Virus record (IMG/VR): IMGVR_UViG_3300011008_000004
Location: 96,001 to 160,000 of that record
Reading direction: 5' to 3' (one strand)
DNA: 64,000 nt
From: a virus
Lineage: Duplodnaviria; Caudoviricetes
Shown here: positions 1-64,000 of the stretch, one piece after another
Position numbering within the stretch: position 1 is the first letter of the stretch
Layout: each line of letters begins with the position of its first letter
Translations under genes and position numbers: made by a program
Notes under the pieces: generated by a model
Told to the model about the DNA's origin: nothing
Database searches by the model: none
What the model saw: the letters and a program-made list of their open reading frames with translations, nothing else

Positions 1-464
1 AATCTTTGTGGAAGTCCTTGTCCTAAAACAATAACAGAACCTATAAGTTGAGAATTCAAATCTGGAATATATTGAGTTAATAAAGCTTCACTATCTCTAA
101 TTCCTTTACCACTTTTATCCTCACCATTTATATAAATTTTAAGATCAGTCTTAAATTCTTTAGTATCTTTATATCTACAAATCTTATACTGATCATTGTC
201 TATATCAAAATATAACTCAACTATAGCACCATCATCACCATTATGATTTACTACATCTTTTACGCCACGAATAGTTGTTCCAGTTAAAGCATAACTTATA
301 GCTTCCCAAATAGAACTTTTACCAGAACCATTAGATTGTGAATTATCTGTAGGATTATAATTTACACCTTTTACAATTGTGTAGCCTCTATTTGTTAAAT
401 CAATATCTGCATCTTTAAATGAAAAGAAGTTACTAAATTTAATTCTTTTAAAATTTATAATCAT
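1..464 (-). CDS. sbcC: SbcC/Rad50 (T4 gp46-like) ATPase, 5' part; runs off the window edge
   Basis: Manual translation MIINFKRIKFSNFFSFKDADIDL...SNGSGKSSIWEAISYALTG has a Walker A motif of the SMC/Rad50 type. Its ATG overlaps the TGA of the adjacent nuclease gene. Not in the ORF track. Confidence 0.85.
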   Translation of the reverse strand, partial: MIINFKRIKFSNFFSFKDADIDLTNRGYTIVKGVNYNPTDNSQSNGSGKSSIWEAISYALTGTTIRGVKDVVNHNGDDGAIVELYFDIDNDQYKICRYKDTKEFKTDLKIYINGEDKSGKGIRDSEALLTQYIPDLNSQLIGSVIVLGQGLPQR

Positions 465-1501
465 TTGCAAATCTCCATTAACTCAGATTCTAACACATTT
501 TCCGGATCTTCTATATTGTCATTACAGCACTTAATAAATTCGTTTATATGATCTACACTTTGTAACTCTTTAATATCGCTTGTAGGAACATCAGATGTAT
601 CATGAGACACACAAACTTTATACGTTATTATCTTATCATTAGCGTGTAAAATATCTCTAATGTCTTTTATTATGCTGTTTGGAGCCTTAACCGATACAGC
701 TGAATTATTACCTAACTTGTCTAAAACCTTATTTAATTCATCTAAAGTCTTTACTTCAAATTTATAAAATAGCCAAGCATATGGGTTATTTATAAATTCT
801 AATTCTAACGTATCTGTATCTAAAATCCAACCGCCATACTTATAGTTAAAAGCATCATTTGTAAAATTGAAGCAAGAATAACTTCCTAAATTTAATCCTT
901 TCTTAGAAAACCAACCACCATTATGTAGATGTCCATTTAAAAATAAATCACAGTTAGCATCTATTTCTTCAGTAGTAAAACCATCTTTAGAAATGAACCC
1001 GCCATACTGAATTCCTGCAATATCATTATGAGAAATTATAATATGTTTAGTTGCTTCTTTACTTTTAACTAAATATGTGTCTAATGGTTGTTTATCACTA
1101 TGTAGTATATAAGGTAAGAAATGGATCTGAGTATTTCCAGCCATTAAACTAAAACCTTGCATATCAATTACATTAGATGTTTCTGTTGCTAACATTTTAG
1201 TTACATTATATCTTAAACCACTATTTGCGCTTGACTCATGATTTCCTACTAAAAAATACTTTGGAAGACTATTCCATTTAACACTTTTTACTGCTGTTAT
1301 TTCTTTATCTGACACCGTGGCACTATTAAACATGTCACCAGCAACTATCATCACATCGCAATTATGACTAACTGCATAATCATTATAATAGTTAAGTCCT
1401 TTTATGCTTTGATCCAAATTAGCCGTATAAACTTCTCCAGCACCTGAAATTATACTTGTAGTTTCTGCAATATGAATATCACTTATAATTAAAGCTTTCA
1501 T
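461..1501 (-). CDS. sbcD: SbcD/Mre11 (T4 gp47-like) metallophosphoesterase nuclease
   Basis: Motifs SDIH, AGDMF, VGNHE, SH, NGHLH. Start placed at MKALII (1501) behind GAGG; adjacent to the SbcC-like gene. Confidence 0.85.
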   Translation of the reverse strand: MKALIISDIHIAETTSIISGAGEVYTANLDQSIKGLNYYNDYAVSHNCDVMIVAGDMFNSATVSDKEITAVKSVKWNSLPKYFLVGNHESSANSGLRYNVTKMLATETSNVIDMQGFSLMAGNTQIHFLPYILHSDKQPLDTYLVKSKEATKHIIISHNDIAGIQYGGFISKDGFTTEEIDANCDLFLNGHLHNGGWFSKKGLNLGSYSCFNFTNDAFNYKYGGWILDTDTLELEFINNPYAWLFYKFEVKTLDELNKVLDKLGNNSAVSVKAPNSIIKDIRDILHANDKIITYKVCVSHDTSDVPTSDIKELQSVDHINEFIKCCNDNIEDPENVLESELMEICK

Positions 1502-1520
1502 AAAAACCTCTTTATAAAAT

Positions 1521-1549
1521 ATTATACATAAACACAAAACAAAAGTCAA
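1521..1549 (-). promoter_or_regulatory. sigma70/sigmaA-type promoter
   Basis: TTGACT-17 nt-TATAAT upstream of the sbcD-like gene; the -35 box overlaps the terminator hairpin at 1541-1569. Confidence 0.75.
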
Positions 1550-1569
1550 TCATAAATGATTGACTTTTT
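1541..1569. terminator. Intrinsic terminator hairpin (possibly bidirectional)
   Basis: AAAAGTCAATCAT-AA-ATGATTGACTTTT inverted repeat just after the MT-A70 stop codon. Confidence 0.7.
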
Positions 1570-1575
1570 ATCTTA

Positions 1576-2130
1576 TCATATATCTTTAGGAGATTGGTCT
1601 CCCCATCTATCCCAACCATCTACAGCTTGTCTCGCAAATAATTCTATCTTTTTAGATTTAGGAAACATATTACAAATTCTATCTCTAATCTCAGCTGGTT
1701 TAGTTGAATGTGAAGAAATCTTTTGACTTATAAACTGTTTAGTTCCAGGATTTCTAACTCTATCACTTGGAATCTTTCCTTTCTTAAATATTAAACACAT
1801 TTCACATTGTGGCATTGTATAATTTCCAACATTTGCGCGTTCTTTATACCATACAAATCCAACTGTAACGTATTTAAATCCCCAACTTTCACCAACCTCT
1901 ATGCATCTTTTAAGTTCTGCACTTACTACCCACATAAACATTAAGCAATCATCATCAGCTATTTTAGAAACATGTTCTCCAAAATAAGTTAATTCATTGA
2001 ATGTCATTGTGCGATAATATTCATTAGCTGGTCGCCACTTTGTCCCACCTGAACCGCCATATTGCCACGGCGGATCTACATATATAATTTGATACTTATT
2101 TTCTGTATTGTAAATGTCTATATTAGCCAT
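1576..2130 (-). CDS. MT-A70-family adenine methyltransferase
   Basis: YQIIYVDPPW motif, LFMWV, WGFKY, HSTKP, IELFARQ..GWDRWG. Confidence 0.85.
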   Translation of the reverse strand: MANIDIYNTENKYQIIYVDPPWQYGGSGGTKWRPANEYYRTMTFNELTYFGEHVSKIADDDCLMFMWVVSAELKRCIEVGESWGFKYVTVGFVWYKERANVGNYTMPQCEMCLIFKKGKIPSDRVRNPGTKQFISQKISSHSTKPAEIRDRICNMFPKSKKIELFARQAVDGWDRWGDQSPKDI

Positions 2131-2138
2131 ACTACCTC

Positions 2139-2981
2139 TTACACTAATTTAAGCATTAGATAACTTAATGCATATTGATCACTTATAGTACCTTCAACTA
2201 TACCAAAACTTAAATCTTTACAAATTTTCATTATATTTGCATAACTGTTATCTTTAGTATCTATAAGTTTTTTCTTTGATAAATTATACAAACTAAAAAG
2301 TATAGTCATCGATGATTCATTTAATTTTAATCTATTCTTAAATACTTTATTTATAGATGCTGGACATTTCTTATTATTTATAATGTCATTTAATAACGTA
2401 TACATATTTATTTGTCTATAATCAGAAAAACCATTTTCTAACATATAAGACATTACAACATTTGAACTACTTTGTTCTAATGTAAATATTTTATCAATTT
2501 CATTTAAACATTCACCTAAATCACAATTGCAATAATCTATTAAAGTTAAAAGTTTGTCTTGATCTACAGATACACTATTTTCTTCACACTTCTTTAATAA
2601 ATACTTTAATATCGTGTAATTATCTAACTTTGGAAATGTTATAAAATAATCTTTATACTTTTTATATGTATCAGATTTCTTATCAAATTCACTATATCTT
2701 AAAATTATACGTTTATTAGTTTTAACTAATTCATCAACATAATTAGAATTCTTACAAACATTCTCATCATTCATAACTACATATATGACATCTTCTTTCA
2801 TATTATTATGAATATCATATAAAACATTATCAACACTATCATAATATTTTAAAGGTCTACTGACAGTATTTGAAATATTAGTTATATATTGTTTCGCTAA
2901 CGCTTGTTCATCTTCTATAAATATTAAAAAGTTAGGAATATTATTAGTCAATACAGCAGCTTTAAGAGCTTTTATTTCCAT
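2139..2981 (-). CDS. Clamp-loader delta (HolA-like) subunit
   Basis: Size and a degenerate AAA+-like architecture (LIDYCNCDLGECLNEIDK); lies next to the dnaX-like gene. Confidence 0.55.
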   Translation of the reverse strand: MEIKALKAAVLTNNIPNFLIFIEDEQALAKQYITNISNTVSRPLKYYDSVDNVLYDIHNNMKEDVIYVVMNDENVCKNSNYVDELVKTNKRIILRYSEFDKKSDTYKKYKDYFITFPKLDNYTILKYLLKKCEENSVSVDQDKLLTLIDYCNCDLGECLNEIDKIFTLEQSSSNVVMSYMLENGFSDYRQINMYTLLNDIINNKKCPASINKVFKNRLKLNESSMTILFSLYNLSKKKLIDTKDNSYANIMKICKDLSFGIVEGTISDQYALSYLMLKLV

Positions 2982-3283
2982 TAGTTAAAAGCCCTCCAAA
3001 TATTCATTACATAATCATCTATAATCATAGTTTTTATAGCTGGCTTATCTAATTCATACATTTTCTTACAATCATCACTAGCTACTAAAATTCTACAAGC
3101 TCTCAATGTGTCCATTTTATTTTCTTTCAATAAATCATTCACATATAAAACTACTTCATTTAAAAAATCTAATAATTTATAATATTCTGGATTGTCTAAT
3201 TTTGAAGCTATATTCAATGAATTAGCTAATGAAGCTCTTGACATATTATCTATTACATACTTTGCAAATTCTTTTACGTCCAT
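2981..3283 (-). CDS. Hypothetical protein in the clamp-loader operon
   Basis: 100-aa ORF tightly coupled to both neighbours. Confidence 0.6.
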   Translation of the reverse strand: MDVKEFAKYVIDNMSRASLANSLNIASKLDNPEYYKLLDFLNEVVLYVNDLLKENKMDTLRACRILVASDDCKKMYELDKPAIKTMIIDDYVMNIWRAFN

Positions 3284-3285
3284 AA

Positions 3286-4296
3286 TTAATCCTCATTAGT
3301 CATTTCTAAAAGAATCATTCTAATAAATACTTCAGCATTACTAGAAGTTACATTCTTTCTACATTCAAACAATCTTGTAGCAAACTTAGTTAAAAATTCT
3401 AACTTATCTTTATAAAGTTTATCTTCATAACTACGTGGAATATTTACACAATTTATGCTATAAGTTTTATCATATATTGCATACTCTATAACAAACGATA
3501 ACAGTGAATCATAAACTTGAACTAAATCATTACTTATAGATTTTAACTGTTCTAATTCATTTAAACTTTTTGTTATATCTTTATTTAATAAATTATTAAC
3601 TATTTCTAATAAAGATGCTTCTTTAACTAAACCTAAAACCTTTTCAATGCTATCTAAAGTTAAATCATTCGAATAATCTAAACATTTATCTAAATCAGTT
3701 ATAGCATCTCTCATATAACCATCAGCTTTAATCGCTATTCTATCTAAAGCTTCTCTTTCATACTTACTATGAGTTATTTCATTACAAATATATTCTAACT
3801 TATCAGCTATTGTTTTAGTATCAATTCTCTTAAAATCAAACCTTTGAACTCTTGATAAAATAGTTCCAGGAATTTTATCAGGATTTGTAGTACATAAAAT
3901 AAATACTGCATGTTTAGGCGGTTCTTCCAACAGCTTTAATGCTGCATTCCACGCAGCGCTTGTCATCATGTGACATTCATCTATGACATAAACTTTATAC
4001 TTACAATCAATCGCCATTTGTTGCGAATCTGAAATTAAAGTTCTAATGCAATCTACGCCATTGTTAGATGCAGCATCAATCTCTATAACATGACCTTCAT
4101 TATCATTCAAACTGTTTGCAAAAACTCTAGCTGTAGTTGTTTTACCACAACCATGAGCTCCACAAAATAAATATGCATGTTTTATCTTCTTAGTCGCTGT
4201 TTGTCTAGATAATATACTAACTATAGATTCTTGACCAACAATTTCTGCAAATGATTTAGGTCTTAATAATGTTGCTAATGTATCGTTACTCATCAA
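3286..4296 (-). CDS. dnaX: DNA polymerase III gamma/tau-like clamp-loader ATPase
   Basis: LRPKSFAEIVGQE, GAHGCGKTT, EIDAASNNGVD, VIDECHM, LKLLEEPP, TILSRVQRF, GYMRDA. Confidence 0.92.
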   Translation of the reverse strand: MMSNDTLATLLRPKSFAEIVGQESIVSILSRQTATKKIKHAYLFCGAHGCGKTTTARVFANSLNDNEGHVIEIDAASNNGVDCIRTLISDSQQMAIDCKYKVYVIDECHMMTSAAWNAALKLLEEPPKHAVFILCTTNPDKIPGTILSRVQRFDFKRIDTKTIADKLEYICNEITHSKYEREALDRIAIKADGYMRDAITDLDKCLDYSNDLTLDSIEKVLGLVKEASLLEIVNNLLNKDITKSLNELEQLKSISNDLVQVYDSLLSFVIEYAIYDKTYSINCVNIPRSYEDKLYKDKLEFLTKFATRLFECRKNVTSSNAEVFIRMILLEMTNED

Positions 4297-4320
4297 TTAC
4301 CTCTGATTTATTTTACAAAA

Positions 4321-4680
4321 TCATTTTGTTATTGTTACACATTTTTTAATAATCCAACCAGTCCAGTTATTGCTTGTAGAGTCATACAAGTCAACTAGAA
4401 GCATCTTCTCAGTTTCCTTTAATATCTTACCATACATCACTAAACTTGGGGGTGGATTACCTCCATTCCATTGTTTATGAAAATCGAATGAAGGCGATGG
4501 ATGTATAAACCAGTCTACAAACTCAAACTTAGTATCTAAAACTGGCTTATCATCTCTATTATATTGTTTCATAAATACAATTTCTTTAAAATCATTTGGA
4601 ATAGTGGTTGATACTTTTCCATCAACTTTAAATTCTAAATTAGTACACTTTTGAAGTTGTTCTTTTAATATATCATTCAT
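4321..4680 (-). CDS. Hypothetical protein
   Basis: 119-aa ORF overlapping the HD-domain gene stop. Confidence 0.6.
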   Translation of the reverse strand: MNDILKEQLQKCTNLEFKVDGKVSTTIPNDFKEIVFMKQYNRDDKPVLDTKFEFVDWFIHPSPSFDFHKQWNGGNPPPSLVMYGKILKETEKMLLVDLYDSTSNNWTGWIIKKCVTITK

Positions 4681-5296
4681 TCTTCAATATTTTACTCTCA
4701 TCAAATGCAGTTGCTTGCATATCACTTTGTGCAAGTAATAACGCTAATGGGCATCTTTCATATGCTGTTAAAACATTCTTAGGCGTAAATACATCTGTCG
4801 ATACATCTATGCCATTCATGTGATACAATACTGCAATTTCTTCCTCATAAGTAAGATTAATAAATTGCTTTATCATATAAACTGAATTCTCTGAATGACT
4901 ACCATAAAACAATCTTTCTTCATCAGGTTTAACACCGTAATAATCTACTTTTATCCAATTACCATCTTCATCTTTAGTGTTTCTCTGTTCAAGACTATAA
5001 AAATTTACTTTAGATAAATCATGAAGTAGTGATACTAAAGCAATTGTTTCTTGAGAATATGGACTATGTTCTAAATCACCGTATTCATATTTAATCATTC
5101 TAATAAGTCTATTAAACACATTTAAACTATGTTGAACTAAACCACCTTTTTCATTTAAATGAAATTTAGTACTAGCTGGGGCTTCTTTCATATCAGATTT
5201 ATCTAACCAAGCTAATAATTTATCTATACCTGGTCTGTTAACATATTTAGATAAATAGTTCTTAAATTTCGTATAATTATTTTCAAAATCTATCAT
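4673..5296 (-). CDS. HD-domain phosphohydrolase
   Basis: APASTKFH, GGLVQHSLNV, LLHDLSK, H...YHM, SD motifs. Confidence 0.85.
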   Translation of the reverse strand: MIDFENNYTKFKNYLSKYVNRPGIDKLLAWLDKSDMKEAPASTKFHLNEKGGLVQHSLNVFNRLIRMIKYEYGDLEHSPYSQETIALVSLLHDLSKVNFYSLEQRNTKDEDGNWIKVDYYGVKPDEERLFYGSHSENSVYMIKQFINLTYEEEIAVLYHMNGIDVSTDVFTPKNVLTAYERCPLALLLAQSDMQATAFDESKILKNE

Positions 5297-5307
5297 AATA
5301 ACCTCTT

Positions 5308-5652
5308 TTATAAACTAAGCATTTTAGTTTTAATTTTTCTACGTTTAACTAATGTTCTCTTATATAAAGCTCTATCATTTGCAGTAATATTATTTACACC
5401 AGTATGCAAGCCACTTCTAGTTGCATTGAATATAGTCTTCCAATTAGGAACTACATTATACTTCACACAACATTCACTAACATTAAATCTTTGTGCAAGA
5501 GCTTGAACTGATAAACCTTTACTATAAAGTTTTAACATCTTCTTACGATCCTTATCAGTTAAAACTCTCTTTCTGTCATAATTAGTACCTTGAATCTTTA
5601 CAATTTTATCAATAACTGTATTACTTAACTTTAAAACTTGTCGTCTTTTCAT
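5308..5652 (-). CDS. Basic helix-turn-helix DNA-binding protein
   Basis: GLSVQALAQRFNVSECCV HTH pattern; preceded by its own sigma70-type promoter. Confidence 0.65.
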   Translation of the reverse strand: MKRRQVLKLSNTVIDKIVKIQGTNYDRKRVLTDKDRKKMLKLYSKGLSVQALAQRFNVSECCVKYNVVPNWKTIFNATRSGLHTGVNNITANDRALYKRTLVKRRKIKTKMLSL

Positions 5653-5670
5653 ATCTTTTACCTCTAATCC

Positions 5671-5700
5671 ATAATATCATACCCCAAACAAATATGTCAA
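5671..5700 (-). promoter_or_regulatory. sigma70-type promoter with extended -10
   Basis: TTGACA-18 nt-TATTAT, with TG at the extended position. Confidence 0.6.
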
Positions 5701-5841
5701 TTACTTCTCATCTTTCTTTTCATCTGTTATAGTTATGGGTGTACTATTATCGTAGTAATTTTTATCATAACTATTATTCACATCAATAGCGAATAATGCG
5801 ATAAATACAGTTAAAACTACCATTAAAATATATCTAATCAT
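5701..5841 (-). CDS. Small single-pass membrane/secreted protein (46 aa)
   Basis: MIRYILMVVLTVFIALFAIDVNN... with a GAGG RBS; below the ORF-track length cut-off. Confidence 0.55.
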   Translation of the reverse strand: MIRYILMVVLTVFIALFAIDVNNSYDKNYYDNSTPITITDEKKDEK

Positions 5842-5867
5842 CTTATTTTACCTCTTAAAAATATACA

Positions 5868-5900
5868 AAAAGAGAATTCCTCATTTGAAGAATTCTCTTT
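5868..5900 (-). terminator. Intrinsic terminator
   Basis: AAAGAGAATTC...GAATTCTCTTT inverted repeat with a U-tract on the minus strand. Confidence 0.7.
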
Positions 5901-5906
5901 AAATTT

Positions 5907-6296
5907 TTACTTATTATTTAAATATTCTAATAATTCTTTAAACAAATATTCATCTATAATATAATGATTTTCATTATAAGGTGCATCCGGTCCAAAATTA
6001 AAAACAACCGCTTGATGCTCTTTATTGCAAAATATCATTTCATTACGATTCTTTTCAAACCATTCTCTCTTTATAGATATTGAATCCGAATTAGAAGTTT
6101 TTGTTTTGCATTCTATTAAAAAGCTTTCAGCGCCCTTTGTTGTAACATCACCTTTGCCGGAAAACATTGTGGCTCCCGAATTTGCAGTAGTTCTACCACC
6201 TACAGTTTTAGCTACATAATCTTCTTGTCTTTTAGAATAATATCTAGTAGGCTTCTTCTCGTCTTTAAATGAATATTTTTCAAACTTTCCAGCCAT
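5907..6296 (-). CDS. PD-(D/E)XK nuclease, Holliday-junction-resolvase-like
   Basis: NSGAT..KGDV...FLIECKT motif; directly downstream of recA. Confidence 0.7.
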   Translation of the reverse strand: MAGKFEKYSFKDEKKPTRYYSKRQEDYVAKTVGGRTTANSGATMFSGKGDVTTKGAESFLIECKTKTSNSDSISIKREWFEKNRNEMIFCNKEHQAVVFNFGPDAPYNENHYIIDEYLFKELLEYLNNK

Positions 6297-6299
6297 TAA

Positions 6300-7595
6300 T
6301 TATTCTGACTCCCTAGAAACCATAACAGCCGTTTCTTCATCCATTACAGTTATCCTTTCTTGCTTATTAATTTCTTCAGCTTCTTTTAAGGTTAAAGATA
6401 CACCTTGGTCTTCTTTTTGAATAGCTGCAGCAGTTTCTGCATCTAACAAGTTGCCAGAGAATTCAGATGAAGAAGATAACTTTTCATTTAACGCTAATGT
6501 ATACTTTTCAGTAAATTCTTTATGAGATTTGAAATATTGATATAAATCATCTTTCTTACCACGTAAATCATTACCATTTTCATCTTTCATTAATAGTTTA
6601 GTGTTAGGATCTAAAACTTCATACGTTACATTATTAAGTCTATTTATCATGTTAAACTTAGTGGCAATATTGAACATATCTTTAGTCACGTCCATATACG
6701 CTTGTTTACCTGTTTCATCAAACATATAAGTAATAAAACCACCACCACGAGTCGTAGGAGCTGTTTTATTTTTTAAGAAACTAAACTGAATTCTATAACC
6801 TGATGCGCCTTGTCCAGTTGCTGCATTCTTTTCTTGACCGGCTTTAGTAGAATTAGCTAATTCTTCACCATTTTCATCTAAGAATTTTCTCTTACCAAAT
6901 CTAATTCTCACACTTGCGTAGAACTTTATAGCATCACCACAAGGTTCATCTAAAATATCAGCGCCTGTAAACGTCTTACCTTTAATTCTAGTTTGGTTGA
7001 TAAGCATTAAATCAATGTCATTAGCTGCAATAGTAGGAATCATTTCACGTTGCCACTTATATAAGAACTTAGCGAGTGTTCCTCTCATACCATTGTCTTT
7101 TTCAAACTCATTTTCATAGTCAATAGAAGGAACTAATGCAGGAATAGAATCCACTATAATTAACGATATATCTGAAATACTATTAGCCATATCTAAAAGT
7201 GTACCTAAAACTAATTCACCAGATTCACCAACATCAGGTCTATATAAATAAACTTTGTCTGGATCAAAATTATTAGCTTTAGCATGATACTCAACATCGT
7301 ATGTGCTTTCAATATCTGCATATAAAATAGACTTATCTGGGAAATTTCTTTGATAGTCTGCAATTATAGCGCTTACACCAGATGTTTTTCCGGTGGAGTT
7401 TAAACCTGATACCTCTATAATTCTACCTTTATGTGGAATACCACCCCAAGTAGGATAAGCAATTCCAGGACATAAACTTTTAATTCTAGTATATTGCGGA
7501 ATTAAACTTGATTTTTGTAAAATATTTTCATTTTTTCTTGTTTTTGCAAATTGTTTAGCATAATCTGCAAATGTCATTTTAACTTTTTCAGCCAT
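6300..7595 (-). CDS. recA: RecA/UvsX-like recombinase
   Basis: GGIPHKGRIIEVSGLNSTGKT, IIVDSIPAL, INQTR, GDAIKFYASVR, KNKTAP. Start at MAEKV behind GGAG. Confidence 0.92.
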   Translation of the reverse strand: MAEKVKMTFADYAKQFAKTRKNENILQKSSLIPQYTRIKSLCPGIAYPTWGGIPHKGRIIEVSGLNSTGKTSGVSAIIADYQRNFPDKSILYADIESTYDVEYHAKANNFDPDKVYLYRPDVGESGELVLGTLLDMANSISDISLIIVDSIPALVPSIDYENEFEKDNGMRGTLAKFLYKWQREMIPTIAANDIDLMLINQTRIKGKTFTGADILDEPCGDAIKFYASVRIRFGKRKFLDENGEELANSTKAGQEKNAATGQGASGYRIQFSFLKNKTAPTTRGGGFITYMFDETGKQAYMDVTKDMFNIATKFNMINRLNNVTYEVLDPNTKLLMKDENGNDLRGKKDDLYQYFKSHKEFTEKYTLALNEKLSSSSEFSGNLLDAETAAAIQKEDQGVSLTLKEAEEINKQERITVMDEETAVMVSRESE

Positions 7596-7603
7596 ATATC
7601 TCC

Positions 7604-8107
7604 TCACTGATCTTCATAATTATCAGTTAACTTTCTATCGCTTGCTCTAGAAATTAGAATACTCTTTAAAGAATCTACAACTCTATGAGCTTCATCTAAC
7701 TTTGTTTTTATTTGACTTGCTATTAATTTGTACAACTTAGCTACAGCTTTATCCTTACTCGCAGATAAAATTGCGGTATTTTTTCTTTGTTCGTTATTAC
7801 CTTCAGCTGTATTAAATGCATCTGCCTGTGTTTCATCTTGAACAATTTCAGCTATTTCAGATGCTATATTAGTTTTATCTTTTATATCGCCTAAATCATA
7901 AGCTTTTAAAGATAATTGTAATTCAGCTCGTCTAATATCTTCATTAGTCAGTTCGTTTATATTATCATTTAAATATTTTATAAGTTCATCTATAGATTTA
8001 GTGTAGCCTTTAACAATATCTTTCGCTTGTGAATTTAAACTATTATATATTGTTTGAATATCACTCATACCGGTAGATAAATCATTACTTAAATTGTTTA
8101 TATCCAT
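7604..8107 (-). CDS. Helical hypothetical protein, possible recombination mediator
   Basis: 167-aa coiled-coil-like ORF directly upstream of recA; the function is inferred only from position. Confidence 0.5.
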   Translation of the reverse strand: MDINNLSNDLSTGMSDIQTIYNSLNSQAKDIVKGYTKSIDELIKYLNDNINELTNEDIRRAELQLSLKAYDLGDIKDKTNIASEIAEIVQDETQADAFNTAEGNNEQRKNTAILSASKDKAVAKLYKLIASQIKTKLDEAHRVVDSLKSILISRASDRKLTDNYEDQ

Positions 8108-8164
8108 AAACTCCTCTCAAAATATCATTTTACTTATATATTTATACAAAAAATGATAAAATAA

Positions 8165-8192
8165 AAGCACTAAGAAATTAATCTTAGTGCTT
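8165..8192 (-). terminator. Intrinsic terminator
   Basis: AAGCACTAAGA-AATTAA-TCTTAGTGCTT hairpin. Confidence 0.7.
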
Positions 8193-8211
8193 AAAATTTA
8201 ATTACATTTAA

Positions 8212-8814
8212 TTACTTTATAACTTCATAAACATCTTCATCTGCATAGGCTTCAAACCACTTATGCGCATAACTCCCTTCATATACTACGGCTCTTAAAC
8301 TAGTTACATCTTCAAAAGCATCACCGTCTATAAACTTAACACTTCTAGGAATAGCTATTTTATCACCAAGATCACAATAAGCAAATGCGCCTTGTTCTAT
8401 ACGCTCTACACCTTCATCTATAATAATGGTTTTTAACGATTCACATCCACTAAAAGCATAAGACCCGATAATTTTCACAGTGCCAGGTATATGTACTTTT
8501 TCTAAGTTTTCACACATCCAAAAACAACCCCAACCTATCTCAGTTATGTTTTCAGGAAATGTTCCTACCTCACCTAGCATCTTATCATTGTAATAATAGT
8601 ATTGAGGTAACGATGTTATATGAGACATTACATCTATATCTGCTTTATTTAATATATTCACCAATGCTTGCATAAAGTGTGCCTGCATTTCTTCATCAAC
8701 TTCATCAGTAAATGATACAACATTTTCAAATAGTTTATCGAAATTATTAGCGTTTAAAGCTTTTATATTTTCTTCATCACTTAAAAATTTATCAACTATA
8801 TCATATATAATCAT
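8212..8814 (-). CDS. BspA-type leucine-rich-repeat (LRR_5) protein
   Basis: Repeats IPGTVKIIGSYAFSGCESL, IDEGVERIEQGAFAYC, IPRSVKFIDGDAF. Confidence 0.85.
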   Translation of the reverse strand: MIIYDIVDKFLSDEENIKALNANNFDKLFENVVSFTDEVDEEMQAHFMQALVNILNKADIDVMSHITSLPQYYYYNDKMLGEVGTFPENITEIGWGCFWMCENLEKVHIPGTVKIIGSYAFSGCESLKTIIIDEGVERIEQGAFAYCDLGDKIAIPRSVKFIDGDAFEDVTSLRAVVYEGSYAHKWFEAYADEDVYEVIK

Positions 8815-9428
8815 ACTTCAAAATTCCCATCAGAGCAATGTATCGTAATTTTGTGTGACTTACCTGTAAACATAGTACCAGATCTAAATAATCTTTCACA
8901 AGAATTGATAGTATTTTGTACATAAATATCTTTTAAATTATCGCAACCGTCAAATACATCACGTCCAATATATAATGAACCTTTACCAAAATATACACTA
9001 TTTAAATGAACACAGCGAGCGAATACACCTCTATACAAACCTAGTAAATTATCATCAAAATGTACTGTTCGTATATTATTACAACTAGAAAAAGCATAAT
9101 TCTCTATGTACTATAATTGACTGTCTTCTTCAAATCTAATATCTACAAACTTGCCTTTAGAAAAAGCCAAAGGACCGATATATCTTACTTTATTAGGAAT
9201 AAACAGATGATCAATAGATGTATCTTCCATATATTTTCCAGGAATTTCAAGTAAATTATTTAATGGATTTAACCCAGCTTTTACTAATATTTCATTTATA
9301 TAAGAACCAGGTATCTACAAAGCCTATGCTTTATTAAATAAGTCTAAGAAATTACTATCATTTATTAGTGTTATATTAGCATTATCATTTAAAAAATCTT
9401 CTATCTTATAGCTTAATCTACTATCCAT
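8811..9428 (-). CDS. BspA-type LRR protein paralogue (205 aa, TAG=Gln)
   Basis: Open from ATG 9428 to TGA 8811 if TAGs at 9324, 9315 and 9111 are read through; IPNKVRYIGPLAF and IENYAFSSC repeats. Confidence 0.75.
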
Positions 9429-9487
9429 TATATAGTTCCTACATATTTTTTACTTTTAATTTAGCTAAATGTAAAAGAGACTGTTGA

Positions 9488-9973
9488 TTATTCAACAGTC
9501 TCTATCTTTTTCATATAGTCAAATATAATCTAATAATCTGACGTTAAAAATACTTTTTTAGCTTCTGATGGCACTTCAAAAACTTTAAACTATTCATCAT
9601 TAACCATTTTTACATTTATAGATTTATAACCAGATTCTTTAAGTCTTTTAACTTCTTCAATAGGAATAAAACACACTTTCTTATGATCTATAAACCATAG
9701 TACAACAAATGCACCGTAGCCTTTAGGTCCAATAGAATGAATCAAATCTTCATACTATCTTAATTTTGCAAAGTTAAAAGTATTTCCTTCTACACTCTTA
9801 CACTCAATAGCCAAACCATATGGGTATTTATATACTAAGTAATCAGCTAATTGCGCAGATGAATGGCCATAACCATTTGTCAAGTCTCTTAATCTATAGA
9901 CGAATATGTCACCTAATCTTAAAAAATCTGCTTTCACCTATTGTTCAAATTCTTTTCCACGATTTGCGGCCAT
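9488..9973 (-). CDS. recU: RecU-like Holliday junction resolvase (161 aa, TAG=Gln)
   Basis: MAANRGKEFEQ..., ADYLVY..IECKS, LR[TAG]YEDL where RecU-family proteins have a conserved Gln. In-frame TAGs at 9938, 9755, 9590 and 9530. Confidence 0.8.
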
Positions 9974-10020
9974 TAAAATATTTCCTAACTATTATATAAA
10001 ATTTATATAATAATTTAGCC

Positions 10021-11160
10021 TCAAATCTTATCATCTATAAGAATTTCAGGAATAAGCTGAACTAAACCTTCACCACTATTTATCGCTAAAGCAGGGGTTG
10101 TACCATATGAAACATCTAACGTTTTAGAATTCATAGCTTTTAGTTGTTTCATTAAATCTGAAAATCTAATAATAGATTCATGTTCAAATGCATTTTCACT
10201 CGATATATAAGGAATTCTTTCAAAATTCTTATTCGTTATAGATACGAACTGGACTTCATTCTCCTTAAATACAAGTTTAGAATATAGCATTACTTCTATA
10301 CCAAACTTCTTATCGAAAACCATCAATCTTGCTAATGCTTTATCTACTGCTTTTTTATCTAATATAACATGTGTTACATGAGATACAGATGCTAATTTTC
10401 TTAATCTTATTGATGGATATGTGTCAGTTAATGCTTGACTTTGAATAACTAAAACTAAACTTATATTATTTGCCTTAAATTTAATTTTACTAGCATAATC
10501 ATAATTAGCTGATGAATCAATCATCAACTCAACTTCATCTATACTATTGAATACTTCTAATAGCTTTGCTTGTGTTACATTTAATAATATCTTAAAATCT
10601 TTATTTCCAAGTCTCTTAAATGTATTTACATATAAATTTTCAGTATAAGTTAAAGCACCTTCTTGATCCACATAAATAAATTGCTGAATTTCATTAGAAA
10701 ATACTGAATCTACGAAACCTTTAGTATTTATAGTCGCAACTGAAGACAGATCATTACCACTTAAAATGATATTATCTACTGTGTCTCTAAATTTAATAAC
10801 ATCTACGGATTTTACATCATCTAATTCCTTTATAATTGGAAATGTAAATTCACTGTTAGAAGTTTTAAATATTAAAGCGTTCATTCTCTCAAACATTTCA
10901 ACGTAGTCATCATCTAACTTTGCAACTAATGGGACAAAAGTATCAGATACTATAGTCGCATGAATTTTATCAGAATTATCACACTCAATTGGAATTACTG
11001 CTTCTAAATAATAATCATAGTTAGATACTTTTAATGTCATCGTATTATCTTCAAATGATTCTAATTCTATCCAACCAGACTTAGGATTTAACTTAGTTTT
11101 CTCTATAGCTAAATTCATTTTAGCTACTATATTTTTTAATTCTGTTATGTTAACTTTCAT
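10021..11160 (-). CDS. DNA polymerase III beta-like sliding clamp
   Basis: 379-aa size, N-terminus MKVNITELKNIV.., three-domain periodicity, located next to polA and a clamp loader. Confidence 0.65.
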   Translation of the reverse strand: MKVNITELKNIVAKMNLAIEKTKLNPKSGWIELESFEDNTMTLKVSNYDYYLEAVIPIECDNSDKIHATIVSDTFVPLVAKLDDDYVEMFERMNALIFKTSNSEFTFPIIKELDDVKSVDVIKFRDTVDNIILSGNDLSSVATINTKGFVDSVFSNEIQQFIYVDQEGALTYTENLYVNTFKRLGNKDFKILLNVTQAKLLEVFNSIDEVELMIDSSANYDYASKIKFKANNISLVLVIQSQALTDTYPSIRLRKLASVSHVTHVILDKKAVDKALARLMVFDKKFGIEVMLYSKLVFKENEVQFVSITNKNFERIPYISSENAFEHESIIRFSDLMKQLKAMNSKTLDVSYGTTPALAINSGEGLVQLIPEILIDDKI

Positions 11161-11179
11161 AATTATCTATACAAATTCC

Positions 11180-12055
11180 TTACACTTCGTCTCTTAATAG
11201 ATCATACGTTCCATCACAAAACTTATCTAAAATTTCATCACTAAATTCTTCATGTTCTGCTTTAACTTCTGCTATTGCTTGTTCTCTAGTTTTACCGTCT
11301 TTTTCAATAGCTGTTGAAATATACTCTTGAATTTCATTCAACATTTCATCCGCATACCATCTCTTTAAGATATATGGATCTGTAACAAATGGAACGTCGA
11401 CCTCAGGCTTAGCTGCATTAGACATTAAATAAGCCAATCTTTCAGAAACTTTTTCAGCGTTTTCTACAGGACATTCTCCTAATAATTCATCATGCACAGG
11501 AATTAGTAATTTATAACCAAGATCATTTATTTCTTTATCTTTAAAAATATTAACCATCGCTTTCTTAGTTAAAGATGCTGCACTTCCTTGAATTCTAGCA
11601 TTCGTACATTGTGTCATTGTTTTTGAAATAAATGCGCCATTATCTAAAACGTCAACTCCATTTTCTTTAGCTAATTCTTTAAACTTAGTTTTAGTCTTAA
11701 AACCTTTACCAGCATAGTTAGTATTATATTCATTAGTCCATCTAGCTGTAGCTTCTTTATCTTCAACTTCTAAAAATACATCTTTAGCTTGACAATCTAA
11801 AAACAGATCACAATTAGTACTCACTTTCTTTTTAGCTGTTACTTTAACTTCCGGTAAATTTGCATCAGGTAAGTGTCTACGTCTACCCATATAATCTTCA
11901 ACATAACCTTGTTCTTTAGCAGCTATAGCATTGCCATCTGTAAATTCTTTTATTTTAGGAAACTTTTCATAAAAATTTTTAAGTATTTCTTGGCATTCTT
12001 CATATGAAACCTTTAATTGTTGTGACATAAGATTAGCGCCCATGCCATACATAAT
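11180..12055 (-). CDS. polA: Family A DNA polymerase, final exon (motif B end and motif C)
   Basis: IMYGMG, GYVEDYMGRRRHLP, NARIQGSAA, PVHDELL. Confidence 0.9.
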   Translation of the reverse strand: MMYGMGANLMSQQLKVSYEECQEILKNFYEKFPKIKEFTDGNAIAAKEQGYVEDYMGRRRHLPDANLPEVKVTAKKKVSTNCDLFLDCQAKDVFLEVEDKEATARWTNEYNTNYAGKGFKTKTKFKELAKENGVDVLDNGAFISKTMTQCTNARIQGSAASLTKKAMVNIFKDKEINDLGYKLLIPVHDELLGECPVENAEKVSERLAYLMSNAAKPEVDVPFVTDPYILKRWYADEMLNEIQEYISTAIEKDGKTREQAIAEVKAEHEEFSDEILDKFCDGTYDLLRDEV

Positions 12056-12168
12056 CGTTTTATTTTAATATTTCTATTAAACCAGACTATCTCATAATCC
12101 TATATTTAGGATTTTACGCACTTCGATTAGTAACAATCTCTAATCTACACACATGTCTGTGTTAGTCG

Positions 12169-13005
12169 TTACACTTTATCTATGAATTTCCACTTAAAAC
12201 CATAAGCGTGTTTTGCTTTACCTTTACACACAGCTGATATAGCTTTAGCTGATGCTAAGCTAACAGCTATCTTATGTTCAACCAAATATTTAGAAGCCTA
12301 TGTCATAGATTTAAATGTCATTAAAATCTAATTATTTGATCTATCAATCATTGCAACTGATTTACTATTCTTATCTGAAATAATATCTCTAGTATGCTAA
12401 GAATGATGTTTATTAAAGAATGAATTGCGTTCACCCACACGTTGTGAAGCTAATATGCTTAACTTTTCATTCTTTACGCCACTATTCAATCTAGATCTAG
12501 ATCTATTAGTACACTTCTTTAATCCCTTATTAGGCGAAATTCTTCCTTTCAATTTGTTAGATATTTCTAAATTAGATTCATACTAATGATCTAAATTAGC
12601 CTAAAATTGTTTACTACATTCATATGCTTTCTAATATAATTCTAAATCAATATCATCTATATTAAAATCTTGTAAAGACTTACCATGTAATATATAGCGT
12701 ATAGATAAAATATTTTTAGATATATCATCATTAGATTTACTACATAATGCTAAAAAATAATGTGATTTTATATGATCTTTATATAATAAATTCACTAAAT
12801 TATTTTCAGAATTGTCTACATCTAAATTATTAGATATGAAATAATATTTGGGAATTATGTGATGCTAGTTATGTCTATAAGATTCATAATTAGTATCAAT
12901 GTTACTAATAATTAAATTTACATATTCATTTAAGTATTCATTATCAATAAATATATTAGTTTGCAATAATTTGTGTTTTAAGATATCAAAATTTATGTTA
13001 TTCAT
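12169..13005 (-). CDS. Intron-encoded HNH homing endonuclease with NUMOD-type DNA-binding repeats (278 aa, TAG=Gln)
   Basis: HN[TAG]HHIIPK...NLVNL..KDHIKSH; RNSFFNKHHS; C-terminal AVCKGKAKHAYGFKWKF. At least 7 in-frame TAGs; AGGAG RBS. Absent from the ORF track. Confidence 0.82.
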
Positions 13006-13018
13006 ACACTCTCCTGTA

Positions 13019-13027
13019 TAATTTAGC
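13019..13027 (-). promoter_or_regulatory. GCTAAATTA late-promoter-like motif inside the intron, upstream of the HNH gene
   Basis: GCTAAATTA-TAC-AGGAG-AGTGT-ATG. Confidence 0.7.
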
Positions 13028-13245
13028 TAGGTATTGTGTATGTTAACATACATAAATCTTAGCACGGTATTATCTGCTATCCAATCGCTGGACCGTAGAA
13101 TCTCTTACGAAGCTTATTCGCACAAAGTCTTAGTTCACTTCTACCGTTAGCAACTATCACTAGTTACACCTCTTTGTAATCAGAGTTCACGTAATTATTC
13201 GATACACATCACTGTGTAAAGGGGCATTATATAACCTTTCAGTCT

Positions 13246-13511
13246 ACCCAACATTAAAGTTTTACCCTTTTTTCTTAATTGTTTTCCTGCAAAGTTAGGA
13301 GAACCATCTTCCCAATGTTCCATACATTCCCAATAATCTTTATGGACTGCTGGTGCATATATAGTTGCATATGGGTCACGTTTCTCTTCAAATGTTCTTC
13401 TCAATTCTGGATCTTGAGAAAGATGAGTGAATAACCGTGGTTCTTGCGCTGACTTCAGGAAAAGTCTCCTCCCACAATTGAATAATTAATTCGTGTTCTT
13501 AGACTTCTCAT
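13246..13511 (-). CDS. polA: Family A DNA polymerase C-terminal subunit, first exon (motif A to motif B), interrupted by 8 extra nt at 13450-13457
   Basis: Strong RBS AAGGAGGTG, then MRSLRTRINYSIVGGDFS-TGA. In the -1/+2 frame it continues SAQEPRLFTHLSQD...RKKGKTLMLG. Confidence 0.8.
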
Positions 13512-13632
13512 TAGCATCACCTCCTTTAGTACCCTCTTGGCACCATCTAATATTTTAATATCTACAAAATGAATACTCACTTTATAGGTAATTCTACTAA
13601 ATTGTATATATTTTCTTATCTTTCTTTAAATT

Positions 13633-13794
13633 TTATACCTTTTGTTTATACGTAAGCAAAGCTTTTACAGATTCTTCATTATATCTATATTTACCATTTA
13701 TATTAGAATCTATTTTTATCAAACCTTGTTTTACATACTTATACAATGTAGGCTTGCTTATCTTCAACAAATTCATCACTTCTTTTGCTTTCAT
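13633..13794 (-). CDS. Small MerR/excisionase-type HTH protein (53 aa) between the polA halves
   Basis: MKAKEVMNLLKISKPTLYKYVKQGLIKIDSNINGKYRYNEESV; its ATG overlaps the polA-N TGA (ATGA). Confidence 0.7.
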   Translation of the reverse strand: MKAKEVMNLLKISKPTLYKYVKQGLIKIDSNINGKYRYNEESVKALLTYKQKV

Positions 13795-15347
13795 GCTACG
13801 TCCTCTAAGGTTAATTTTATTTTATTTTCTAAAACTTCTACTTTAGTTACCTTATAAAACTCATCATCACTTCCAGTGATAATATCATTTTCTTTTATAT
13901 CTTTTATTCTAACCCATTTATTGTTACACATTACATCTACATAATCATTTAAAATTATTTCATTAGAATCTTCTATATTCTCATCTTTATATTCCGTAGA
14001 TGCTTTAAACATCATTCTCATTGAAGTTTCATGTGAAGGAATCTGTTGTAGATTTGGATTAGTTGAACTAAATCTCCCTGTTCTTACGTTATTATCTTCT
14101 GCACCCATTTGATTAAAGTTAGCATGAAGTTTGCCATCTTTTTCAGAAATACAATTTGGAAGAGATTTAGTAAATGTTTTCATTAAAATACTAAAGTGTC
14201 TATAATCTAATAACGCTTTTGTAAATGGGTGATCTATCGCTTTTAACGCTGCTTTATCAGTAGACTTATTTTCATCTAATGGTTTTATCTTTAATATATC
14301 ATATAAAACTATTTTAAGTTGAACTGGACTTTCATAATTTATTGGATCATCTAATTGTCCTAATGATCTATAACTATCTAACTCTTTCTTATATGGGGCT
14401 AATATTTCATTCATCTTATTAGATGCTTTTTCTAAACCTTTAGTATACTTATCATCTAAACGTTTAACATAATCTACGTCAAGACAAATTCCATCATCTT
14501 CCATTTTAGATGTTACTAAAACTATTGGGACTTCTACTTCACTAAATAACTTGTATAATTTTTCACAGCCCTTCTGCTTAAATAACTCTTCTTGATATTG
14601 TTGTAATTTATAAGTATCAAAAGCATCAATAGCTGCATATAATGCAAATATTTCAGGATCGACCCAAGCATAAGGTAAACCAGTAAATAATTTTTCAATA
14701 TTGTATGAACCAATTGTAGGATCTATATGGGTTTTATATTGAAACTTCAATTTAGCTTGTTCATTTTCATTCATCATTTGAGCTGCTATCATTGTGTCCC
14801 ACCATATTGGAAGATATACACCCATAGTGTTAAAACAAACTCGTATATCAAATTTCCCATTATGATATATCATTTTAGTATTATTATCTTTTAATTTTTG
14901 AAATACTTCCTTTACGCACTCATCTGATACTTGATCTTTTAATCTTTCGTCTGTTCCAGGAACACAGTGATTCATTGGAACATATACTGGTTTTGTATTT
15001 GGAAGATACATACACAAACCCATTAACTTACAAGTTAGTGGATCCAAACTATTATTAGTTTCTGTATCGAATGACAAATAATCTACTGCAATGGCTCTAT
15101 CTATATACTCTCGTAATTCATCATCAGTCCTTATAACCTTAACAAAGTTTTTATATCTTCCTAAAATTTTATAAACTTCTTTTGAGATATAATCGAGTCT
15201 ATCTTCTAGTGGCATACTAGAGATAGACTCTTTCTTTTTAACAGCATGAGTTTTGCCAAGTTTTATAAGTTGAAGACGAATAGCGTCATTATTTATAACA
15301 GGAACTTCAAAATCATCTAGCAATGAAGCTTTTCTAAATTCCGCCAT
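13791..15347 (-). CDS. polA: Family A DNA polymerase N-terminal subunit (3'-5' exonuclease and thumb) with a Hint-like C-terminal tail
   Basis: FDTET, HNGKFD and YAAIDA exonuclease motifs; RTGRFSSTNPNLQQIP; ends before motif A. Confidence 0.9.
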   Translation of the reverse strand: MAEFRKASLLDDFEVPVINNDAIRLQLIKLGKTHAVKKKESISSMPLEDRLDYISKEVYKILGRYKNFVKVIRTDDELREYIDRAIAVDYLSFDTETNNSLDPLTCKLMGLCMYLPNTKPVYVPMNHCVPGTDERLKDQVSDECVKEVFQKLKDNNTKMIYHNGKFDIRVCFNTMGVYLPIWWDTMIAAQMMNENEQAKLKFQYKTHIDPTIGSYNIEKLFTGLPYAWVDPEIFALYAAIDAFDTYKLQQYQEELFKQKGCEKLYKLFSEVEVPIVLVTSKMEDDGICLDVDYVKRLDDKYTKGLEKASNKMNEILAPYKKELDSYRSLGQLDDPINYESPVQLKIVLYDILKIKPLDENKSTDKAALKAIDHPFTKALLDYRHFSILMKTFTKSLPNCISEKDGKLHANFNQMGAEDNNVRTGRFSSTNPNLQQIPSHETSMRMMFKASTEYKDENIEDSNEIILNDYVDVMCNNKWVRIKDIKENDIITGSDDEFYKVTKVEVLENKIKLTLEDVA

Positions 15348-15365
15348 ATTGTCTCCTTATATCTA

Positions 15366-16076
15366 TTAAACTTTTCTTGGTTTTATACAAGCATCCATAA
15401 ATGGATCGTCATCATCTACTATTGTAGATTTAACTTCTTCTTTTGGTTGCTCTTCTTGTTTAATAGTTTCTACAAAATCAGAATGACTCGTATTAGCTTT
15501 TACATCATCTTTATTAGATTCTTTTTCAGCCTGTTTCTTTTTTAAGTATTCTTCTTTAGGAATGTAGTTTGAAACATGCTTTGGCATTTCACCAGTCTTT
15601 AAAAACTGTTTAAGCTCATCTACACTTCTTGTAAGATAGAATCTATAAGCTAACTTGTTGTCTATTAAAGATTCGTCTACAGGTGCATAATTTTTAGCAT
15701 TCAAGATATCAACACTATACTTAGGAAACTCTTTACCTTTACGTGTAATTCTAACAACACATTCACTAATATTTCCCCAATCTTTTTCAATTTCTGAAAA
15801 TTGAGTAAGAATCTTATCAGTTCTACACCAAATCTTTTCTTTCTCATCAGCATAATCAAAAAGATGTACGAATATCTTTTTAGCGGGTTGTTTCTCATCA
15901 CTACATATGGGACATCCATCACCTGCACACTTAACCATTTTAGGTTTGCCATTAACTTCTACTTTATGAATCATTACTGATTCAATTGTTTCAACTTTAC
16001 TATGTAATACTCTTACAATAGCTGAATCACCATCGTTGTTTAAGTTGAAAAATTCAATTTGTCTATTCTCTTCCAT
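15366..16076 (-). CDS. Single-stranded DNA-binding protein (gp32-like)
   Basis: FFNLNNDGDSAIVR, C-x4-CPIC zinc motif, acidic C-terminus DDDDPF; lies between primase and polymerase. Confidence 0.7.
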   Translation of the reverse strand: MEENRQIEFFNLNNDGDSAIVRVLHSKVETIESVMIHKVEVNGKPKMVKCAGDGCPICSDEKQPAKKIFVHLFDYADEKEKIWCRTDKILTQFSEIEKDWGNISECVVRITRKGKEFPKYSVDILNAKNYAPVDESLIDNKLAYRFYLTRSVDELKQFLKTGEMPKHVSNYIPKEEYLKKKQAEKESNKDDVKANTSHSDFVETIKQEEQPKEEVKSTIVDDDDPFMDACIKPRKV

Positions 16077-16129
16077 AAATCTCCCTGTGACCTTATGTAT
16101 GTGTCACTCATAATAATATATAAAATCGC

Positions 16130-17107
16130 TTACATGATTTCTCTTTCAGAATAAATTTTTTCAAACTCATGCTGTTCAAGATCATTTATATCCTTTCCTT
16201 TAGGTACTCTCATACAAGTAACGATTTTTCCATGTAAATTTTTCGCTATGTTATATAAACCATGTCTTCCGGCAGTATCATTATCTAAAGCTAAAATTAT
16301 CTCTCTTTGTGGTAACTTATCTAATAATTCTATTTGATAGTCGCTACCAGTACCAAATAATGCTATCGCTTCTTTCCCATATACATAACATGTTAATGCA
16401 TTTATAACACTTTCACAAACTATAACTTCATTAGTTGTTAAATAATCTAAACCATAAATTGGTTTTGGATATATTTCTGGCATATCGAATCTTTTATAGT
16501 TTACATTTCTTCTTGCCACAAATAAACATTTGCCATCTACCCAAACTGGAAATGTTAAAGATTTAGTTTTTGGATCATAACCTACATCGAATTTATTTAT
16601 AATATCATCTGTAAGTTTACGTTTAAACATATATGGGTGTATAAAATCATATGACTTTAATTCATCCAATGTTACAGTAGGTAATGTATTATAATTATTC
16701 TCATATTTTTCATGTTTTTCTAAATCTGTTATTTCTCGCTTTTCTTCTATGAAATCATAATTAGATACATTCAATATCCACTCAGTCGCATCTCTATATG
16801 ATATATTTAAACAATCTGATACAAATTTAACAAAACCTGCTTTATATCCACATGCAAAACAATGAACTGTCCCTGCCGGAATCGCTTCTCCATTTCTAAT
16901 TTTATCTATCAATAAAATATCACAAGATGGCGTGTTTTCGTGGCCATCTGCGTGTATTGGACAAGTTATTCTCGCATTGTTATTATTAGAATAATCTATA
17001 ATATTTAGTTTATCAATATGAGACACGTACAACTGTTGTCTTAACATTTCCAATAAATCTCTTATAGGTGTTTGTATCTCTTTATTGTTATCAACTATTA
17101 ATGGCAT
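16130..17107 (-). CDS. dnaG: DNA primase
   Basis: CPIH...HCFAC zinc finger; TOPRIM motifs VCES, LALDNDTAG, KDIND. Confidence 0.9.
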   Translation of the reverse strand: MPLIVDNNKEIQTPIRDLLEMLRQQLYVSHIDKLNIIDYSNNNNARITCPIHADGHENTPSCDILLIDKIRNGEAIPAGTVHCFACGYKAGFVKFVSDCLNISYRDATEWILNVSNYDFIEEKREITDLEKHEKYENNYNTLPTVTLDELKSYDFIHPYMFKRKLTDDIINKFDVGYDPKTKSLTFPVWVDGKCLFVARRNVNYKRFDMPEIYPKPIYGLDYLTTNEVIVCESVINALTCYVYGKEAIALFGTGSDYQIELLDKLPQREIILALDNDTAGRHGLYNIAKNLHGKIVTCMRVPKGKDINDLEQHEFEKIYSEREIM

Positions 17108-17116
17108 ATAACCTCA

Positions 17117-18424
17117 TCAAAATACTGAATCTGATTTTTGAGTATCATTATATTGTTGCGGCAGTGTCTGTGAAGCTGCACCTTTTAATGCGTCTGTTTC
17201 ACTTGGAATATAATGTAAAATACCATTATTCAAATCACAGTAATACGTTAATTTATCTCCAGAACGTGAACCTCTACTCTTACCTAATGTTAAAATATAA
17301 TTATCACCTTTTCTTTCAACAAATAAAACAATTGTAGAATCTTGGCCTATTCTATCACTTTCTGAAATGTTCTTTGTAGATGGCCCACCACTTTCTGTAG
17401 TATCTTCACGATTCAATTGAACTGCTGATAAAATTGGAATTTTCTTCAATCTTTGTAAAGTTCTTAAATCTTTAGAAATATTTATCATCTGTTCTCTTGG
17501 ATTTTTTGCATGCTTTTCATCATTTAATAATGAAAATTGGTCTACACACAGCATTTCTAAATCATACTTCTCTATAAAAGCTCTAAGTTTACTTACAGTT
17601 ACATTACCATCAAACATATCAGGTGTTATACAATAGATATGTCCTGAAACTACTTTATTTAATGACTCAATATATGATTCATATTTATCTTTTATATATT
17701 CATTTCCGTGATTTAATGCACCATTTGGAATATTTCCTAAAAATGTGTCCATACGATAACCAACTAAATCAACTTCCATCTCGCCAGAATAATAACCAAC
17801 TCTTAAACCTTGTTTAGCTGCTTGCAATGCGAAATATATTAACCACCAAGATTTACCTATACCCGTTCTTGCAGCTATAACAGCTGATTCATTCTTTCTA
17901 TCCCAACCGCCAATTATCTGATCTAATTCAGTTAAACCTGTTAAAGTAAATGAACCAACTGGATCTGCACATCTCTCTTCAAAACTTTCATATCTAAGTT
18001 TTGCATCGTCTATTAAATCTATTGCTTTTGTATTTTTAGATTTTAAGTGACTTTGACTTAATGTAGCCATCTTTTCAATAGCTTTGTCAGTTTGTTCATT
18101 TTTAATTAGTTCACCTAATTCTTTATACTCAACAATAATATCTCTGTATAACTTCGCTTCACTTAACTTAGATAATAAATAATCATCTGGATCAGTTATA
18201 GTTATCCATTCAAAATTATCACTAAACTTTCCTTGAAAAGTTTCTTTTGAAGGCATTTGATTATAACTTTGATAATACTGAGATATAAATTCAAAATGAT
18301 CTTTATATGTAGTGAAATAATCAGATGTTATTCCATTTAATATTATAAATTGCATCGAGTTATCTTGAAATAATTTATTGATAACTTGCAACTCAGTCAT
18401 TGCTTGATAAACACCATTTGCCAT
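17117..18424 (-). CDS. dnaB: Replicative DnaB-family helicase
   Basis: ARTGIGKS, YSGEM, VDQF, QLNR, SDRIGQD motifs. Confidence 0.92.
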   Translation of the reverse strand: MANGVYQAMTELQVINKLFQDNSMQFIILNGITSDYFTTYKDHFEFISQYYQSYNQMPSKETFQGKFSDNFEWITITDPDDYLLSKLSEAKLYRDIIVEYKELGELIKNEQTDKAIEKMATLSQSHLKSKNTKAIDLIDDAKLRYESFEERCADPVGSFTLTGLTELDQIIGGWDRKNESAVIAARTGIGKSWWLIYFALQAAKQGLRVGYYSGEMEVDLVGYRMDTFLGNIPNGALNHGNEYIKDKYESYIESLNKVVSGHIYCITPDMFDGNVTVSKLRAFIEKYDLEMLCVDQFSLLNDEKHAKNPREQMINISKDLRTLQRLKKIPILSAVQLNREDTTESGGPSTKNISESDRIGQDSTIVLFVERKGDNYILTLGKSRGSRSGDKLTYYCDLNNGILHYIPSETDALKGAASQTLPQQYNDTQKSDSVF

Positions 18425-18427
18425 AAA

Positions 18428-19126
18428 TTACACACCTTCTGCATTACGTTTATCAGAACCTTTAAACTCAATTGTAATTGACTGTCCTATAATTCTACTA
18501 CTTAATCTAGTTCCAAGTTTCTGTTCTATCGTTTGTAAATTATAATTAGTTGAATACATTGTAGATTTACCTATAGCTAATCTTTGACTTATAACATTCA
18601 ACATATAATCTTGTTCAAATGGAGTCCAATCTTTATAGTTTATTTCATCAAATATAACTAAATCTGCACTTATAATATTTTCATCAACATATTTAAAATA
18701 TGCATTTTCTTTAGAAATATTTGCTTTCATTGCACTAATAAATTTAGGCATAGACACAAATAAGCCTCTACATTCAATATCTGTAAAAGGCCAAATACTA
18801 TCAAAATAAGCTAATAACTCTTTCTTAAGCCATTCAGTTTTACCATTACCAGTATTTTCACTATAAATAAGTAAATTTTTACCTGACTCTACGAAATTCT
18901 TTATATCACTTTTAATATTCTTTAATTTTGTAAACGCTTCATAATCAACTGCATCAGGCTTCAAAGGAATTGGATATTTTTGCTTTCCTTCTAAAGTTGC
19001 CATATGCGTTAAAGCGTCTATTTTATAATGTCTAATGCAAAATTCATTGCCACATTTACTATGATCACAAATTGCTTTATACCAACATTGTTCTTTAGTA
19101 TTTATATCATATTCAAAATCTTTCAT
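18428..19126 (-). CDS. DnaC/IstB-like helicase-loader ATPase
   Basis: NTGNGKT Walker A, LVIFDE Walker B, STN, RLSSRI, GSDKR. Confidence 0.8.
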   Translation of the reverse strand: MKDFEYDINTKEQCWYKAICDHSKCGNEFCIRHYKIDALTHMATLEGKQKYPIPLKPDAVDYEAFTKLKNIKSDIKNFVESGKNLLIYSENTGNGKTEWLKKELLAYFDSIWPFTDIECRGLFVSMPKFISAMKANISKENAYFKYVDENIISADLVIFDEINYKDWTPFEQDYMLNVISQRLAIGKSTMYSTNYNLQTIEQKLGTRLSSRIIGQSITIEFKGSDKRNAEGV

Positions 19127-19857
19127 TAAAATACCTCATTAACAATGTTAGATCCATTTGATTTAATATCATTATAACTTGCAAAATTCGATGAATTAAA
19201 CTTATGCTCTTTTTCATACGTCTCTATAGCCCAAGTTAAATCTCTTAAACCACCTTTTATTGCTATCTTTAATAAATCAATCTTCACAGCTTGACTGCCT
19301 TTTGCATATTGTTCAAGTTCTTGTTGTGCAATATTCACACTTGATGGAGATAAAAATCCCTTTGGATTAGTATATACGGCGTCAATCCAATCACATAAAT
19401 ATTGTTTTATAACTTGATCGTCACAATTTACTACACGCTTTAAACTATTTATATGAGTTTGTCTTTTAGACATAGGTTCAACTCTCGGTTTCTTAATAAA
19501 TTGTTTTGCTGATGAATTCTTAATAACGTCTTCTGGATTAGAAGACTTCATTATTTTATCTAATTGATTTTCATATAAGATATAATAATTTTTATTAGGA
19601 ACATTTTTAAGTGGTTTCACACTAATAACACCACATTCACTTAATGCTAATTCTACATCAATCTGCTTTTCATCTTCCAAAGCTGTTCTTTCATAAATTT
19701 CTTGTCTTGAAATAGCTAATGTATCATTATCATTTATAAGTTTATGTCGTATTTGAAACGCTCTTTCTTCTTCAATACAAGTTAAAAATATAGCTGAACA
19801 TACACCAAATACTTTTGCTATATCAACATTGTAACTATTGCTATTTAAATAAGTCAT
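19126..19857 (-). CDS. Putative replication initiator
   Basis: N-terminal winged-helix-like segment (YNVDIAKVFG...ISRQEIYERTAL); directly upstream of the DnaC-like gene. Confidence 0.5.
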   Translation of the reverse strand: MTYLNSNSYNVDIAKVFGVCSAIFLTCIEEERAFQIRHKLINDNDTLAISRQEIYERTALEDEKQIDVELALSECGVISVKPLKNVPNKNYYILYENQLDKIMKSSNPEDVIKNSSAKQFIKKPRVEPMSKRQTHINSLKRVVNCDDQVIKQYLCDWIDAVYTNPKGFLSPSSVNIAQQELEQYAKGSQAVKIDLLKIAIKGGLRDLTWAIETYEKEHKFNSSNFASYNDIKSNGSNIVNEVF

Positions 19858-20732
19858 TAAGCCTCCTCAGCTACTTTGCTTTTCTTTTCAAATGAATAAG
19901 ATACTTTTTTAGTCTTACCCCATCTTAAATTCTCATTAAAATTTCCATCTAATTTCTTATAAGCTTTTAACACATTTTCAATAATATTCCAAGCTTCAAT
20001 TAAATTTTTCTTATTGTCTTCTGTACATTCTTCTTTAGTCATATATACAAAATCATCTATATGACTAGGCTGAATTTTCTTATCACAATTCAACATTGCA
20101 TCTAATAGTCTTTGACCCATAGGATTATGTTCAAGTTTAATTCTCATATCAACCATTATAGACGTTAAATCACTCGACTCATATGACGGCATAAAATTCT
20201 CATCTTCATACATCTGATCTAATGATGCACACATATGATTCATTGAAGTTTTTAATTTTAATTTATTTACGCTTCCTTCTTCCTTAACGCCATTCTTATG
20301 ATCACACTCATATTTTTCAAGTCTCGCATTAGAACCCATTTCATATAAAACTTCACCGATTCTATTTGCTAAAGACATATTAACTACTTTACTTACAAGT
20401 TTATCGTCAATTGTTTTTTCTAAAACAAATGCTTTCATTGTACATTCAAAAGTTCTATAAATTATTTGAGAATAAAAATCTTTAAACTCTGGATGTCGAC
20501 TAAGTTTTGCTAAAAACAATTTCTTATAATACATAAACCATTTAGCAACTAAACCATTATCAAATGGTTTACTATAAGTAGTTCTCATGTGCACACTACC
20601 ATTTTTACAAACGTGCTCCTGCCTGCTATAACCAGCCTTTAGTGCAATATCAATAGTTAAATCTTTTATACTATCATATTGTCTAGGATCTGCGTCTGCA
20701 ACACTTTGAATAATTTGGTACAATTTAATCAT
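19857..20732 (-). CDS. Hypothetical protein, possible divergent phage sigma factor
   Basis: First gene behind three sigma70-type promoters; weak region-2-like helices and an SLD motif. Confidence 0.4.
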   Translation of the reverse strand: MIKLYQIIQSVADADPRQYDSIKDLTIDIALKAGYSRQEHVCKNGSVHMRTTYSKPFDNGLVAKWFMYYKKLFLAKLSRHPEFKDFYSQIIYRTFECTMKAFVLEKTIDDKLVSKVVNMSLANRIGEVLYEMGSNARLEKYECDHKNGVKEEGSVNKLKLKTSMNHMCASLDQMYEDENFMPSYESSDLTSIMVDMRIKLEHNPMGQRLLDAMLNCDKKIQPSHIDDFVYMTKEECTEDNKKNLIEAWNIIENVLKAYKKLDGNFNENLRWGKTKKVSYSFEKKSKVAEEA

Positions 20733-20827
20733 ACTTCACCTCACTATAGTATTGTAACACCTATTTTTAAAAATGTACAACATTTATGACTATAATTTTT
20801 AACTTTTTTCAAAAAATTTTCTAAAAC

Positions 20828-20856
20828 ATAATAACTAATATGCAAAAATAAGTCAA
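20828..20856 (-). promoter_or_regulatory. sigma70-type promoter
   Basis: TTGACT-17 nt-TATTAT. Confidence 0.6.
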
Positions 20857-21008
20857 CTACTTTTAGATGACTTTTTCGAAAAATATGTAATTATACTAAT
20901 GCGATATATTTATAATTATATTCTAATAGTATATAGCATAATTCCGGAAATAACGCAAAAATACAAAATCTGTCACGGTTTTATTGCTCTATTCATTAGT
21001 TTAATGAT

Positions 21009-21037
21009 ATTATAACACTACGAATAAAATATGTCAA
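21009..21037 (-). promoter_or_regulatory. Consensus sigma70-type early promoter of the replication operon
   Basis: TTGACA-17 nt-TATAAT with an extended TG; lies just after the SNF2 terminator. Confidence 0.85.
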
Positions 21038-21042
21038 ATAAA

Positions 21043-21067
21043 AAGGACTGAATTTACATCAGTCCTT
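21043..21067 (-). terminator. Intrinsic terminator
   Basis: AAGGACTGA-ATTTACA-TCAGTCCTT hairpin with a U-tract on the minus strand. Confidence 0.75.
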
Positions 21068-21077
21068 AAAAATTAAT

Positions 21078-22742
21078 TTACTCACTAAAAATATTTAAGT
21101 CTCGTATAGCGTTATTATCAGTTAAATATCCTGCAAGTTGTTCTTTTCTATCTAAAATTTCCGCTACACGTTCGTCGTATGAATCATTTGTTATTAAAGT
21201 TATTATAGTACAAGCATTCTTCTGTCCTATTCTATATATTCTATCAGACGCTTGACTGAAATCTGCTTGTGTCCAAGGTGTATCTATGAAAATCATGTAT
21301 GATGCAGCTGTTAGAGTATGTCCTGTTCCCATTTTTTGCCATGTAGCAATCATTACTTTACAGTCATCATCTGCGTTAAATCGTTCTTTATTTATATTAA
21401 TTTCTTCATCGTCTTGATCGCCAGTACATACAACAGGATTATATTGACTTAATATGTCTTTTTCAGCGTAAGCAGCACCTTTAAATGTGTTAAATACAAC
21501 AACTTTATCGCCCTGACCAACAATCGTATCTACTAATTCTTCAAGTCTTTCTAACTTTGCAGACTTTGTAACGGCTGTAGAAACGATTCCTGGATAAGCT
21601 GTTATTTGTCTTAATCTTAAGTTAATTGTAAGCTCCTGAATGATACTAGGCCTTTCAGGCAGCAAATCTAGCTCTTTCGCTATACCATCTGCAACATCAT
21701 CATATAATTCTTGTTGTTCTTTACCCATATCGACGTATTCTGTAACAAATGTTCTTTCAGGTAAATCCAATACGTCTTTCTTCAAACGTCTTAACGAACA
21801 CGATGAGATTAAGTCTTGTAATAAGTTCAAATTCTTGTAACCAACTACTTGAACACCGCCAAAACCACCATAAACATTATACATAGACTTGAATTGTCCA
21901 TAATTACAACTCACATTATCAGTCCATTTTAATGGCACATAAGCATCTTCTGGCTTATTCATTATGACAGTTCCAGATAATCCTATACGTCTTTTAGCTT
22001 TTAACTTCATTAAAGTTCTAGCTGACATACTACTTGGATTCTTTACACGATGAGCTTCATCAAAAACTATCATGTCAAACTTTGTTTTACTTTTCTTAAA
22101 AACATCAGCAAATTCTTTACTTTGTAAAGTTTGCATATTAGTTATAACAAAAAATTCTTTTATGTCACTAGCTAAATGATTTAATCTGTCAGCAACTGAT
22201 CCTACAACTAAATTACCACGTCTATTTATTCTTTGGCCTAATATAACTGCGTCTAAATCTGAATATAGCTTTGTTTCATTTAACCAAGTCTTCTTAAGAC
22301 TATTTACGCCACATATAATTAAACAATGTTGTAAACCTTCTTTTATTCTAAGATTATCTGCTAAACAAATCATTTGGAAAGTTTTTCCAAGTCCAGCGTC
22401 ATCTAATAACAACCAGCCATGTTCATTGCTTAGTCCAAAATTTATGCCATCTTTCTGATGTTTATATGGTTTAACTTTAAAATCATAATCTTCACACGTT
22501 AAATCTAATTTATTGTTTGTAACATATGGGATAAATTTACAATCATCAAATCTAGTTATTAAATTAACTAAAAATTGAAGCTTATTTACAGGGGCTTCAA
22601 ATGTATTAGTTTTATGATCATATACTATATTAGTAGTCTAAATGATAGTATCAAATAATTGTCTTTCTATAATTCCTAATTGAATGAATAAAGACGTTAC
22701 AGCTGGAATCTTTTTAGCTTGATTCTCAGTTATTATTGTCAT
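21078..22742 (-). CDS. SNF2-family helicase (554 aa, one TAG at codon 35)
   Basis: PYKHQ, DDAGLGKT, FDEAH, LSGT, QASDRIYRIGQ. The N-terminus extends to ATG 22742, coupled to the upstream stop, when TAG 22638 is read through. Confidence 0.85.
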
Positions 22743-23068
22743 TAAAATTCTTCCTTACAAGTTATTTTATCATTACCTAATTTATAAGAATAATCTGAAT
22801 CAAAATCTAATGTTTGATCAATATCTACTTTGAAATTCATCTTTGCATCAATCGTAAATGTTTTACCACATTTGTCGCAAGTATAAACTTCTTTAGTATC
22901 TAAACTTGTTCCGGTAAAATCAATAATCTTCCCAGATTCATCTCTTTGGATATCACCAGGGTTCCCAAATACTGCATTTGGAATAAATAATTCAGCAGGA
23001 AGATATTCATATCCACAATTAGGACATTCAATAACAACAAATTTATTTTTAGTTTCTTTCATTTTCAA
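22742..23068 (-). CDS. Zinc-ribbon protein
   Basis: CPNCG...CDKCG. Confidence 0.7.
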   Translation of the reverse strand: MKMKETKNKFVVIECPNCGYEYLPAELFIPNAVFGNPGDIQRDESGKIIDFTGTSLDTKEVYTCDKCGKTFTIDAKMNFKVDIDQTLDFDSDYSYKLGNDKITCKEEF

Positions 23069-23261
23069 AAATTCTCCAATTTATTTATATAACTTTATAC
23101 AACACGCGCGCGCGAAAAAATGAAAAATTTTGAAAAAAATAAAAAATTTTTAGTTATTTTAAGATTAGTAAAAATTATTATGATTATTCATATTAGTGAT
23201 ATCGCAAGATATCACGTAGGTCACCTGATGAACTCGAAAATCAGTTTTTATGACAAAATAA

Positions 23262-23285
23262 AAGACCGTTAAAATTAACGGTCTT
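23262..23285 (-). terminator. Terminator of the tail/baseplate operon
   Basis: AAGACCGTTAA-AA-TTAACGGTCTT hairpin with a U-tract. Confidence 0.75.
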
Positions 23286-23289
23286 CTAA

Positions 23290-23892
23290 TTATAATCTCA
23301 CAATAGTCTGCTACTTTACTTTATTAACTCTCACTGTTTCTGCAATAGGCGCACTTTTTGACGCTTTCTTTTTAGTAGATTTAACTACAGGTTGCTCGAC
23401 AACAACTTCTTCTACTTCTGTAGTTTTTCTTATAATTTCGACTGTGCTTCCTACTGGAACTACATATTTTAAAACTTCTGAAAGATACGATAGATCGACT
23501 GTCTCATCTGAAGTTAATTCAACTTTTATTACGCCATTCTCTACATTAGCTACTTCAACTTTACTAACATTATAATATGCATTTATTACGCTAATTACCG
23601 CATACTTTATACTATTTATATTTCCCTTATTTCTTATAACATAAGGAAACAACGTTAAAATATTTCTTAATATATCTGTAGAAATATAATCATTACTTTT
23701 AAATCCAAGTCTTCTTGCTAATAGTGTAATTAATTTATCATCAATAGTTTTAGTGTTGAGTTGCTTTCTAATTTTCTATTGAGCAATTATATTTGAATTT
23801 ACTAATGTATCATATAATCTACATAGTAACTAAAAGTCTCTAGATAAAGTGGTGTAAACTTCAGGTACATTATCTTCTAATTTAAATAACAT
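23290..23892 (-). CDS. Baseplate/tail protein (P2 gpI-like), TAG=Gln
   Basis: Continuous frame from ATG 23892 to TAA 23290; SRDF[TAG]LLCRLYD, LLARRLGF, FPYVIRNKG, YVVPVG. Confidence 0.6.
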
Positions 23893-23905
23893 TCCAATTT
23901 ACCTC

Positions 23906-26900
23906 TTACTTTATAATAGATAAGTCACTAATAACTAAATTAAGAAGTGGATTAGCTGATGTTGCAGCTGAATTATACATCTTAGCCATTACGTATCTAT
24001 TTAATATATGATTTTTATTAAAGAAAGTATAAGGCTGTGTAGGATCCAATATAGGTTGATCTGGTTCATATGTTGGATCAAATTCACTACATTCATAAAA
24101 ATATGTACTAGAAGCGTTATTTAAATTGAAATAACTTTTATCACCTTTATTATCTTCTAAAATCTTTAATAGCGTTTTATATCCAATATCTGATGCCTAG
24201 TACCATTCAGCGTCCACATCATATATAACAGGTTGGTAGTACTCACCAGATACGCCTGTTTCTATATTTACTTCAGCACCATTTGTTTCAGTCAAAATAT
24301 AATTAACATGACCGTCATTATACTTATATCTAAAAATTATAGGATAATATATAGTATTATCATCTACAACGTCTGCAATTAGATATGGAACTTTCACCTT
24401 ATCAGCTTCAAATGATTCAGGTTTAGTACTATACTCAACATCTTCAGTATCAGTATAATTATATACATTATCTCTTAATATGTCATCAGATGATAATATT
24501 ATTTGCTATTGAATACCTATACTTAATAACTTATTAAAACTTATATATTTAGAATAGTCTTCAACGGTATCGCTGTACGTTACTAAATTATAAGCAATTG
24601 ATTTTACTTCAGGTTCATCGCCAGCGCCTTTTTTATCGTATGTAGCACTATACACCAATGTTTGACTATGACTAATATACGTTGGATCACTACTTATAGT
24701 CTATTTTAAATTATATGTTTTAGATGCATCATTTAATATTAAGCCATATCTACCAGTGATATTTAAATCACCAGATTCATACTCTGTGTAATTAGTATCT
24801 GTGGCTGATTTATATTTAATAATATAATGTTTGTCTCCACTATTGTTTATAGCGAATGTAGTTTCATCGCTAATACCAATGTCTCTTAATAAAGCTCTGT
24901 TATCTTCTGCGCCACTTACATCACTAAAATAAATCTCATAGCCACTACCTATTGTGGTTATATCATTTAATATCAATCCTATATATGATGTTTGTTGTCC
25001 AGAACCAGCTGTACTTAATAAATCAGATACACGATATGAAAAACTATCTATAGATTGTAAATCACCATATCCTTGCAAAAAGGCTAGGTCTATAAACTAC
25101 TGCTTATACTCATCTAGTAATTTTTTAGCCTCATCACCTTGCTTTACAGTTGAATTATATACGCTTATCGTTGAACCTTCACCTACTATCTCAAATTCAC
25201 TTGGTACGCTGTTGCTATATGTAATTCTTATGATATAAGAACCTGTAGGTATATAAATAGATTTATTAGCACTGCTCATTGATAAAAATGCTTGTAGCAA
25301 CTACTTATCACTAAAATATAATTTATCATAGTCTACAGAATTTGTTGGAACATACACACAATCATACTTTACTTGAGATAAAACTGCAATCTAATTAGTA
25401 CCTATTGATACCGCAGATGCCGCAGTTTCAGTCATATCTAAGTTGAAATTTAATCTTATATACTTATCAGTTAAATCTTCAATATAATCTCCAGCTTGTG
25501 CGTCTTCTTTAGTTTCATATAGATATATATGTTCTGAATCAGCTAACTTATAAACGACATTCTTTTTTAATTTTCTGTTTCCTACACATTTATAATATAA
25601 ATAATTAGAGTATATAACATCGTCTTTATATAACGTTGTCCAAATGCTTAGCTGTTCATTAGATTGAATTTTAACTGTTGTACTATTACCATAAGCTATA
25701 CTACCACTACTTCTAGTAAAACATCTAGAAGATATTATAGCATTATCATCATATCTATATACAGGTTTACCACCAACTACTTCATACACATACTTAACAG
25801 GCAAACTATTATAATTAACTTTCTTGTAATCGTCTGGTAGTTCACGAGAACTATCAGTCATATCAGTATAATTCTAACCAAATCTAATATCTAAACCTTT
25901 ATATCTAGTAGACCAAGGCGTTATGCCTGCTAATATAGATCTTTTCATTATGTCTAATACTTTAAAGTAACTATTGAATAAATCATTGTCTACTTTTTCA
26001 TAATCATCATTAGCAATAGGTTGCAATGCTACATATTGAATTCTATTATCAGCGCTCTTTATAGTTTCAACTAATTCACCATAGTCGGGCATTTCACCAA
26101 AACCAAGTTGTCTAGCATTAAATCTAGCCCATAAAGCTTTTACGATATTAGTCTTAACTTCATTAGCATCTATCTATGATACCTTATTATTTAAGTATAT
26201 TTGACCTTCTAAATCGTATGTAACAATGATAGGTTCACCGTTAAATTGACGTTCATGATTTAAAGATTTAACATTTTTTATCGATTTATTTATAACTGAT
26301 GACGCATCATCTACACCTATACTATCTTGATAATCTTTTAAATATTCAAATGTGGCATCAAAATTCTTTAAAGATTCTACACTTACAACTGATTTTAATG
26401 GGAAGAATCTAATAGCATATGGACTCATTGTAGAAGTGTCTACACTATCTTCATCTTTTGCATTACTTTTAAGAATGTCTACATGAATTTTGTTTTCAGC
26501 ATCAAAACTTTTAACTAAATAAGACTTGTACAAGTCATTCGTTCTATCAGATACTTGAATATTTGAAACTATGTTATTATTCTGAGAATCTTTATATTCA
26601 TATAAATAGTTCTTATAATCTAACAGTGAAACTAATGTATCAAAAACATTCTTAACTTTATCGTAGTTAAGATTCATTTCATCAATAGTCATAGGATCTA
26701 AACCATTCATTGTGCCACTTAAATTAGTGATATATGTAAATAGATCATTTAACTTTATAGCGTTAGATTCAACATCAATAATATCTAATCCCTCAGGATC
26801 TTTTGCATTATCATTACTAAAGAATTGAGAAATTGTTTTAGCGGTTACGTTGCCATTTAAACCACTGGACTTTATATATTTAATGTATAAACCATCTTTA

Positions 26901-27709
26901 ATTAACGTACCAATATCATCTGGGAATTGAATATAACAAGCATTATTAACTGCATCTACACCGAATTTATAAACTAATTGACCAGATAATGCTTGAGATA
27001 AGTTATCTATTGGCTTCCACTTTAAAGTTAAGCCTGATTCAGTTGAATATGTTATATCACTAAAATCTTGTTCAAATGAAATAAATATACCATTTTGAGC
27101 AATATTACTTTCAGCAAAATAAACTCTATTTTGACTATCTAAATACTCAGCTGTTATGCAATCATCACCATTTACTTCTAAGTTCAATGCCACGCCTTCT
27201 ATAACAGGCATTATTTGTCTCTAATCAACATCAGTGAATGTTAATGAAGTTAGACCAGTATAGACTGTTTGTTGTTCATTATCACTAAATTGAGAGAACA
27301 TAGGAATCTGTAAATTAGCATCGGCTATAATCGCTGTGCCATCTCCATTTTCGCCAGTTTTAACCTTTGTAGCAAGCCCATTTCTCTATAAAGTTAAATT
27401 GGTTGTAGCACTTATGTACCAATCTGGATAGTAACCCATTGTGTTATAAACATCATAAGCACTTCTTAACTGCGTTAAAGATTGAGGAAATAATTCTAAT
27501 ATATTTTTATCAATATTATAATTTAGTTTATCAGTCATTATAGCTGATTCTTTCAATAGAACAGCTAAAGGGTCTGACTCATTAGCTTCACTTGGAACCC
27601 ATTTATTAGTAAGATTAGGAACTAACTTAAGAATTTCAGTCCATAAGCTTTCAAAATCTTTATTTATAAATGATATATTTGAAGCATTTTTATCGTTGTT
27701 ATATATCAT
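23906..27709 (-). CDS. Large baseplate wedge protein (gp6/J-like, about 1267 aa, many TAG=Gln)
   Basis: Seven ORF-track fragments (27386, 26174, 25874, 25391, 25097, 24701, 24197) share one frame and each ends in TAG. N-terminus INKDFESL...ESDP; YIQFPD; SSGLNGNV. Confidence 0.75.
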
Positions 27710-28077
27710 AATTCCTCCGTATTAAGCATATTTATACTGTAATTAATAAAACTATAATCTAGCATGTTTTGAGCTTTAATATTTACATACACATTCTTGC
27801 CTTCAGATGTCACTGAAATATCTTTTCTTTCTACACGTACTTGAGGTAGAAATAATGATATCGCTGTGAACACATCGTCAATAACTAAATCTCTAAGTAC
27901 TACATTATTTCTTTCAAAAAATAATTTCTATAAGTTAACGCCGTAATAAGGATCGCCTAATAAAGTCTTTTTAAATGACTTTAGCAACAAAGCCATATTT
28001 TGCTTTGTTGCATCTAAATCTTTAATGATATTGGTTTTATTATTAGACAGCATGTCTGGAAATTTCACAGCATTCAT
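27706..28077 (-). CDS. Baseplate wedge subunit, gp25-like (one TAG)
   Basis: MNAVKFPDM...LLGDPYYGVNL[TAG]KLFF...FLPQV; translationally coupled to both neighbours. Confidence 0.75.
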
Positions 28078-28454
28078 TATTGATTTACCTTATCAAATAT
28101 TTGTTTATACGTAAGTTTACCTAAATTGACTTGAGTACTAGTATTTAAGTTTTCTTCTATATTTGCGCTCTTTAAATTAGCTCTAACTTTATAGTCATCA
28201 TTTTTAGAATTATCTAATTTTAGATAACCTATAATTATAGGCTTACCGTTATCATCATCTTCAAAAGCAACTATAACTATATCGCCTATTTCATAATCTA
28301 TGTTAAAACCTGGTAAGCATAATATTGTAGCCCAACTTAAATCTTCATCAGCTGTAGAATGTGGGTCATTAGCTATGCCATCAAAAATAGGTATTCTAAC
28401 TCTTATTTTACTAGATTCATAATCTATTTTATTTATAATAGCTCTAGTTATCAT
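28077..28454 (-). CDS. Baseplate spike/gpV-like OB-fold protein
   Basis: KIRVRIP...WA...EIGDIVIVAFEDDDNGKPIIIG. Confidence 0.7.
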   Translation of the reverse strand: MITRAIINKIDYESSKIRVRIPIFDGIANDPHSTADEDLSWATILCLPGFNIDYEIGDIVIVAFEDDDNGKPIIIGYLKLDNSKNDDYKVRANLKSANIEENLNTSTQVNLGKLTYKQIFDKVNQ

Positions 28455-28474
28455 TGCACTCTCTTTTTTATATT

Positions 28475-29743
28475 TTAATTTAGCTCGTCGTCTTGATTTA
28501 TACGAAGTAGAGATAGCGTTGTAGTATAACCTCTTTCGTCTATCTTATCTTCCTACTTAGTTATAGCATATATACCTGAACTAGTGTGTTTTCTACCAAA
28601 GAAATACACATTAACTCTAACATATGTCATTAACATTACTGCTCTTAATAAACCTTTTAAGGTGATAGTTGCAGTAATAGGATATTGAGTCATATTAGAC
28701 CACCAAGACTTATCAGCTTCAGTAGTTAACATTAAACTAGATGATTTAGTCAGTGTAGGAGAATATACTTGTGTCATATCTCCAGAATCATCTATCCTAT
28801 ATACGAAATCTGATTGATTTATATTCTATGAAAAATCATATAATATCGCATAAGCTTGTTCATTCTATATCTAAAAATTAGATACTATATCTTTTCCAGG
28901 ATAACCTACATCTATAGTGTAGTAATCAATTGATGAACTACTGTTTATATTTGTAAGTAATTTAGATACTTTAAAATAAGGGCCATCAAGCAATCCTGAC
29001 GTGTCATCATAAACAGTTAGAACGTACTTACTAGATTTCTTAATAGTATTATTAGCATCTCCAGAACTTGTCATACAAGATACTAAATAATTAAGATAAT
29101 CTAATATTGTAATATTTTTCTTAGCTTGAATAGTTACTTCTTTATCATCAGCTTCGATTAAACCTAATTGTAATATCTAATCTTCATTATGCATCCCATA
29201 AAATATGTCTTGCAAACCATATGTTTTATTAAATAAGATTTGTTTAATTACATCACTCGGTTTCTTACTTGAATATTTAGGAAATGTATAAGTACCAGCA
29301 CTTAAATTTATAGCAGTACTTACAGCTGATATAGTGTATGTTATTTTTGAATTAGCCGCGTCTAATGATTCACTAACTTTTGTAATTATGCCTTCTTCTT
29401 CTCTATACATATAAGTAGGTGTAGCACAATCACCATATGTAAATACGATTTTACGTGATTGATTAACTGAGCTTAAAACTCTATCAATCATATTAGGATC
29501 ATCATTCTATGTTATAGGATATACTAATGATAGTGAATATCTATTTACTGATCCATTTACTTTTGTTACAGTTAGTGACTATATATAATTTGGATATGTA
29601 ACTTTAACAGCTGAGTACAACTATTTATTCATCTCAACTGTTACATTTTTTCTACTATACATACCAAACGTATAATTACCAATTTTTACAGATATATGAG
29701 GTGCTTCTACACGCGTTGTTGTTGAAAGTAATGCAACAGACAT
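28475..29743 (-). CDS. Baseplate hub-like tail protein (422 aa, TAG=Gln)
   Basis: Fragments 29177, 28871 and 28553 are in one frame from ATG 29743 to TAA 28475; C-terminal SSGIYAITK[TAG]EDKID..GYYTTLSLLR. Confidence 0.65.
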
Positions 29744-29745
29744 AA

Positions 29746-30063
29746 TTACCTCTTTACAAATGATATAGAATTTATAGCCGGAACTTTAATAGCACTTCCT
29801 ACTTTAGGTTCCTCTAAGGAATCTAGAATTTGGTTAAAATCGCATATAACCCAATAATATATAGGACTGCCATAGTAATCTAATGAAATGCTATCCCAGC
29901 TATCTCCAGCTTTTACAGTGTGTAAAACATAGCCTATATCAGTATTTAGATTGCTAGTTAAACCATAGTAATATCTATTATCTTTTTCACTGTAATAATA
30001 TGGAAAACTTTCATATCTTGAAATGCCTTGATACTATTTGAAATTCTTTTCAGCATTCTTCAT
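29746..30063 (-). CDS. LysM-like baseplate protein (one TAG)
   Basis: HTVKAGDSWDSISLDYYGSPIYYWVICDFN..IKVP. Confidence 0.75.
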
Positions 30064-30073
30064 ATAAAGCACC

Positions 30074-30664
30074 TCACTTCTTGTACATGTTCTTCGTTAA
30101 AGCAGTTTCTAATCCTCTAAAACTACCCCATTTCGCAATAGTATCAGCATCATATGGATCTACTTCGCTTATAGTGAAAGTTATCTATACTTGTTGATAT
30201 TTATTTCGCATGTCTAATGCTCCTGAGTATGTAACAGAAACATTACCATCTACAATGCCTTTTATAAATAAAGTATTACCAAATCTAACAGCGACCATTG
30301 GAGGATTAACCATTTTATTAGATATTTCTTTTGCCTTAAATGAAGGTAAAGCCATTGCTTGTAAATACTTAATCAATGTATCTATGTAGTCATCAGTTAA
30401 TTCATCTTTATCTAAAAAATCTATATTATCAAAATTTACTTGAGACATAAAATCTCTATGTAAATCTAATGTAAACTGAATAGATCTAGGACCCGCATAT
30501 GAATATGAATAAATAGGTGCTGTTCTAGATAATGGATTAGTCTTACTAAATGTAGAGCCTAAAGCATCTGTGAATGTTTCAGGATATGTAGGAATTATTA
30601 CATATTTATCTAGTTGATAAATATAAATGTAATTCTCTATTAAATCATACGCTTCTTTACGCAT
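30074..30664 (-). CDS. Tail-tube initiator-like protein (one TAG)
   Basis: SRTAPIYSYSYAGPRSIQFTL, PPMVAVRFG; extends past TAG 30185 to TGA 30074. Confidence 0.6.
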
Positions 30665-31851
30665 TATGAAGAACTCCTATCAAATAATTTAGAAGGCTAA
30701 CCTTGAGCTCTCATTATTAAATCTTCAATGTCTTTATCTATATAACCTGTAAAATCTCTAATAAGTTCTGGATCTTGCTTATCATAATGAACCTGCTAGT
30801 CTCTAAATGTATTATAGATAAATTTATGCATTCTAGTATCAAATTCACCTAATATATACTTATCAAACTTACGTCCTTTATATAATTCAGCGAACTTATT
30901 AGATGATATAATCTTTTGAATATTAACTATATTTTGAATTATTTCGTCATTAGGGGTTATAACATTACCTACTAAAAATTCAAATAATCTATCAGCAAAA
31001 GCATGCTGTGAAAAATAATTCTTTATAACTAATGTAGGATTCAAACAAAAATCATTTATATAGTTATCTACTTCTGTAATTACAATTGAGCTCTGTACAG
31101 AAGCTGGAATCTATATAAACATATGAAGATATCTTTCATATGTAAATTCACTTTGGTCATTAGCTTCATTAACTTCAAATACATATGGAACTCTAAAAGA
31201 TAATCTTGGATTATACACCTGATTCTATGAAGGTTGTTTGGTTAGTAACTTATTGTTATCATAGAATCCAAGTTGCACGGTGTTGTATGAAGTAGAACTT
31301 TCACAGTATATTTTATATTTCTTGCCAAATTTAACGGGTAACACAATAAGTTTCTTAGTATAGTCTACCTAAGAACTCACAATCTTAACTTCACCGCCTA
31401 CTTGTTCCATAGTTATAGGTAATGAAAATTTATCAATATATCTATTTGAAAAACAATTATATAAAGACATTAAATTTATATTATAATAGTCTCTATAAAA
31501 TCTTAAATATTCACCTAATCTTTCATGTACATCACTACTATAATAATTAACATTTGACATATAATTGTCTGTCAAATTATTATAATCTTGTCCAGGAATA
31601 TATGCTTGTACGTTTTCATCTAAGTCTGGCTCAAATGATACGCTATTACTTTCTTTATGCTTTTTTACTAAACCTTTATAAATATATAATTCGTTAGGAT
31701 AAGGCGTAAATGTATACTTAGTTTCTGATTCTTGATCATCATCAGGATCTCTAAAACAGTCACTCAAGACTCGTATCTTTGGAATATAGTAATTATATAA
31801 TAGGTTCTATATATAAGCACCCTATAAAGTATTTTCATCAAATCTTTGCAT
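30664..31851 (-). CDS. Virion structural hypothetical protein (395 aa, TAG=Gln)
   Basis: Fragments 31369 and 30796 share the frame from ATG 31851 to TAA 30664. Confidence 0.6.
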
Positions 31852-31882
31852 TTATAATCCTCAATGTAAATCACGTAAAAAA

Positions 31883-34318
31883 TTATTGAATTAAACTTCT
31901 AACAACTATAGGCGCAATCTCAGTGCCAACATCACTATCTGTAACTTTAACTTTTAAAGTACCGTCTAATGCTGCCTATATAGCCAACAATATGTTAGTC
32001 CAATAATCTGCGCCGCCAGAATCAGTTGCTTTCTTACTAAATGGGTTTTCTTGTTCTTCTTCACCATTAACCGTAGATGATTCAGCCTTTTGCTGATCTA
32101 CTAATGATTGCTTAGTTCCTGTAGCATTAGAGTTAGAAACATAAGAAGCAGATGAAGTAGTTTGTTGAACTGCGTTACCGCTTGTGAATCCTCTAAAACC
32201 TTCACCTTTATTAGCAGATAAACCCCATTTGTTTAAGTTTAATGGGCCAGAGAATATATTACCAACAGCACCAACTAGTGAACCTAAAGCACTAAATCCA
32301 ACTACGCCAGTTTTAACTAAACTTTCTAATGACATGTTAAGATCTATAAAGTTACCCATTATACCGATAGCTGGAAGTTGAATACCACCAGTTATTTTCT
32401 CTAACATATCAGCAGCTTTATATATGCCATATGATGCTGCGCTATTAGCAACACCCATACCAATTCCCATAAATGTATTATCTAATACATTTTGAATTTG
32501 GGTAGATATATGATATCTAGATTTTGCTTGACCTAGTTGATACTGTAACTCAGTTATAGTGTCATTAGACGTCATCGCTTGATTGTATATGCTACTTATA
32601 GTACTTGATTTTAAATTCTAGAAAGCAGCCATATCGGCTATAGACACACCGAATAAATCTGCATAAGCTGATTTTACTACGTTATTATTTCCAGATGAAA
32701 TCTCTTGTACATATTCAATTAAGCTCTTTAATAATTTATTAGTGTCTGTAGAACTTAAACCACCTGTAAGTACATTACCGTAATTTAATCCTGCTCTATT
32801 AGCAGACATAACTAATAAATTTTGTAATGCAGCATTTCCACTTAATGCTTCTACATTACCTGTTCCTAAATAGTTGATTCCTTGAGCAATTGTCTGTAAT
32901 GTGCCAGTATCTACACCGACTGATCCTAATGAACCTAACCATTTTTGAACTATATATTCGAATTCAATTGATGCGTCTGAACTCATTTGAGCAGAAGTAC
33001 CAATTAATGTTTGTTGTACACTATCAAATGCGTTACTTAAATAACTAGTATCACCGAAATAGAAGTTAAACAATCTCGTTAAATTAGCTTCTAAACCTAA
33101 TCTTTGTGCAGTTGTATCAGATTGTTGAATACGAACTATCTGCAATAAACTTGCCTGTGTTGCATCGAATGTAGTTGCTACTTCTTCAGCGATTGTTCCT
33201 AAGAAAGCTCTTTGAGCTACATTAGTAGCTATACCTTCTTCAACTAATTCATTTAATTTAGTTAATAATTTATCATATCTAACGTATGGATTTGCAGCAG
33301 TATTTTGTTTATAAAGCTTATTTATTCCCTCATAAGTATAACCAGAATTTTGAAGTCTAGTAGTTATTGACGTAAAGTTTTGAGTATAAGTCTATAGATA
33401 ATCGTCTATAGAGTCCATAGCTTTATTCCAAGCCATAGCTCCTGCTAATTTTAAACTTGCGCCTAATTGACCAGCTATATTGCCATCTGCTTTTGCAGCA
33501 TCTCTAGCATCAGTTAATTTATCCGTGTTAAATTTACCATCAACAAATGTAGCATTCTTTTTTCTTTCAGCCTCTTCCTCTCTATAGGCTTCAGCTTTTT
33601 GCTTATTTGTTTCAGTAATAACCTAGCCGCTTGCTTTTTTCTCATCAGCAATCTATTTCTTTAATTGTGTTGCACGATCCTTATCTTTAGCTTTATTAGC
33701 ATCTTTAAGTTCTTCTTTTAATGCTTTTAATCTATCTTTGCTATCTTTCTTATATTTAGCATAAGCACTAGCATCTTGAGATAATGCTTTAGCATAATTT
33801 TTTAAAGCTTCTTTTTCAGCATCCTATTTAGCTTTTTCTCTAATAGCATCTGAGTGTTGCATTAAATTAACATAAGCTTTATAATTCTTACTTTTAACCT
33901 TAGCAACCTGAGCATCTAAAGCTATTTGCTCATTTATCATCGCTAAGTTATCGTTAGTATTATCTACTAATGCTTTCTTTTTTATGTTTTTACGTTCTTG
34001 CTCTAATCTATGTAAATTTATCTTCTCTCTAGCTAATTGAATATCAGCTAAATCTGATTCATACTTAGATATTGACGTTGCAACCTATTGTTCTAATTTC
34101 TACTTCTTAGCTACAAAATCAGCCTCTAACTTAGCTCTCTATTCAGCTGTTGCGCCATTTAATTTTGACTGTAATTTCTATTCTTCAATAGCTAGTCTCT
34201 TAGCTAAATCAAGTTCTTTAGCCTCTTTGTAAGCAACAGCGCTATCTACAGCTTTCTTATAGTTACTGTCTGAACCAGTGCCATTTACTACGTCATTCAC
34301 ATTTAAACTACCAGCCAT
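31883..34318 (-). CDS. Tape-measure-like protein (811 aa, many TAG=Gln)
   Basis: Ala/Lys/Gln-rich coiled-coil N-terminus and Gly/Ala-rich C-terminus; follows the tail chaperones; fragments 32618 and 31976 are in frame. Confidence 0.7.
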
Positions 34319-34333
34319 AGATATCTCCTTTTA

Positions 34334-34594
34334 TTATTTCTTCTTAATCGCTTTTTCCATCGCTTCATTTTGTCTAGTTATATCGCGATTTATAAACTCT
34401 ATTATATACTTTCGTTCAGTTGGTGTCATTAAACCGGTATCACTATAAGATATATTAGCATTTTTAGATATAAAATATCTATCTTCTACTAATTGCTTAA
34501 ATCTCATAGGACCATATGGCTTCTCTACGCCATTCTCATCTTTATACGTCTTTTGGTCTAAAAAATTCAGAGGAGAAACGAAAGGTTGTGGCAT
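34334..34594 (-). CDS. Small tail-assembly chaperone partner; start uncertain
   Basis: YFISKNANISYSDTGLMTPTERKY; overlaps the end of the upstream chaperone in another frame. Confidence 0.55.
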   Translation of the reverse strand: MPQPFVSPLNFLDQKTYKDENGVEKPYGPMRFKQLVEDRYFISKNANISYSDTGLMTPTERKYIIEFINRDITRQNEAMEKAIKKK

Positions 34595-35303
34595 AGTCTA
34601 ACCTACATCTAGGATTACTGCAAGTCTCTGTTATTGCGTTATTAATCCCCACCTGTAAATTTAATCTATCTAATGCATTCAAAATCTTATTAGTATCTTT
34701 CATGTTTAATTTCTTTAAGAAAGCATCTAATTTAAGATTATCATAGTGATTACCATCTACTAGTCTGATACCGTGTCTTAAATCAACTAAGAAATCAATG
34801 TTAACTTTACTACCTGGATTTCTATCCTTGAATTCATCAATTTCTTTATCTATCAAATCACATTCTCTTGGTGTTTTATACTTTAAAGTTAAAACATGAC
34901 CACTTTCAGGTAATTTAACTTCTAATAAATCATTAATTTCGTCTACATCTAATGCTAAAACTTGTAATTGATCTAAATTTAATTTAGATACGTTTATTTG
35001 TCCACAATAAGGACATATAGACTGATTTAAATAGTCATTGCCATATGTAATTACTCTTAATTTATATAATAAATATAAATAATCACCCATATGCATGTCA
35101 TAAGTAGACATTCCTATATCGTCTATTATACATCTATCTATAATATTACACAGCTACTTATATGGGGTCTCAGTATTAGATAATCTTAACATCTCCTCTT
35201 CAGTAGTCATAGATCTTAATTCAATAGTAGGAGTCTTTAATTCACTATAAAATTTACCTTTAGTAGGTAATGTTGCGCTCTCCGCTATAGTTATTCTATC
35301 CAT
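34542..35303 (-). CDS. Tail/baseplate assembly chaperone (T4 gp26-like, one TAG)
   Basis: LPTKGKFY..ELRSMTTEEE, LRVITYG, CPYCG, LPESG, FFRP; TAG at 35154. Confidence 0.7.
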
Positions 35304-35371
35304 TAAAATTCACCTCCCAGTGAACACATTATAATATATTATATTATACAAAATGTGCACTATAATAAAAA

Positions 35372-35403
35372 TGGTCATAGTGGCTTAGCAACCACTATGA
35401 CCA
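35372..35403 (-). terminator. Intrinsic terminator after the tail tube gene
   Basis: TGGTCATAGTGG-CTTAGCAA-CCACTATGACCA hairpin with a U-tract. Confidence 0.8.
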
Positions 35404-35436
35404 CTAATACGTATCATCAATTTATTGCGTTAATGA

Positions 35437-36024
35437 TTAATCAGGCATATGCATCTCGAACCAGTCAACAACCATTGTTGCTTTAACGGTCATAACATCT
35501 TCACTATCTGCAGCAAATCCATCTTGTGTAACTGTATTTACCCATGCACCTTTAATATCCCAGTGTCTAACTTCTTCATAATCTGGAGTATATTCATATA
35601 ATGTACAATCAAATTTATATTTTCTAGCACCAGCTATATAGTCATATCTTGAATTATACGCTAAATTTTCCCACGCTAATAAAGTATCTTTTACATTAGC
35701 ACCTATATAATCATATGCTTCTATGTTTATATCTGAGAATGTAGGTTTACCAGCAAATTTAATTTTAGAGTTTCCTCTATTTATTTCTACTTTTCCTAAT
35801 TCTACATTTGGAATATCACAATTCTTTAATGCTAAAATTATTTCTTCACTACCATCAGCTATAATATCATCTGTTTCAGTTGAACCATCTTCAGCACCAA
35901 CTCTTAATATATTTTTTAAGCCAGGAATAACTAAGTTAAAGTTATTTCTTCTTACTGGGTTATATTCAACAGTATTGTTAGAAATGTGATAAGCACCTTT
36001 ATTTAAACTTTCAGTAACTGACAT
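35437..36024 (-). CDS. Tail tube protein (gp19-like)
   Basis: RRNNF, IKFAGKPTF, W..GAW; downstream of the sheath gene; no TAG. Confidence 0.8.
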   Translation of the reverse strand: MSVTESLNKGAYHISNNTVEYNPVRRNNFNLVIPGLKNILRVGAEDGSTETDDIIADGSEEIILALKNCDIPNVELGKVEINRGNSKIKFAGKPTFSDINIEAYDYIGANVKDTLLAWENLAYNSRYDYIAGARKYKFDCTLYEYTPDYEEVRHWDIKGAWVNTVTQDGFAADSEDVMTVKATMVVDWFEMHMPD

Positions 36025-36043
36025 GTTTTATATCTCCCTAAAA

Positions 36044-37438
36044 TTAACCTTCAGTAATTGATGCTGAACCATTTTCTAAATTGATATAAATATCAAAATC
36101 TTCTACAGGTTCAATTGGAATTAGTCTAATTTTACAAGCGATTGTAGCTTTCTTATCTGTAGGAATTCTTACAAACTTGTAACCAGCTAATTTACCACTA
36201 GCAACCATTCTATCTAAAAGTTCTTGAATCTCTATTTTATAATTTGTCCAAGTAACATCATTATTACTTTCAAATGTATTATTTATAGATGCGTTATACG
36301 CTCTCTTAGCAATATCACAAACCATAAATCTTATACTTAAAAAAGATGTAGCTTTTAATCCTGTTCCTGGATTATTTTTAATTAATGTTCTATCACCCCA
36401 GATAGTCCAACCATAAGGTCTTACTTTACAAATGCCATTATAAGAAATGCCGTCAGATGTTTGAATATCATTATCTAAGGTGTACTTATTCATTTTAATT
36501 AAAGACGTGTTATAAATATCATTAACAACACCCCTTTGAACACCTGAAACACTATCCCATCTCTTATTAGCATTATTAGCTGCAGCTAATTTTACTAAAT
36601 AAGTATATGAACCAGGCATTGTGGTATTATAATCCCAATCTACGAATGAAGCGCCGTAAGATAAGAAATTACTGTTTAAATTTGCTAAACCTGATTTTAC
36701 AGTTATCATACTGTCTGAATCTTTAGTAGGATAATCAATTAGTGCTAAACAATCTTTTCTTACGCCACATATGTTTAAAAGCATTTCAGCTAAAGTACTA
36801 TCAAAACTTTGAGGTATAACTGCAGGAGCACCCATAGTTAAAATCTCTACATTATAAGCATTATAGTCTTTTAAGAAATCTAATTCAGTTGCGGCATACG
36901 CACCATCAGTTCTAATATAATAAATTACACCTAAACCTGCTTCTAGTAAATCTTTAGCATATTTATATGATTTATCATTTCCTTCTACTAAATATTTTTT
37001 AATATCAGCACCTTTAGGAATTACTAAACAATTATTTTCATCTACAGGATTTAATACAATGTATTTATATATTGTAAACGTTTTAGTCACGTAATTATAT
37101 ATAATTTTATATTTCAAATTACCACTAGTGCAATCTTTCTCGACATTAGCGTCTATATCTTCATCAATAGTGATTTCAGCTTTTGTTTTAGATATAACTA
37201 TTTTATCTGCGCCAACTTCTTTTATGTAATATGTAACATTTGGAACTACATTAGTATCTTTAAATGTAACATACTTTTTTGCATTATCGCCAGATCCTTC
37301 TGTATACTCTTCAACATCTAAACCTAAATCAGGTTGTGCAGATAACGCAGAACAATTTCCTGGAACAAACACATTTATTTCATCGCCATTGTAAGTTGAA
37401 CCAGTAGCGTCATTTTCGTATATAGTAATTTTAGGCAT
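36044..37438 (-). CDS. Contractile tail sheath protein
   Basis: RKDCLALID, SGVQRG, IWGDRTL, FESNNDVTW, PIEPVEDF; no TAG. Confidence 0.88.
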   Translation of the reverse strand: MPKITIYENDATGSTYNGDEINVFVPGNCSALSAQPDLGLDVEEYTEGSGDNAKKYVTFKDTNVVPNVTYYIKEVGADKIVISKTKAEITIDEDIDANVEKDCTSGNLKYKIIYNYVTKTFTIYKYIVLNPVDENNCLVIPKGADIKKYLVEGNDKSYKYAKDLLEAGLGVIYYIRTDGAYAATELDFLKDYNAYNVEILTMGAPAVIPQSFDSTLAEMLLNICGVRKDCLALIDYPTKDSDSMITVKSGLANLNSNFLSYGASFVDWDYNTTMPGSYTYLVKLAAANNANKRWDSVSGVQRGVVNDIYNTSLIKMNKYTLDNDIQTSDGISYNGICKVRPYGWTIWGDRTLIKNNPGTGLKATSFLSIRFMVCDIAKRAYNASINNTFESNNDVTWTNYKIEIQELLDRMVASGKLAGYKFVRIPTDKKATIACKIRLIPIEPVEDFDIYINLENGSASITEG

Positions 37439-37462
37439 TTAAAATTCTCCTTAAATCTCTTC

Positions 37463-38116
37463 TTATTTCAAAATATCGAACCATTCAGAATCATCACTAA
37501 ATGACGGCTGTTTGTTCGCTAAGTCTTTATTCGCTTCTATACCCGTTAACTCAACTTTCTTAGTATGCTTCGTATTATATGAATATAATTGAGCATCTTG
37601 TAATGTAAACTTAAGTGTAAATCTATAAAATTGAGTAGGTATCAATCTTTCAGGTATGTCAGAATTGTCTGATATACTTTCTCTTAATTCCATAAAACTT
37701 GTATGACATAATTTAGAATCATTATATGGAATTTCTATAGTCACTTTTGGGTGATTTATTATACTAAACACGAAATTTCTTGCATATTCATCCGCCTCTT
37801 CAAAAAACTTCGTATATATATCTATCTTATAATTTAACTGAATTGGCACATGATTTAAATGATCTATAGCTTCTTTATTGCCTGTAAAAGATCTTCCTTC
37901 AAATTCGGCCATACGCTTATTTGTTAAAATTAAAGGTATGTCTCTTTCTCTGCTAATAGCTATCATTGGTAAACTTATAGGTTTATCATTGCCTTTATCA
38001 GCTCTAATCTATAATAATTTAGCTGTCTAGTCAGGCGCTAGAACACACATATTCGGGTCCTAAACCCAATTCTATATCTTATCAGTTATAGCTTTATCAT
38101 ACAGTCTAATTGACAT
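37463..38116 (-). CDS. Tail terminator/completion protein (4 N-terminal TAG)
   Basis: MSIRLYDKAITDKI..., LPMIAISR, PIQLNYKIDIYT; upstream of the sheath gene. Confidence 0.6.
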
Positions 38117-38531
38117 GATTTGTCATCTCCCACAATTCATATAAACTCTATAACTTATTTTCAAAATATTTTATCATCTTATCTATAATAGGATAAGCTT
38201 TCTAATCTAATGTTCCAAAATTTATAATAGAAGCTAATTGATAATAACTTATATTAGAATTAGTATATTTAGCTCTATCATCACAATAAATTGAGTAGCC
38301 TTCATAATCTTGTCTATATGTTAAATTATTAGCGTAACCTATCAAAATATCTCTTATAGTTGGTGGTTTTTGCCAACCAAAATTATTCTCTAAAAAATAT
38401 GTTTGCCACTTTACGTCTTCTTTAAAATCATATATAGAATTATCTTTTACATATTCCTATATGTTTTTTATAACATAATTTATATAAGGTATTAAATCAT
38501 CTTGTGGTTTACATAATATCTATAAAAACAT
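38097..38531 (-). CDS. Hypothetical protein (TAG=Gln)
   Basis: Fills an ORF-track gap; open only with TAG readthrough; coupled to neighbours. Confidence 0.55.
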
Positions 38532-39337
38532 TAAGGTCTCACATTAATAGGTATTACACTTAGTTGAGAAACAATCTCATCAGCTGCATCTTTTATATCA
38601 CTAGCTTTAGCATTTAGTAATCTCTTTAAAAGTCGCTAATCTTTAACTAATACCTCTATAGCTAATTTATACTACTCATACTTTTGACTATAATTAACTT
38701 TACTATCACTTAATAATTCTTTAATAGCTTCTTTAACTAAATTACCATTAGTATCATTTACATCATAGTTTATTGCATTAAACTTCTAACTATCTATAGA
38801 TTTTAAAAATGATATTACGGATGCCTCTCCGCCGCTCTTACTCTACCATTCACTTAGAAGTCTTTTTATAGTCTCATCATTTGTAGCTTCTAAAACTTTA
38901 CTAATAAGTTTATCTGGATTATCACCAAATCTTGTAGCTTGTTTAGAAGATAGAAAAGCTAATGCTTTTAACTTATAATCAGACGTATAAGCTTCAGGTT
39001 TATATAGCCACTCATTGTCTGCTTTAACATCTTCATTTTTAAAAAAATTCTAAATTAATTTTATTCTATCACTGTTAAGATTCTAATAAACCGGTTTACA
39101 GTTTAAACTAAATAATAAAAATTTATTATAAGTTGTATCAAAACCATCATTAAGTAATGAATGAAATATTGAAGCATAATATGGAGAATTTTCATCAAAC
39201 ATCTAATGACTATCCGCAAACGATCTCATTATAGTTGTTATATATTTCGCTATTTCTTTAGTATTATTGCTAGCTTTTAATTCGTCAAACTTTCTTTGAT
39301 ATGTAGGCGTTAAAATTGATCTATTTAAATAATCCAT
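38531..39337 (-). CDS. Hypothetical protein (268 aa, TAG=Gln)
   Basis: ATG 39337 overlaps the upstream TAA; the frame is interrupted only by TAGs until TAA 38531. Confidence 0.55.
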
Positions 39338-39855
39338 TAGTCTTCATCATCCTCATCATCATGCAATAACTTAAAATCATTTTGCTTAAAATATAAAGTA
39401 TCATTTGGTAAAGTATCTTCATATTCTGGAACACAATAACAGGTTATAGATGCAGGATACATTATTCCTACTTTCATCTTATCTACTCTGAATAATCTTC
39501 CAGGCGCATTATCAATACCACTCGGTATAACAAATAAAGCACCACTTTGAATATCACATAAGTCATATGGAACATCTATTAAAGATGCTTCAATTTGTTG
39601 TTCTGCATTCCACCCAAGCTTTTTCATAGTGTATTGATCAGGATGATCATTAAATAGACAACCAGTGATTATCGGTTCTTCAAAGTTTTCTTCTAATTCA
39701 CCCCAAGTAGTATAATGTTTTCCAGGCTTAGGTCTATAATAAACTAATTGAACACCATGAAGTTTTATCATTTCTTCAAAGTATTTTCTAAATAGTTTTA
39801 TATCTTTTTCATGTATTAAGGAGCCAAATTTTTGATTTTCTGGTAATTGTATCAT
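39337..39855 (-). CDS. Neck/head-closure protein (gp14-like)
   Basis: FEEMIKLHGVQLVYY, MKKLGW, LFRV; position in the head-tail joining region. Confidence 0.55.
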   Translation of the reverse strand: MIQLPENQKFGSLIHEKDIKLFRKYFEEMIKLHGVQLVYYRPKPGKHYTTWGELEENFEEPIITGCLFNDHPDQYTMKKLGWNAEQQIEASLIDVPYDLCDIQSGALFVIPSGIDNAPGRLFRVDKMKVGIMYPASITCYCVPEYEDTLPNDTLYFKQNDFKLLHDDEDDED

Positions 39856-39873
39856 TTTAACTCCTCTTGCTTA

Positions 39874-40392
39874 TTAATCTTTAAAATCTAAGTGTTCACC
39901 CCTAGATTCAATACCTTTCTTACATCTATCGCAAATATAACCCATATCTTTTTCTTTATGCAATTCTTCTTCTGGATATTTTTCACCACACCAAGCACAA
40001 GTAGCCATATCATAAAGATTTATATCATCATCTTCTTCGTCTACACTGAAGTGATCATCTTCTTCAATTTCATCATCGTCTAATAAATCTTCATCTTCTC
40101 TAGCTTTGTCTACATAGATCATATATTTATTATATAAATCATCTATGAATTCTGAAGTTTCATCGCCTTTCAATAAGCCATAATTATCTAATTTTTCTTT
40201 AAAAGCTTCTTCATTAAATTCATCTAAAACTTCATTATTATAAAAATCTTCTAAAGCCATATCAGTCATTAAGCCATCATAGTCAATTTCATCATCAACT
40301 ATATCGTCTAAATTGCTCATTTCATCATCTTCTATTGCTTCAGTGACCTCTTCAGCATTCAAGATCTTCATAATCTTTTCATAATTAGTCAT
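39874..40392 (-). CDS. Acidic protein with a C-terminal zinc finger
   Basis: Very D/E-rich; CAWCGE...CDRC. Confidence 0.6.
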   Translation of the reverse strand: MTNYEKIMKILNAEEVTEAIEDDEMSNLDDIVDDEIDYDGLMTDMALEDFYNNEVLDEFNEEAFKEKLDNYGLLKGDETSEFIDDLYNKYMIYVDKAREDEDLLDDDEIEEDDHFSVDEEDDDINLYDMATCAWCGEKYPEEELHKEKDMGYICDRCKKGIESRGEHLDFKD

Positions 40393-40394
40393 CT

Positions 40395-41216
40395 TTATTC
40401 CTCACCATTCTAATCATCTAGGTCATCTAATGACATCTAATTAGGATCTGGTTTTATCTTTTTCTAATAACGATACGTATTACCTGGTTTAAATTGAGTT
40501 CTAGTTCTTCCATATTCATTTGATGTATCAATATCAGACTTACTAGTATCTAAAGTATCTTTATTATCTAAATCGTCTATGCTTAATTGAACAGGTTCTT
40601 CATATTTCTTTCCAAACACTGCAGGATATATAACATCTGCGTATTGTTTGAATCTATTTTGTTCAAACCAGTGTATATAGTTATTTATAACACTTGCAAC
40701 TTTTATTAAAAAACTAGTATTAGATAATACTAGTGCCGTGTGCTTACAGCAAGGTCCTAAATCATTATTAGGATTAGTTATCTTTGCAGGTCTATTTTCT
40801 TTTGGTCCTGTAATAATATCACTTACAGACTGCCAGTACGCGAAACGATATTTAGCATCAGGACAATTACATCTAATATAGACATTATCACTATTAAAAG
40901 CATTCATTAAAGCTCTTAAAATGGACTTTAATTCTAATTTATCGTTATTCTACTTAACTTCTCTTTTAATCTCATCTAAAACAGATCCAAAAGAAATTGT
41001 TACTAAATAATCATCTGTTTCACCAACTACTGGGATAGATACGGTTAGAATATTCTTTCTAAATAACTAATCCATATCTATCTCATTGAACGATCTTACA
41101 GTATTTGCAACTCTTGATCTAGTCCTCTTTTCATAACGACTTAAACCATCTTTTTCTTTTTTACCTCTTTTAGATTTAGAAATGAGTTCACTTCTTCTAT
41201 CTTCTAAAATAATCAT
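40395..41216 (-). CDS. SWIM-type zinc-finger protein (273 aa, TAG=Gln)
   Basis: CNCPD...CCKH motif; frame open from ATG 41216 to TAA 40395 with TAG readthrough. Confidence 0.7.
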
Positions 41217-41240
41217 TTACGAACTCATCTCCCTCTAAAA

Positions 41241-42554
41241 TTATTTGCTTATAGTACCGTATAACTTAGTAGATTTTCCAGTCTTTTCATCTTTAGCTCT
41301 ATAGTTATATGTAAACTTTTCAATAATTAATTTCTTTTCATTTAAAGTTCCAGTTAAAGTAAATGCTCTCTTATTTTTAGCAAATTGTAAATTTTCACCA
41401 AGTAATTTAACTTTACCACTCTTTGTTACAAAGGCTTCATTGAATTTGAAACTTGTATTTACTTTTTTACCAGATTTAAATGTTAACTCACCATCTAATG
41501 TGATATCTGATTCATTTAATTTACAAGCAGTTGATTTGAAAGATTGAACATTGTCATAAACTCTTGTAAAATATTGTTCTCCAAGTTCATTTAAATCGTC
41601 ATCATTGATTTCATCAAAATCTAAATCAGCATCCTCTTCATCTTCTACATCTAAAGCTACTTGGCCATCATCTTCTTCTTTATTTATAATCTTATCTTTC
41701 TCATCAGCAGATAGAGGTTTAATAACTTCAGCTTCTACTTCAGCTTCAGGAACATTTTCATTTTTAATAGGTTCAGTAGTTACTGTTACTTTACCATTTT
41801 CATCTGAAGTCATTTCCATATGTGTATCATCAGTTGTTATAGAAACATCTTTAAAATCTTCCTCTAAAGATTCTTCTTTCTTTGCAGCTCTAAGAACTTT
41901 CATTACTTTTTCGTAATTTGTTTCCTCTTTAAGTTCTTCTTCATCTTCTTTATCTTCGCCACACTCTTCTTTTACTGCGTCACATTCATCAATAACTTCT
42001 TCATCTTCTTTGCATTCACAAGGATTTTTGCCACATTCAGGACAAACTTCTTCCTTAGCTTCAGTTAAAGATTCATTAACTTCAATATTTGCATCTACGT
42101 CAATATTATCAATATCTTTTTCGCCATGAACTATTTCTGCTCTTTCTTCTTTTTCAGCATCAACTACTTCTGGTTCTTCTTTAACTTCAGATTCTTCTTT
42201 AGCTTCTTCAGTTTTATAAGGAGCTACTACACCGACAACCTTATAACCCATATCATTGTGACAATAGCAGCACTCTTCGCCAACGTTAGCTAAATCATTG
42301 CCTTCTTCAATTACAACATTCTTAGGTTCTTTGAAAAAATGTGATTTACAAACATCGCATTGAAGAATAACCTTGCCTTCATATGAATCTTGTAAGTCTT
42401 CCTCATTTTCAGCGTCAGCATCATATACGATGATTTCATCATCAATATCTGATTTCATAAAATCCTTTAATTTGTTAAAGCCTTCACTATCGGTTGGGAA
42501 TAAATCTTCATCGATTATATTTAATTCTTTAAAGGCTTCAGTTAAATAAGACAT
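41241..42554 (-). CDS. Acidic putative head-internal/core protein
   Basis: E/D-rich with several L-x-E motifs and Cys clusters; no TAG. Confidence 0.6.
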   Translation of the reverse strand: MSYLTEAFKELNIIDEDLFPTDSEGFNKLKDFMKSDIDDEIIVYDADAENEEDLQDSYEGKVILQCDVCKSHFFKEPKNVVIEEGNDLANVGEECCYCHNDMGYKVVGVVAPYKTEEAKEESEVKEEPEVVDAEKEERAEIVHGEKDIDNIDVDANIEVNESLTEAKEEVCPECGKNPCECKEDEEVIDECDAVKEECGEDKEDEEELKEETNYEKVMKVLRAAKKEESLEEDFKDVSITTDDTHMEMTSDENGKVTVTTEPIKNENVPEAEVEAEVIKPLSADEKDKIINKEEDDGQVALDVEDEEDADLDFDEINDDDLNELGEQYFTRVYDNVQSFKSTACKLNESDITLDGELTFKSGKKVNTSFKFNEAFVTKSGKVKLLGENLQFAKNKRAFTLTGTLNEKKLIIEKFTYNYRAKDEKTGKSTKLYGTISK

Positions 42555-42656
42555 ATTTATCTCCTTTTATCTTACACAACCTACATAGTACATAGGCTTT
42601 AAATTCTTTTTAACTATATTTTATATTTATACAAAATTATATATTTATATATAATT

Positions 42657-43931
42657 TTATTTATTATTTGGATTATTTTCACAAGTAGCGCAATCTCTAT
42701 CATCATCATCACTAGAACAATATATACTATCATTATAAATGCAATTATCATTCTCATGAGTATCATTAGAAACTGTTTCATTCATTTTTATGCCATTAGC
42801 GATATCATCTTCATCGGCCGCATAAGCTATAGGTTCACCTAAATTATTTAATTCAGCAAAATCTTCTGCTTCTGCATATCCATCAAATATAGCTACTTTA
42901 CCATTAACTTTAAATAAACCTTTATTAGTCTCTAAAACATAATAGTCTTCGTTTAGAGATTCATCAACTTCTTCGTATGTTTCATCATCGTATTCATCGT
43001 CTTCTTCACCAGGAACACCATAATCATTATCAAGATCTTCGCCATATTGTTCAAGCCAATCATATAATAATCTATCTAATTCATTATAAGCATCTCTATT
43101 TAAACCATAAATAGAAACACCATAAGGACTTACATCTATACTAGATGAACAATCATCTATACTTCCTTGAAATGAAATTTCCCATGAACCAATTTCCCAC
43201 TGTAAATCTCTATAACTTATATCATCATTGTCTAAATGAGCTTTTACATTTTCAGGAAGAGAAATTTCTAAATCATACTCAGGTTGATTATCTTCAAGTT
43301 CTGAATAATCGTAATCTCTTGAATCTATTTCATTCTTATCAACCATAGTATCTGGATTATCGATAATATAATCAACTAACTTATTGCTTATATCTTCTAA
43401 AGCATTAGTATAGTCATCGTCTGTCAAACCTTTAGCTGAAATAGCTTCAAAATCATCACGTAAATCAGCGTCACTATCCATTAAGTATTGAGCTGAAGAA
43501 CCGCATGTTTCTAAGCCATAGCCTTCATAGAATATATCACCATCATTCTAGTCTCTATACATGATTCTCATCATTGCACGAACTAACTCACCGGCCACTG
43601 TATCAGCAGCACCTGAATCAGGAACTAATTCATCAAATAATGCTTGAAGTTTATCTTCTGCTCTGTCTACTTTATCTAAAATAGGTTTTATTCTTAACTT
43701 TAATTCAGCTATTCTTTTAGCCTCAGCTTCCTCTGCGGCTTTCTTATCAGCTTCAGCTTTTTTCTTACTTAATATGTCTTTGAAATCAACTGAATCTGGA
43801 TTAAATAATTTATCTTTAGGAATAGTTGCATCAATGTCATCTTCATTTATAACATCTGCAAAATCACCACTATCTTCATTTATAATTCCAAATTTTCTTT
43901 CAAATGATTCGTTAATATTTACTAAACTCAT
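42657..43931 (-). CDS. Acidic hypothetical protein (424 aa, one TAG at 43548)
   Basis: The two ORF-track pieces are in frame, joined by YRD[TAG]NDGDIFYEGYGLETCG. Confidence 0.65.
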
Positions 43932-43944
43932 TATATTAAACCTC

Positions 43945-44649
43945 TTAGTCTATTCCTAAAACAAGTTGATTATTCTTTTTAAATTCTTCTCTTAAAGCTG
44001 CTAATTCAGCGTTTCCTTCTTCAAGAAGTGTTTGGCCGTCTTGTGTCCACAATGCGTTAGACTATGTGTATCTAGTTCTTATTCTTCCAACAATAGTTTT
44101 AGCTAATGCCGTTGATAATCTTACTAAATTATCAATCCAATAATCTGACTTTACTTGACTAACGTCATTATATCTTGGAACAAACTCTATAGTTATTCTT
44201 TCAGGTGTATCAAATGCGCAATTTATATACAATTGTTGTTTATCCCTATCAAATCTAAACGATAGATCTGTTGAGATAGTATTTCTCATTTGAAGCGCTG
44301 TATTCCAAGCTGCATAATTATAAGCCCAAGCATCGGTATTATAATTCGCGCCATTTCCAGCAAATATTTGCCATTGAGCCATATAAATAGGATCAGCCAT
44401 TCCAGTCTGTGTATTAGCTAACATTCCCTCAGTTCTAAAAACTCTTGATACAGAACTTGCACATAATTCTGATGTATCAATACAATGTGTATATGGAACT
44501 GTAACTAATGTAGTCGAACATATATAACGTTGTAGCTCTCTAAAAGCGGCCTATATTACCTTAGTGATTGTAGAATCATCTAACTCAGTTTCTAAAACAT
44601 AGCCTGTTAATGAGAGTTTAATTTCGTCTATGTAACTTTGTAAATCCAC
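43945..44649 (-). CDS. Neck/head-tail adaptor protein (gp13-like, TAG=Gln)
   Basis: GTG start behind GAGAGG; YIDEIKLSLTG..ELDD; GRIRTRYT[TAG]SNALWTQDGQTLLEEG. Confidence 0.7.
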
Positions 44650-44709
44650 AGAACAAGGCCTCTCTTTATGATTATATAATAATTTAGCTATTATATGATG
44701 CATAAAATA

Positions 44710-44750
44710 AGCATAGACCAGTTGCGGAGGTGATTCAACCAGCCTATGCT
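44710..44750 (-). terminator. Long terminator-like hairpin with an anti-SD loop
   Basis: AGCATAGGCTGGTTG-AATCACCTCCG-CAACTGGTCTATGCT followed by TATTTT. Confidence 0.65.
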
Positions 44751-44782
44751 CTATATCATACAGTTTACACTGATATGAACTA

Positions 44783-45604
44783 TTAAACAATTCTTATACG
44801 ATTAAAGCCACGTTTTTCTAATTCATCATTCAAATATTTAGCAAAATGAGGATCTTTAAATAATTCTACTCTCTCACTGTCTCTAATATGTTGCTTTAAA
44901 TCATATTCTATATTCCAAAAAGACCACACTAAATGTTCTATATCTGTAAATGATAATTTCTCTATATCTAACTTATCAAAAGGCCATATAACTTTCATTC
45001 CAACCTTAGCAACAGCGTCATCCAACATTTTTTGTTTTTCAAAAAATGTATTCATATGACTTTCATTATTTACCATTACTCTTATTTTCTTACGTTTAGT
45101 GCCTGTGTCTACAAGTGATTTCACTTCAGCGCTAGGCATACGCTCTCTAAGAGTTTTTAAAATATGTTTTACATTTTCTTTGCTATCATCTATAAGCCAG
45201 ACATAATATGATCCTGCTTTTCCAGTTATCTTCTTATAATCTAAGTCTTCTAAGGCATCATACAATTCAATAGGAATATCTTCCATAGCTTCTTTCAATT
45301 TCTTTTCAGGAACTATTGCGGGATAAATCTCATATTCGGCCTTAGCTAATGTATCTTCTAAATAATCTTTCTTAACAGGATCTTTTTCATTTTTAACTAA
45401 TCTTCTCAATGTTTGTACATCATCGCCTGTATAATCAAACATCAAATCCTCGTTAAGTCTATCTATATAAGATTCATAAGATGTAACTAAATCTTCATAT
45501 TCAGATTCTTCTAAATACTTTTTAGCTATGGTTTTTATATCATTTAAATCTAATAAAAGTTGTTCTTTATCATCTTTAAAATTTTGAAGTCTTCTTAAAT
45601 ACAT
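44783..45604 (-). CDS. Hypothetical protein
   Basis: 273-aa ORF containing LNE/LKE motifs. Confidence 0.6.
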   Translation of the reverse strand: MYLRRLQNFKDDKEQLLLDLNDIKTIAKKYLEESEYEDLVTSYESYIDRLNEDLMFDYTGDDVQTLRRLVKNEKDPVKKDYLEDTLAKAEYEIYPAIVPEKKLKEAMEDIPIELYDALEDLDYKKITGKAGSYYVWLIDDSKENVKHILKTLRERMPSAEVKSLVDTGTKRKKIRVMVNNESHMNTFFEKQKMLDDAVAKVGMKVIWPFDKLDIEKLSFTDIEHLVWSFWNIEYDLKQHIRDSERVELFKDPHFAKYLNDELEKRGFNRIRIV

Positions 45605-45628
45605 ATTATATAAAGCTGTTGTACCTAA

Positions 45629-46006
45629 CTATTCAACTAAATGTTTAACATCTTTATCTGCTAAAACAAATTTATCAACATATTCTTGAGCAAATACATC
45701 AACAACTTTATTATCAATTATAAGTGCGACATCATAATATTCATCAAATTCATAATCATATTTAGAATCATTAGTCAAAAACCAATCTTCATCATATCTA
45801 CTTTCTAAATTATCAAATTCTTCAGGGTCTTCATACATAGCTAATATAGCATCTTTTTGAGGATATGACAATTTTATGTTAAAAGTATCTTTAGAAGTTT
45901 TCTCAGAATCTATATCATCATAAATCATATTTTCATCTGATTCTAAAATAATCTTATTATCATTATATAATTTTTCAAAACTTTCATTTAAATTTAATCT
46001 TGGCAT
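45629..46006 (-). CDS. Hypothetical acidic protein
   Basis: Starts MPRLNLNESF; behind a GCTAAATTA motif. Confidence 0.6.
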   Translation of the reverse strand: MPRLNLNESFEKLYNDNKIILESDENMIYDDIDSEKTSKDTFNIKLSYPQKDAILAMYEDPEEFDNLESRYDEDWFLTNDSKYDYEFDEYYDVALIIDNKVVDVFAQEYVDKFVLADKDVKHLVE

Positions 46007-46099
46007 TTTGCATTCCTAAAATTAGTCTTACAATGTTTAATTTAGCTTAAATATAGAGATCATAGAATGACCTTCAGGATTAGTTAAATACTACGCTAA

Positions 46100-46252
46100 T
46101 TATTTATATTGCTTATGTTCTTTCAAATAATCTATGACTGCTTGTCTTATAACTGCAGCGACCGTGGTTTCATTATCTTTAGCAAAATCTTTTAACTTAG
46201 ATAATAATTCTTTAGATATTTGTAAACTTATCATTGTTTTATCTTTTTTCAT
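46100..46252 (-). CDS. Ribbon-helix-helix DNA-binding protein (50 aa)
   Basis: MISLQISKELLSKLKDFAKDNETTVAAVIRQAVIDYL, a CopG/RHH-like pattern; ATG at 46252. Confidence 0.7.
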   Translation of the reverse strand: MKKDKTMISLQISKELLSKLKDFAKDNETTVAAVIRQAVIDYLKEHKQYK

Positions 46253-46276
46253 ATTTAATTTAGCAACACAAAATAA

Positions 46277-46302
46277 AAGCAGTGAAAATATTTTCACTGC
46301 TT
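46277..46302 (-). terminator. Terminator closing the helicase/MTase cassette
   Basis: AAGCAGTGAAAA-TA-TTTTCACTGCTT hairpin. Confidence 0.75.
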
Positions 46303-46741
46303 AAATTATTTCACCATCATCAATCTGAATTGATCTTGATCTTGATCTTATATTATATTTTATATTATTTTCACAAGTTTTCCAATCGTCTGAAAATTCT
46401 AATAAATGAATCGCTCTTGATTTATCTAAGCAATCTTTTAAGCTATCATCTATTATTAACTGTATTGTTCCAAAATCATTTTCAACATTACCTTCATCTA
46501 TATAGGTTGCATCTATATAAGCGTATATGTCTTTAAATTTATTTTGAACATCAGATAAATCTATGCAAAAATAATAACCTCTTATATTAAATTGTATGAC
46601 ATTATTACTATAGTCTATTATAAAATTATCTACGCTAAGAAGTTTATTAACTATATTAGTTAAATTAAATTCTTCTTGTGAAATCATTTTAAATTTATAA
46701 TAAAACTTATTATTTTCTTCACATTTGTCTACTAATTTCAT
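46301..46741 (-). CDS. Hypothetical protein
   Basis: 146-aa ORF at the end of the cassette. Confidence 0.55.
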   Translation of the reverse strand: MKLVDKCEENNKFYYKFKMISQEEFNLTNIVNKLLSVDNFIIDYSNNVIQFNIRGYYFCIDLSDVQNKFKDIYAYIDATYIDEGNVENDFGTIQLIIDDSLKDCLDKSRAIHLLEFSDDWKTCENNIKYNIRSRSRSIQIDDGEII

Positions 46742-46759
46742 ATAATTAATTATACAAAA

Positions 46760-47233
46760 TTATATATCTAATAGTTTATACTTTTTAGCTCTACTAAATA
46801 CATTTTTCTTATCATAATCTTTTCCAAAATAATTTAAAGCAAATTCATTTAATGCATTACCTTGATGTATCTGCCAGTCTTGTATATGTGGTTTACCTAA
46901 TATGTCACACACTCTATTTATACGATATCTACAAACTGGTATAATTTTAAAATCATATTCATTTCCAAATATCTTATCAGAATCAGCTCCTGCTATTAAA
47001 CAAGCAATTAGTAAATTACCAGAGCCACAAGTCGGATCAAGTATCTTTAAACCTGACAATGATTCACATTCAAATTTTTCTAACATCTGAATACATACAT
47101 CTGCAGGAGTATAGAATTGTCCTAAATTCTTTCTATCTTCTTTATAAAGACCTTCATATAGATTAGATTTAAATTCCTCACTATTTAAGATAGTTTTTAT
47201 ATTAAGTTTTTGTTCATCAGTTAACTTAAACAA
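46760..47233 (-). CDS. SAM-binding half of an N6-adenine DNA methyltransferase
   Basis: LGQFYTP, ILDPTCGSGNLL, IFGNEYD, IHQGNAL; no NPPY motif; TTG start behind AGGAG. Confidence 0.8.
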   Translation of the reverse strand: MFKLTDEQKLNIKTILNSEEFKSNLYEGLYKEDRKNLGQFYTPADVCIQMLEKFECESLSGLKILDPTCGSGNLLIACLIAGADSDKIFGNEYDFKIIPVCRYRINRVCDILGKPHIQDWQIHQGNALNEFALNYFGKDYDKKNVFSRAKKYKLLDI

Positions 47234-47246
47234 AATAACTCCTAAA

Positions 47247-47825
47247 TTATATACTTGTTAGTTTCAATAGTCTTTTATAAAATATTTCTCTGTCACTATC
47301 AGTTAAATCTAAATGATTAAGCCAGTACTTCAAAAGATCACAGTAATCATCATAATTATACTCAATAATACTAAATGCTTTTTCTTGCCAAGGTTGTAAT
47401 TTTATACTATAACTAAACCAATCGTTTAATTGTGGTATCATAAAATTTATAACACCATCAGATATAAAGCCACCGAGTTGTTCTTTTCTAAGAAGATTTA
47501 TTTTTATATGAATAATTAAATGTTCTAAATAATTGCAATATGTAAGATTTTCAGCATGCTGATACATATAGTCAAATTGTCTAGCAACTTTAGGATCTGA
47601 TAAATTATTTACTAACGAATTCGCAGGATCATATTCATAATCATGATGGACAAACAATCCCTCATTACCTCTACCGTTCTTAGTTGACTTTCTCGTGCAG
47701 TTAACATCCATGAAATAGTTCTCAGAAACAGGTCCGTATTTTTCTTTTAGATATTGATATAGAGCCGGAAGTTCTAGATCCAACTCTTTCTTGATTTCTG
47801 ATTTATTCATATTTATATAAATCAA
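47247..47825 (-). CDS. HNH-like nuclease
   Basis: GLFVHHDYE...ENLTYCNYLEHLIIHIKI beta-beta-alpha-Me-like pattern. Confidence 0.55.
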   Translation of the reverse strand: MIYINMNKSEIKKELDLELPALYQYLKEKYGPVSENYFMDVNCTRKSTKNGRGNEGLFVHHDYEYDPANSLVNNLSDPKVARQFDYMYQHAENLTYCNYLEHLIIHIKINLLRKEQLGGFISDGVINFMIPQLNDWFSYSIKLQPWQEKAFSIIEYNYDDYCDLLKYWLNHLDLTDSDREIFYKRLLKLTSI

Positions 47826-48015
47826 TAATTTCTTTCTTTAAATTAGACAATAGTTTGTCATTTAATTTTAGGTCAGAATAAGTAGTAATAAGTGATGCTA
47901 AATATCTATAAGTTTCTTCTACTCTAGCTAATTCTTCCTCCAAGGTGCCAGTTAGTCCCAAATGTTCTCTAGCTTCTCTATTTAATGCTTTTATTTGTTC
48001 TTGTTGAAAATTCAT
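47803..48015 (-). CDS. Small hypothetical protein
   Basis: 70-aa helical ORF coupled to its neighbours. Confidence 0.5.
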   Translation of the reverse strand: MNFQQEQIKALNREAREHLGLTGTLEEELARVEETYRYLASLITTYSDLKLNDKLLSNLKKEIIDLYKYE

Positions 48016-48018
48016 AAT

Positions 48019-49170
48019 TTATAATATCTCCTTTACAATTTTACATATTTCTTTTTCTTTGTCATTTAGTTCAAATTTTTCAGCGGCTTCGATTAAGATC
48101 TTTTGATTTTCTTCGCTCACATTTAGCTTTGTAAATACGTCATTCCAAGTTAAACAATCTGAATAGTCAATGTCAGCCCATCTACACCAACCTTCAGGAC
48201 TTGAGCTATAAATTAATTTAATGAATTTTAAACCCAATTCTGAATATACTAATTTTTTAAACTGTAAACATCCTTTAATTTTAGCTATCGGACAATTAGG
48301 ATAGTCTGCTCCATCTTTATAATCTTCTTTGAAAATGTTATATCTAGTGGAATATGTCCAATCTTTTCCATTTGCTACTGCTAAATACCCATGAATGACA
48401 TCAAAGCCCCCAGAATTTTGAGTAAATATAGTGTCATCATATACTAACTTAGATCCACATCTACCTCCATTAAAAATGGTCTTATTTTCACATACATGAT
48501 GTAGATAATCTATTATAGCTGATTTAACTTCTTTATCATTATGTCTAATTTGAAGTAAACATCTTGCATCCACTTCAGTGAAATTATTTTCTACTCGTTG
48601 AATCTTTGTAAGTGCTGGAGTTACGGCTGCATCAGAAAAAGCATTAGGACAAATATTAGGAGTGCTATCAGTATCAATATATCTATAAATATTATTTGAA
48701 AAGAAGTAATCATTACCAGGTTCAAGATTTACATATTCCTTAAATTCAACTGTATCAATAATTTTCTTTGTGATATTAGCCCCTATTTTCCCATAAGGTG
48801 GATTGGCTATAATTAAATCAAATTTCATTGTATTTATATCCTTAAATTTAACAAAATTTATATTAATATTCTTATACACATCCTTTATAAAATATACAAT
48901 ATGATCAAATATTGAATCATTGTCACCTGTATAAAAAGTTAATGTAATATCTAAATTACTTTTGGTTAAAAGTTTATTAACTATCTGTAATCCGGCATCA
49001 TCAATAACTAAAATAGATTTCTTATTATATAAATTTGCATAATCAATTATAGTATTTATACTTTCTTCTGAAAAACAAAAATACTCTCTACCAATGTGCT
49101 TAGTTACTGCATTTATGCTATTTATAAGTCGTTTAGATATATTAGTTTTATTATAATTAAAAATATTCAT
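48019..49170 (-). CDS. Catalytic/target-recognition half of an amino-methyltransferase (Eco57I-like)
   Basis: KFDLIIANPPYG motif IV; no intact FxGxG motif I (only VIDDAG). Confidence 0.72.
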   Translation of the reverse strand: MNIFNYNKTNISKRLINSINAVTKHIGREYFCFSEESINTIIDYANLYNKKSILVIDDAGLQIVNKLLTKSNLDITLTFYTGDNDSIFDHIVYFIKDVYKNININFVKFKDINTMKFDLIIANPPYGKIGANITKKIIDTVEFKEYVNLEPGNDYFFSNNIYRYIDTDSTPNICPNAFSDAAVTPALTKIQRVENNFTEVDARCLLQIRHNDKEVKSAIIDYLHHVCENKTIFNGGRCGSKLVYDDTIFTQNSGGFDVIHGYLAVANGKDWTYSTRYNIFKEDYKDGADYPNCPIAKIKGCLQFKKLVYSELGLKFIKLIYSSSPEGWCRWADIDYSDCLTWNDVFTKLNVSEENQKILIEAAEKFELNDKEKEICKIVKEIL

Positions 49171-49172
49171 AA

Positions 49173-51038
49173 TTACTCAACACAAACTTTATCTAAATAT
49201 TTATATATCATTGACACATATCTTGGATATTGTTTTAACACATAAGTCCAAGCTTCTCTAGGACCAAACAAACCCTCAATAACATATTTCCATTTCCCTT
49301 CATCATATAAATCAGTAGCAATAACTGTATCCTCATCATCGCCTGAATCTTTTAGATGACTTATAGTGTTTACAAAACTAGCTTCCAAGCGCTGTCTATA
49401 ATCTTGCGTGTATTTATCTACTTCATCAGCTTCATTATCTTTACCTATATTTCTTAAAGCTTTTGCAAGCTACTGTGAAGTGCTAGCTCTTTTAACAGCT
49501 TCACTATCTCTAAGTGAGGGATCTCTTCCAAACAACTCTTCTTTTATATCATTTAAAGATTTAGCATCATCGAAAAATCTAAACACTTCAGGGGAGAATA
49601 ATTCAAAATTAAATTCTTCAAATAATAGTCTTTGTCCAGGTCTATAAGTATTAAGAATATCTATAATTTGATTATAATCTTTAACTTCTTCTAAATTAAG
49701 AATTAATTTAATAGCGCCATTGTCTATTGCTTGATTAAACGCATCTTTTTCAGAAGTATTAGATGATTTATTCATAAGTTTAGCGTAATCATTGAAAGCT
49801 GTTAAGCCTTGCCACTGATTAAAACATAAACAATAGCCCACAGTTTTACCTTCTTCAGGCGTTCTAACTCTCTGACTTTTTTGAATAAATGGAATAGCTT
49901 GAGTCGTATCTTTTAAGAAAGCTACAGCATCAAGATGTTTTAACGTAGTGCCGGTGCCACATTTATTACAAGTTATACCTATTTTAACTTTCCCATTATT
50001 CGTAGAATAAAAGTCATTTAGCTTATCAGCTTCTGTGTCAAGTTTCTTCTCATCTTCAGACTCAGTTGTATTATCAGAAATGTAATCTCCACATAAATTT
50101 ATAAATTCTATTTTATTTAAATATAATTTAGAATAATTTTTAACAATATCATTACCTACTTTCTTAAGAGGCACAAAAAATAAAAAATTATTTATATGTT
50201 TAGTGTCTGCAAACTCTATAATCTTGTCTAAAAATTCAATAGCATATTCTTTATAATGATAATCAGAAAATATTTTCTTAAAGTATGCTGAACTTACGCC
50301 ATACTTCTTACTGTCATTAGCATCTGAAATTACGTCCATAGCTGAATCGCAATTTTTAGCGTAATTCAAAACATGCATCTCGAGTTGAACCGGTATATAA
50401 TCAGTTATAAGTCCACTATTAAAATCATCTCTTTCATCAGCTATAGTGTACATATATGACTTGTCATCTCCATCGGCAGTATCTAAGCTAAATTCTTCTT
50501 TTAAATAATTCCTATAAGGAGTTCCAGATAAATAAACCTTATTATAGTTGCGTAGTCTATTTAATATAGTATTGTCTGTACGTTCAGTGCCAGCGCCAAT
50601 ATGTGATTCATCGTAAACTAATGTTCTAATACCGTCATGATTATTAAAAAATTTCAACAATTCTAAACTTTTTTGAGATTCATTACCAAGTTTCTGTGTA
50701 GAACAATATATAACGTGTCGTCCGGTATAAGATAAACTATTAAAATCTATATCATTTATCTCCTGTTCTAATATAGAAGTATCAAAACCAACCTTTTTAG
50801 CGCCATCTCTCCATTCATTTTTAATAGATAAAGTAGATATAATTAAAATGATTTGATTAGATATATTTAATTCATCGGCTAAATCTTTCAATGTTTGTAA
50901 AGTTGTTATAGTTTTACCAAATCTACAATTAGCAGCTATAAGAAATTCTTTTATGCCTTTTTTATAACTATTTATTAGTTTATTATGACACTCTTCTTGT
51001 CTCAATCTAAGTTGCCAACCATTACTTAATTTAATCAT
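49173..51038 (-). CDS. SF2 (ResIII/DEAD-like) helicase, 621 aa with one TAG at codon 523
   Basis: LRLRQEE, AANCRFGKT, YDESH, LSGTP, QKSQRVRT; ORF 49173-49388 is in frame after TAG 49470. Confidence 0.8.
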
Positions 51039-51067
51039 ATTACACCTCATTTACAATTTACAAATTT

Positions 51068-51096
51068 ATTGTAATACAAAATTTAAGATAAGTCAA
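51068..51096 (-). promoter_or_regulatory. sigma70-type promoter of the helicase/MTase cassette
   Basis: TTGACT-17 nt-TACAAT immediately after the capsid terminator. Confidence 0.75.
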
Positions 51097-51115
51097 CTAA
51101 ATATTTAACAAAAAA

Positions 51116-51147
51116 AAATGCTGATAGAAATTCATCTATCAGCATTT
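51116..51147 (-). terminator. Terminator after the major capsid gene
   Basis: AAATGCTGATAGA-AATTCA-TCTATCAGCATTT hairpin with a long U-tract. Confidence 0.85.
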
Positions 51148-51170
51148 AATTTCAATTTAACTTACTTCAA

Positions 51171-52502
51171 TTAAGCAAGAGTCTTAATATTAAGACCAGT
51201 GTTCTTGATTTCAGTAAAGTCTTCGTAAATCTTACCAGCAACTAATAAGTTCTTGTTTAAGATCTTAAGGTCATATAAAGTTGACCAACCTTGTGTCATA
51301 TTACCGTCAGCGAATCCAAGTAATTGAGTTGGAACGATAGGCATATAAGGAGCATAAACTGCTGCACTTGAAGCCATGTCAGAACCATTAACACCAAATA
51401 CGAATTTACCAGCTTCAAGAGCAGGAGATACGTAAACTTTAATACCACCGATTGTACCACACATATAAGGACCATTGATTGCACCTACAGGAGCTGCAGT
51501 AAATCCTTTGCAGAATTGAACAACAGGAAGAACGTCAGAAGCAATTAACATGTATGTAGGAGCAAATCTCTTTGTTCTATCATAGATGATTCTTGTTGCA
51601 TCAGCGATAACTTTTGCAAATGCTTCATATCTTTCAAACATTGTTTCACCAACTCTTTGAGCGATATTGAATTTTAATGTGTTATCTAATTCAGCATTAT
51701 CAGCTAAAAGTTGAACAACTTCAGAGTCGATTTCATAAGATAATTGACCTACAGCTTTTTCAGCTAATTGGTCGCCAAGATCGAAACCATAATCTGTTTT
51801 AGCTTGGAAAGCAGCAAATTGAGAGAAGTAAATAGCAATGTGTCTAGCTTTTGCAACTAAAGGCATTGTCTTCATTTGTGCTTTAATAGTAGGAAGATCG
51901 TTTTGAGGAACGATTTGGTTGTCATATACATATGCAACTTTAACTACGTTTGTAGCACCACCAAAATCGATAGTGCCGTCTTTAGCAACGGTTACGCCTG
52001 CAACTTCTGTGCCATCACTTGCGAAAGCTTTGAATGTTTCAGGAATAACAGGTGTCCAAACAACTTTTGTTTGACCTGCAGTTAAAACTTCAACAACTCT
52101 AGCGCCAGTGTAGTCAGGGTCAACTTTACCAAGACCAAATGGACTATTGAATAAGTCACCTTGTTTAATAGCACCTTTGTTACTTCCAGCAACATATTCA
52201 ACATAGTTGATATAACCACTGTAAGAAGTCATAGGATGAACTATTACGATATCATGTGCTATTAAGTTAGGTAATGCAACTGTAACTAAGTTAAGTGCAA
52301 ATTTCTTATAAGCACCTAAATCACTTCTTTGAGTTCCAACAGAACTTTCAAAAGCTTCGTTAATGCAACGATTTACGTTTTCAAGGCACTTAGCAACTAC
52401 TAATTTTTTATTGTCGCTCATCTTAGCACCATTATGTGCTTGCATGTGCATTTTTTCAGAAAGAGCGAGTCTATTTTTATAACTTTCGAATAAAGTATTC
52501 AT
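51171..52502 (-). CDS. Major capsid protein (T4 gp23-like)
   Basis: PNLIAHDIVIVHPM, AKAR, LSYEIDSE, YAPYMP; strongly biased codon usage; no TAG. Confidence 0.92.
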   Translation of the reverse strand: MNTLFESYKNRLALSEKMHMQAHNGAKMSDNKKLVVAKCLENVNRCINEAFESSVGTQRSDLGAYKKFALNLVTVALPNLIAHDIVIVHPMTSYSGYINYVEYVAGSNKGAIKQGDLFNSPFGLGKVDPDYTGARVVEVLTAGQTKVVWTPVIPETFKAFASDGTEVAGVTVAKDGTIDFGGATNVVKVAYVYDNQIVPQNDLPTIKAQMKTMPLVAKARHIAIYFSQFAAFQAKTDYGFDLGDQLAEKAVGQLSYEIDSEVVQLLADNAELDNTLKFNIAQRVGETMFERYEAFAKVIADATRIIYDRTKRFAPTYMLIASDVLPVVQFCKGFTAAPVGAINGPYMCGTIGGIKVYVSPALEAGKFVFGVNGSDMASSAAVYAPYMPIVPTQLLGFADGNMTQGWSTLYDLKILNKNLLVAGKIYEDFTEIKNTGLNIKTLA

Positions 52503-52533
52503 AACTCTTTTAATTCCTTAAATATATAGAATC

Positions 52534-54174
52534 TTATTGATTCATTTGTTTATTAGCGAGATTTATTAGACTTTCGTCTACAGTATCATCATGCCAAGCA
52601 TCTCTCGTTAAAGGCTCGACAGATTCAGTTACTTTAAATCTAACATCTTTACGATCATTAGCAAATGGTAACTTGTTAACATTAATTTGATAGTCTCTAA
52701 TACCTTCACAAATTTTATCTATATCTGCAAAAGAATAATTTTCAGACAATCTATTTTTAATTTCATTAGCTGAAACTCTTAATTGTCTTGCCTTAGAATC
52801 TATATATCTGTCAACAGCTGTATTAGCTATTTTTTGATATTTCTCTGCAATAGATTTCATTTTGCTAATCTTATCAGAGTATTCTTTACTCTTAATGATA
52901 GCATTTTTCTTAGCTTCCTCTAAATCTTCTTTTAAAGAATTATTGGTTGCTTTAATACTTTCAACTAACTTTCTTTCAGTAGCTAAACTTTCTTTTAAAC
53001 TATGTATAGTCTTATCTTTAGATGCGACTGACTCATTTAAAATAGTTTGTTTACTTGCTTCAGATTTTTTAGCTTCAAGCATTTGTCTAATTTTAATATT
53101 CTTTTGATTGATAATTCTATCTTTTGTCTTTAATTGTTCATTAAGTTCAGCAATAGTCTTATCTTTCTCTGATATATCTTCACTAGACTGTTTAACTTTA
53201 CTTTGAAGATTAACAACTTCAGATCTTAAAACTTTAGAATTTTTACTTGATTCACTTAATTCAACTGTAGAAGATTTAAATCTTCTAAGTTCTTCTTGCA
53301 ATTCTGCTTCTTTCGCATCGTGAACTGATAGCTTTTCTTGTAAGGAAATAAGCTAATCTTTTAAAATTTTGTTTTGTCTTAATTGTTCTTGCAATTCTTT
53401 AACTACTTCTATTCCGTTATCATCGGCTACAGGTTTGTCATCGACTGCTTCAATCTTCTCTATATTCGATTCAGATTCAACTTTCGTTTCTTCTGATTTT
53501 TCGACTTTTTTATTTTCTTCTAAATCTATACCTATTTCTTTTAAAGCTTCAATCATTACTTTTTTATCATTTTCATTTTTAGCTTTAGCTATAGATTCAG
53601 TTAAAACCTTTTCTAATGTTTTGCCTTTCTTTTTAGTTTGTAAAGATTCTGTAACATATTGTAAACGAGCTTCTTTAACTGCTGGAATCAATACAACATC
53701 AAAACATTCAAAATTATATGTATCAGGATCTACTGATTCTTCACCATTATAATCTTCAATAGTTTCACCAGTTCCTCTTGAAGAAATACCTACAGTACTA
53801 CCATATTGACATAATGTATTTAATATATTGCCACATGGTGTATCTAATATATCTAAAACAGCATAAAGCTTATTGTCTTTACCACGTTTAGGCATTTCAG
53901 GCATTGATACCGCTACTTTTTCGATATCAAGCTCTGTTCTATCTTCAGGGTGTCCTAATTCACCATAACATACTTTATTTTTAAATTTTTCCTGAGTTAA
54001 TGGATCACTAAAAACCTTTTCCCATAATTGCTCAGAATATCTACGTCCATTTCTTGTAGGAAAAGCTATATCAGCAACAGGACCAACTAAACGAGCAAGT
54101 ATTTTTCTAGCTTTCATTTCCTCTGCAGATAACTTTTTATATTCAAATTTAGGTGTATTTAAACTTTCTAACAT
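52534..54174 (-). CDS. Prohead protease (gp21-like) fused to a coiled-coil scaffold through one TAG at 53353
   Basis: TRNGRRY, GELGHP, LDTPCG, GISSRGTG, FDVVLIPA; the downstream coiled-coil ORF is in frame. Confidence 0.85.
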
Positions 54175-54229
54175 TTAAATCTCCAGAAGCCAATAACTCT
54201 TAAAATATATGACATTTTATCATATATAA

Positions 54230-54238
54230 TAATTTAGC
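54230..54238 (-). promoter_or_regulatory. GCTAAATTA late-promoter-like motif upstream of the protease/capsid operon
   Basis: The identical 9-mer also lies just upstream of genes at 9457, 10011, 13019, 28476, 44680, 46038, 46256 and 61264. Confidence 0.7.
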
Positions 54239-54366
54239 TATGGCTTTATAAGCTTATTTTAATATTTATGCAATATGATTAATTTTATTTCCGGAAGTCG
54301 TTTATATATTAATTTAAAATATATAATTATTATATAATATATTAATATAAACACTATTTCCGGAAG

Positions 54367-54822
54367 TTAAATATTCTTTAATTCTTCAAATGCTTTTATA
54401 TCAATTTTAATAAGTCTTAACAATTGTTGAATATTTGTTAAATCATAATTTTGAAAATATAATGTTAAAACTTTTGATATTTCTAATGCTCTTGCATGTT
54501 TTAAAAATAATTGTTTGTCATCTGCTCTTCTACTAAATAATAAAATTTGATTTAGCATAGCTGCTAATGTTGTTAAAGCTTCATTCGGATCTTCAACTTG
54601 TTTCATTATATTAGTGTATAATTTACTTTTATTTTTATTATGATTTTGTCTTATTCTTTCATAGAACGCTATAACATCTAATTGTCTATGATCATTTATA
54701 AATTTTATAACATCTACTGGAAGTTCTTTAGACTTATATAATGTCTAAATTTGTGTAGTAGTATCTATGCCATTGTTTTCAATTTCAGATAACAATAACA
54801 ATAAATCATTTTTAGTTATCAT
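54367..54822 (-). CDS. Hypothetical protein (one TAG)
   Basis: MITKNDLLLLL... behind AAGGAG; in frame with ORF 54367-54606. Confidence 0.65.
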
Positions 54823-54868
54823 GTGATATATTTCTCCTTTCGTATCACGAATTGGTTTTTAATTATTT

Positions 54869-56794
54869 TTAGAAATTACTTGAATCAGTAAAATCTAAAT
54901 TTAAATCAGCTGGTCTTGGAAGTGGTTGAATTGAGTCATTAGTTTCAACTGGCCCTTCTATTTCAACTGGTTCTTCTATATTTTCTTCAGGTTCAGACCC
55001 TATGTTATCAACAACTTGATCCATAGGCTCATCTATACTCATATTTAAATCTAATGAATCATTGTCGTCTACATCACTAATCTCATTAGTAGTATCATCT
55101 TCAGATTTAGGTTCTTTTTGTTCTTCTTTTTCAGCGGCCATAGCATCTATAGCGTCTTGAATAAGCTGCATTGCTTCACCATCATTAACAATGCCTGACA
55201 ACAATGTTTTAGTAATCTGTAATTTAGTAACTTCGTCTGTAATGCCTTCTAATAATTGCATAACATCTCTTGTAACAGATACTTTATTCTGTAAGTTACT
55301 ACGTCTATCAACTTCTTCTTGAGTTGTAGGTGCTACCATATGTAATTCAAATTTATTTACGTATTCAGTTAAACCAGCGTCTATACACATTAAGTTTATA
55401 GCATCTGTTAATGCTTGCATTAAAGCATTTTGATTATGTTTAACTGTCTTAGCATATCTACTTGATTGTAATGCTAATGAAGATCCGCCATTAAATCCTG
55501 CAGCATCATCAGTATCACCTAAGAATTGTTTAGGAATTTTTATACCTGCGTATAATTTATTCTTAAAATAGTTAATATCATCTAAGCCTTTAACGTTAGG
55601 ATCACCGCCAATTTCTTTAGTGTCAATATTTCCTACGCCACCATGTGTAGGAATATAAACGTTATTTTCAGTAGGACCAGCATTATTATATTCAGTTAAT
55701 GAACCACCAGCATTTATAGCTGTTTTTTGCTCCATTAAAGATTTAATACCTTGTAAGTGTGGTCCAACATTTTCTTTTGGCATATCACCTACTTCAACTT
55801 GAATAACTCTTACAATAGATGATTTAGTTACTCTGTTAAGTAGCATTGAATTTTCAAGTAAATTCATTTCACGCCATATTTTATATTGTGAATAAAATAC
55901 TGATTGACCACGTTTTACAGTGTAGTTTAAATCTTTTCCTTGAGTACCATCTAATTGATCATTATCAGGTATAAAAATACTAACTTCTTCAGGAGTTCTA
56001 GTTGTATTATCTTCTAAAACGGCATGAACAAAGTCTCCTGCTCCGTGTAAATCAACGTCATTTTTATTGAATCTATATTTAAACATTGAAGAATACATAC
56101 CTTCATTAGCTCTTAAATCAGCATTAGTGCTATTTAAGTCAGCTTCTACGTAAGCGTATGTTTTACCATGTTTAACTAATTCAAATATTTTTGCAGGATT
56201 AGGCTACATTTCAACATAACCAGTGTAATGATCATTGGGTGAGTATGCAATTATATTTACGTTTTCATTTAATTGTTTTCTTTCTTCAACTTTATTACCA
56301 AATAATTCATCATCTTCATAATCAGATTGTCTATATAATCTTAAGTATAGGTCACCGTATTTACATAGACTTAGCATCCACTTGTATGCATTCTTATCAG
56401 CATTCATTGTGTCTAATAAATATGTTACATATTGCGTTACGTTGTCATCTGCGGATTCACACCAAATTATTTTACCGCTGTCATTATATTCAGTACCGTC
56501 TTGTGCGTATATTTCTAAAGCTGAAGCAATACGACTATCTTCACACATAGTGTCAATCATTTGATACATCTAGTCTCTGCGTTGAGATACACTAGTAAAA
56601 GACTATATAGAACTAATATCTAAAACTTCAGTTGATCCTTCATTTACAATATTAGTTAAAATAGTATTTTTAGTATCAATACCTATATTAGCCTAAGGCT
56701 TAGGCATTGCTTTAGGCTTCTTATTATAAATATTTTTATTATCTACAAATGCAGAATCTTTCTCTGTATTTAATACACTGTCGTTATTTGGCAT
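54869..56794 (-). CDS. Portal protein (T4 gp20-like, 641 aa, 3 TAG)
   Basis: LCKYGDLY, LLENSMLLNRVTKS, VEVGDMP, DDINYFKNKLYAGIKIP; TAGs at 56693, 56570 and 56204. Confidence 0.88.
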
Positions 56795-56807
56795 TTAAAT
56801 TAACCTC

Positions 56808-58826
56808 TTATAAAACGATAATACCTTGAGATAAATACGCTCTATTCCAATCTTCTTCACTTATCTCTTCTTTTTCTTGAGCAATGCTATTATACTAACC
56901 CATTGTTCTCTGTAGTTCTTCTTCGAATTGTCTATTCATCTCAGCGACCTAAGATGATTGACTTGCAGAAGAACTTACTTGTTTAATAATATCAAGTGTC
57001 TCACCGTAATCAAATGCATATTGCTCTGCAAATTTGCTAGCTGTGAATACTGATCCACATACTGCGTCGAGTACGTCCTTGTGTCCATTTGCAGGGTGAT
57101 CTACTTTACCACTATTTATATTTCTTTCAATCTAAACAAATTCATCAAATAATCGTTCAGATTTATACATTACAAATCTTTTCTCATACACAGAAGATTG
57201 TAAATACTAATATGGTTTGCATATATGATCACTATCAACTCTATCAACTGATAGAATTTCACAATCAAAACCTTCTGCTATTAGTTGTTGTCCAGTGTCA
57301 TAAGATTGGAATGTATCGTATGTAATTTTCTTTATCTTAAATCCGACATTTTTAAGCCATCTTATAAAATTTCTATTCTTTTCAAATGAAATCTATCGGC
57401 CTTTAGGTGCTTTTATACTTGTACTAAAAGCTAATCTAAAACTTAAATCTCTTGCCTATTGATTTGGATCTGTACTAACTTTTTTACCTATTATCCAAGT
57501 TCCAGCAATACCAGTCATATCCCCACTTACTGACATATCTAAATGAATAAATAAAGGTTTACTCATTAGTTCTTTTGGAATATTCTGCATGTCAAAATAG
57601 TTATAATACTAATCAACATCTTCAGAACCATTACCCGTTTCTATTATGTCTGGAAATGGGTTTTTAAAGTCAGGATTTATAGCTTCTGTAACTCTTTCAG
57701 CTGACATGTACTTATTAACAGATGCACTTGATATACCAGCGTAATCGCATAGCATTCTCTCTAAGTCTTCTAACGCTTTTGCTTTAAAATCTATAGGAGC
57801 TGCTATTACTCTATAACCTTTATCTTTATAGAATTGTATATCAGCATCATTAGGTATAACCAAACTTGCCTTATACTTATCACCTACGCCAATATAAAAT
57901 ATTTCATTACTATATGTGCCTTTAGGTTTAACTTCCCAAACAGGTTTATCTACAACTAAAGTATTACTGCCTTCTGTTTCCTATAATGTTTTTATATACT
58001 CTTCCATAAATGATTGCTCACTACGTTTAGAAGAAGCAACACATAACATTGTAGGATTTTTACCCTCATGAACGAATCTGGTTAACATGCCGCCTATAGC
58101 TGTATCAATCATATTCTTTGCTTTTTCTTTCTGTTTATCTATATCTTGATTTCTAATAAAGCTGATTTCATCAAAAAATGCAAAAAATACAGGTTTACCA
58201 ATTACATCGTCTGCTTGAGATCCAATAACTATATTTATTGGATCAGGAGGAACCCAGTAAGGTTGATTATTTCTCTAAGTTATACTTCCTTTTGACATAA
58301 ACCAAGGAGACATCTATATTGTTTTCTAAAACTTACTAATAGCGATCTCTTCTGATAGCGCTAATTTAATATTCATAAAAGCAAATATTATTTTTTCAGT
58401 AAGTTTTATATGATAATAAGATAATGGATCTTTTAAACACATTAAACGATACATTAAATATGTGCCTACTGCACCACAAGCCACTTCAGATTTGCCAATA
58501 CCACGAGCGCCAGACTCAAGTAATGTGTTATAATCAGTATCTATATTATTAGGAAATAATTTCTTTAATATATCTAACCAAAAAGGATACAACTTTAATT
58601 TGCCACTAGCATCTTTCCAAGCTTTTCCTAAGAATCTATCATCTGTTAGAAATGTTTCTATGTCTACAGGGATTTCTTTAAAGTCGTCATAAAGTAAATC
58701 ATCAAAAGTCTATGACTAACCTTTATCTGACATCTCTCCTAAAATCTACATAACCATAGATTTTTCTTGTTCAGATAAATCATTTAAGTTATTTAATTGT
58801 GATATATCTAGTTCATTCGACATCAT
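56808..58826 (-). CDS. Terminase large subunit (about 672 aa, about 13 TAG=Gln)
   Basis: GARGIGKS Walker A, FAFFDE Walker B, IHLDMS and HKDVLDAV nuclease motifs, all in one frame broken only by TAG. Confidence 0.9.
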
Positions 58827-58844
58827 CGACCTGAAATTCCTATT

Positions 58845-60284
58845 TTAATTTAGTAGTTTCCCAGATGAGTAATATCTATTTATCTTATCTAGTACCTCAT
58901 CAGATGTGTAATCATTATAGTTGTACGTTTTATATTCACCATTTGTTTCAGTATGAATTAATACTGTTTGTTTATTTGAGAACACAAAATCTAACCAAGT
59001 TAACAACGAGTATAATTGAGTTACAGAAGGTTTATGTTTAGGTAAAACTATGTATGGACTTATCCAAGAATCTTTACCGCCTCTGCTTCTAACTCTTATG
59101 CAATTTAATTTAACTTCTAAAAATTGACTGCCATCAGCAAAATCTAAATCTTGATTTTTAATATACTTCTTTTTCATTAAGTATTTATCTATATCTAAGT
59201 GATTGTTTGATTTTAAAAATTCACCTGTAGGTAAAATATAGTATCCACCATAAGCTGGTTTATTTGTTACCTCAAAATTATTTTCTAAATCTTGTAAAAT
59301 AGTTTCATCATCTACTTCGCTTGATAAATCAATCTCATTATAGTAGCTTTCTTTTAATATCAAATCATCTGGATATTTTATGTCATTTACATTTTGAACA
59401 ATTAAAACAGGCTATGGTTTATCATACCCACACAATTCACCTGCAACAATCATTCTATGACGGCCTTCTTGACCATCGTCATTATAATTTAAAAAACAAA
59501 TAGGAAATTTTCTATGATATCTAATTATTACATCTCTTAAATGTTCTATAATATTTTCATCATTTTTAGTTTGCTATATTTGTTTTTCTCTAGTGCTATT
59601 AAATAATTTAGCACATTCATCAAAGTACTAGTTAGGCGTCATCATTATGATAGAACCAATAACACCTTTTCTATCTCTCATATATTTAGCATCATGTAAT
59701 ATATCATCATAATAGCTTACGCCTGTTTTGTTTTTGTCAAATATGTCGCATGACTCCACATTAGAAGCTGAAGTACCATAATCATAAAATTTCTACTCAC
59801 TATCTAAATAAGCTTCATTTTGTGGGACTTTATTTGTTTTAAAATAATACTTTAAATCTTCAATAATAGATTTAATTGAAATATGTTCATAATCCCAAAA
59901 ATCTATTTGATAACCATTTTTATCTGAAATTTGAATTGAAAAATATTGTCTATTGTAACCTAACTGTTTTATAACATTTAAAAGTGTATTATATTGAGCA
60001 TTTGTAGGTTCTAATATCAGTTCGATACCCGGTATTTCTGGCGATAATCTAATATTACCTTTATTCATAAATGCTAATAAACTTTCAGGACCTTTGTAGT
60101 ATAATTCACCATCAAAAGCATCGCATATGGATCTATGATCTATTATACGTCTATTTTGACCACCTGAAAAATCTAACAAAGAGCCATTAATCGTTATAAA
60201 AGCTGCTTTATTAGCATTAGCAGTAGTTCCAAATATTTTTATAGCATTCTATTCTATATTTTCATTCAAATGTATTAATTTCAT
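58845..60284 (-). CDS. Multi-domain hypothetical protein (479 aa, TAG=Gln) with a ParB/Srx-like QEGRHR motif
   Basis: ORF pieces 59793-60179 and 58845-59363 are in frame from ATG 60284. Confidence 0.65.
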
Positions 60285-60330
60285 GTTTTTATTATATAAT
60301 ATACAAAAATTGTGATATACAAAATCAAAA

Positions 60331-60363
60331 GGGAGATTTCAGCACTTTTAGCTAAAATCTCCC
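60331..60363 (-). terminator. Terminator after the holin-like genes
   Basis: GGGAGATTT...AAATCTCCC hairpin with a U-tract on the minus strand. Confidence 0.65.
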
Positions 60364-60393
60364 AAATAATTTCCTAATTAGTTAAAGTGCAAC

Positions 60394-60777
60394 TTATTTA
60401 TTTTCAACCTTTAAAGTATAAATTGTACTTTCAATTAAGCTCTTTAAGTAATCACTCATATCACCAAAATTCTTAGTAATATAATCTATAGCTTCTGGTG
60501 CTAATTGATGTTTTATTTTATTTAAGCAAGCTTCTAATGCTGCTTTTTGAGCATCTTTATCAAACTTACCTTCTTCTTTTAGTTTCTCAACATATGTTTG
60601 ATATGTTTCTTTAACAGCATTTGTTGTTATTGAGACTATATTCGTTAAATAACCAGCTGCTTTTTTATCAGCTATTTTAGTACTTATCCATTGACTAAAT
60701 TTTGTAACTGCTAGTGTGCATAAGCCAGTTATAATAGTTCCTAATGCTGCAAGTAAAATTTGAACAATTTCATTCAT
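60394..60777 (-). CDS. Holin-like protein (LL-H type)
   Basis: One N-terminal TM segment; AVKETYQTYVEKLKEEGKFD...IESTI. Confidence 0.65.
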   Translation of the reverse strand: MNEIVQILLAALGTIITGLCTLAVTKFSQWISTKIADKKAAGYLTNIVSITTNAVKETYQTYVEKLKEEGKFDKDAQKAALEACLNKIKHQLAPEAIDYITKNFGDMSDYLKSLIESTIYTLKVENK

Positions 60778-60792
60778 CTTTCAATCACCTCT

Positions 60793-61209
60793 TTATTTGT
60801 TATTTTCTTTAATAGGTAGATTTTCCATTTCTTCAGCCCAATAATTTACATATTCTTTAAAACTATTTCCACCTAAATTTTCATAAGTTTCCATTAATTG
60901 TTTAAAAGTAGATTTATCACCAATATCGGCATAACCTTGTTTTCTACATCTTTCTAAGATTGCTTTCATATTACATCTAGATTCTAACACGTCACTCGCT
61001 AATGATAGATTAGTCTTTTCCTCTAAAGCATCTATTTTTTTAGATATAAGATCTATCTCTTCTTTTATGACTTCCCTCATTTGCTCTTGTTTTTCAGATT
61101 TAACTCTATCTTTAGCTTTTTTAGTATTAGACTTGATTGCACACCATAGTTCTTTTATGACTAGACTTGCAATACCAGTACTACAAATAATAGTCAACCA
61201 TAGTGGCAT
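60793..61209 (-). CDS. Single-TM membrane protein, holin/lysis-associated candidate
   Basis: N-terminal TM segment, coiled coil, YENLGGNS motif typical of Firmicutes-phage lysis-region proteins. Confidence 0.55.
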   Translation of the reverse strand: MPLWLTIICSTGIASLVIKELWCAIKSNTKKAKDRVKSEKQEQMREVIKEEIDLISKKIDALEEKTNLSLASDVLESRCNMKAILERCRKQGYADIGDKSTFKQLMETYENLGGNSFKEYVNYWAEEMENLPIKENNK

Positions 61210-61254
61210 TGTAATATCTTCCTTTTAAATATAAATTTTATTTAATCTTAATCA

Positions 61255-61842
61255 TTACTTATATAATTTAGCTCCAATTTTAGACGCAGATGCTTCCACC
61301 CAAAAATCATCATAATATACATAAGCGCCATTTTCATATTTTGGAATTTCTATGGTTATCAACCATATAAATATAATTATAAAGTAAGCAGCTATACAAG
61401 CGCCTATTATCTATAAAAATAATAAATCAAATAAAATTCCAAGAATTATGCATGCAGCACTTATTATCCAAAATATGGTACAAAGAATTAATGAATAAAG
61501 TGTTTTACTTCTCTATGTTTTAAACTCTCTGAGCCAATATCTTGTAGCACTCGGTATGCATACTATGAAAGGCATTAAAGGACCTAAAATTATATTCTGA
61601 ATACCGTGTCCTGATTCATGTTGTTTTAAATGTTTTCCAGGATTTTTACAACATATGAAAAAACATCCAGCTTCAAAACCACCCCAATTTTCACCAACTT
61701 CAAAATATATGTTCTAATAAAATCTTTGGGGTTTATGTCCCGTTATCAATAAACCTAAGGCACAAAAACAACCAAATAATGTCATAATTACACCCCAGGT
61801 AAATGATAAAATATAGAATAATATAATTTTAATAGTTTTCAT
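61255..61842 (-). CDS. Multi-TM protein with an HExxH zincin motif (195 aa, 3 TAG)
   Basis: LSFTWG, HLKQHESGHGIQN, YDDFWVEASA; absent from the ORF track. Confidence 0.65.
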
Positions 61843-61858
61843 ATATAATCCTAAAATG

Positions 61859-61886
61859 ATCCTAGAGGCTTTTACACCTCTAGGAT
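61859..61886 (-). terminator. Terminator after the tail fibre gene
   Basis: ATCCTAGAGG-CTTTTACA-CCTCTAGGAT hairpin. Confidence 0.6.
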
Positions 61887-61900
61887 TTATTTATGTTTAA

Positions 61901-63931
61901 TTATTGAATTTCGCCATCGTCTATAACTATATCAATAACTGTATAGTTTGTAGCACCATTTAATTTTACTTTTAATTGATTGTTACCAGTACCATCTGAT
62001 ATATATGTTATATCATCAGCTGCTTTTGTAATAGTACCATTACTATCTATGCTTAAGCCGTTACCATTGGTAACTTTAACAGCTCCAGCTGTTCCAGTTG
62101 AGCCTAAAGCCATTGCAACGACACCATTACTATCTATGCTTAAGCCGTTATTATTAGTAATTTTAACTGTACCTAATGTTGAAGTAGTAGCTTTAAACGC
62201 TGAGTTAGAATGATTAGTCCAAGTAGGTGCTGTATTTGCGCCATTGGATATTAATACTTGATTAGATGATCCACTTCCAACAGGAGCATAAATATTGAAT
62301 CCGCCAGTTATACCTAATTCATAGCCATAACGTCCAGTACCAAAATCATTTTTAGGTGTTAAAGTGAAATTTACATCAGATCCAGTATCTGCAGTACCAT
62401 TTATTTTAATTGCAGGGGCTGTACCATTATATCTAAATTCAGCGACTGGGATTTTTACATCATCAGGATTTTTATCATCTGAATATGCGATATTTAAAGT
62501 CTGTTTATGATCAGCGTAGTCATTTTCAGTAGTTTCTATTTTTGATATACCACGTCCATTGATTATTTTAAATACTTTTGTATCTTTTACATATTTACTA
62601 CTATCATCTTTTTGATCGTACTCAATATCATACTCATTCACACCAGAAGATGCATCATTGTATGTGCCATTAAGTTTAACTTCTTTTATACCACGTCCAA
62701 CAATATTATCTAAAGTTATATCCAAACCAAATTTAAGATTTGCTTCGTCTAAATAAACAGTTGTACTACCTGTAGGACTCCAAAGATTTGTTCCTGGATT
62801 CGCTACATTATATGTTACATCTACATCTCTAGCTATTGGAAGGAAATCACCCCTAGTAAATGAACCAGTTGGACCGGTTGGGCCTGTTGCACCTTGAATA
62901 CCCTAACCACCTTGAGGGCCTTGTGGACCTGTAGCGCCTGTGTCACCTTTTACACCTTGTTCGCCTTGAGGACCAGTTGGACCTTGAATACCCTGAGCGC
63001 CAGACATGTCTGTTAAAAATGCAAAGTGTGCGGTATCTTTATCTAACAATGTGGTATTATCTTTTCTTACATATAATCTACTATTTTCTTCTTGTTCAAC
63101 AGAGTTAGCTATTAGAACGAATTTACCTAGATTCACATTAGCATAATCAGCTTCCATCAATTCAACAGAAGAGTATGTTTTATAAATACTAAATCCTTCG
63201 CCTTTATCACCTTTGTCGCCTTTGGGACCAGTAGGACCTTGATCACCTTGAATACCTTGAATACCTTGAGGACCTTGAGGACCAGTTGCACCTATATCGC
63301 CTTTTTCACCTTGAGGTCCGGTTGGGCCAGTAGCACCGGTAGCGCCGGTATCACCTTTTGCTCCAGGAGCGCCATCTTGGCCAGGAACGCCTTGAATACC
63401 TTGAATACCTTGAGGACCTGTAGCTCCAGTTGGACCTGTAGCACCATCTTGGCCATTTATGCCATCAGCTCCAGCGGGGCCTGTTGGACCGGTTATGCCA
63501 TCTTGCCCATCTCTACCGTTTGTACCAGGAGCTCCAGTCGCGCCTGTTGCACCAGTAGCACCTGTAGGTCCTGTTTCGCCTTGAATACCTTGGCCACCTT
63601 GAGGACCTTGAGCTCCTGTAGGACCAATTTCACCTGCAGGACCTGTTGGACCTACTTCGCCTAATTTTTTCCACTCAAAATTAGTTGGAGCTACAGTTAT
63701 AGCGCTTTGTATAAAATTGTCTAATATATATAAGCAGCAATCCTCTTGAACAGACACTATCATACCTTTATATATAGGATAGTATATGTTACCAGCACTT
63801 ACAACTGCCCAAGTGCTTGCCGAACTAAGATCAGATATACTATTAACAGTTTGTCTAGCGTCAAATGGACTAGCTTGTGTTAAATCATACGAAGTATCAA
63901 TAGTTAGGGCAAATTCATCTAATTTTCCCAT
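61901..63931 (-). CDS. Collagen-repeat tail fibre (676 aa, one TAG at 62903)
   Basis: Gly-X-Y runs; the two ORF-track pieces are in frame; duplicated GLSIDSNG unit. Confidence 0.8.
62869..63654 (-). repeat. Collagen-like Gly-X-Y coding repeats
   Basis: Recurrent GPTG/GPQG/GIQG units in two blocks. Confidence 0.9.
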
Positions 63932-64000
63932 GTCTATATCTCCTTAAATGTTGCGATGTTATATCTACTTTGTAACTATTATGCATAGTTTTAAATTTTG

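Follow-up and report, generated by a model that had tools for sequence, protein, structure and literature searches.

The window, that is, the whole 64,000-nt stretch of viral DNA analysed here, belongs to a gut-type phage with a complete genome of 214 kb, and carries polA on the minus strand, divided into two genes. Chain 1 (13791–15347) is an open reading frame of 518 amino acids, comprising the 3'-5' exonuclease and the N-terminal part of the polymerase as far as R-M-M-F-K-A-S, followed by a C-terminal extension; it matches Pfam DNA_pol_A_exo1 (1.8e-14) and DNA_pol_A (5e-25). Its TGA stop codon (13793–13791) overlaps the ATG of a 53-aa helix-turn-helix (HTH) ORF. Chain 2, on the same strand, starts within 13458–13525, with a Shine-Dalgarno (SD) sequence AGGAGG at 13525–13520, 8 nt before an ATG at 13511. 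It opens with 18 codons, MRSLRTRINYSIVGGDFS, the last of which, the Ser codon of D-F-S in motif A, is the putative take-off codon TCC (13460–13458). A coding gap of 8 nt, TGAAGTCA (13450–13457, minus strand), comes next and consists of a TGA stop, AG, and the presumed landing codon TCA, after which GCG at 13449 begins the sequence AQEPR. The exon past the gap (13246–13449, minus strand; 68 codons, AQEPR...KTLMLG) runs from the remainder of motif A to the first half of motif B. A group I intron of subgroup IA type (12056–13245, minus strand) separates it from the last exon (11180–12055, minus strand; 291 codons plus stop), which supplies the second half of motif B, motif C (VHDE) and the C-terminus, and matches Pfam DNA_pol_A at 5.8e-35. 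A preliminary description had proposed a two-chain split, an 8-nt interruption of motif A and a group I intron in motif B, and this anatomy is confirmed at these positions.

An unsplit relative of 818 aa (P0003) is colinear with the four pieces: its residues 1–454 align to 15347–13989 (frame -3), 440–462 to 13526–13458 (frame -3), 462–534 to 13452–13234 (frame -2), and 531–818 to 12055–11183 (frame -1). Ser462 of this protein is aligned two times, once with the take-off TCC (13460–13458) and once with the landing TCA (13452–13450). Exo I-III are intact, as are motifs A, B and C; together with the Pfam matches, this identifies a family A DNA polymerase with 3'-5' exonuclease. The 2.7 kb of polA exons contain no in-frame stop and no further frameshift, in line with the earlier statement that the catalytic motifs are otherwise intact and the exons free of TAG. 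The 8-nt insert is not an assembly error, since a contig from an independent study (X2) spans 13410–13560 with zero differences from our sequence.

In order to place the gap in its family context, we compared about 106 distinct related polA loci. An insert of 5–15 nt at motif A was found in 35 of them, in 33 distinct versions, a recurrence far above chance. A stop codon (TAG, TAA or TGA) directly follows the take-off codon in 32 of the 33 versions, and the landing codon equals the take-off codon at positions 1 and 2 in 27 (binomial p ~2e-27); 19 of these pairs are identical and 8 synonymous, and 3 further versions match at positions 2 and 3. Five loci take off at other nearby codons, with GAA/GAA in three and CAA/CAA in one, and the rule is therefore codon matching rather than any single fixed sequence. 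The exceptions are L047, which lacks a codon match, and L075, with 5 nt and no stop. The identity of the stop also varies: it is TAA or TGA in L068 and L164, where TAG is a sense codon inside polA, and in our TAG-recoded phage, and it is TAG in a complete relative without a suppressor tRNA. Since the loci are not phylogenetically independent, the p-values overstate significance.

These observations bear on the possibility that ribosomes change frame at the site rather than skip it. A programmed -1 (or +2) frameshift at UUU-UCC-UGA would yield D-F-S-L-K-S-A-Q-E-P-R, with three extra residues in motif A, and relatives would use +1 shifts or stop read-through according to insert length. The 8 nt do equal a -1 shift, an SD-like GGAGGAG stands 7 nt upstream of the take-off codon, and shifting is known to become more frequent when a stop occupies the A site. 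However, the insert lengths fall into all three frame classes (mod 3 = 15/9/9 over the 33 versions), so that most inserts could not be read through and three separate mechanisms would be needed at one site. There is no slippery heptamer, and re-pairing from UCC to UUC would be poor. Frameshifting would also separate the catalytic Asp-x-Ser from Q-E-P-R by 1–5 variable residues that are absent from all 71 canonical loci. Nor does it account for the agreement, in 27 of 33 versions, between the take-off codon and the codon preceding [Q/A]QEPR. We consider a frameshift unlikely; read-through is still possible where an insert is in frame, has TAG as its stop and belongs to a phage whose code is not known.

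In our phage, the take-off codon UCC and the landing codon UCA share their first two bases and are not identical; one tRNA(Ser) must then read both, or re-pair with a wobble mismatch. No tRNA(Ser) gene is encoded in the phage genome. A hairpin is predicted at 13451–13466 (minus strand), pairing GACUU (13466–13462) with AAGUC (13455–13451) at -5.7 kcal/mol (RNAfold), and its loop, UUCCUG, contains the take-off codon and the beginning of the stop codon. Over 20 loci, the summed minimum free energy of the gap hairpin was -85.5, compared with -37.2 +/- 7.0 for random interiors (0 of 1000 as low; z ~ -7). In wider windows, the predicted mRNA stability at the site was the same in insert-bearing and other loci. 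The hairpin could be a footprint of the origin of the insert by fold-back repair, and not a stimulator.

The hairpin also gives some ground for supposing that the insert is cut from the mRNA before translation, as a micro-intron or by excision of the hairpin loop and ligation, and longer group I-like elements, which we read as introns, enter the same site in other relatives. To our knowledge, though, no bacterial or phage mechanism removes 5–15 nt. The repeats that flank the gap invariably keep to codon boundaries and may differ at wobble positions, as expected for re-pairing of a tRNA and not for RNA ligation, and the first codon of the gap is a stop suited to the genetic code of each phage, something that matters to a ribosome only. 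Removal from the RNA thus seems to us scarcely credible.

Equally hard to credit is an enzyme of three chains, in which ribosomes would terminate at the TGA, set free an 18-aa peptide that includes the catalytic Asp, and re-initiate, for example, at CUG (13458–13456) behind GGAGGAG. Termination followed by re-initiation is common in phages, and here a strong SD-like sequence does stand 7 nt before a CUG in the frame of the second exon. Nevertheless, no ATG, GTG or TTG occurs in our phage from the upstream stop of that frame to AQEPR, the relatives have no consistent start codon or SD sequence there, and a free 18-aa peptide bearing the metal-binding Asp strand is structurally unlikely. Codon matching, again, would be unexplained.

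Whether polA is functional at all was addressed from the selection acting on it. The relative L011 (86% identical) has the same design with another gap, 9 nt (TAACGATCT) instead of 8 nt (TGAAGTCA). Between the two, dN/dS is 0.087–0.096 at dS 0.7–1.0 for exons on both sides of the gap, with 0.096 for the exon past the gap and 0.091 for the last exon. The exons are under purifying selection. The complete 214-kb genome contains a single polA locus, and no PolB, no Pol III alpha and no second polymerase was found in it. Relaxed selection on the exons or a second replicative polymerase would have spoken against the preliminary description, which had argued that the gene is not decaying; neither was seen, and exon dN/dS stands at about 0.09. 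A dead or dying polA, inactivated by the insert, with replication left to the host polymerase or to strain variants, is accordingly very unlikely. A catalytic motif broken by a stop and a frameshift does resemble a null mutation, the endonuclease of the cassette described below is already gone from this phage, and one sequencing run (X1) contains a strain variant whose motif A region is different and whose cassette is of another type. That variant, however, has a hop-type insert of its own (GAA TGACT GAA). Moreover, the exons downstream of the break have kept their dN/dS of 0.09, over a dS of about 0.7–0.9, since the split from L011, whose break is of the same design, the 2.7 kb of polA exons as a whole hold no further stops or frameshifts, and the same design recurs in the 33 distinct versions, which include complete genomes with terminal repeats.

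The insert proved to be one part of a larger arrangement. All 35 loci with an insert have a split gene, and none of 60 unsplit genes contains one (Fisher p ~1e-18). All 46 split relatives have an SD sequence and start codon 17–24 codons (in a few, 34–40) ahead of the motif A serine. In 14 split loci the ORF in the split was read as an endonuclease, and an insert is present in 14 of 14 (p = 0.02). HNH, GIY-YIG or LAGLIDADG motifs are recognisable in 13 of these ORFs; the 556-aa ORF of L024 has no Pfam match, and its endonuclease role is inferred from position only. Between the chains of our phage there is no free-standing homing endonuclease gene, just the 53-aa HTH ORF (13633–13794, minus strand; ATGA overlap with the chain 1 stop; Pfam HTH_17, 2.4e-11), and we read the locus as a cassette whose endonuclease was lost. 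By tblastn, this ORF is a homologue of the HTH with which an IS607-type serine recombinase begins (L080:7210-7362); the matching segment opens a 203-aa Resolvase-domain protein. The 453-aa ORF that follows it is one that we take to be TnpB-like, without a Pfam scan.

Mobility of the cassette is shown among relatives; for our phage itself, the one sign of it is the X1 strain variant with its other cassette type. In three pairs (L042/L052, L054/L048 and L027/L145), polA is mostly 91–100% identical, yet a cassette of 1.0–1.2 kb is present in one member and absent from the other; the motif A segment is locally diverged, and in L027/L145 the similarity falls away from the site. On the polymerase tree, the trait shows the same scatter as it does after the labels are shuffled. 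In some relatives, group I-like insertions, read as introns, start exactly past D-F-S. A presence/absence table, as suggested in the preliminary description, showed that split, micro-insert and intron all vary among relatives. The accompanying idea that conserved polymerase motifs are hot spots for homing endonucleases is supported, if only indirectly, by the endonuclease motifs (HNH, GIY-YIG or LAGLIDADG) in the split of 13 relatives, the group I-like insertions after D-F-S and the cassette polymorphism. For its alternative, a checkpoint on replication onset, nothing in the data spoke for or against. One point needs correcting: the split and the insert do not go back to separate events but are parts of one mobile cassette that has lost its endonuclease in this phage.

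The cassette also accounts for two protein extensions, both missing from unsplit relatives. The leader of chain 2 is basic (MRSLRTRINY...), and a similar leader occurs in split genes without an insert, so that no hop-specific nascent-peptide signal is shown. The tail of chain 1 (13794–13994, minus strand), a C-terminal extension of about 65 aa, is found in all split relatives and not in the unsplit ones of 817–836 aa. It is predicted to form a six-strand beta domain (AlphaFold pLDDT 81), and its dN/dS against L011 is 0.41. A profile search of the PDB gave a weak signal to the gp41-1 intein (E 0.008), Pfam Hint_2 was weak in 5 of 27 tails (E 0.01 or weaker), and inteins appeared in Foldseek just among the non-significant matches. 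A split intein was also considered; its junction residues are missing: the tail starts with T-E-Y after F-K-A-S, without a junction Cys or Ser, and the leader MRSLRTRINY lacks His-Asn plus nucleophile. In addition, unsplit P0112, P0117, L076 and L159 retain the tail domain in the mature protein. For both reasons, protein splicing is not expected. Fractured genes (Dassa et al. 2009, PMC2677866) combine split inteins with a free-standing homing endonuclease. The polA gene resembles them in its division into two parts, between which relatives carry an endonuclease gene, and in the small beta domain of faint Hint/intein likeness at the end of the upstream half, and differs in lacking the junction Cys/Ser of the tail and the His-Asn plus nucleophile of the leader.

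A closer parallel was found in phage T4, where the bypass of gene 60 is carried by the MobA element (Huang et al. 1988; Bonocora et al. 2011, cited in 10.1101/2022.08.31.505936), which consists of a C-terminal extension, an endonuclease, an N-terminal extension and the bypass (10.1101/2022.08.31.505936). In both systems an essential replication gene is split by a cassette, with a C-terminal extension upstream and an N-terminal one downstream, and polA relatives likewise hold a free-standing endonuclease (HNH, GIY-YIG or another family) in the split. Both have a non-coding insert some tens of codons past the start of the downstream gene, with a stop after the take-off codon and a matching landing codon; it lies within a hairpin, which in polA is a prediction. 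In both, near-identical genes occur with and without the cassette, and the bypass, in polA a proposed one, often outlasts the endonuclease. They differ in target (motif A of a family A DNA polymerase, whereas gene 60 encodes a topoisomerase), in gap length (5–15 nt, 8 in our phage, against 50, or 20 in one clade) and in take-off codon (Ser UCN, sometimes GAA/CAA, at about codon 18, against Gly GGA at codon 46). Furthermore, the stop codon in the polA gap varies with the phage genetic code, and the polA cassette has no sequence similarity to that of gene 60 and no experimental proof. By analogy, the gap is most likely a miniature relative of the gene 60 bypass. Very short inserts are also known from the terminase of the Streptomyces phage phiHau3, for which 10-nt UUA-triggered bypasses were proposed (Smith et al. 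2013; Antonov et al. 2023, PMC10732093) from sequence, with later support from mass spectrometry in E. coli (PMC10732093). There too the disruptive inserts are about 10 nt long and lie in an essential phage gene, but the trigger is a rare sense codon linked to host development, and the type occurs in few genes, without an endonuclease cassette or a gene split.

Taken together, we consider it probable that the locus combines an IA intron and a two-chain polymerase with a programmed hop in translation that belongs to a homing-endonuclease cassette. Since a gap of this kind occurs in about one third of related phage polymerases, ribosomes most likely hop. The phage would then make its sole replicative polymerase from a gene that two kinds of selfish element have entered. 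The first, a homing-endonuclease cassette of T4 mobA/gene 60 type, would have split polA between F-K-A-S and I-V-G-G-D-F-S, giving the upstream half its 65-aa C-terminal tail and the downstream half a short basic leader with its own ribosome-binding site, and bringing its own copy of the motif A segment with a short untranslatable insert inside; in our phage, the endonuclease gene would since have been lost, with the HTH ORF as a remnant in its place. A ribosome on chain 2 would reach Ser18 (UCC) with UGA in the A site and not terminate. Peptidyl-tRNA(Ser) would detach from UCC, the mRNA would slide, and re-pairing would occur at UCA 8 nt downstream, probably assisted by the small hairpin, in which the Asp-Phe codons would pair with the gap. 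Decoding would restart at GCG, giving D-F-S-A-Q-E-P-R, a normal motif A. A failed hop would release just an 18-aa peptide, and this may be why gaps are tolerated only near the start of the split-off gene. The two chains would assemble without covalent joining, and the IA intron, with its HNH endonuclease gene in motif B, would leave the RNA by self-splicing. The hop and its efficiency, a single polypeptide across the gap, splicing, chain assembly and protection of the site from cleavage by the insert are all inferred. None of the sequencing runs recorded as RNA contains the stretch, evidence for the hop from proteins, ribosome profiling or RNA is lacking, and our literature search found no paper describing a hop in motif A of polA.

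The intron itself is 1190 nt long, has P7.1/P7.2, and lies in motif B between LG and IMYG. Its borders are of the expected kind, with the exon ending in U and the intron in G (12056), and the joined exons read KTLMLG|IMYGMG, like intron-less relatives; the 5' exon ends in UUGGGU, with a GCCCC guide 20 nt inside the intron. The core aligns throughout with the introns, all without an ORF, that L011, L005, L012, L080 and L148 carry at this position, and compensatory changes among these five homologues support 37 of 61 consensus pairs in a core of P3/P7 pseudoknot, P7.1/P7.2, P8 and P9, while the P7 strands GACUA/UAGUC are invariant. Rfam Intron_gpI gave no match to the intron of our phage, and of the ORF-less introns only that of L005 gave a weak one (20 bits against a threshold of 50, E 0.007). 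Removal from the RNA by self-splicing is inferred from these sequence features. Within the intron lies an HNH/NUMOD homing endonuclease gene (12169–13005, minus strand; 278 codons, Pfam NUMOD3), the end of which overlaps the intron core, GTGTAACGACTA. Bacillus phages SPO1 and SP82 carry subgroup IA introns with the HNH endonucleases I-HmuI and I-HmuII in their DNA polymerase genes; the present intron likewise interrupts a conserved motif of a family A polymerase, and its I-HmuI-like HNH/NUMOD ORF lies in a loop outside the core. Unlike theirs, this ORF contains seven in-frame TAGs and no other stops, and requires seven amber decodings, so that product can be expected only once a phage suppressor tRNA is active. 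Two tRNA(CUA) genes are present in the phage genome, and over its full length the predicted protein is 41% identical to the intact intron endonuclease of L004.

The preliminary description had reported a split polA gene with an 8-nt gap in motif A and a group I intron in motif B, and all three features were confirmed. The unsplit relative P0003 (818 aa) was colinear with four minus-strand pieces of the window: residues 1–454 correspond to 15347–13989, residues 440–462 to 13526–13458 in the same frame as the preceding piece, residues 462–534 to 13452–13234 after an 8-nt shift, and residues 531–818 to 12055–11183. Chain 1 (518 aa) contains, according to Pfam, the exonuclease domain followed by the initial portion of the polymerase domain; beyond R-M-M-F-K-A-S it runs on as a 65-aa tail to a stop at 13791, which is overlapped (ATGA) by a 53-aa helix-turn-helix (HTH) ORF. 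Chain 2 begins at ATG 13511, with AGGAGG 8 nt upstream, and its translation, MRSLRTRINYSIVGGDFS, is followed by TGA-AG-TCA and then, in a new frame, by GCG CAA GAA CCA CGG (AQEPR). D-F-S-A-Q-E-P-R is a natural motif A, present without interruption in two related loci (L007 and L009). A 151-nt contig of a separate study matched 13410–13560 with zero differences, which rules out an assembly artefact as the source of the insert. Among the sequencing runs compared with the window, the gap in this form was spanned only by a contig of X2, at depth 2; contigs of X1, X3 and X4 do not span it. No run listed as RNA contains the stretch. Decoding of TGA as an amino acid was rejected, as the zero frame past TGA reads SQRKNHGYSLIFLKIQN and then stops, unlike a polymerase. 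Only two relatives in viral contigs, both already known, were retrieved with a degenerate DNA pattern for YWECMEHWE.

Two observations had been named beforehand as refuting a functional reading of this locus, namely relaxed selection on the exons and a second replicative polymerase, and neither was made. Compared with its closest relative L011, which has the same architecture, a chain 1 that is 86% identical and a different gap (TCT TAACGA TCT), the window's polA showed a dN/dS of 0.087 in chain 1, 0.096 in the exon directly after the gap and 0.091 in the last exon, at a dS of 0.7–1.0; the tail reached 0.41. The low values past the gap indicate strong purifying selection on the downstream reading frame. 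The virus record (214,257 bp, of which the window is bases 96001–160000) has direct terminal repeats and is rated complete; it contains a single polA locus, and no match to PolB or Pol III alpha was found in the genome. Its G+C content is about 29%, with a strongly one-sided strand composition. ARAGORN detected 11 tRNA genes, none of them for tRNA(Ser) and two with the anticodon CUA (C1:2606–2680 and C1:163136–163233, both outside the window), so TAG is read as sense by this phage, at least part-time. The polA locus is adjoined by a Toprim/zinc-ribbon primase-like gene (16130–17107) and by two further genes that matched nothing in Pfam. A Megablast search of GenBank phages with the locus gave no match, and its best protein matches were only 31–41% identical.

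Two scans with a chain 1 alignment yielded about 160 related loci, 106 of them scorable at motif A after de-duplication. The motif was canonical (D-[FY]-S-[Q/A]-Q-E-P-R) in 71 loci and carried an insert of 5–15 nt in 35, which represent 33 distinct sequence versions. A stop directly follows the take-off codon in 32 versions (TAG in 17, TAA in 8, TGA in 7). The codon before resumption equals the take-off codon in its first two bases in 27 of the 33, being identical in 19, and three further versions match at positions 2–3. Insert lengths fall into all three frame classes (15/9/9), and read-through is therefore not a general answer. In most insert loci the take-off codon is the motif A serine; three loci have GAA-stop-...-GAA three codons further on, and one has CAA-TAG-...-CAA. 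With matched codons around the stop across the family, the rule is codon matching, the signature of peptidyl-tRNA re-pairing. Exceptions are L047, without a match, and L075, with 5 nt and no stop. The latter locus is split, its insert reads tca GCCTC gca, and its decoding is unexplained; its N-terminal part is almost identical to that of L159, which has the insertion domain unsplit and no gap. We also observed near-identical polymerases with different hops, L059 and L062 (branch lengths 0.009 and 0.018), one having a 14-nt gap at the serine codon and the other a 13-nt gap two codons further on, at CAA.

The identity of the gap stop was informative as well. It is TGA in the window's polA, which belongs to a TAG-recoded phage, and TAA in L011. 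In L068 and L164, whose gaps begin with TAA and TGA, TAG is repeatedly used as sense within polA, including at the second Gln of QQEPR (L068:1918–1945; L164 near 5789–5830); this is direct evidence of Gln-like recoding of TAG in an early replication gene. The gap of L005 begins with TAG, and its complete genome has ten tRNAs and no CUA suppressor. The gap stop follows the phage's own genetic code. Need for a codon that truly stops the ribosome is expected of a hop, and not of a DNA scar or of excision at the RNA level. We consider a translational hop over the 8-nt gap very likely. The earlier interpretation, that an active polymerase requires two-chain assembly, a hop and splicing, is supported, with the reservation that the hop itself has no experimental proof.

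At the take-off site, the window's polA has a predicted hairpin whose stem joins GACUU, from the Asp-Phe codons, to AAGUC, which comprises the gap and the first bases of the landing codon. Summed over the 20 versions whose interior has one or more free bases, the folding energy was -85.5 kcal/mol, compared with -37.2 +/- 7.0 for 1000 sets with random interiors, none of which reached the observed value. The predicted hairpin resembles the take-off stem-loop of T4 gene 60. It could equally have been left behind when a cut was mended by fold-back repair, and folding of a wider window around the site revealed no difference in stability between insert-bearing and other loci.

All insert-bearing loci are split and carry the tail domain, and inserts are absent from all 60 unsplit loci (Fisher p ~1e-18). 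Chain 2 starts 17–22 codons before the take-off serine in nearly all loci. A completed hop would give the tryptic junction peptide INYSIVGGDFSAQEPR and a full-length chain 2 of about 43 kDa. Failure near the start of a separately initiated gene would cost only an 18-residue peptide; in an unsplit gene it would leave a 460-aa exonuclease fragment. Such cheap failure would help to explain why gap and split are so strictly tied, in addition to shared ancestry of the cassette.

In 14 insert-bearing loci the split contains an ORF that we read as a free-standing endonuclease gene, and inspection of motifs assigned nine to HNH, three to GIY-YIG and one to LAGLIDADG. Pfam, applied to one example per type, confirmed GIY-YIG and LAGLIDADG and found only NUMOD3 in the HNH example. 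A 556-aa ORF without a Pfam match, in the split of a hop-bearing polA (L024:6270–7937), is possibly another endonuclease family. No endonuclease ORF was found in split loci without an insert (p = 0.02). HNH and GIY-YIG split endonucleases have a common C-terminal region, presumably the DNA-binding part, and their likeness looks like a swap of catalytic domains on one DNA-binding module. The shared region, GDTRS..CYCILNTGE.F.FHSYK.AGKWW...PFG..Y.E..FQRKIK, was seen in L025:2917–3762, L027:3217–3939 and L045:6001–6723.

The insert trait needs 26 changes on a tree built from the 330 N-terminal residues, compared with 26.6 for shuffled labels. A block of 1.0–1.2 kb distinguishes the members of three pairs, L042/L052, L054/L048 and L027/L145, whose polA genes are mostly 91–100% identical on both sides of it; in L027/L145 identity drops to 0.67–0.89 further from the block. 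In L042/L052 the block begins directly after the M-F codons and ends about 25 nt beyond the landing codon, with a local dip in identity; L042 has an intact HNH cassette endonuclease, and L052 is the plain allele. A contig of run X1 equals the window over 344 nt (13100–13443), diverges at 13443 and continues ...GGA GGC GAC TTC TCT GCG CAA GAA TGACT, then GAA CCA CGG. It thus has the GAA TGACT GAA hop of L042 and L054, and no insert after its serine codon. Judged by its sequence, the contig comes from a close strain that carries the other cassette type (GAA/GAA), and it suggests a recent cassette exchange between close relatives. Other relatives carry long group I-like insertions, read as introns with their structure unchecked, that start exactly after D-F-S, which proves that selfish elements target this site. 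The MobA element consists of a C-terminal extension, an endonuclease, an N-terminal extension, a diverged target copy and a bypass, a design matched by the polA cassette (10.1101/2022.08.31.505936).

The window's own cassette is read as one that has lost its endonuclease. Its 53-aa split ORF (13633–13794, minus strand) is homologous to the N-terminal HTH of an IS607-type serine recombinase, and is a solo copy of that DNA-binding domain. L067 has a piece of this HTH at the same place, behind chain 1 (6020–6115), and just downstream of polA in L080 (7210–9172) lies a full IS607-type recombinase, followed by a 453-aa ORF that looks TnpB-like. The tail is predicted to fold as a beta domain of six strands (pLDDT 81). 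Faint intein matches were obtained with a profile of 27 tails (gp41-1, E 0.008), with Pfam Hint families in a few members, and Foldseek of the tail against the PDB returned no significant match, so an intein origin remains only a weak lead. The residues required for protein splicing are absent, and the tail domain is kept inside the unsplit protein in P0112, P0117, L076 and L159; we therefore infer, and expect, that the two chains assemble non-covalently.

To our knowledge, programmed bypassing has for decades been known almost solely from T4 gene 60 and its homologues, the yeast mitochondrial 'byps' and one Streptomyces phage proposal. Full-text literature searches turned up no account of bypassing in a DNA polymerase gene. 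Polymerase goes unmentioned in the MobA preprint (10.1101/2022.08.31.505936), and the gaps in the phiHau3 work are 10 nt long and lie in a terminase gene (PMC10732093). We regard the proposed polA hop as a variant on the gene 60/MobA theme, not described in the literature searched. Taken together, we find it reasonably probable that a large, undescribed family of homing-endonuclease cassettes spreads by splitting family A phage polymerase genes and leaves a stop-initiated, hopped gap of 5–15 nt in motif A. Very short programmed bypasses would then be known as a natural family for the first time, with dozens of independent versions, a take-off hairpin and a code-tracking stop, and the gap would both shield the site from the endonuclease and throttle synthesis of the catalytic chain. 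If this is true, dozens of gaps in one well-understood enzyme motif form a natural mutational series that varies in gap length, stop type, landing codon and hairpin, and could reveal the requirements for take-off and landing over short distances; endonuclease cassettes would repeatedly have solved the self-cleavage problem by recoding their target. Gene callers fragment such polymerases or label them pseudogenes, so that the key replication gene is probably mis-annotated in many phage genomes from gut and rumen.

The motif B insertion (13245–12056) comprises 1190 nt between KTLMLG and IMYGMG, is preceded by U and ends in G; its removal would give the junction UUGGGU|AUUAUG. Rfam found nothing at gathering scores on the window, only chance-level matches at E up to 10, and left the intron unrecognised; the ORF-less homologue in L005 reached no more than 20 bits (E 0.007). 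Five relatives have introns at this site that lack an ORF and align well, with compensatory changes at 37 of 61 consensus pairs. The covariation-supported helices include one long-range helix, read as P3, across which the invariant strands GACUA and UAGUC are able to form P7, and two extra hairpins between P7 and P3' are what we take to be the P7.1/P7.2 pair of subgroup IA. Without its ORF, the window's intron aligns with the five homologues over the whole core. The ORF (13005–12169, minus strand) lies in the P6 loop region, its last codons overlapping the core, and has seven internal stops, all TAG; the polymerase exons have no TAG. When read through, it shares 41% identity, along its entire length, with the intact HNH/NUMOD endonuclease encoded by the L004 intron, and one TAG sits at a column that is Gln in all three other aligned endonucleases. 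The endonuclease can therefore be made only under amber suppression, on which the polymerase does not depend. Besides the proposed hop, the gene would need RNA splicing and two-chain assembly, and its intron endonuclease amber suppression, so that the locus offers a compact test bed for combined layers of recoding.

In L011, polA is interrupted a fourth time, by some 250 nt without an ORF (L011:5820–6066) between GRFSSTNP and NLQQIP, presumably an intron, with its structure not checked. Its split holds a 92-aa P-loop-like ORF (L011:6340–6615) where the window has the HTH ORF. The GRFSST site is also where many database proteins of about 440 aa end, and a Hint plus HNH intein occupies it in P0038, P0052, P0081 and P0107.

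Follow-up and report, generated by a model that had tools for sequence, protein, structure and literature searches.

The polA locus

The analysed window (64,000 nucleotides, bases 96001-160000 of a 214,257-bp IMG/VR record with direct terminal repeats and a G+C content of 29.7%) contains a family A DNA polymerase gene, polA. The gene is encoded on the minus strand and consists of several pieces, namely part 1 and part 2 (the latter with exons 1 and 2), separated by an ORF encoding an HTH_17 domain (Table 1). Part 1 encodes the 3'-5' exonuclease and the N-terminal half of the family A polymerase domain. Its last 68 amino acids (13794-13997) form a C-terminal extension that is absent from the unsplit relatives. 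The place of the HTH_17 ORF is taken in related phages by a GIY-YIG gene, a LAGLIDADG gene, or nothing. The pieces meet the criteria of family A (exonuclease, polymerase domain, motif A and motif B). A search for polymerases of families A, B and C in the complete 214-kb genome found polA alone.

Motif B is intact after removal of the intervening sequence at 12056-13245. The exon junction was set using uninterrupted relatives and the related locus L050, whose version of this sequence is 313 nt long and has no ORF. It is probably a group I-like intron of a class that is not established. An Rfam scan of the region 10000-17000 (E<=1) gave no match, and thus neither intervening sequence of the gene could be classed. 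The 5' part of the sequence in motif B has a 43-nt blastn match in genomes similar to Brochothrix phage A9. This was the only match when GenBank phages were searched with blastn, and no close cultured relative was found.

Table 1. Features of the polA locus in order of transcription; coordinates are those of the window.
Feature	Position	Strand	Basis
polA part 1, 518 aa	13794..15347	-	Pfam DNA_pol_A_exo1 and DNA_pol_A positions 4-150
Stop codon of part 1, TGA	13793-13791	-	
HTH_17 ORF between the polA halves, 53 aa	13636..13794	-	Pfam HTH_17, E 2.4e-11
Putative 3' remnant of a GIY-YIG gene, NIRWCQEGTKGGDANEKS	13501..13554	-	C-terminus likeness; inferred
Shine-Dalgarno box GGAGGTGAT of part 2	13516..13524	-	sequence
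Leader of part 2, 18 codons, MRSLRTRINYSIVGGDFS	13458..13511	-	sequence
GGA	13472-13470	-	sequence
GAC, codon of the catalytic Asp	13466-13464	-	sequence
Predicted hairpin GACUUU / UCCU / GAAGUC	13451..13466	-	RNAfold
TCC (Ser), candidate take-off codon	13460-13458	-	sequence
Putative untranslated 8 nt, TGAAGTCA	13450..13457	-	sequence, inserts in relatives, run X2
Stop codon TGA, first part of the gap	13457-13455	-	sequence
Spacer AG	13454-13453	-	sequence
TCA, candidate landing codon, last part of the gap	13452-13450	-	sequence
GCG, where decoding would resume (at 13449)	13449-13447	-	sequence
Part 2 exon 1, rest (AQEPRLFTHLSQDP...KGKTLMLG)	13246..13449	-	alignment, dN/dS
Intervening sequence in motif B (LMLG/IMYGMG), 1190 nt	12056..13245	-	homology
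HNH/NUMOD3 endonuclease ORF within it	12172-13065	-	8 in-frame TAG codons
Part 2 exon 2 (IMYGMGANLMS... to the C-terminus)	11183..12055	-	Pfam DNA_pol_A positions 288-380
Stop codon of exon 2	11180-11182	-	

The interruption of motif A

On the minus strand, positions 13472-13438 read GGA GGA GAC TTT TCC TGA AG TCA GCG CAA GAA CCA CGG, with a GTG codon just 5' of GGA GGA. Motif A is broken within 13466-13438. Removal of 8 nt yields DFSAQEPR, the motif A of family A polymerases with Asp, Glu and Arg at the canonical spacing, and only with the gap skipped is the motif intact. The arrangement described in the earlier note, a stop codon right after a Ser codon and a second Ser codon 8 nt further on, is indeed present in the sequence. 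The restored motif is collinear with uninterrupted relatives and aligns without gaps (DFSAQEPR in L003 and L056, DFSQQEPR in L004 and L053).

The take-off frame is opened by ATG 13511, six bases behind the strong Shine-Dalgarno box GGAGGTGAT, and reads MRSLRTRINYSIVGGDFS followed by the stop codon. Besides an N-terminal extension, this leader encodes the strand of motif A and the catalytic Asp, and TCC is its last codon. The frame displaced by 8 nt reads SAQEPRLFTHLSQDP.... The same note had stated that this downstream frame is closed upstream by a TAA codon and lacks an ATG. This is correct: TAA occurs 11 codons before TCA, and ATG, GTG and TTG are all absent in between.

We consider it probable, from the sequence comparisons given below, that the interruption is a Ser-to-Ser stop-hop of 8 nt within a decayed homing-endonuclease cassette, similar to T4 gene 60 and mobA and not homologous to them. 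Ribosomes would start at ATG 13511 and translate 18 codons, until UCC is in the P site and the stop codon UGA in the A site. The peptidyl-tRNA-Ser would then release UCC, the mRNA would slide by 8 nt, and the tRNA would re-pair with UCA, the first UCN triplet downstream. Decoding would resume at GCG, producing ...IVGGDFSAQEPR... with an intact motif A. As UCC and UCA differ at the wobble base, the re-pairing needs a tRNA-Ser that reads both codons or tolerates a wobble mismatch. Both the hop and its efficiency are inferred. The evidence is all comparative, with no protein, ribosome-profiling or RNA data and no junction peptide, and the host with its tRNAs and release factors is not identified.

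Inserts in related phages

Relatives were collected by protein-guided and pattern-guided scans of IMG/VR and metagenome contigs. In 15 loci from about 11 lineages, namely the window and 14 others, the Ser codon of D[FY]S is immediately followed by an insert (Table 2). The inserts are 6, 7, 8, 9, 11 or 14 nt long, begin with a stop codon (TAG, TAA or TGA), and place the downstream part in all three frame relations. Removal of the insert restores D[FY]S[AQG]QEP in every case. An alignment of related polA genes had been named in the earlier note as a way to check the hop, and in such an alignment the stop-containing insert does recur at DFS|xQEPR, with variable length and with the Ser...Ser codons retained.

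Table 2. Inserts after the D[FY]S codons of motif A.
Locus	Take-off codon, gap and landing codon	Hop
Window	TCC TGA AG TCA	8 nt
L050 (90% identical to the window in part 2 exon 1)	TCT TAA CGA TCT	9 nt
L007	TCT TAG GAA TCT	9 nt
L054	TCT TAG GAG TCA	9 nt
L006, L057, L096	TCT TAG TCT	6 nt
L076	TCT TAG TCA	6 nt
L080-82	TCG TAG TTG	6 nt
L010, L085, L102	TCT TAG G TCA	7 nt
L088	TCT TAG CG TCG	8 nt
L104	TCC TGA GTAAG TCG	11 nt
L087	TCT TAG CGAGAAAG TCT	14 nt

Two pattern scans were performed, both with D[FY]S, a stop codon, 6-18 nt and CARGA(A/G)CC fixed and with the landing codon left free. As these scans required the stop codon, its presence in the A site rests on the cases found before them, all of which have a stop codon after the take-off codon. 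The landing codon is a Ser codon in 14 of the 15 loci and, among the polymerase matches, always the first UCN triplet downstream of take-off. The sole exception is the change from UCG to UUG in one lineage (L080-82), where a G.U pair in the middle position allows tRNA-Ser(CGA) to pair with UUG. The same Shine-Dalgarno box as in the window and a start codon 18-20 codons before the stop codon are found in all hop-bearing relatives. The ORFs on the landing side are open for 300-360 codons where they are free of introns. The repeated Ser codon could be partly a by-product of the origin of the inserts, by a target-site-like duplication or fold-back repair, and not a result of selection for matching codons.

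Uninterrupted relatives are of two kinds. In L004, L052 and L053 the gene is unsplit and has MFKASPG(H/Y)VIVGGDFSQQEPR; in L004 and L053, MFKASPG(H/Y)VIVGGDF runs straight on. In L003 and L056 it is split and has ...TRYAIVGGDFSAQEPR. The distance between the Asp and the Glu of motif A does not vary among uninterrupted relatives. In a tree of 69 residues at least six label changes are forced by well-supported branches. However, the tree is poorly resolved, and thus the number of independent gains cannot be fixed.

A genome-wide scan for a codon, a stop codon, N and the same codon gave 936 candidates, mostly out-of-frame stop codons in ordinary genes. Without homology such a scan is uninformative.

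Genetic code and the choice of the stop codon

The earlier note assumed that the phage recodes UAG, and this assumption is well founded. The genome contains two tRNA(CUA) genes, and 59 of 124 long ORFs have in-frame TAG codons. The 124 long ORFs end with TAA (91 cases) or TGA (33 cases), and in several regions more sequence is covered by ORFs if TAG is read as sense. Four in-frame TAG codons occur in a neighbouring gene (9973-9490), where TAG aligns with K, Q, L/Y and S of relatives, and the inserted amino acid is not settled. Given the two tRNA(CUA) genes, the in-frame TAG codons and the TAA and TGA ends, this phage reads TAG as sense and TGA functions as a genuine stop codon.

The phages of the window and of L050, both of which recode TAG, have TGA and TAA as the A-site stop codons, whereas phages with TAG as a true stop mostly have TAG. 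This distribution is expected if the A site has to contain a codon that is not decoded in the phage concerned. The use of UGA had been interpreted in the note as a possible coupling to the status of RF2, which remains unsupported speculation. That TAG is a sense codon in this phage is a simpler reason for TGA.

The alternative that retains most ground is recoding in which the extra residues are kept in the protein. In the window this would be a -1/+2 frameshift, with DFFLKSAQEPR as one possible product; the 7-nt inserts would need a +1 frameshift, and those of 6 and 9 nt readthrough or suppression. Recoding is at home in this group, given the TAG suppression in the phages of the window and L050, and the in-frame TAG cases could in principle be read through. 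However, a different mechanism would be needed in each lineage, and the products would contain one to four variable residues in the stretch from the catalytic Asp to the Glu, whose length is constant among uninterrupted relatives. Further, C UUU UCC is not a slippery heptamer, and neither tRNA re-pairs after a -1 shift. Readthrough is disfavoured by L050, whose stop codon TAA is not recoded in these phages, and by L010 and L007, where TAG is a true stop (it terminates polA in the former and a neighbouring gene in the latter). Finally, the constant Ser codon at the end of the insert would remain unexplained. We consider this alternative unlikely. The hop is favoured, since one mechanism fits all cases and the product always has the canonical eight-residue motif. 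The core of the proposal made in the earlier note, an 8-nt programmed hop from Ser to Ser over a stop codon, is supported in that it is the sole reading that also explains the relatives.

The homing-endonuclease cassette

GIY-YIG genes are observed between the polA halves of L054, L010, L076, L085 and L088 (33-63% mutually identical), and a LAGLIDADG gene in L081. These endonuclease genes end right at the Shine-Dalgarno box of the leader; the intact GIY-YIG gene of L054 occupies 170-934 of that locus. In L007 and L102 there are frameshifted 3' remnants of the GIY-YIG gene. Weaker traces are seen at the same place in L050 (LNIKRLKAEGGDVN) and in the window (NIRWCQEGTKGGDAN, 13554-13501). The putative remnant in the window, NIRWCQEGTKGGDANEKS, is in a frame different from that of the leader and overlaps the Shine-Dalgarno box and the start codon. 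It resembles the C-termini of intact cassette endonucleases (...NNIKWFKKDGGDVNG in L054) and the remnants of L050, L007 and L102, but its tblastn support is weak (E 0.29). A free-standing homing endonuclease together with an insert in a mobile unit is thus present among the relatives, whereas the window has only a weak remnant.

The borders of the unit are seen in the comparison of L054 with L053, which is unsplit and free of the cassette. The 69-residue segments are identical, and the DNA downstream is about 93% identical. L054 has exactly nine extra bases, TAGGAGTCA, surrounded by a cluster of synonymous differences. Upstream of the insert the two loci are unrelated. This comparison indicates that the insert is the right end of a mobile unit. 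In L058, L066 and L072 the same position, DFS/QQEP, is occupied by a group I-like intron, and thus it is a favoured target of mobile elements. The earlier note was right about the insert itself and missed this context, that is, the split of polA, the endonuclease cassette and the group I-like intron site.

We suggest that the 8-nt element would be the right-hand end of a mobile homing-endonuclease cassette that split polA and gave part 1 its C-terminal tail and part 2 its N-terminal leader. In the window the endonuclease gene would have decayed to a short remnant and the hop would have been retained. Probably, the insert shields the DNA of the cassette itself by interrupting the target of the endonuclease in motif A. 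This protection is inferred by analogy with the T4 gene 60/MobA cassette, without cleavage data.

RNA structure

The window insert can be folded, as predicted in the earlier note, into the hairpin GACUUU-UCCU-GAAGUC. It has 6 base pairs and a loop in which the take-off codon is followed by the initial base of the stop codon. The 3' arm is formed by GA and AG of the gap and UC of the landing codon. However, shuffling shows its energy to be unremarkable (z about -0.7). Most relatives likewise have a GAC...GUC stem, with loops that differ in sequence. In this stem the Asp codon GAC and its neighbours pair with GUC, of which G precedes the landing codon and UC are its first two bases, and the take-off codon and the stop codon are enclosed. 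The arms follow the Phe/Tyr codon (GACUA with UAGUC, GACUU with AAGUC). Most hairpins have z between 0 and -1.5, and only the palindromic 6-nt cases reach about -3. Fold-back repair at the origin of the insert could explain the palindromy equally well.

The Shine-Dalgarno-like sequence GGAGGAG, to which the earlier note had drawn attention, was considered as a conserved stimulator and rejected. It is merely a pair of Gly codons and is not conserved across lineages, being absent in about half of them (G-A-D or S-A-D). The small size of the hairpins and the lack of conservation of this run leave no strong stimulator evident, which speaks against the hop.

One more possibility is that the insert is cut out of the mRNA before translation, by an unknown cut-and-rejoin system or as a micro-intron at the small hairpin. 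Most inserts do lie in a small hairpin, and their position coincides with that of the group I-like introns of L058, L066 and L072. A group I intron has a ribozyme core of a few hundred nucleotides with helices P1-P9. Such a core is far larger than any of the inserts, in agreement with the absence of Rfam matches in 10000-17000, and no known self-splicing or enzymatic system excises 6-14 nt from bacterial or phage mRNA. Besides, removal from the mRNA predicts neither a stop codon in the first position nor matched Ser codons. It is even less plausible than recoding with extra residues.

Selection and independent sequences

Downstream of the gap, the window and L050 differ with dS 0.73 and dN 0.066 (dN/dS 0.09). 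For L006 and L057 the respective values are 1.43 and 0.018 (dN/dS 0.013), and for L007 and L054 they are 2.55 and 0.062 (dN/dS 0.02). The landing frame is therefore under strong purifying selection (dN/dS 0.01-0.09). Given the saturating synonymous divergence and the low dN/dS, the insert has persisted in a constrained gene. The synonymous divergence of the leader is far below that of the downstream exon (for example, 0.15 vs 0.73). This fits either a constraint at the RNA level or a recent spread of the cassette.

The 8-nt form was also observed in an independent sequence. A 151-nt contig from run X2, which belongs to a different run and study, covers 13410-13560 without a single difference. 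Thus the 8-nt form is not a one-off assembly slip. The evidence from runs consists of Logan contigs at depth 2 and not of raw reads, and no RNA run is listed among those with the sequence. The form of 13444-13577 present in the window is not covered in runs X1 and X3.

These data bear on the possibility that the gene is simply broken, be it as a dead allele, a repair scar left by an endonuclease or an artefact of assembly, with no full-length part 2 produced. The sequence is metagenome-derived, homing endonucleases do leave scars, and the palindromic inserts resemble products of fold-back repair. However, the identical 151 nt in the second run, the retention of the inserts through saturating synonymous divergence at low dN/dS downstream, the open downstream frames in all of the about 11 lineages, and the lack of any other DNA polymerase in the complete genome make it very improbable.

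Least credible of all is an enzyme in three pieces, with an 18-aa leader peptide carrying the catalytic Asp released at the stop codon and the rest made by re-initiation downstream: although polA already consists of two proteins and the codon after the stop in L080-82 is UUG, a possible start, all other lineages lack ATG, GTG and TTG at or near the landing site, the conserved protein sequence starts at the landing codon, and a free 18-residue peptide supplying an active-site strand is unprecedented. A split intein formed by the tail of part 1 and the leader of part 2 was also considered and rejected, there being no Cys or Ser at the junction and no terminal Asn.

A sister allele

A 688-nt contig from run X1 is identical to 13000-13443 of the window and then diverges. 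Its minus strand reads GGA GGC GAC TTC TCT GCG CAA GAA TGA CT GAA CCA CGG. This sister allele has an uninterrupted DFSAQE followed by GAA-TGA-CT-GAA, that is, an 8-nt insert three codons further on, again with a leading TGA and with matched codons, in this case for Glu. Its support is limited to 30 letters at the end of a single assembled contig. Exact and degenerate searches of IMG/VR for an allele of this type found none; the single degenerate match, L109, is not a polymerase. If the allele is real, it is the design that recurs and not the exact site.

A more general reading is that short stop-hops are a repeatedly evolved device of free-standing homing-endonuclease cassettes residing in catalytic motifs of essential genes. 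We regard this as finely balanced. A stop-led insert of 6-14 nt may break the nuclease target where synonymous changes cannot, while the matched codons may allow a hop that leaves the protein unchanged. The stop codon may follow the code of the phage itself, being TGA or TAA in TAG recoders, and the alleles may turn over rapidly, as suggested by the sister allele GAA TGA CT GAA. If this reading is true, efficient natural short-range bypassing is common in phages and not a curiosity of T4.

Comparison with known systems

To our knowledge, bypassing has for decades been known only from T4 gene 60 and close homologues of it, from a single yeast mitochondrial system and from a candidate in Streptomyces phages. 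Full-text literature searches found no description of hops in motif A of polA. The inserts described here would form a family of very short natural hops (6-14 nt) that vary in length, frame, stop codon and landing codon. The location in a catalytic motif makes the product easy to assay and the minimal requirements for take-off and landing directly testable. The family would also connect recoding with the conflict of homing endonucleases with their hosts, and there would be an interplay with stop-codon reassignment, in that the stop codon in the A site must be one that the phage does not decode. Gene callers would describe such polymerases as broken or as three ORFs.

The sequence features of the bypassing class are present: gap removal restores the protein, the codons are matched, and there is a stop codon in the A site. 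No sequence homology to T4 gene 60 was detected, and the element is not a member of the T4 gene 60/MobA family, which it resembles only in its inferred way of working. In the T4 gene 60/MobA system the bypass travels with the endonuclease, which splits the gene and provides each half with a tail. The insert prevents self-cleavage, and often the bypass has outlasted the nuclease (bioRxiv 10.1101/2022.08.31.505936). In both systems the gene of an essential phage enzyme is split by a free-standing homing-endonuclease gene with tails added, a stop-led untranslated insert is found a few dozen codons into the second gene in a conserved catalytic region, the take-off and landing codons match, the A-site codon is a stop (UGA or UAG), and the endonuclease is progressively lost with the bypass retained. 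The host gene is different, motif A of polA here and the topoisomerase Toprim domain (topoisomerase II large-subunit gene) in T4, and so is the endonuclease, which is GIY-YIG or LAGLIDADG here and the HNH endonuclease MobA in T4. The gap is 6-14 nt here and 50 nt in T4 gene 60; here it lacks an internal Shine-Dalgarno sequence, and the matched codons are Ser codons instead of Gly ones. Take-off is at codon 18-20 here and at codon 46 in T4 gene 60, so a long nascent-peptide signal cannot be the same as in gene 60.

The geometry of the laboratory stop-hop XYZ-stop-XYZ is that of UCU UAG UCU in L006, L057 and L096. In both situations the peptidyl-tRNA re-pairs, or would re-pair, on the first matching codon in any frame. 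However, the laboratory constructs are of low efficiency, whereas the polA design is fixed in an essential natural gene in many lineages. Non-programmed stop-hops in E. coli constructs are inefficient, and a 2016 review stated that natural in-frame stop-hops were expected and that none was known (PMC5009743).

The nearest natural short case is the terminase of Streptomyces phage Hau3, a candidate for a 10-nt bypass, for which mass spectrometry of a UAA variant in E. coli showed a junction peptide (PMC10732093). As in polA, a short block that disrupts the frame of an essential phage gene is absent from relatives and is led by a poorly decoded A-site codon. In Hau3, however, this codon is a rare sense codon, proposed to be a sensor of the host state, whereas polA uses a stop codon. 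Moreover, the gene is a different one, there is no endonuclease cassette, and few occurrences are known.

The byp elements in the mitochondria of Magnusiomyces capitatus are longer, 27-55 nt, and use an unused codon with relaxed pairing. They are mobile GC-rich elements and not endonuclease cassettes (cited in PMC5009743).

Intervening sequences at the proposed hop position in related loci

Three related loci (L058, L066 and L072) carry group I-like introns whose insertion point is the exact position of the hop inserts, the type of insertion that is 8 nt long in motif A of the window polA. The 3' ends of these introns have the form ...G followed directly by CAACAAGA. In L058, a single ORF fuses the tail of part 1 of the polymerase with the leader of part 2. 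In L080-L082 the polA halves are separated by a LAGLIDADG gene, not by a GIY-YIG gene, and the insert reads TCG TAG TTG. The landing codon of this lineage is UUG, not a serine codon, and UUG is also a possible start codon.

A sister allele was observed in sequencing run X1, where a contig joins the window at 13443 and the 444 nt downstream are identical to it. Within the 30 letters that are visible, this allele encodes DFSAQE without a break and then reads GAA TGA CT GAA, that is, an 8-nt stop-led insert with matched glutamate codons, three codons beyond the hop site.

Positions of intervening sequences and associated genes
Feature	Location	Strand	Remark
Intervening sequence in polA motif B	window 12056-13245	-	
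HNH/NUMOD3 endonuclease ORF	window 12172-13065	-	in motif B intervening sequence
Group I-like intron, L058	~340-620		between DFS and QQEP
Group I-like intron, L072	~545-790		between DFS and QQEP
Group I-like intron, L066			between DFS and QQEP
Additional intervening sequence in part 1 of polA, L050	2090-2337		between ...SSTNP and NLQQIPS
tRNA(CUA) genes (2)	genome 2606-2680 and 163136-163233		

Intervening sequence in motif B

The intervening sequence in motif B has no match in Rfam, and thus its intron class remains open. A stretch of 43 nt at its 5' end (window 13195-13237) is 93% identical to a region situated near the terminase gene in Brochothrix phage A9-like genomes, and this stretch is probably an intron core element common to both. 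The closest relative of the window, L050, contains an ORF-less 313-nt counterpart at the identical site. The additional intervening sequence of L050 has no counterpart in the window, and where the latter has its HTH_17 ORF, L050 has an ORF of 92 aa that belongs to no known family.

Recoding of TAG

TAG is a sense codon throughout the genome of the window phage. It is held by 59 of the 124 long ORFs, with four in-frame occurrences in a neighbour of polA (window 9490-9973, minus strand) and eight in the HNH/NUMOD3 ORF, versus none in polA itself. The residues of relatives opposite TAG are K, Q, L/Y and S, which leaves the identity of the inserted amino acid unsettled. L071, a contig from a human gut metagenome, has GGDISQ-TAG-EPK as its motif A, and TAG stands there in place of the conserved glutamine; this is recoding of TAG as Gln within the catalytic motif, without a hop.

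Follow-up and report, generated by a model that had tools for sequence, protein, structure and literature searches.

Organization of the polA locus

The window, by which we mean the whole 64,000-nt stretch of DNA analysed, belongs to a complete 214-kb gut phage genome with terminal repeats, in which a family A polymerase is the sole DNA polymerase. Its gene, polA, lies on the minus strand in several pieces that are matched by Pfam PF01612 and PF00476 and hold motifs A, B and C, as expected for family A, motif A being whole only once 8 nt are skipped; the pieces line up collinearly with the polymerases of phiCTP1 and Dp-1. The upstream ORF, polA-N (15347..13791, minus strand, 518 aa), opens with a polymerase part (13998..15347), delimited by the ORF, Pfam and collinearity, which comprises the 3'-5' exonuclease, the thumb and the first part of the palm. 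DNA_pol_A_exo1 and DNA_pol_A match it, reaching residue 452, and it stops at MFKAS, whose Ser codon is at 14000-13998. Beyond this point an earlier, sequence-only reading of this DNA had counted about 70 non-polymerase residues; there are 68 in frame (13997..13794), followed by a TGA stop (13791..13793) that overlaps the ATG of the next ORF as ATGA. That reading had also stated that only a few residues normally separate R.MF.A from motif A, and unsplit relatives do read MFKAS-PGY-VIVGGDF-SQQEPR at this site.

The downstream cistron, polA-C, has a ribosome-binding site, AAGGAGGTG (13518..13526, minus strand), 6 nt ahead of the ATG at 13511. Translation from this ATG gives a 9-residue leader, MRSLRTRIN (13485..13511, minus strand, net charge +3), with homologous leaders in relatives, and then the motif A strand with the catalytic Asp, YSIVGGDFS (13458..13484, minus strand), which aligns with VIVGGDFS of the unsplit relatives and ends in the codon TCC; the strong ribosome-binding site and the short basic leader had both been correctly recognized from the sequence. 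This leader ORF is 18 codons long and stops at a TGA (13457-13455), and the polymerase frame (SAQEPR...) restarts 8 nt downstream in another frame. The intervening coding gap consists of TGA plus AG (13453..13457, minus strand), and an 8-nt skip from the take-off codon TCC to the landing codon TCA restores DFSAQEPR. The landing codon opens the middle exon (13246..13452, minus strand), whose end (...KTLMLG) forms the first half of motif B.

Motif B is interrupted by an intron-like insert of 1190 nt (12056..13245, minus strand) that follows a T and ends in G. The last exon (11180..12055, minus strand), identified from the ORF, Pfam and collinearity, carries the rest of motif B (IMYGMG), together with the fingers and with motif C (PVHDELL). 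The insert contains an HNH endonuclease ORF (13065..12169) with 8 in-frame TAGs, which is intact only when TAG is read as sense. Additionally, ORF-less forms of the insert, 293-337 nt long, were found in three related loci (L006, L007 and L010), and compensatory changes were detected at 23 pairs of the insert. Rfam recognized no RNA family in the whole window at gathering thresholds, in 11000-15500 at E up to 10, or in four related loci. The insert, which we call an intron on grounds other than Rfam, is probably of group I.

Two chains and a coding gap

Because most polA-N tails end in TAA, which is a stop even in a TAG-recoded phage, the sequences support two separately translated chains as the product of polA. 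Fusion of the cistrons by TAG read-through was considered and rejected, as the tails mostly end in TAA or TGA and the L010 tail, with TAG taken as sense, runs out of frame. The sequence-only reading had described polA as two polypeptides; separate chains are upheld, but the description was incomplete, since an 8-nt bypass and the removal of the intron are required as well to produce the C chain.

Gaps with matched or near-matched codons, analogous to that of the window, are present in nine relatives. In all gap alleles the stop directly follows the take-off codon, a matching or near-matching codon lies 4-9 nt on, and skipping the gap restores a canonical motif A in every case. Across the family the gaps lie 18-22 codons into the second ORF (ORF2), whose N-terminal extension is 8-13 residues long. 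In gap-free relatives (L014, L024, L028 and L029) the homologous leader reads straight through motif A. Furthermore, after the hop and intron removal the C chain would have 377 aa, and the uninterrupted C chains of relatives have 376-378 aa. The gap is most likely bypassed by a ribosomal hop from TCC over TGA-AG to TCA. Read-through of the stop was discarded: it is impossible with gaps of 8 nt (window) and 4 nt (L008), and with the TAA of L007. Relatives whose gap begins with TAG could instead use read-through by a suppressor tRNA, adding 2-3 residues, and the phage of the window has two tRNA-CUA genes. Measurements in E. coli have found short hops to be of low efficiency.

A Hint-like tail that cannot splice

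The tail is no product of chance: its 68 codons form an open frame within DNA of 30% G+C, and it is conserved in relatives. It starts with an acidic linker, TEYKDENIEDSN (13962..13997, minus strand), in which a T.Y.D pattern is kept across the family and pLDDT is below 50 at model residues 9-18. The linker is followed by a Hint N-half domain of ~55 aa (13794..13961, minus strand), defined by AF2, structure hits and hhalign, with six beta strands and neither the position-1 nucleophile nor His. The AF2 model of this half has a pLDDT of ~90, and its six best structural neighbours among 48,161 chains searched are all inteins, with Z of 5.3-6.2, about 6 being what the tool calls middling, and rmsd of 1.8-2.3 Å over 47-56 residues (model residues 21-76). 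In addition, hhalign of the tail against intein N-termini gave 96% probability (E 4e-9). A profile search with the tail returned 61 proteins at E <= 1e-3 among 1.84 billion representatives; about 50 matches were checked by sequence or Pfam, with ~28 turning out to be PolA-N ends and ~14 genuine Hint/intein proteins, and Pfam Hint or intein domains were present in eight of the nine long non-PolA matches tested. Pfam Hom_end_hint matched two of seven tails weakly (best E 6e-4) and left that of the window unmatched.

Other searches gave less: when the tail model was run through Foldseek against the PDB, nothing came up at E <= 0.001 and inteins stood among the weak rows only; the tail profile, searched against PDB sequences, matched nothing but OB folds, and those weakly (E 0.025); and a word-based protein search found only the query itself. 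A search among longer proteins brought up unsplit polymerases alone, whose intein near motif C is unrelated, and a full intein at the MFKAS-Y site is therefore not known. These sequence and model comparisons indicate that the tail is homologous to the N-termini of the Hint superfamily, and the proposed resemblance to the N-terminal Hint/intein blocks is borne out by the profile matches, hhalign and the structural neighbours. The Hint module as first envisaged stands for the first ~55 residues of the fold but not for the 9-residue leader, which has no intein block G. We also considered whether IILNDY in the tail might be the true motif A strand, with an intron reaching to the landing codon, and rejected it, as its Asp is not conserved in the family; IVGGD[FY]S of the second cistron is invariant. 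The dN/dS of the tail (0.04-0.46) is below 1, which argues that selection keeps it.

The residue equivalent to intein position 1 is Ile (codon 13955-13953) by both hhalign and structural alignment, and across the family this column varies (I, K, S, D, E, T, L and others). A conserved S/C/T column, in which the window has Val, corresponds to residue 6 of block A rather than to residue 1. The block B Thr-x-x-His is absent, the tail ending ~55 residues past the position-1 equivalent and before block B, and the tail of the window contains no His anywhere. On the other side, the last two leader residues are Ile-Asn and the next residue is Tyr, in place of a C-terminal His-Asn plus Cys/Ser/Thr, and the Asn position is E, K, R, Q or T in relatives. 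Tail and leader together amount to ~65 residues, versus at least ~130 for a complete Hint fold, and represent the N-terminal half only. Since the nucleophile, the block B His and the C-terminal His-Asn are all missing, the tail cannot splice, and the sequence-only reading was right to call the module non-splicing for want of an N-terminal Cys or a terminal His-Asn. Furthermore, the insertion falls after KAS and before the Y of PGY, where the +1 residue is not Cys, Ser or Thr, which disqualifies the position as an intein site.

Contents of the inter-cistron slot and probable cassette mobility

The only ORF in the slot between the cistrons of the window encodes a 53-aa HTH_17 protein of excisionase/MerR-like type (13633..13794, minus strand; Pfam HTH_17 E 2.4e-11; PHROG excisionase families), whose ATG overlaps the polA-N stop. 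In relatives the slot is empty or holds an endonuclease, GIY-YIG in L012 and L027, LAGLIDADG in L002 and Vsr-like in L025, and four endonuclease types occur in or adjoining the cassette. In the tree, the sister of L006 (split) is L011 (unsplit) and that of L010 (split) is L013 (unsplit), with support of 100/99 each, an interleaving that is compatible with gain or loss; L006 differs from L011 by a clean insertion of 311 nt between KAS and Y. The region gave no match in a megablast against the phage collection. The slot of the window being without an endonuclease, mobility of the cassette is deduced from the relatives. Split and unsplit sisters together with varied endonucleases fit a mobile cassette carrying a Hint fragment better than the fossil of a resident split intein; of the fossil that had been proposed, the Hint origin and the loss of splicing stand and the resident intein does not.

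A model for the split polymerase

We consider it likely that a mobile cassette split polA, leaving a dead Hint tail and two chains that assemble, with a hop and an intron in the C chain. A cassette of the homing-endonuclease type would have inserted between MFKAS and the Tyr that opens the motif A strand, adding to the upstream chain the acidic 68-residue tail, with the Hint N-half as its last ~55 residues, and supplying the downstream chain with a ribosome-binding site, an ATG and the basic 9-residue extension. With the Hint half dead, the separately translated chains would associate non-covalently into one family A polymerase, whose palm would be built from both chains, an assembly that we infer. 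The downstream chain would then need the 8-nt hop 18 codons in and removal of the motif B intron. As the only polymerase of a complete genome and with its catalytic motifs intact, polA should be functional.

Three interruptions within ~2 kb of one gene, and a stop after DFS that no standard rule reads, might instead mean that polA is decaying, as a pseudogene or in a defective variant of the genome, with the split, the stop and the motif B insert as its lesions. This is improbable, considering that the gene is the sole polymerase of a complete 214-kb genome, that its exons are otherwise free of lesions and keep the catalytic motifs, and that the same architecture recurs across lineages 40-90% identical, with core dN/dS of 0.01-0.19. 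We give hardly any credence to the idea that 13997..13485 is an intron removed from the mRNA, leaving PolA as one chain. Group I introns are frequent in phage polymerase genes and one lies 240 nt downstream in polA itself, but the tail is coding sequence under purifying selection that folds as a domain in AF2, the leader has its own strong ribosome-binding site, and Rfam gave nothing even at E 10. In addition, the tail stop and the leader start are only 0-50 nt apart in L005, L010, L015, L024, L028 and L029, which leaves no room for a ribozyme core. Protein trans-splicing by a working split intein made of tail and leader would agree with the fold and profile of the tail, which are like those of intein N-termini, and with a layout resembling the 'fractured genes', where split intein halves flank a free-standing homing endonuclease (Dassa et al. 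2009, PMC2677866). It is nevertheless very improbable, given a Cys1 equivalent that is no nucleophile, a missing block B His, a 9-residue leader lacking His-Asn and followed by Tyr, two pieces making up about half of a minimal Hint fold, and a stop codon with a frame change 18 codons into the C chain.

The role of tail and leader within the cassette model is a separate question. The sequence-only reading had noted an acidic N-part and a basic C-part, and this pattern extends to the family, with tail charges of -4 to -10 in 20 of 20 and leader charges of +2 to +5 in 12 of 12. A clasp of tail and leader holding the chains together is possible. A complex prediction that paired the 76-aa tail of L014 with residues 1-110 of the C chain of L014 scored 0.23 (mark 0.32), a value that weighs neither for binding nor against it. 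Structures of the Klenow and Taq polymerases indicate that a break inside the palm leaves a large native interface between the halves. Because the break in polA lies inside the palm, its halves would have such an interface and might associate through the shared palm alone, the tail being a tolerated remnant or a contact for clamp, helicase or DNA. This alternative, which we regard as less likely though deserving some weight, is favoured by the faster evolution of the tail (dN/dS ~0.4, versus 0.01-0.19 in the core), with 51% identity between the window and L007 in the tail and 87-90% in the core. Likewise, the halves of the split NrdA of phage Aeh1 are reported to bind each other still after removal of their extensions (quoted in bioRxiv 10.1101/2022.08.31.505936). 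Against it, tail and basic leader are kept in every split form seen, with opposite charges family-wide, and the dN/dS of the tail below 1 indicates that selection retains it.

Comparison with other split genes

The layout of polA is a close match to the split topoisomerase gene (39/60) of T4, where a cassette in gene 39/mobA/gene 60 splits an essential replication enzyme into two ORFs (Bonocora et al. 2011, as cited); the mobA cassette has corresponding parts, and an equivalent decay series is described for it (bioRxiv 10.1101/2022.08.31.505936). In both cases two ORFs carry the host gene, with a C-terminal extension on the first and an N-terminal extension on the second at the break. T4 also has a gap soon after the start of ORF2, where a stop follows the take-off codon and the landing codon is a match, as well as close relatives without the cassette and some forms that are split but gap-free, and the endonuclease is often decayed, lost or swapped for GIY-YIG or Vsr types. 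The differences are several: the host gene is a family A polymerase here and a topoisomerase in T4, the gap is of 4-9 nt and lies 18-22 codons into ORF2, compared with 50 nt and 46 codons in T4, and the C-terminal extension is Hint-derived, unlike that of T4, with an N-terminal extension of 8-13 residues versus ~45 there. Moreover, the probable hosts here are low-G+C bacteria and the phage is TAG-recoded, unlike T4, and bypass is predicted here from sequence, again unlike T4. By this comparison, the polA cassette would be an analogue of the T4 mobA type and not a member, set apart by gap length (8 versus 50 nt) and host gene.

The fractured genes (PMC2677866) have the same order, an N part with a Hint N-fragment, an endonuclease gene and a C part with its own start, and likewise count Vsr-like and GIY-YIG endonucleases among their occupants. 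Their split inteins, however, keep the catalytic blocks and trans-splice, whereas here there are ~55 residues without nucleophile or block B, no recognisable C-intein and no +1 Cys/Ser/Thr. Further cases are the intein-less genes split by an endonuclease, Aeh1 NrdA (mobE) and the split T4-like gp43 (quoted in PMC2677866 and bioRxiv 10.1101/2022.08.31.505936): they too have extensions at the break and their two chains assemble into an active enzyme, but the host genes are others, a coding gap is absent and the extensions do not derive from a Hint domain. For the split polymerases of MEP401-type OM43 phages (PMC10580990), compared by description only, no Hint tail, leader or gap is described.

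Implications

Tentatively, and with somewhat less than even confidence, we suggest that the polA cassettes form a second, independent phage family of fracture-and-bypass cassettes, in which a dead half-intein and a leader would serve as assembly aids and a hopped gap of 4-9 nt would protect against the endonuclease. In that reading, the gap would shield the DNA, a role that in T4 the 50-nt gap of gene 60 plays against MobA. Should ribosomes really skip the 8-nt gap, the gene 60 family would no longer be alone in linking programmed bypassing to a mobile cassette.

Endonuclease-split genes whose tails restore function are few, the known ones being T4 topoisomerase, Aeh1 NrdA and T4-like gp43, and polA would be a further and widespread case (~28 of the protein clusters checked), affecting a family A polymerase. 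It would also represent a new fate for an intein: with all splicing chemistry gone, its N-terminal half persists as a plain folded appendage. In addition, a family A polymerase that occurs naturally as two chains, with the break immediately ahead of motif A, could aid the design of split enzymes. Lastly, standard gene callers will report polA, an essential gene, as fragments.

A polymerase gene in two cistrons

The family A polymerase gene of the window is divided between two cistrons of the minus strand. The upstream one, polA-N (15347..13791), encodes 518 aa. Its product includes a 3'-5' exonuclease domain and matches positions 1-150 of the Pfam model for family A polymerases. As far as MFKAS it aligns collinearly with the polymerases of Clostridium phage phiCTP1 and Streptococcus phage Dp-1, which are in one piece; beyond that point, 68 residues without counterpart in those enzymes (the tail) lead to a TGA stop. 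The downstream cistron, polA-C, has a strong RBS (13526-13518, minus strand) upstream of an ATG at 13511, from which a short basic leader, MRSLRTRIN, runs into YSIVGGDFS, the motif A beta strand with the catalytic Asp. This cistron meets a TGA after 18 codons (13457-13455, minus strand), and the remainder of motif A (SAQEPR...) resumes 8 nt farther along in a different frame, without a start codon of its own. After an 8-nt skip and removal of an intron, the predicted C chain is 377 aa long, and the uninterrupted C chains of relatives measure 376-378 aa. All the features described in an earlier sequence-only reading were found in place; that account left out the stop and frame change in polA-C and an insert at motif B.

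Twenty related loci or contigs were recovered from IMG/VR, metagenome contigs and assemblies. The gene is unsplit in six (L009, L011, L013, L016, L017 and L018), with the sequence MFKAS-PGY-VIVGGDF-SQQEPR, and the other 14 are split at the same point, each with a homologous tail, a short basic leader, or both. DNA was read for 12 of the 14; the L027 contig ends within a GIY-YIG gene that follows polA-N, and the contig that encodes P0023 was represented by a gene table only. Additionally, a profile of seven tails matched 61 of 1.84 billion representative proteins at E <= 1e-3, and about 28 of the roughly 50 matches checked by sequence or Pfam were PolA-N ends, in which the MF.A. motif is followed by the tail. 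In L014, L024, L028 and L029 the second cistron is uninterrupted from the leader through motif A, which establishes that the C chain does start at the leader ATG. The majority of tails stop at TAA, still a stop in a TAG-recoded phage, and the L010 tail, which ends in TAG, reads out of frame with the leader when TAG is taken as sense. Each chain is thus synthesized on its own, in line with the two polypeptides of the sequence-only reading.

The record containing the window is a 214,257-bp virus with direct terminal repeats, rated complete. A six-frame search of this genome found no family B polymerase and no Pol III alpha, and its family A matches were pieces of the split polA gene only. The split gene should be functional.

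Origin of the split

In a maximum likelihood tree of the first 450 residues, split and unsplit states are interleaved. The split locus L006 has the unsplit L011 as its sister, as does split L010 the unsplit L013; both pairings have 100/99 support and short branches. At about 81% nucleotide identity, the L006 and L011 sequences stay collinear except that L006 has 311 extra bases, placed after the KAS Ser codon and before the PGY Tyr codon. Furthermore, the slot between the polA-N stop and the polA-C start varies widely. It is empty in L005, L010, L015, L024, L028 and L029; it holds a GIY-YIG endonuclease in L012 and L027, a Vsr-like endonuclease in L025, a LAGLIDADG endonuclease broken by a TAA stop in L002, and, with no endonuclease, a conserved 92-aa P-loop-like ORF with a GKRGSGKT motif in L007 (3609-3887) and L008 (1232-1510). 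In the window the slot ORF (13794..13633, minus strand; 53 aa), whose ATG overlaps the polA-N TGA, is a clear HTH_17/excisionase-like DNA-binding domain (Pfam E 2.4e-11, with PHROGs in agreement). The slot contents and the interleaved states point to a homing-type cassette that has been gained, has decayed and has been lost. This cassette probably brought the Hint fragment along. The alternative history, a split intein resident in the gene and since fossilized, had been proposed from the sequence. It is probably wrong, because the interleaved tree, the variable slot and the split point, which has no Cys, Ser or Thr at +1 and is therefore not an intein site, favour a mobile cassette. Two stretches of L025 (4001-5950 and 7340-8395) hold a genuine mini-intein in PolA-N, at GRFS|C...HN|C-TNPNL, and an insert in motif A described below.

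The closest known system is T4 gene 39/mobA/gene 60, in which a cassette splits an essential gene and encodes the C-terminal extension of ORF1 and the N-terminal extension of ORF2, and a coding gap placed early in ORF2 shields the DNA from the endonuclease (bioRxiv 10.1101/2022.08.31.505936). Near-identical relatives without the cassette exist, the endonuclease may be decayed, lost or swapped for GIY-YIG or Vsr types, and some forms keep the split and tails while the gap is absent (bioRxiv 10.1101/2022.08.31.505936). The parts are the same, and each of these states is also met in the PolA family. Gene order is likewise common to the 'fractured genes' that Dassa et al. described (PMC2677866); those, however, depend on working split inteins, whereas the Hint half of PolA has no splicing chemistry. 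The split PolA is an endonuclease-fractured gene with terminal extensions, a kind already known; what is unusual is the half-intein retained as a domain and the adjoining putative mini-bypass.

The tail as half of a Hint fold

AlphaFold2 modelling from an 18-row alignment folded the 55 C-terminal tail residues with confidence into a beta domain of six strands (pLDDT about 90), preceded by a disordered acidic linker. In a Foldseek-independent search of 48,161 PDB chains, the six top structural matches were all inteins (Prp8, PI-SceI domain I, MchDnaB-1, gp41-1, Pho PolII and VMA1), aligned from intein residue 1 at rmsd 1.8-2.3 A over 47-56 residues, with Z scores of 5.3-6.2 that taken alone are middling. 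In addition, hhalign aligned the tails with twelve genuine intein N-termini at 96% probability (E 4e-9), and eight of the nine long non-PolA matches of the tail profile carried Pfam Hint/intein domains. In both the structural and hhalign alignments intein residue 1 falls on an Ile, whose column lacks conservation, and the column where the family does conserve S/C/T (Val in the window) corresponds to block A residue 6. The tail ends just short of block B and is devoid of His; the leader lacks a His-Asn, and Tyr comes after it. By model and alignment, the module is the first half of a Hint fold, without splicing chemistry since the residue 1 nucleophile, block B, the His and the His-Asn are missing, in agreement with the Hint-like and non-splicing character first ascribed to it. 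Its dN/dS of 0.04-0.46, compared with 0.01-0.19 for the polymerase core, shows that the half-Hint tail is maintained despite this loss. The charge contrast of acidic tail and basic leader holds family-wide, both extensions are retained in every split form, and a role as a clasp between the chains is possible.

The coding gap in motif A

Nine relatives have an interruption within the motif A codons. L005 (3369-3377), L010 and L015 read TCT TAG TCT; L006 (5691-5702), TCT TAG GAA TCT; L012, TCT TAG GAG TCA; L007 (3992-4003), TCT TAA CGA TCT; the window (13450-13460, minus strand), TCC TGA AG TCA; L002, TCG TAG TTG; and L008 (about 1625-1640), GAA T GAA at a different site two codons on. In all alleles a stop directly follows the first codon, an identical or near-cognate codon lies 4-9 nt downstream of it, and resuming past this second codon yields D[FY]S[AQ]QEPR with canonical Asp-to-Glu spacing. 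The window, L007 and L008 form a close trio (88-90% identical in the next exon) with gaps of 8, 9 and 4 nt, lengths that rule out a translated gap in these three. On this pattern of alleles, we lean towards a short programmed hop. The take-off codon lies in the loop of a hairpin in the window (GACUUU-UCCU-GAAGUC; 13447-13470, minus strand) and in L005 (about 3360-3380) and L010 (both GAGACUA-CUCU-UAGUCUC), the gap being its 3' arm of 6-7 bp; whole-window z-scores were not significant. Such hairpins could reflect a signal for bypassing or a scar of snap-back repair. The gap site of L025, DYS|QQEPR, is the exact position of a 1-kb insert, whose GIY-YIG gene is broken into two ORFs.

Motif B insert and recoding

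About 207 nt past the gap begins the motif B insert (13245..12056, minus strand; 1190 nt), between ...MLG and IMYGMG, preceded by T and ending in G. Forms of 293-337 nt without an ORF occupy the same site in three relatives (L006, L007 and L010), and the aligned inserts share 23 base pairs with compensatory changes and conserved core elements. We take it to be a group I intron, despite the lack of a match in Rfam, including its group I model. The related polymerase of L002 has an ORF-less insert of about 260 nt (1069-1333) that separates NPNL from QNIPS and may be another small intron.

The HNH endonuclease ORF of the motif B insert (13065..12169, minus strand) contains eight in-frame TAGs and is intact only with TAG as sense. 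Two tRNA genes of the genome (G000; 2606-2680 and 163136-163233) have a CUA anticodon, and the phage is therefore TAG-recoded; genome-wide long-ORF length rises by 28% with TAG as sense compared with 14% for TGA. In a distant split relative, L024 (1032-3843), both polymerase chains can be read only with TGA as Trp (nine in-frame TGAs), so that the split architecture spans phages of at least two different recodings.

Follow-up and report, generated by a model that had tools for sequence, protein, structure and literature searches.

The locus studied here raises the question of whether the TAG codons that interrupt many of its genes are stops or sense codons and, if they are sense, which amino acid they specify and how they are decoded. 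The window, i.e., the whole stretch of DNA that was analysed (64,000 nucleotides; IMGVR_UViG_3300011008_000004:96001-160000), is part of the closed 214-kb genome of an uncultured T4-like phage, and its genes lie on the minus strand without exception. We are highly confident that the region at 23290-63931 represents the virion-gene block of this complete T4-like phage and that the phage translates UAG as glutamine. The phage is thus a solid further example of an already published TAG-to-Gln strategy and not a new type of system, and its value is that of a clean, complete and internally consistent added case.

To score coding structure we counted minus-strand ORFs of at least 100 aa. Coverage of 23290-63931 increased from 0.644 with table 11 to 0.956 with TAG as sense, the control with TGA as sense giving 0.645; genome-wide, minus-strand coverage increased from 0.70 to 0.855 (TGA control 0.71). 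The longest ORFs in the region were 526, 464 and 443 aa with table 11 and 1267, 811, 676, 672 and 641 aa with TAG as sense, and 24 of its 39 ORFs hold 99 in-frame TAGs, i.e., 19.8% of the Gln-type codons (99 TAG, 349 CAA and 52 CAG). Hence, the comparison of coding densities suggested in a preliminary description of this DNA favours TAG as sense, and its claim that several genes are single frames broken by TAG alone is upheld; its coordinates are right as plus-strand positions, with the genes on the minus strand. It had also noted gene ends at TAA or TGA, and every ORF of 23290-63931 ends in this way. Genome-wide the same applies to 276 of 276 read-through ORFs (194 TAA and 82 TGA), a set that was built that way. 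TAGs located at most 10 codons from an ORF end number 15, with ~12 expected if evenly spread, i.e., there is no excess, and some few of these may be genuine stops. The features of the region are:

23290-63931, minus strand: late (virion) gene block, partly in the TAG=Gln code
61901-63931, minus strand: collagen-repeat fibre-like protein, 676 aa, single TAG (Pfam Collagen, 102 bits)
60394-60777: holin-like ORF, TAG-free
56808-58826, minus strand: large terminase, 672 aa, 14 in-frame TAGs (Foldseek fold match, alignment with relatives)
54869-56794, minus strand: T4-type portal, 641 aa, 4 in-frame TAGs (Pfam Portal_T4, 138.9 bits)
52534-54174, minus strand: prohead protease (Peptidase_S77) with C-terminal extension, 546 aa, 1 TAG linking two table-11 ORFs
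51171-52502, minus strand: major capsid protein (gp23 type), 443 aa, no TAG, 16 of 16 Gln codons CAA
40395-41216, minus strand: 273-aa protein, 5 TAGs, with the motif pair QLSIDDLD / [TAG]MSLDDLD
36044-37438, minus strand: tail sheath, 464 aa, no TAG
35437-36024, minus strand: tail tube (gp19 type), 195 aa, no TAG
34542-35303, minus strand: T4_baseplate family protein, 253 aa, 1 TAG (46.9 bits)
31883-34318, minus strand: 811-aa protein, 10 TAGs, tape-measure candidate from its position downstream of the tail tube gene only
28475-29743, minus strand: baseplate-region protein, 422 aa, 8 TAGs, no family match
27706-28077, minus strand: gp25-like baseplate wedge candidate, 1 TAG (below the Pfam cut-off)
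23906-27709, minus strand: 1267-aa protein, 10 TAGs, fibre or baseplate region

The ORFs restored by reading TAG as sense include the large terminase, the T4-type portal, the prohead protease and baseplate proteins. When the terminase was compared with PDB by sequence and by profile, no match was returned, and its label came from the fold search, where the HK97, PhiV-1 and T4 gp17 terminases were matched with E-values of 6e-15 to 9e-12. Among the labels given earlier, those of the terminase and the portal stand, and that of the baseplate stands in part, with one family match and one candidate below the cut-off. The label "tape measure" reflects position only (no match in PHROGs, Pfam and PDB), and no SWIM domain was found in the 273-aa protein that had been named a SWIM protein. 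Two ORFs, 34542-35303 and 34334-34594, are located between the tail tube gene and the 811-aa ORF.

That the TAGs are real stops, in genes that are split or pseudogenes or that owe their breaks to errors of assembly or sequencing, with no recoding, is extremely unlikely. Nothing except the formal table-11 reading speaks for it, and against it are 273 in-frame TAGs, genome-wide, in frames otherwise free of TAA and TGA, although out of frame TAG is rarer than either of these. Moreover, essential genes present in a single copy would without exception be interrupted (the terminase at 14 sites, the portal at four), homology runs on past every TAG, the terminase has a complete fold when its TAGs are read through, and the genome has its own CUA tRNAs (see below). 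An annotation with table 11 thus shortens or splits 24 virion genes in the window.

As to which amino acid, two internal repeats had been put forward and both were found. In the collagen-repeat ORF, a 676-aa frame on the minus strand, Q-G-G-Q-G-I-Q at 63601-63581 has a near-copy at 62914-62894 with TAG as the fourth codon; this TAG (62905-62903) corresponds to the Y position of a Gly-X-Y triplet, where the other heptad has CAA. The second pair, QLSIDDLD (40589-40566) and [TAG]MSLDDLD (40439-40416), is within ORF 40395-41216. By themselves, the two repeats constitute weak evidence for the amino acid. We therefore turned to homologues, for which the standard-code and TGA-recoded cousins of the phage provide an independent control: with TAG masked as X, tblastn was run against five whole standard-code related genomes and 40 loci, and 129 TAG columns from 40 genes could be aligned to standard-code relatives. 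Gln was the commonest residue and occupied 24.8% of the aligned cells at these columns compared with 30.2% at true CAA/CAG columns and a background of 3.9%, an enrichment that tells where TAG arose in evolution and not which residue the ribosome inserts today. No relative has a stop codon at the aligned TAG columns. In the terminase, TAG columns 167, 171, 406, 478 and 540 are CAA/CAG in nearly all of 28 relatives, and Q167 and Q478 (TAG in the window) are invariant in an alignment of 10 relatives.

A different decoding, either ambiguous or as another residue (Ser or a Gln/Ser mixture through a SerRS-charged tRNA, or Lys or Glu), is improbable. The TAG columns that are conserved among relatives comprise 7 Gln, 4 Lys, 2 Glu, 1 Ser and 1 Asp, and the Lys, Glu and Ser columns could be taken in its favour. 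However, Gln was best by column-weighted log-likelihood, with Lys, Glu and Ser 29, 52 and 67 nats behind, respectively; a Gln/Ser mixture fit gave Gln a weight of 1.0 (support interval 0.92-1.0), and the residue profile of the TAG columns mirrors that of true Gln columns. The reading of TAG as glutamine is thus the best fit by a wide margin against standard-code homologues and, as far as sequence comparison can tell, well supported.

The window has no tRNA and no Rfam family. The earlier statement that it lacks a suppressor tRNA and a release factor gene is correct, and both are present elsewhere in the same 214-kb genome, where the searches it had proposed for the remaining sequence identified two CUA tRNA genes and a full-length release factor 2 (RF2) gene:

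genome c[2606-2680]: 75-nt tRNA(CUA) (RF00005, 60.7 bits)
genome c[163136-163233], 3.2 kb past the window end: 98-nt tRNA(CUA) (RF00005, 54.2 bits)

The RF2 gene, which is TAG-free and encodes the SPF and GGQ motifs in one frame, scores 450 bits with TIGR00020 (cut-off 370) and 254-264 bits with the prfA models, below their cut-offs.

The GlnRS identity set in E. coli comprises U1:A72, G2:C71, G3:C70, G73, G10, U35 and G36. The acceptor stems of both tRNA(CUA) are Gln-type (U1:A72, G2:C71, G3:C70), and of 78 phage tRNAs compared with them, tRNA-Gln(UUG) genes matched both best. The discriminator base is G73 in the 98-nt tRNA and A73 in the 75-nt tRNA, base 10 is U10 and G10, respectively, and both carry A36 and not G36, as in supE. 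This E. coli amber suppressor (glnV), a tRNA-Gln with CUA, is charged by GlnRS despite A36; it arose by point mutation of a host gene and suppresses weakly. The 75-nt suppressor shares the supE layout (U1:A72, G2:C71, G3:C70 and G10) and differs from supE in that it is phage-encoded, has A73 and is accompanied by the 98-nt suppressor with its extra Gln-type hairpin. The acceptor stem and G73 of the latter are identical to those of tRNA-Gln(UUG) in Catabacter and Christensenella MAGs. No GlnRS-family gene is present in the phage genome. When genomes of candidate host lineages were searched by BLAST with the 75-nt suppressor, tRNA-Cys was the top match; in the alignment this likeness is limited to the D arm and the anticodon stem, with a Gln-type acceptor stem and T arm.

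ARAGORN labels both tRNAs "tRNA-Pyl", which is its default for CUA. Decoding of UAG as pyrrolysine is nevertheless vanishingly improbable: no PylS was found in the genome, the general tRNA model fits both tRNAs over their full length, including a normal D loop with GG, and the TAG columns are Gln and not Lys-like.

The 98-nt suppressor is the least ordinary feature of the genome. It has a class-II-like shape, Infernal places a 24-nt insertion in the variable region, and a 43-nt stretch covering its D arm and anticodon stem shares 88% identity with a tRNA-Ser(UGA) from Xanthomonas phage Xoo-sp15. In E. coli, supD combines a long extra arm and G73 with charging by SerRS, and these likenesses are what would favour insertion of Ser, or of Gln and Ser, in the alternative weighed above. 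Against SerRS charging, the acceptor stem is Gln-type (U1:A72, not G1:C72) and the "extra arm" aligns to the anticodon arm of a relative's tRNA-Gln(UUG). This extra hairpin has a UUG-containing loop; between two unrelated phage contigs the loop (CUUUGAA) does not vary, and the stem covaries. The tRNA keeps a spare Gln-type anticodon loop. BLAST against the five related genomes gave no match for it, and a promoter scan around its gene performed no better than shuffled sequence. A scan for further two-hairpin suppressors with a stricter pattern gave two true examples; three other patterns returned 0 matches, two ordinary tRNA-Gln genes and 80 loci without a CUA tRNA, respectively, the last pattern being too loose, with the T arm of the query itself outside it.

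Tentatively, the 98-nt RNA might be a "two-headed" tRNA in which a new CUA arm precedes a retained Gln anticodon arm, the spare loop permitting the host to charge a UAG reader with Gln; we regard this as possible rather than probable. If true, it would be an undescribed mechanism of tRNA identity and would explain more generally why phages reassign TAG to Gln. In any case, this second suppressor is a lead on how host enzymes come to charge a tRNA that reads a stop codon.

Turning to the distribution of TAG, TAG-bearing ORFs constitute ~31% of the phage ORFs. The genes for the clamp loader, RecA-like protein, polymerase, primase, helicase and RF2 are TAG-free, with 99 TAGs in the virion block. 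Recoded ORFs also occur to the left of 23290, at 8811-9428 (3 TAG), 9488-9973 (4), 12169-13065 (8) and 21078-22742 (1), where the annotated features are:

21078-22742, minus strand: SNF2-family helicase, 554 aa (Pfam SNF2 match at residues 95-380)
13791-20732, minus strand: replication block, TAG-free part (family A DNA polymerase, primase, DnaB helicase)
12169-13065, minus strand: NUMOD3-motif (homing-endonuclease-like) ORF within the replication block
461-8814, minus strand: replication block, TAG-free part (phosphoesterase, clamp loader, RecA-like), readable with the standard code

The single TAG of the SNF2-family helicase is near codon 110, within the Pfam match. Inside the otherwise TAG-free replication block, the homing-endonuclease-like ORF with its 8 TAGs is an exception.

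A host that natively reads UAG as Gln, with the phage only matching its code and no early-to-late switch, is very unlikely. Only the ~31% of ORFs noted above carry TAG, the replication block and RF2 are TAG-free, the phage supplies its own suppressors and RF2, and RF1 is above the cut-off in each of the three bacterial genomes whose RF2 most resembles that of the phage, which hence treat UAG as a stop. Furthermore, TAG is partitioned in the manner typical of a phage whose host uses the standard code (Borges et al., bioRxiv 10.1101/2021.08.26.457843). The host may be linked to Christensenellales, to judge from RF2 similarity (57-61%) and acceptor-stem identity only.

We infer the following order of expression for a switch from the standard to the TAG-as-glutamine code. 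Infection would begin under the standard code of the host, which would suffice for the replication proteins and RF2. The two suppressor tRNAs would be transcribed and then charged with Gln by a host enzyme, probably GlnRS, upon which UAG in the terminase, portal, baseplate and fibre genes would be read through, such that full-length virion proteins would arise only once the code has switched. Surplus RF2 would maintain efficient termination at UAA and UGA, its only stops. The capsid, sheath and tube genes together have 22 CAA and 0 TAG (P about 0.008), and TAG is probably avoided in these most abundant virion proteins because suppression has to compete with host RF1 and does not go to completion. 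The holin-like ORF is TAG-free and, therefore, not all late or lysis genes would be gated. The phage is a compact system for the study of code switching, as it combines RF2 and two suppressors with early genes and high-copy virion proteins that are free of TAG.

In five related phage genomes (G001-G005) the code is standard and a CUA tRNA is absent; G001, the sole relative checked for RF2, is without it, and only 4 of its 212 plus-strand ORFs end with TAG. In other relatives, TGA specifies Trp. The parallel that the preliminary description drew with gut phages already known to be recoded is apt, as the same scheme is described in a preprint covering the Lak, crAss-like, Jade, Sapphire, Agate, Garnet, Amethyst and Topaz clades (Borges et al., bioRxiv 10.1101/2021.08.26.457843). 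Common to these and the present phage are TAG as Gln, low GC, a phage-encoded suppressor tRNA(CUA), the rarity of TAG stops in standard-code relatives, and recoding mostly in structural genes, in several modules over a ~200-kb genome; codes 11, 15 and 4 are mixed in those clades, and the relatives of our phage also show a mix of codes. The code-15 crAss-like phages (Peters et al. 2022; PMC9523058) likewise have TAG-to-Gln recoding in phage genes; they belong to an unrelated Bacteroidota podovirus lineage and have metaproteomic proof, whereas our phage is known from its genes alone. The phAss-1 group (PMC10607447) is also a large, uncultured gut phage in which dozens of ORFs, structural ones included, have in-frame TAGs, and is likened here by description; its genome is 136 kb compared with 214 kb. 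Among the TAG-recoded genomes of Borges et al. (bioRxiv 10.1101/2021.08.26.457843), RF2 is listed for Lak and Agate phages only; our phage has RF2, yet its 214 kb are in the Jade/Sapphire size range, the clades being compared by description. It also differs from the phages of that study in its TAG-free major capsid, sheath and tube genes and in having two suppressors, one of them with two anticodon-type hairpins.

The phage genome is a single virus record of 214,257 bp (29.7% GC) with matching ends, of which the window is bases 96001-160000; IMG/VR lists it as 100% complete with direct terminal repeats. The minus strand carries all long ORFs. Strand asymmetry of the whole genome is extreme: practically all genes are minus-strand, and its composition is T 82,422, A 68,114, C 39,161 and G 24,560. 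The positions given in the preliminary description are correct; since the long ORFs are all on the minus strand, its quoted sequences were read from the reverse complement.

That description proposed that TAG is read as glutamine in 23290-63931, which is the virion block. On the minus strand, ORFs of 100 aa or more covered 64.4% of this block under table 11 and 95.6% with TAG as a sense codon, compared with 64.5% for TGA and 70.1% for TAA as sense, and the longest frames grew from 526 aa to 1267, 811, 676, 672 and 641 aa when TAG was read through. Altogether 99 in-frame TAGs are present in 24 of the 39 block ORFs, all 39 of which end in TAA or TGA, and TAG makes up 19.8% of the Gln-type codons in the block, above CAG. 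The same test on the whole genome gave a coverage of 0.70 with table 11, 0.855 with TAG and 0.71 with TGA as sense, and 86 of 276 ORFs carry in-frame TAG (n = 273). Because the first tenth of ORF length holds 57 of these and the remaining tenths approximately 22 each, some of the TAGs in that first tenth are artefacts of ORF starts extended too far.

Two internal repeats are as had been described: the collagen heptad Q-G-G-Q-G-I-Q (63601..63581) recurs at 62914..62894 with TAG as its fourth codon (62905..62903), and QLSIDDLD (40589..40566) recurs as [TAG]MSLDDLD (40439..40416). The repeats show translation of TAG and agree with Gln, but on their own they say little about the identity of the residue.

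The amino acid was read from relatives. IMG/VR searches that used the terminase and the 811-aa protein as queries identified 47 related loci. The 28 terminase relatives, at 44-66% identity, are all free of in-frame TAG and their flanks are fully open in table 11, so they are usable as standard-code controls. We also included five whole related genomes (148-218 kb), all of which use the standard code and none of which has a CUA tRNA. All 276 ORFs, each TAG replaced by X, were searched by tblastn against the five genomes and the related loci, which gave 129 aligned TAG columns from 40 genes. At these columns Gln occurs more often than any other residue (24.8% of cells, versus 30.2% at true CAA/CAG columns of the same alignments and 3.9% in the background), and the other residues (Lys, Glu, Ser, Asp and Asn) have the same profile as at true Gln columns. 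In a likelihood test using substitution profiles from those same alignments, where each column had one vote, Gln was ahead of Lys by 29 nats, of Glu by 52 and of Ser by 67, and fitting a Gln/Ser mixture gave Gln a weight of 1.0 (support interval 0.92-1.0). In the terminase, TAG columns 167, 171, 406, 478 and 540 are CAA/CAG in nearly all relatives, and Q167 and Q478 do not vary among 11 sequences aligned with MAFFT. The homologue alignments thus uphold the proposed Gln assignment.

The following genes of the virion block were labelled:
51171-52502, minus strand, major capsid protein gp23
36044-37438, minus strand, tail sheath
35437-36024, minus strand, tail tube gp19
virion block, minus strand, portal (Portal_T4, 139 bits)
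virion block, minus strand, prohead protease (Peptidase_S77)
virion block, minus strand, collagen-repeat protein (102 bits)
virion block, minus strand, T4_baseplate protein (family match)
virion block, minus strand, gp25-like protein (sub-threshold match)

The earlier portal label agrees with the Portal_T4 match, and the baseplate label is partly backed, by the T4_baseplate match, the gp25-like protein falling below threshold. For the 672-aa ORF called terminase, which has 14 TAGs, the PHROG terminase match was weak and a PDB sequence search gave no match; its AlphaFold model (pLDDT 78.6) matched the HK97, PhiV-1 and T4 gp17 large terminases in Foldseek (E 6e-15 to 9e-12), and this predicted fold supports the label. 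The "tape measure" label (31883-34318) had gene order as its sole basis, with no match in PHROG, Pfam or PDB searches, and domain and PHROG searches gave no support for the "SWIM" label.

As previously noted, the 64-kb window has no suppressor tRNA (0 tRNA and 0 Rfam matches). In the whole genome ARAGORN predicted 11 tRNAs, two with anticodon CUA; these and adjoining matches are:
genome c[2606-2680], minus strand, 75-nt tRNA(CUA), class I (RF00005, 60.7 bits)
genome c[163136-163233], minus strand, 98-nt tRNA(CUA), 3.2 kb past the right end of the window
L052:3096-3431 (a stretch of the phage genome), minus strand, tmRNA-like match, sub-threshold
L052:2334-2442, minus strand, YrlA / Y-RNA-like match, sub-threshold

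The 75-nt tRNA carries U1:A72, G2:C71, G3:C70, G10 and A73. In its acceptor stem and its D and T arms it aligns with tRNA-Gln(UUG), both that of related phages and that of Catabacter and Christensenella MAGs, and not with the tRNA-Cys of these. Adjoining it (genome 2.3-3.4 kb), the tmRNA-like match scores 39.7 bits (gathering threshold 47) with acceptor and T-arm ends intact, and the Y-RNA-like match 41 bits, below 69. Infernal gave an extra tRNA-like match at L052:6139-6213, with no ARAGORN call there.

Relative to transcription, the 98-nt tRNA lies upstream of the virion block. Infernal also assigned it anticodon CUA, and its variable region holds an insertion of 24 nt that forms a hairpin whose loop, CUUUGAA, looks like a Gln UUG anticodon loop. 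In a panel of 78 phage tRNAs it is matched best by tRNA-Gln(UUG) from the related genome G002; the anticodon arm of that tRNA aligns with the second hairpin. The acceptor stem and G73 are identical to those of Catabacter and Christensenella tRNA-Gln, and the D arm and CUA arm are similar to a phage tRNA-Ser(UGA). A strict pattern scan found two more two-hairpin CUA tRNAs in unrelated IMG/VR contigs (L227:78-173 and L228:5145-5236); the CUUUGAA loop is unchanged in both, the stems differ yet still pair, and the L228 flanks are TAG-recoded (coverage 0.63 to 0.85). Neighbours of the 98-nt suppressor are collagen-repeat and Mtd_N (tropism-determinant-like) fibre genes with TAGs. Just upstream, between the suppressor and a TAG-free TPR-repeat ORF (L051:3277-4482), is a 13-bp terminator-like hairpin (L051:3265-3295, minus strand).

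A release factor gene was also found outside the window:
genome approximately 76.1-77.2 kb (L048:1414-2514), minus strand, RF2, 366 aa

Its prfB score (450 bits; cut-off 370) and its SPF and GGQ motifs identify the predicted protein as RF2, which does not read UAG. The gene is a single uninterrupted frame that includes both motifs and lacks the programmed +1 frameshift site common in bacterial prfB; G001, the closest large relative, has no RF2. Neither a GlnRS-family nor a PylS gene was found in the phage genome. The nearest bacterial RF2s found (57-61% identity) belong to Catabacter sp., to Christensenella sp. and to a MAG of an uncultured Clostridia member, all three genomes having a true GlnRS and RF1, and there is a hint of a host among Christensenellales-type Clostridia. 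In a Catabacter/Christensenella-type host UAG would be a stop, and a Gln-type suppressor could be charged directly.

Most likely, the recoding separates early from late expression, the timing and the charging enzyme being what we infer. Early genes, replication genes and RF2 would be readable in the host code; as suppressors build up, UAG in the terminase, portal, baseplate and fibre genes would be read as Gln, giving full-length virion proteins, and RF2 would back termination at UAA and UGA. Left of the virion block, no TAG interrupts the genes for the clamp loader, the RecA-like protein, the family A polymerase, the primase and DnaB. Four ORFs there do contain TAG, among them an SNF2 helicase with TAG within the SNF2 domain. 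Another of the four, a homing-endonuclease-like ORF with a NUMOD3 motif (12169-13065, minus strand), adjoining the DNA polymerase genes inside the otherwise TAG-free replication block, has eight in-frame TAGs.

The major capsid, sheath and tube genes have 22 CAA and no TAG (P ≈ 0.008 given the TAG share of the block), consistent with a leaky codon being avoided in the proteins of highest copy number. Gln is scarce overall in these three (16, 5 and 1 codons, every one CAA); unlike them, low-copy virion proteins use TAG freely.

Borges et al. (bioRxiv 10.1101/2021.08.26.457843) described gut phages of low GC whose standard-code relatives were already poor in TAG stops before a suppressor was acquired, with several structural modules recoded in genomes of approximately 200 kb and clades mixing codes 11, 15 and 4. 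The present phage resembles these in its low GC, suppressor tRNA, structural-module recoding and genome of approximately 200 kb; TAG stops are rare in G001 too (4 of 212 plus-strand ORFs), and its relatives likewise mix codes. The recoding is therefore a further example of that published scheme, not new in kind.

In three relatives (L016, L017 and L043) TGA stands in frame where Trp is conserved, at columns 70 and 83 of the terminase, which are Trp in 19-25 other relatives, and the L016 and L017 flanks open up only if TGA is sense (coverage rising from 0.84 to 0.96). From these alignments the three are predicted to read TGA as Trp, and one clade thus has members with code 11, TAG as Gln and TGA as Trp. 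The terminase genes of L016/L017 (3001-6009), L024 (3001-5333) and L026 (3001-5638) are 0.3-1 kb longer than those of other relatives. The added sequence of L024 and L026, near column 213-218, contains TAA and TAG in frame, suggesting that an intron or intein has been inserted at one site.
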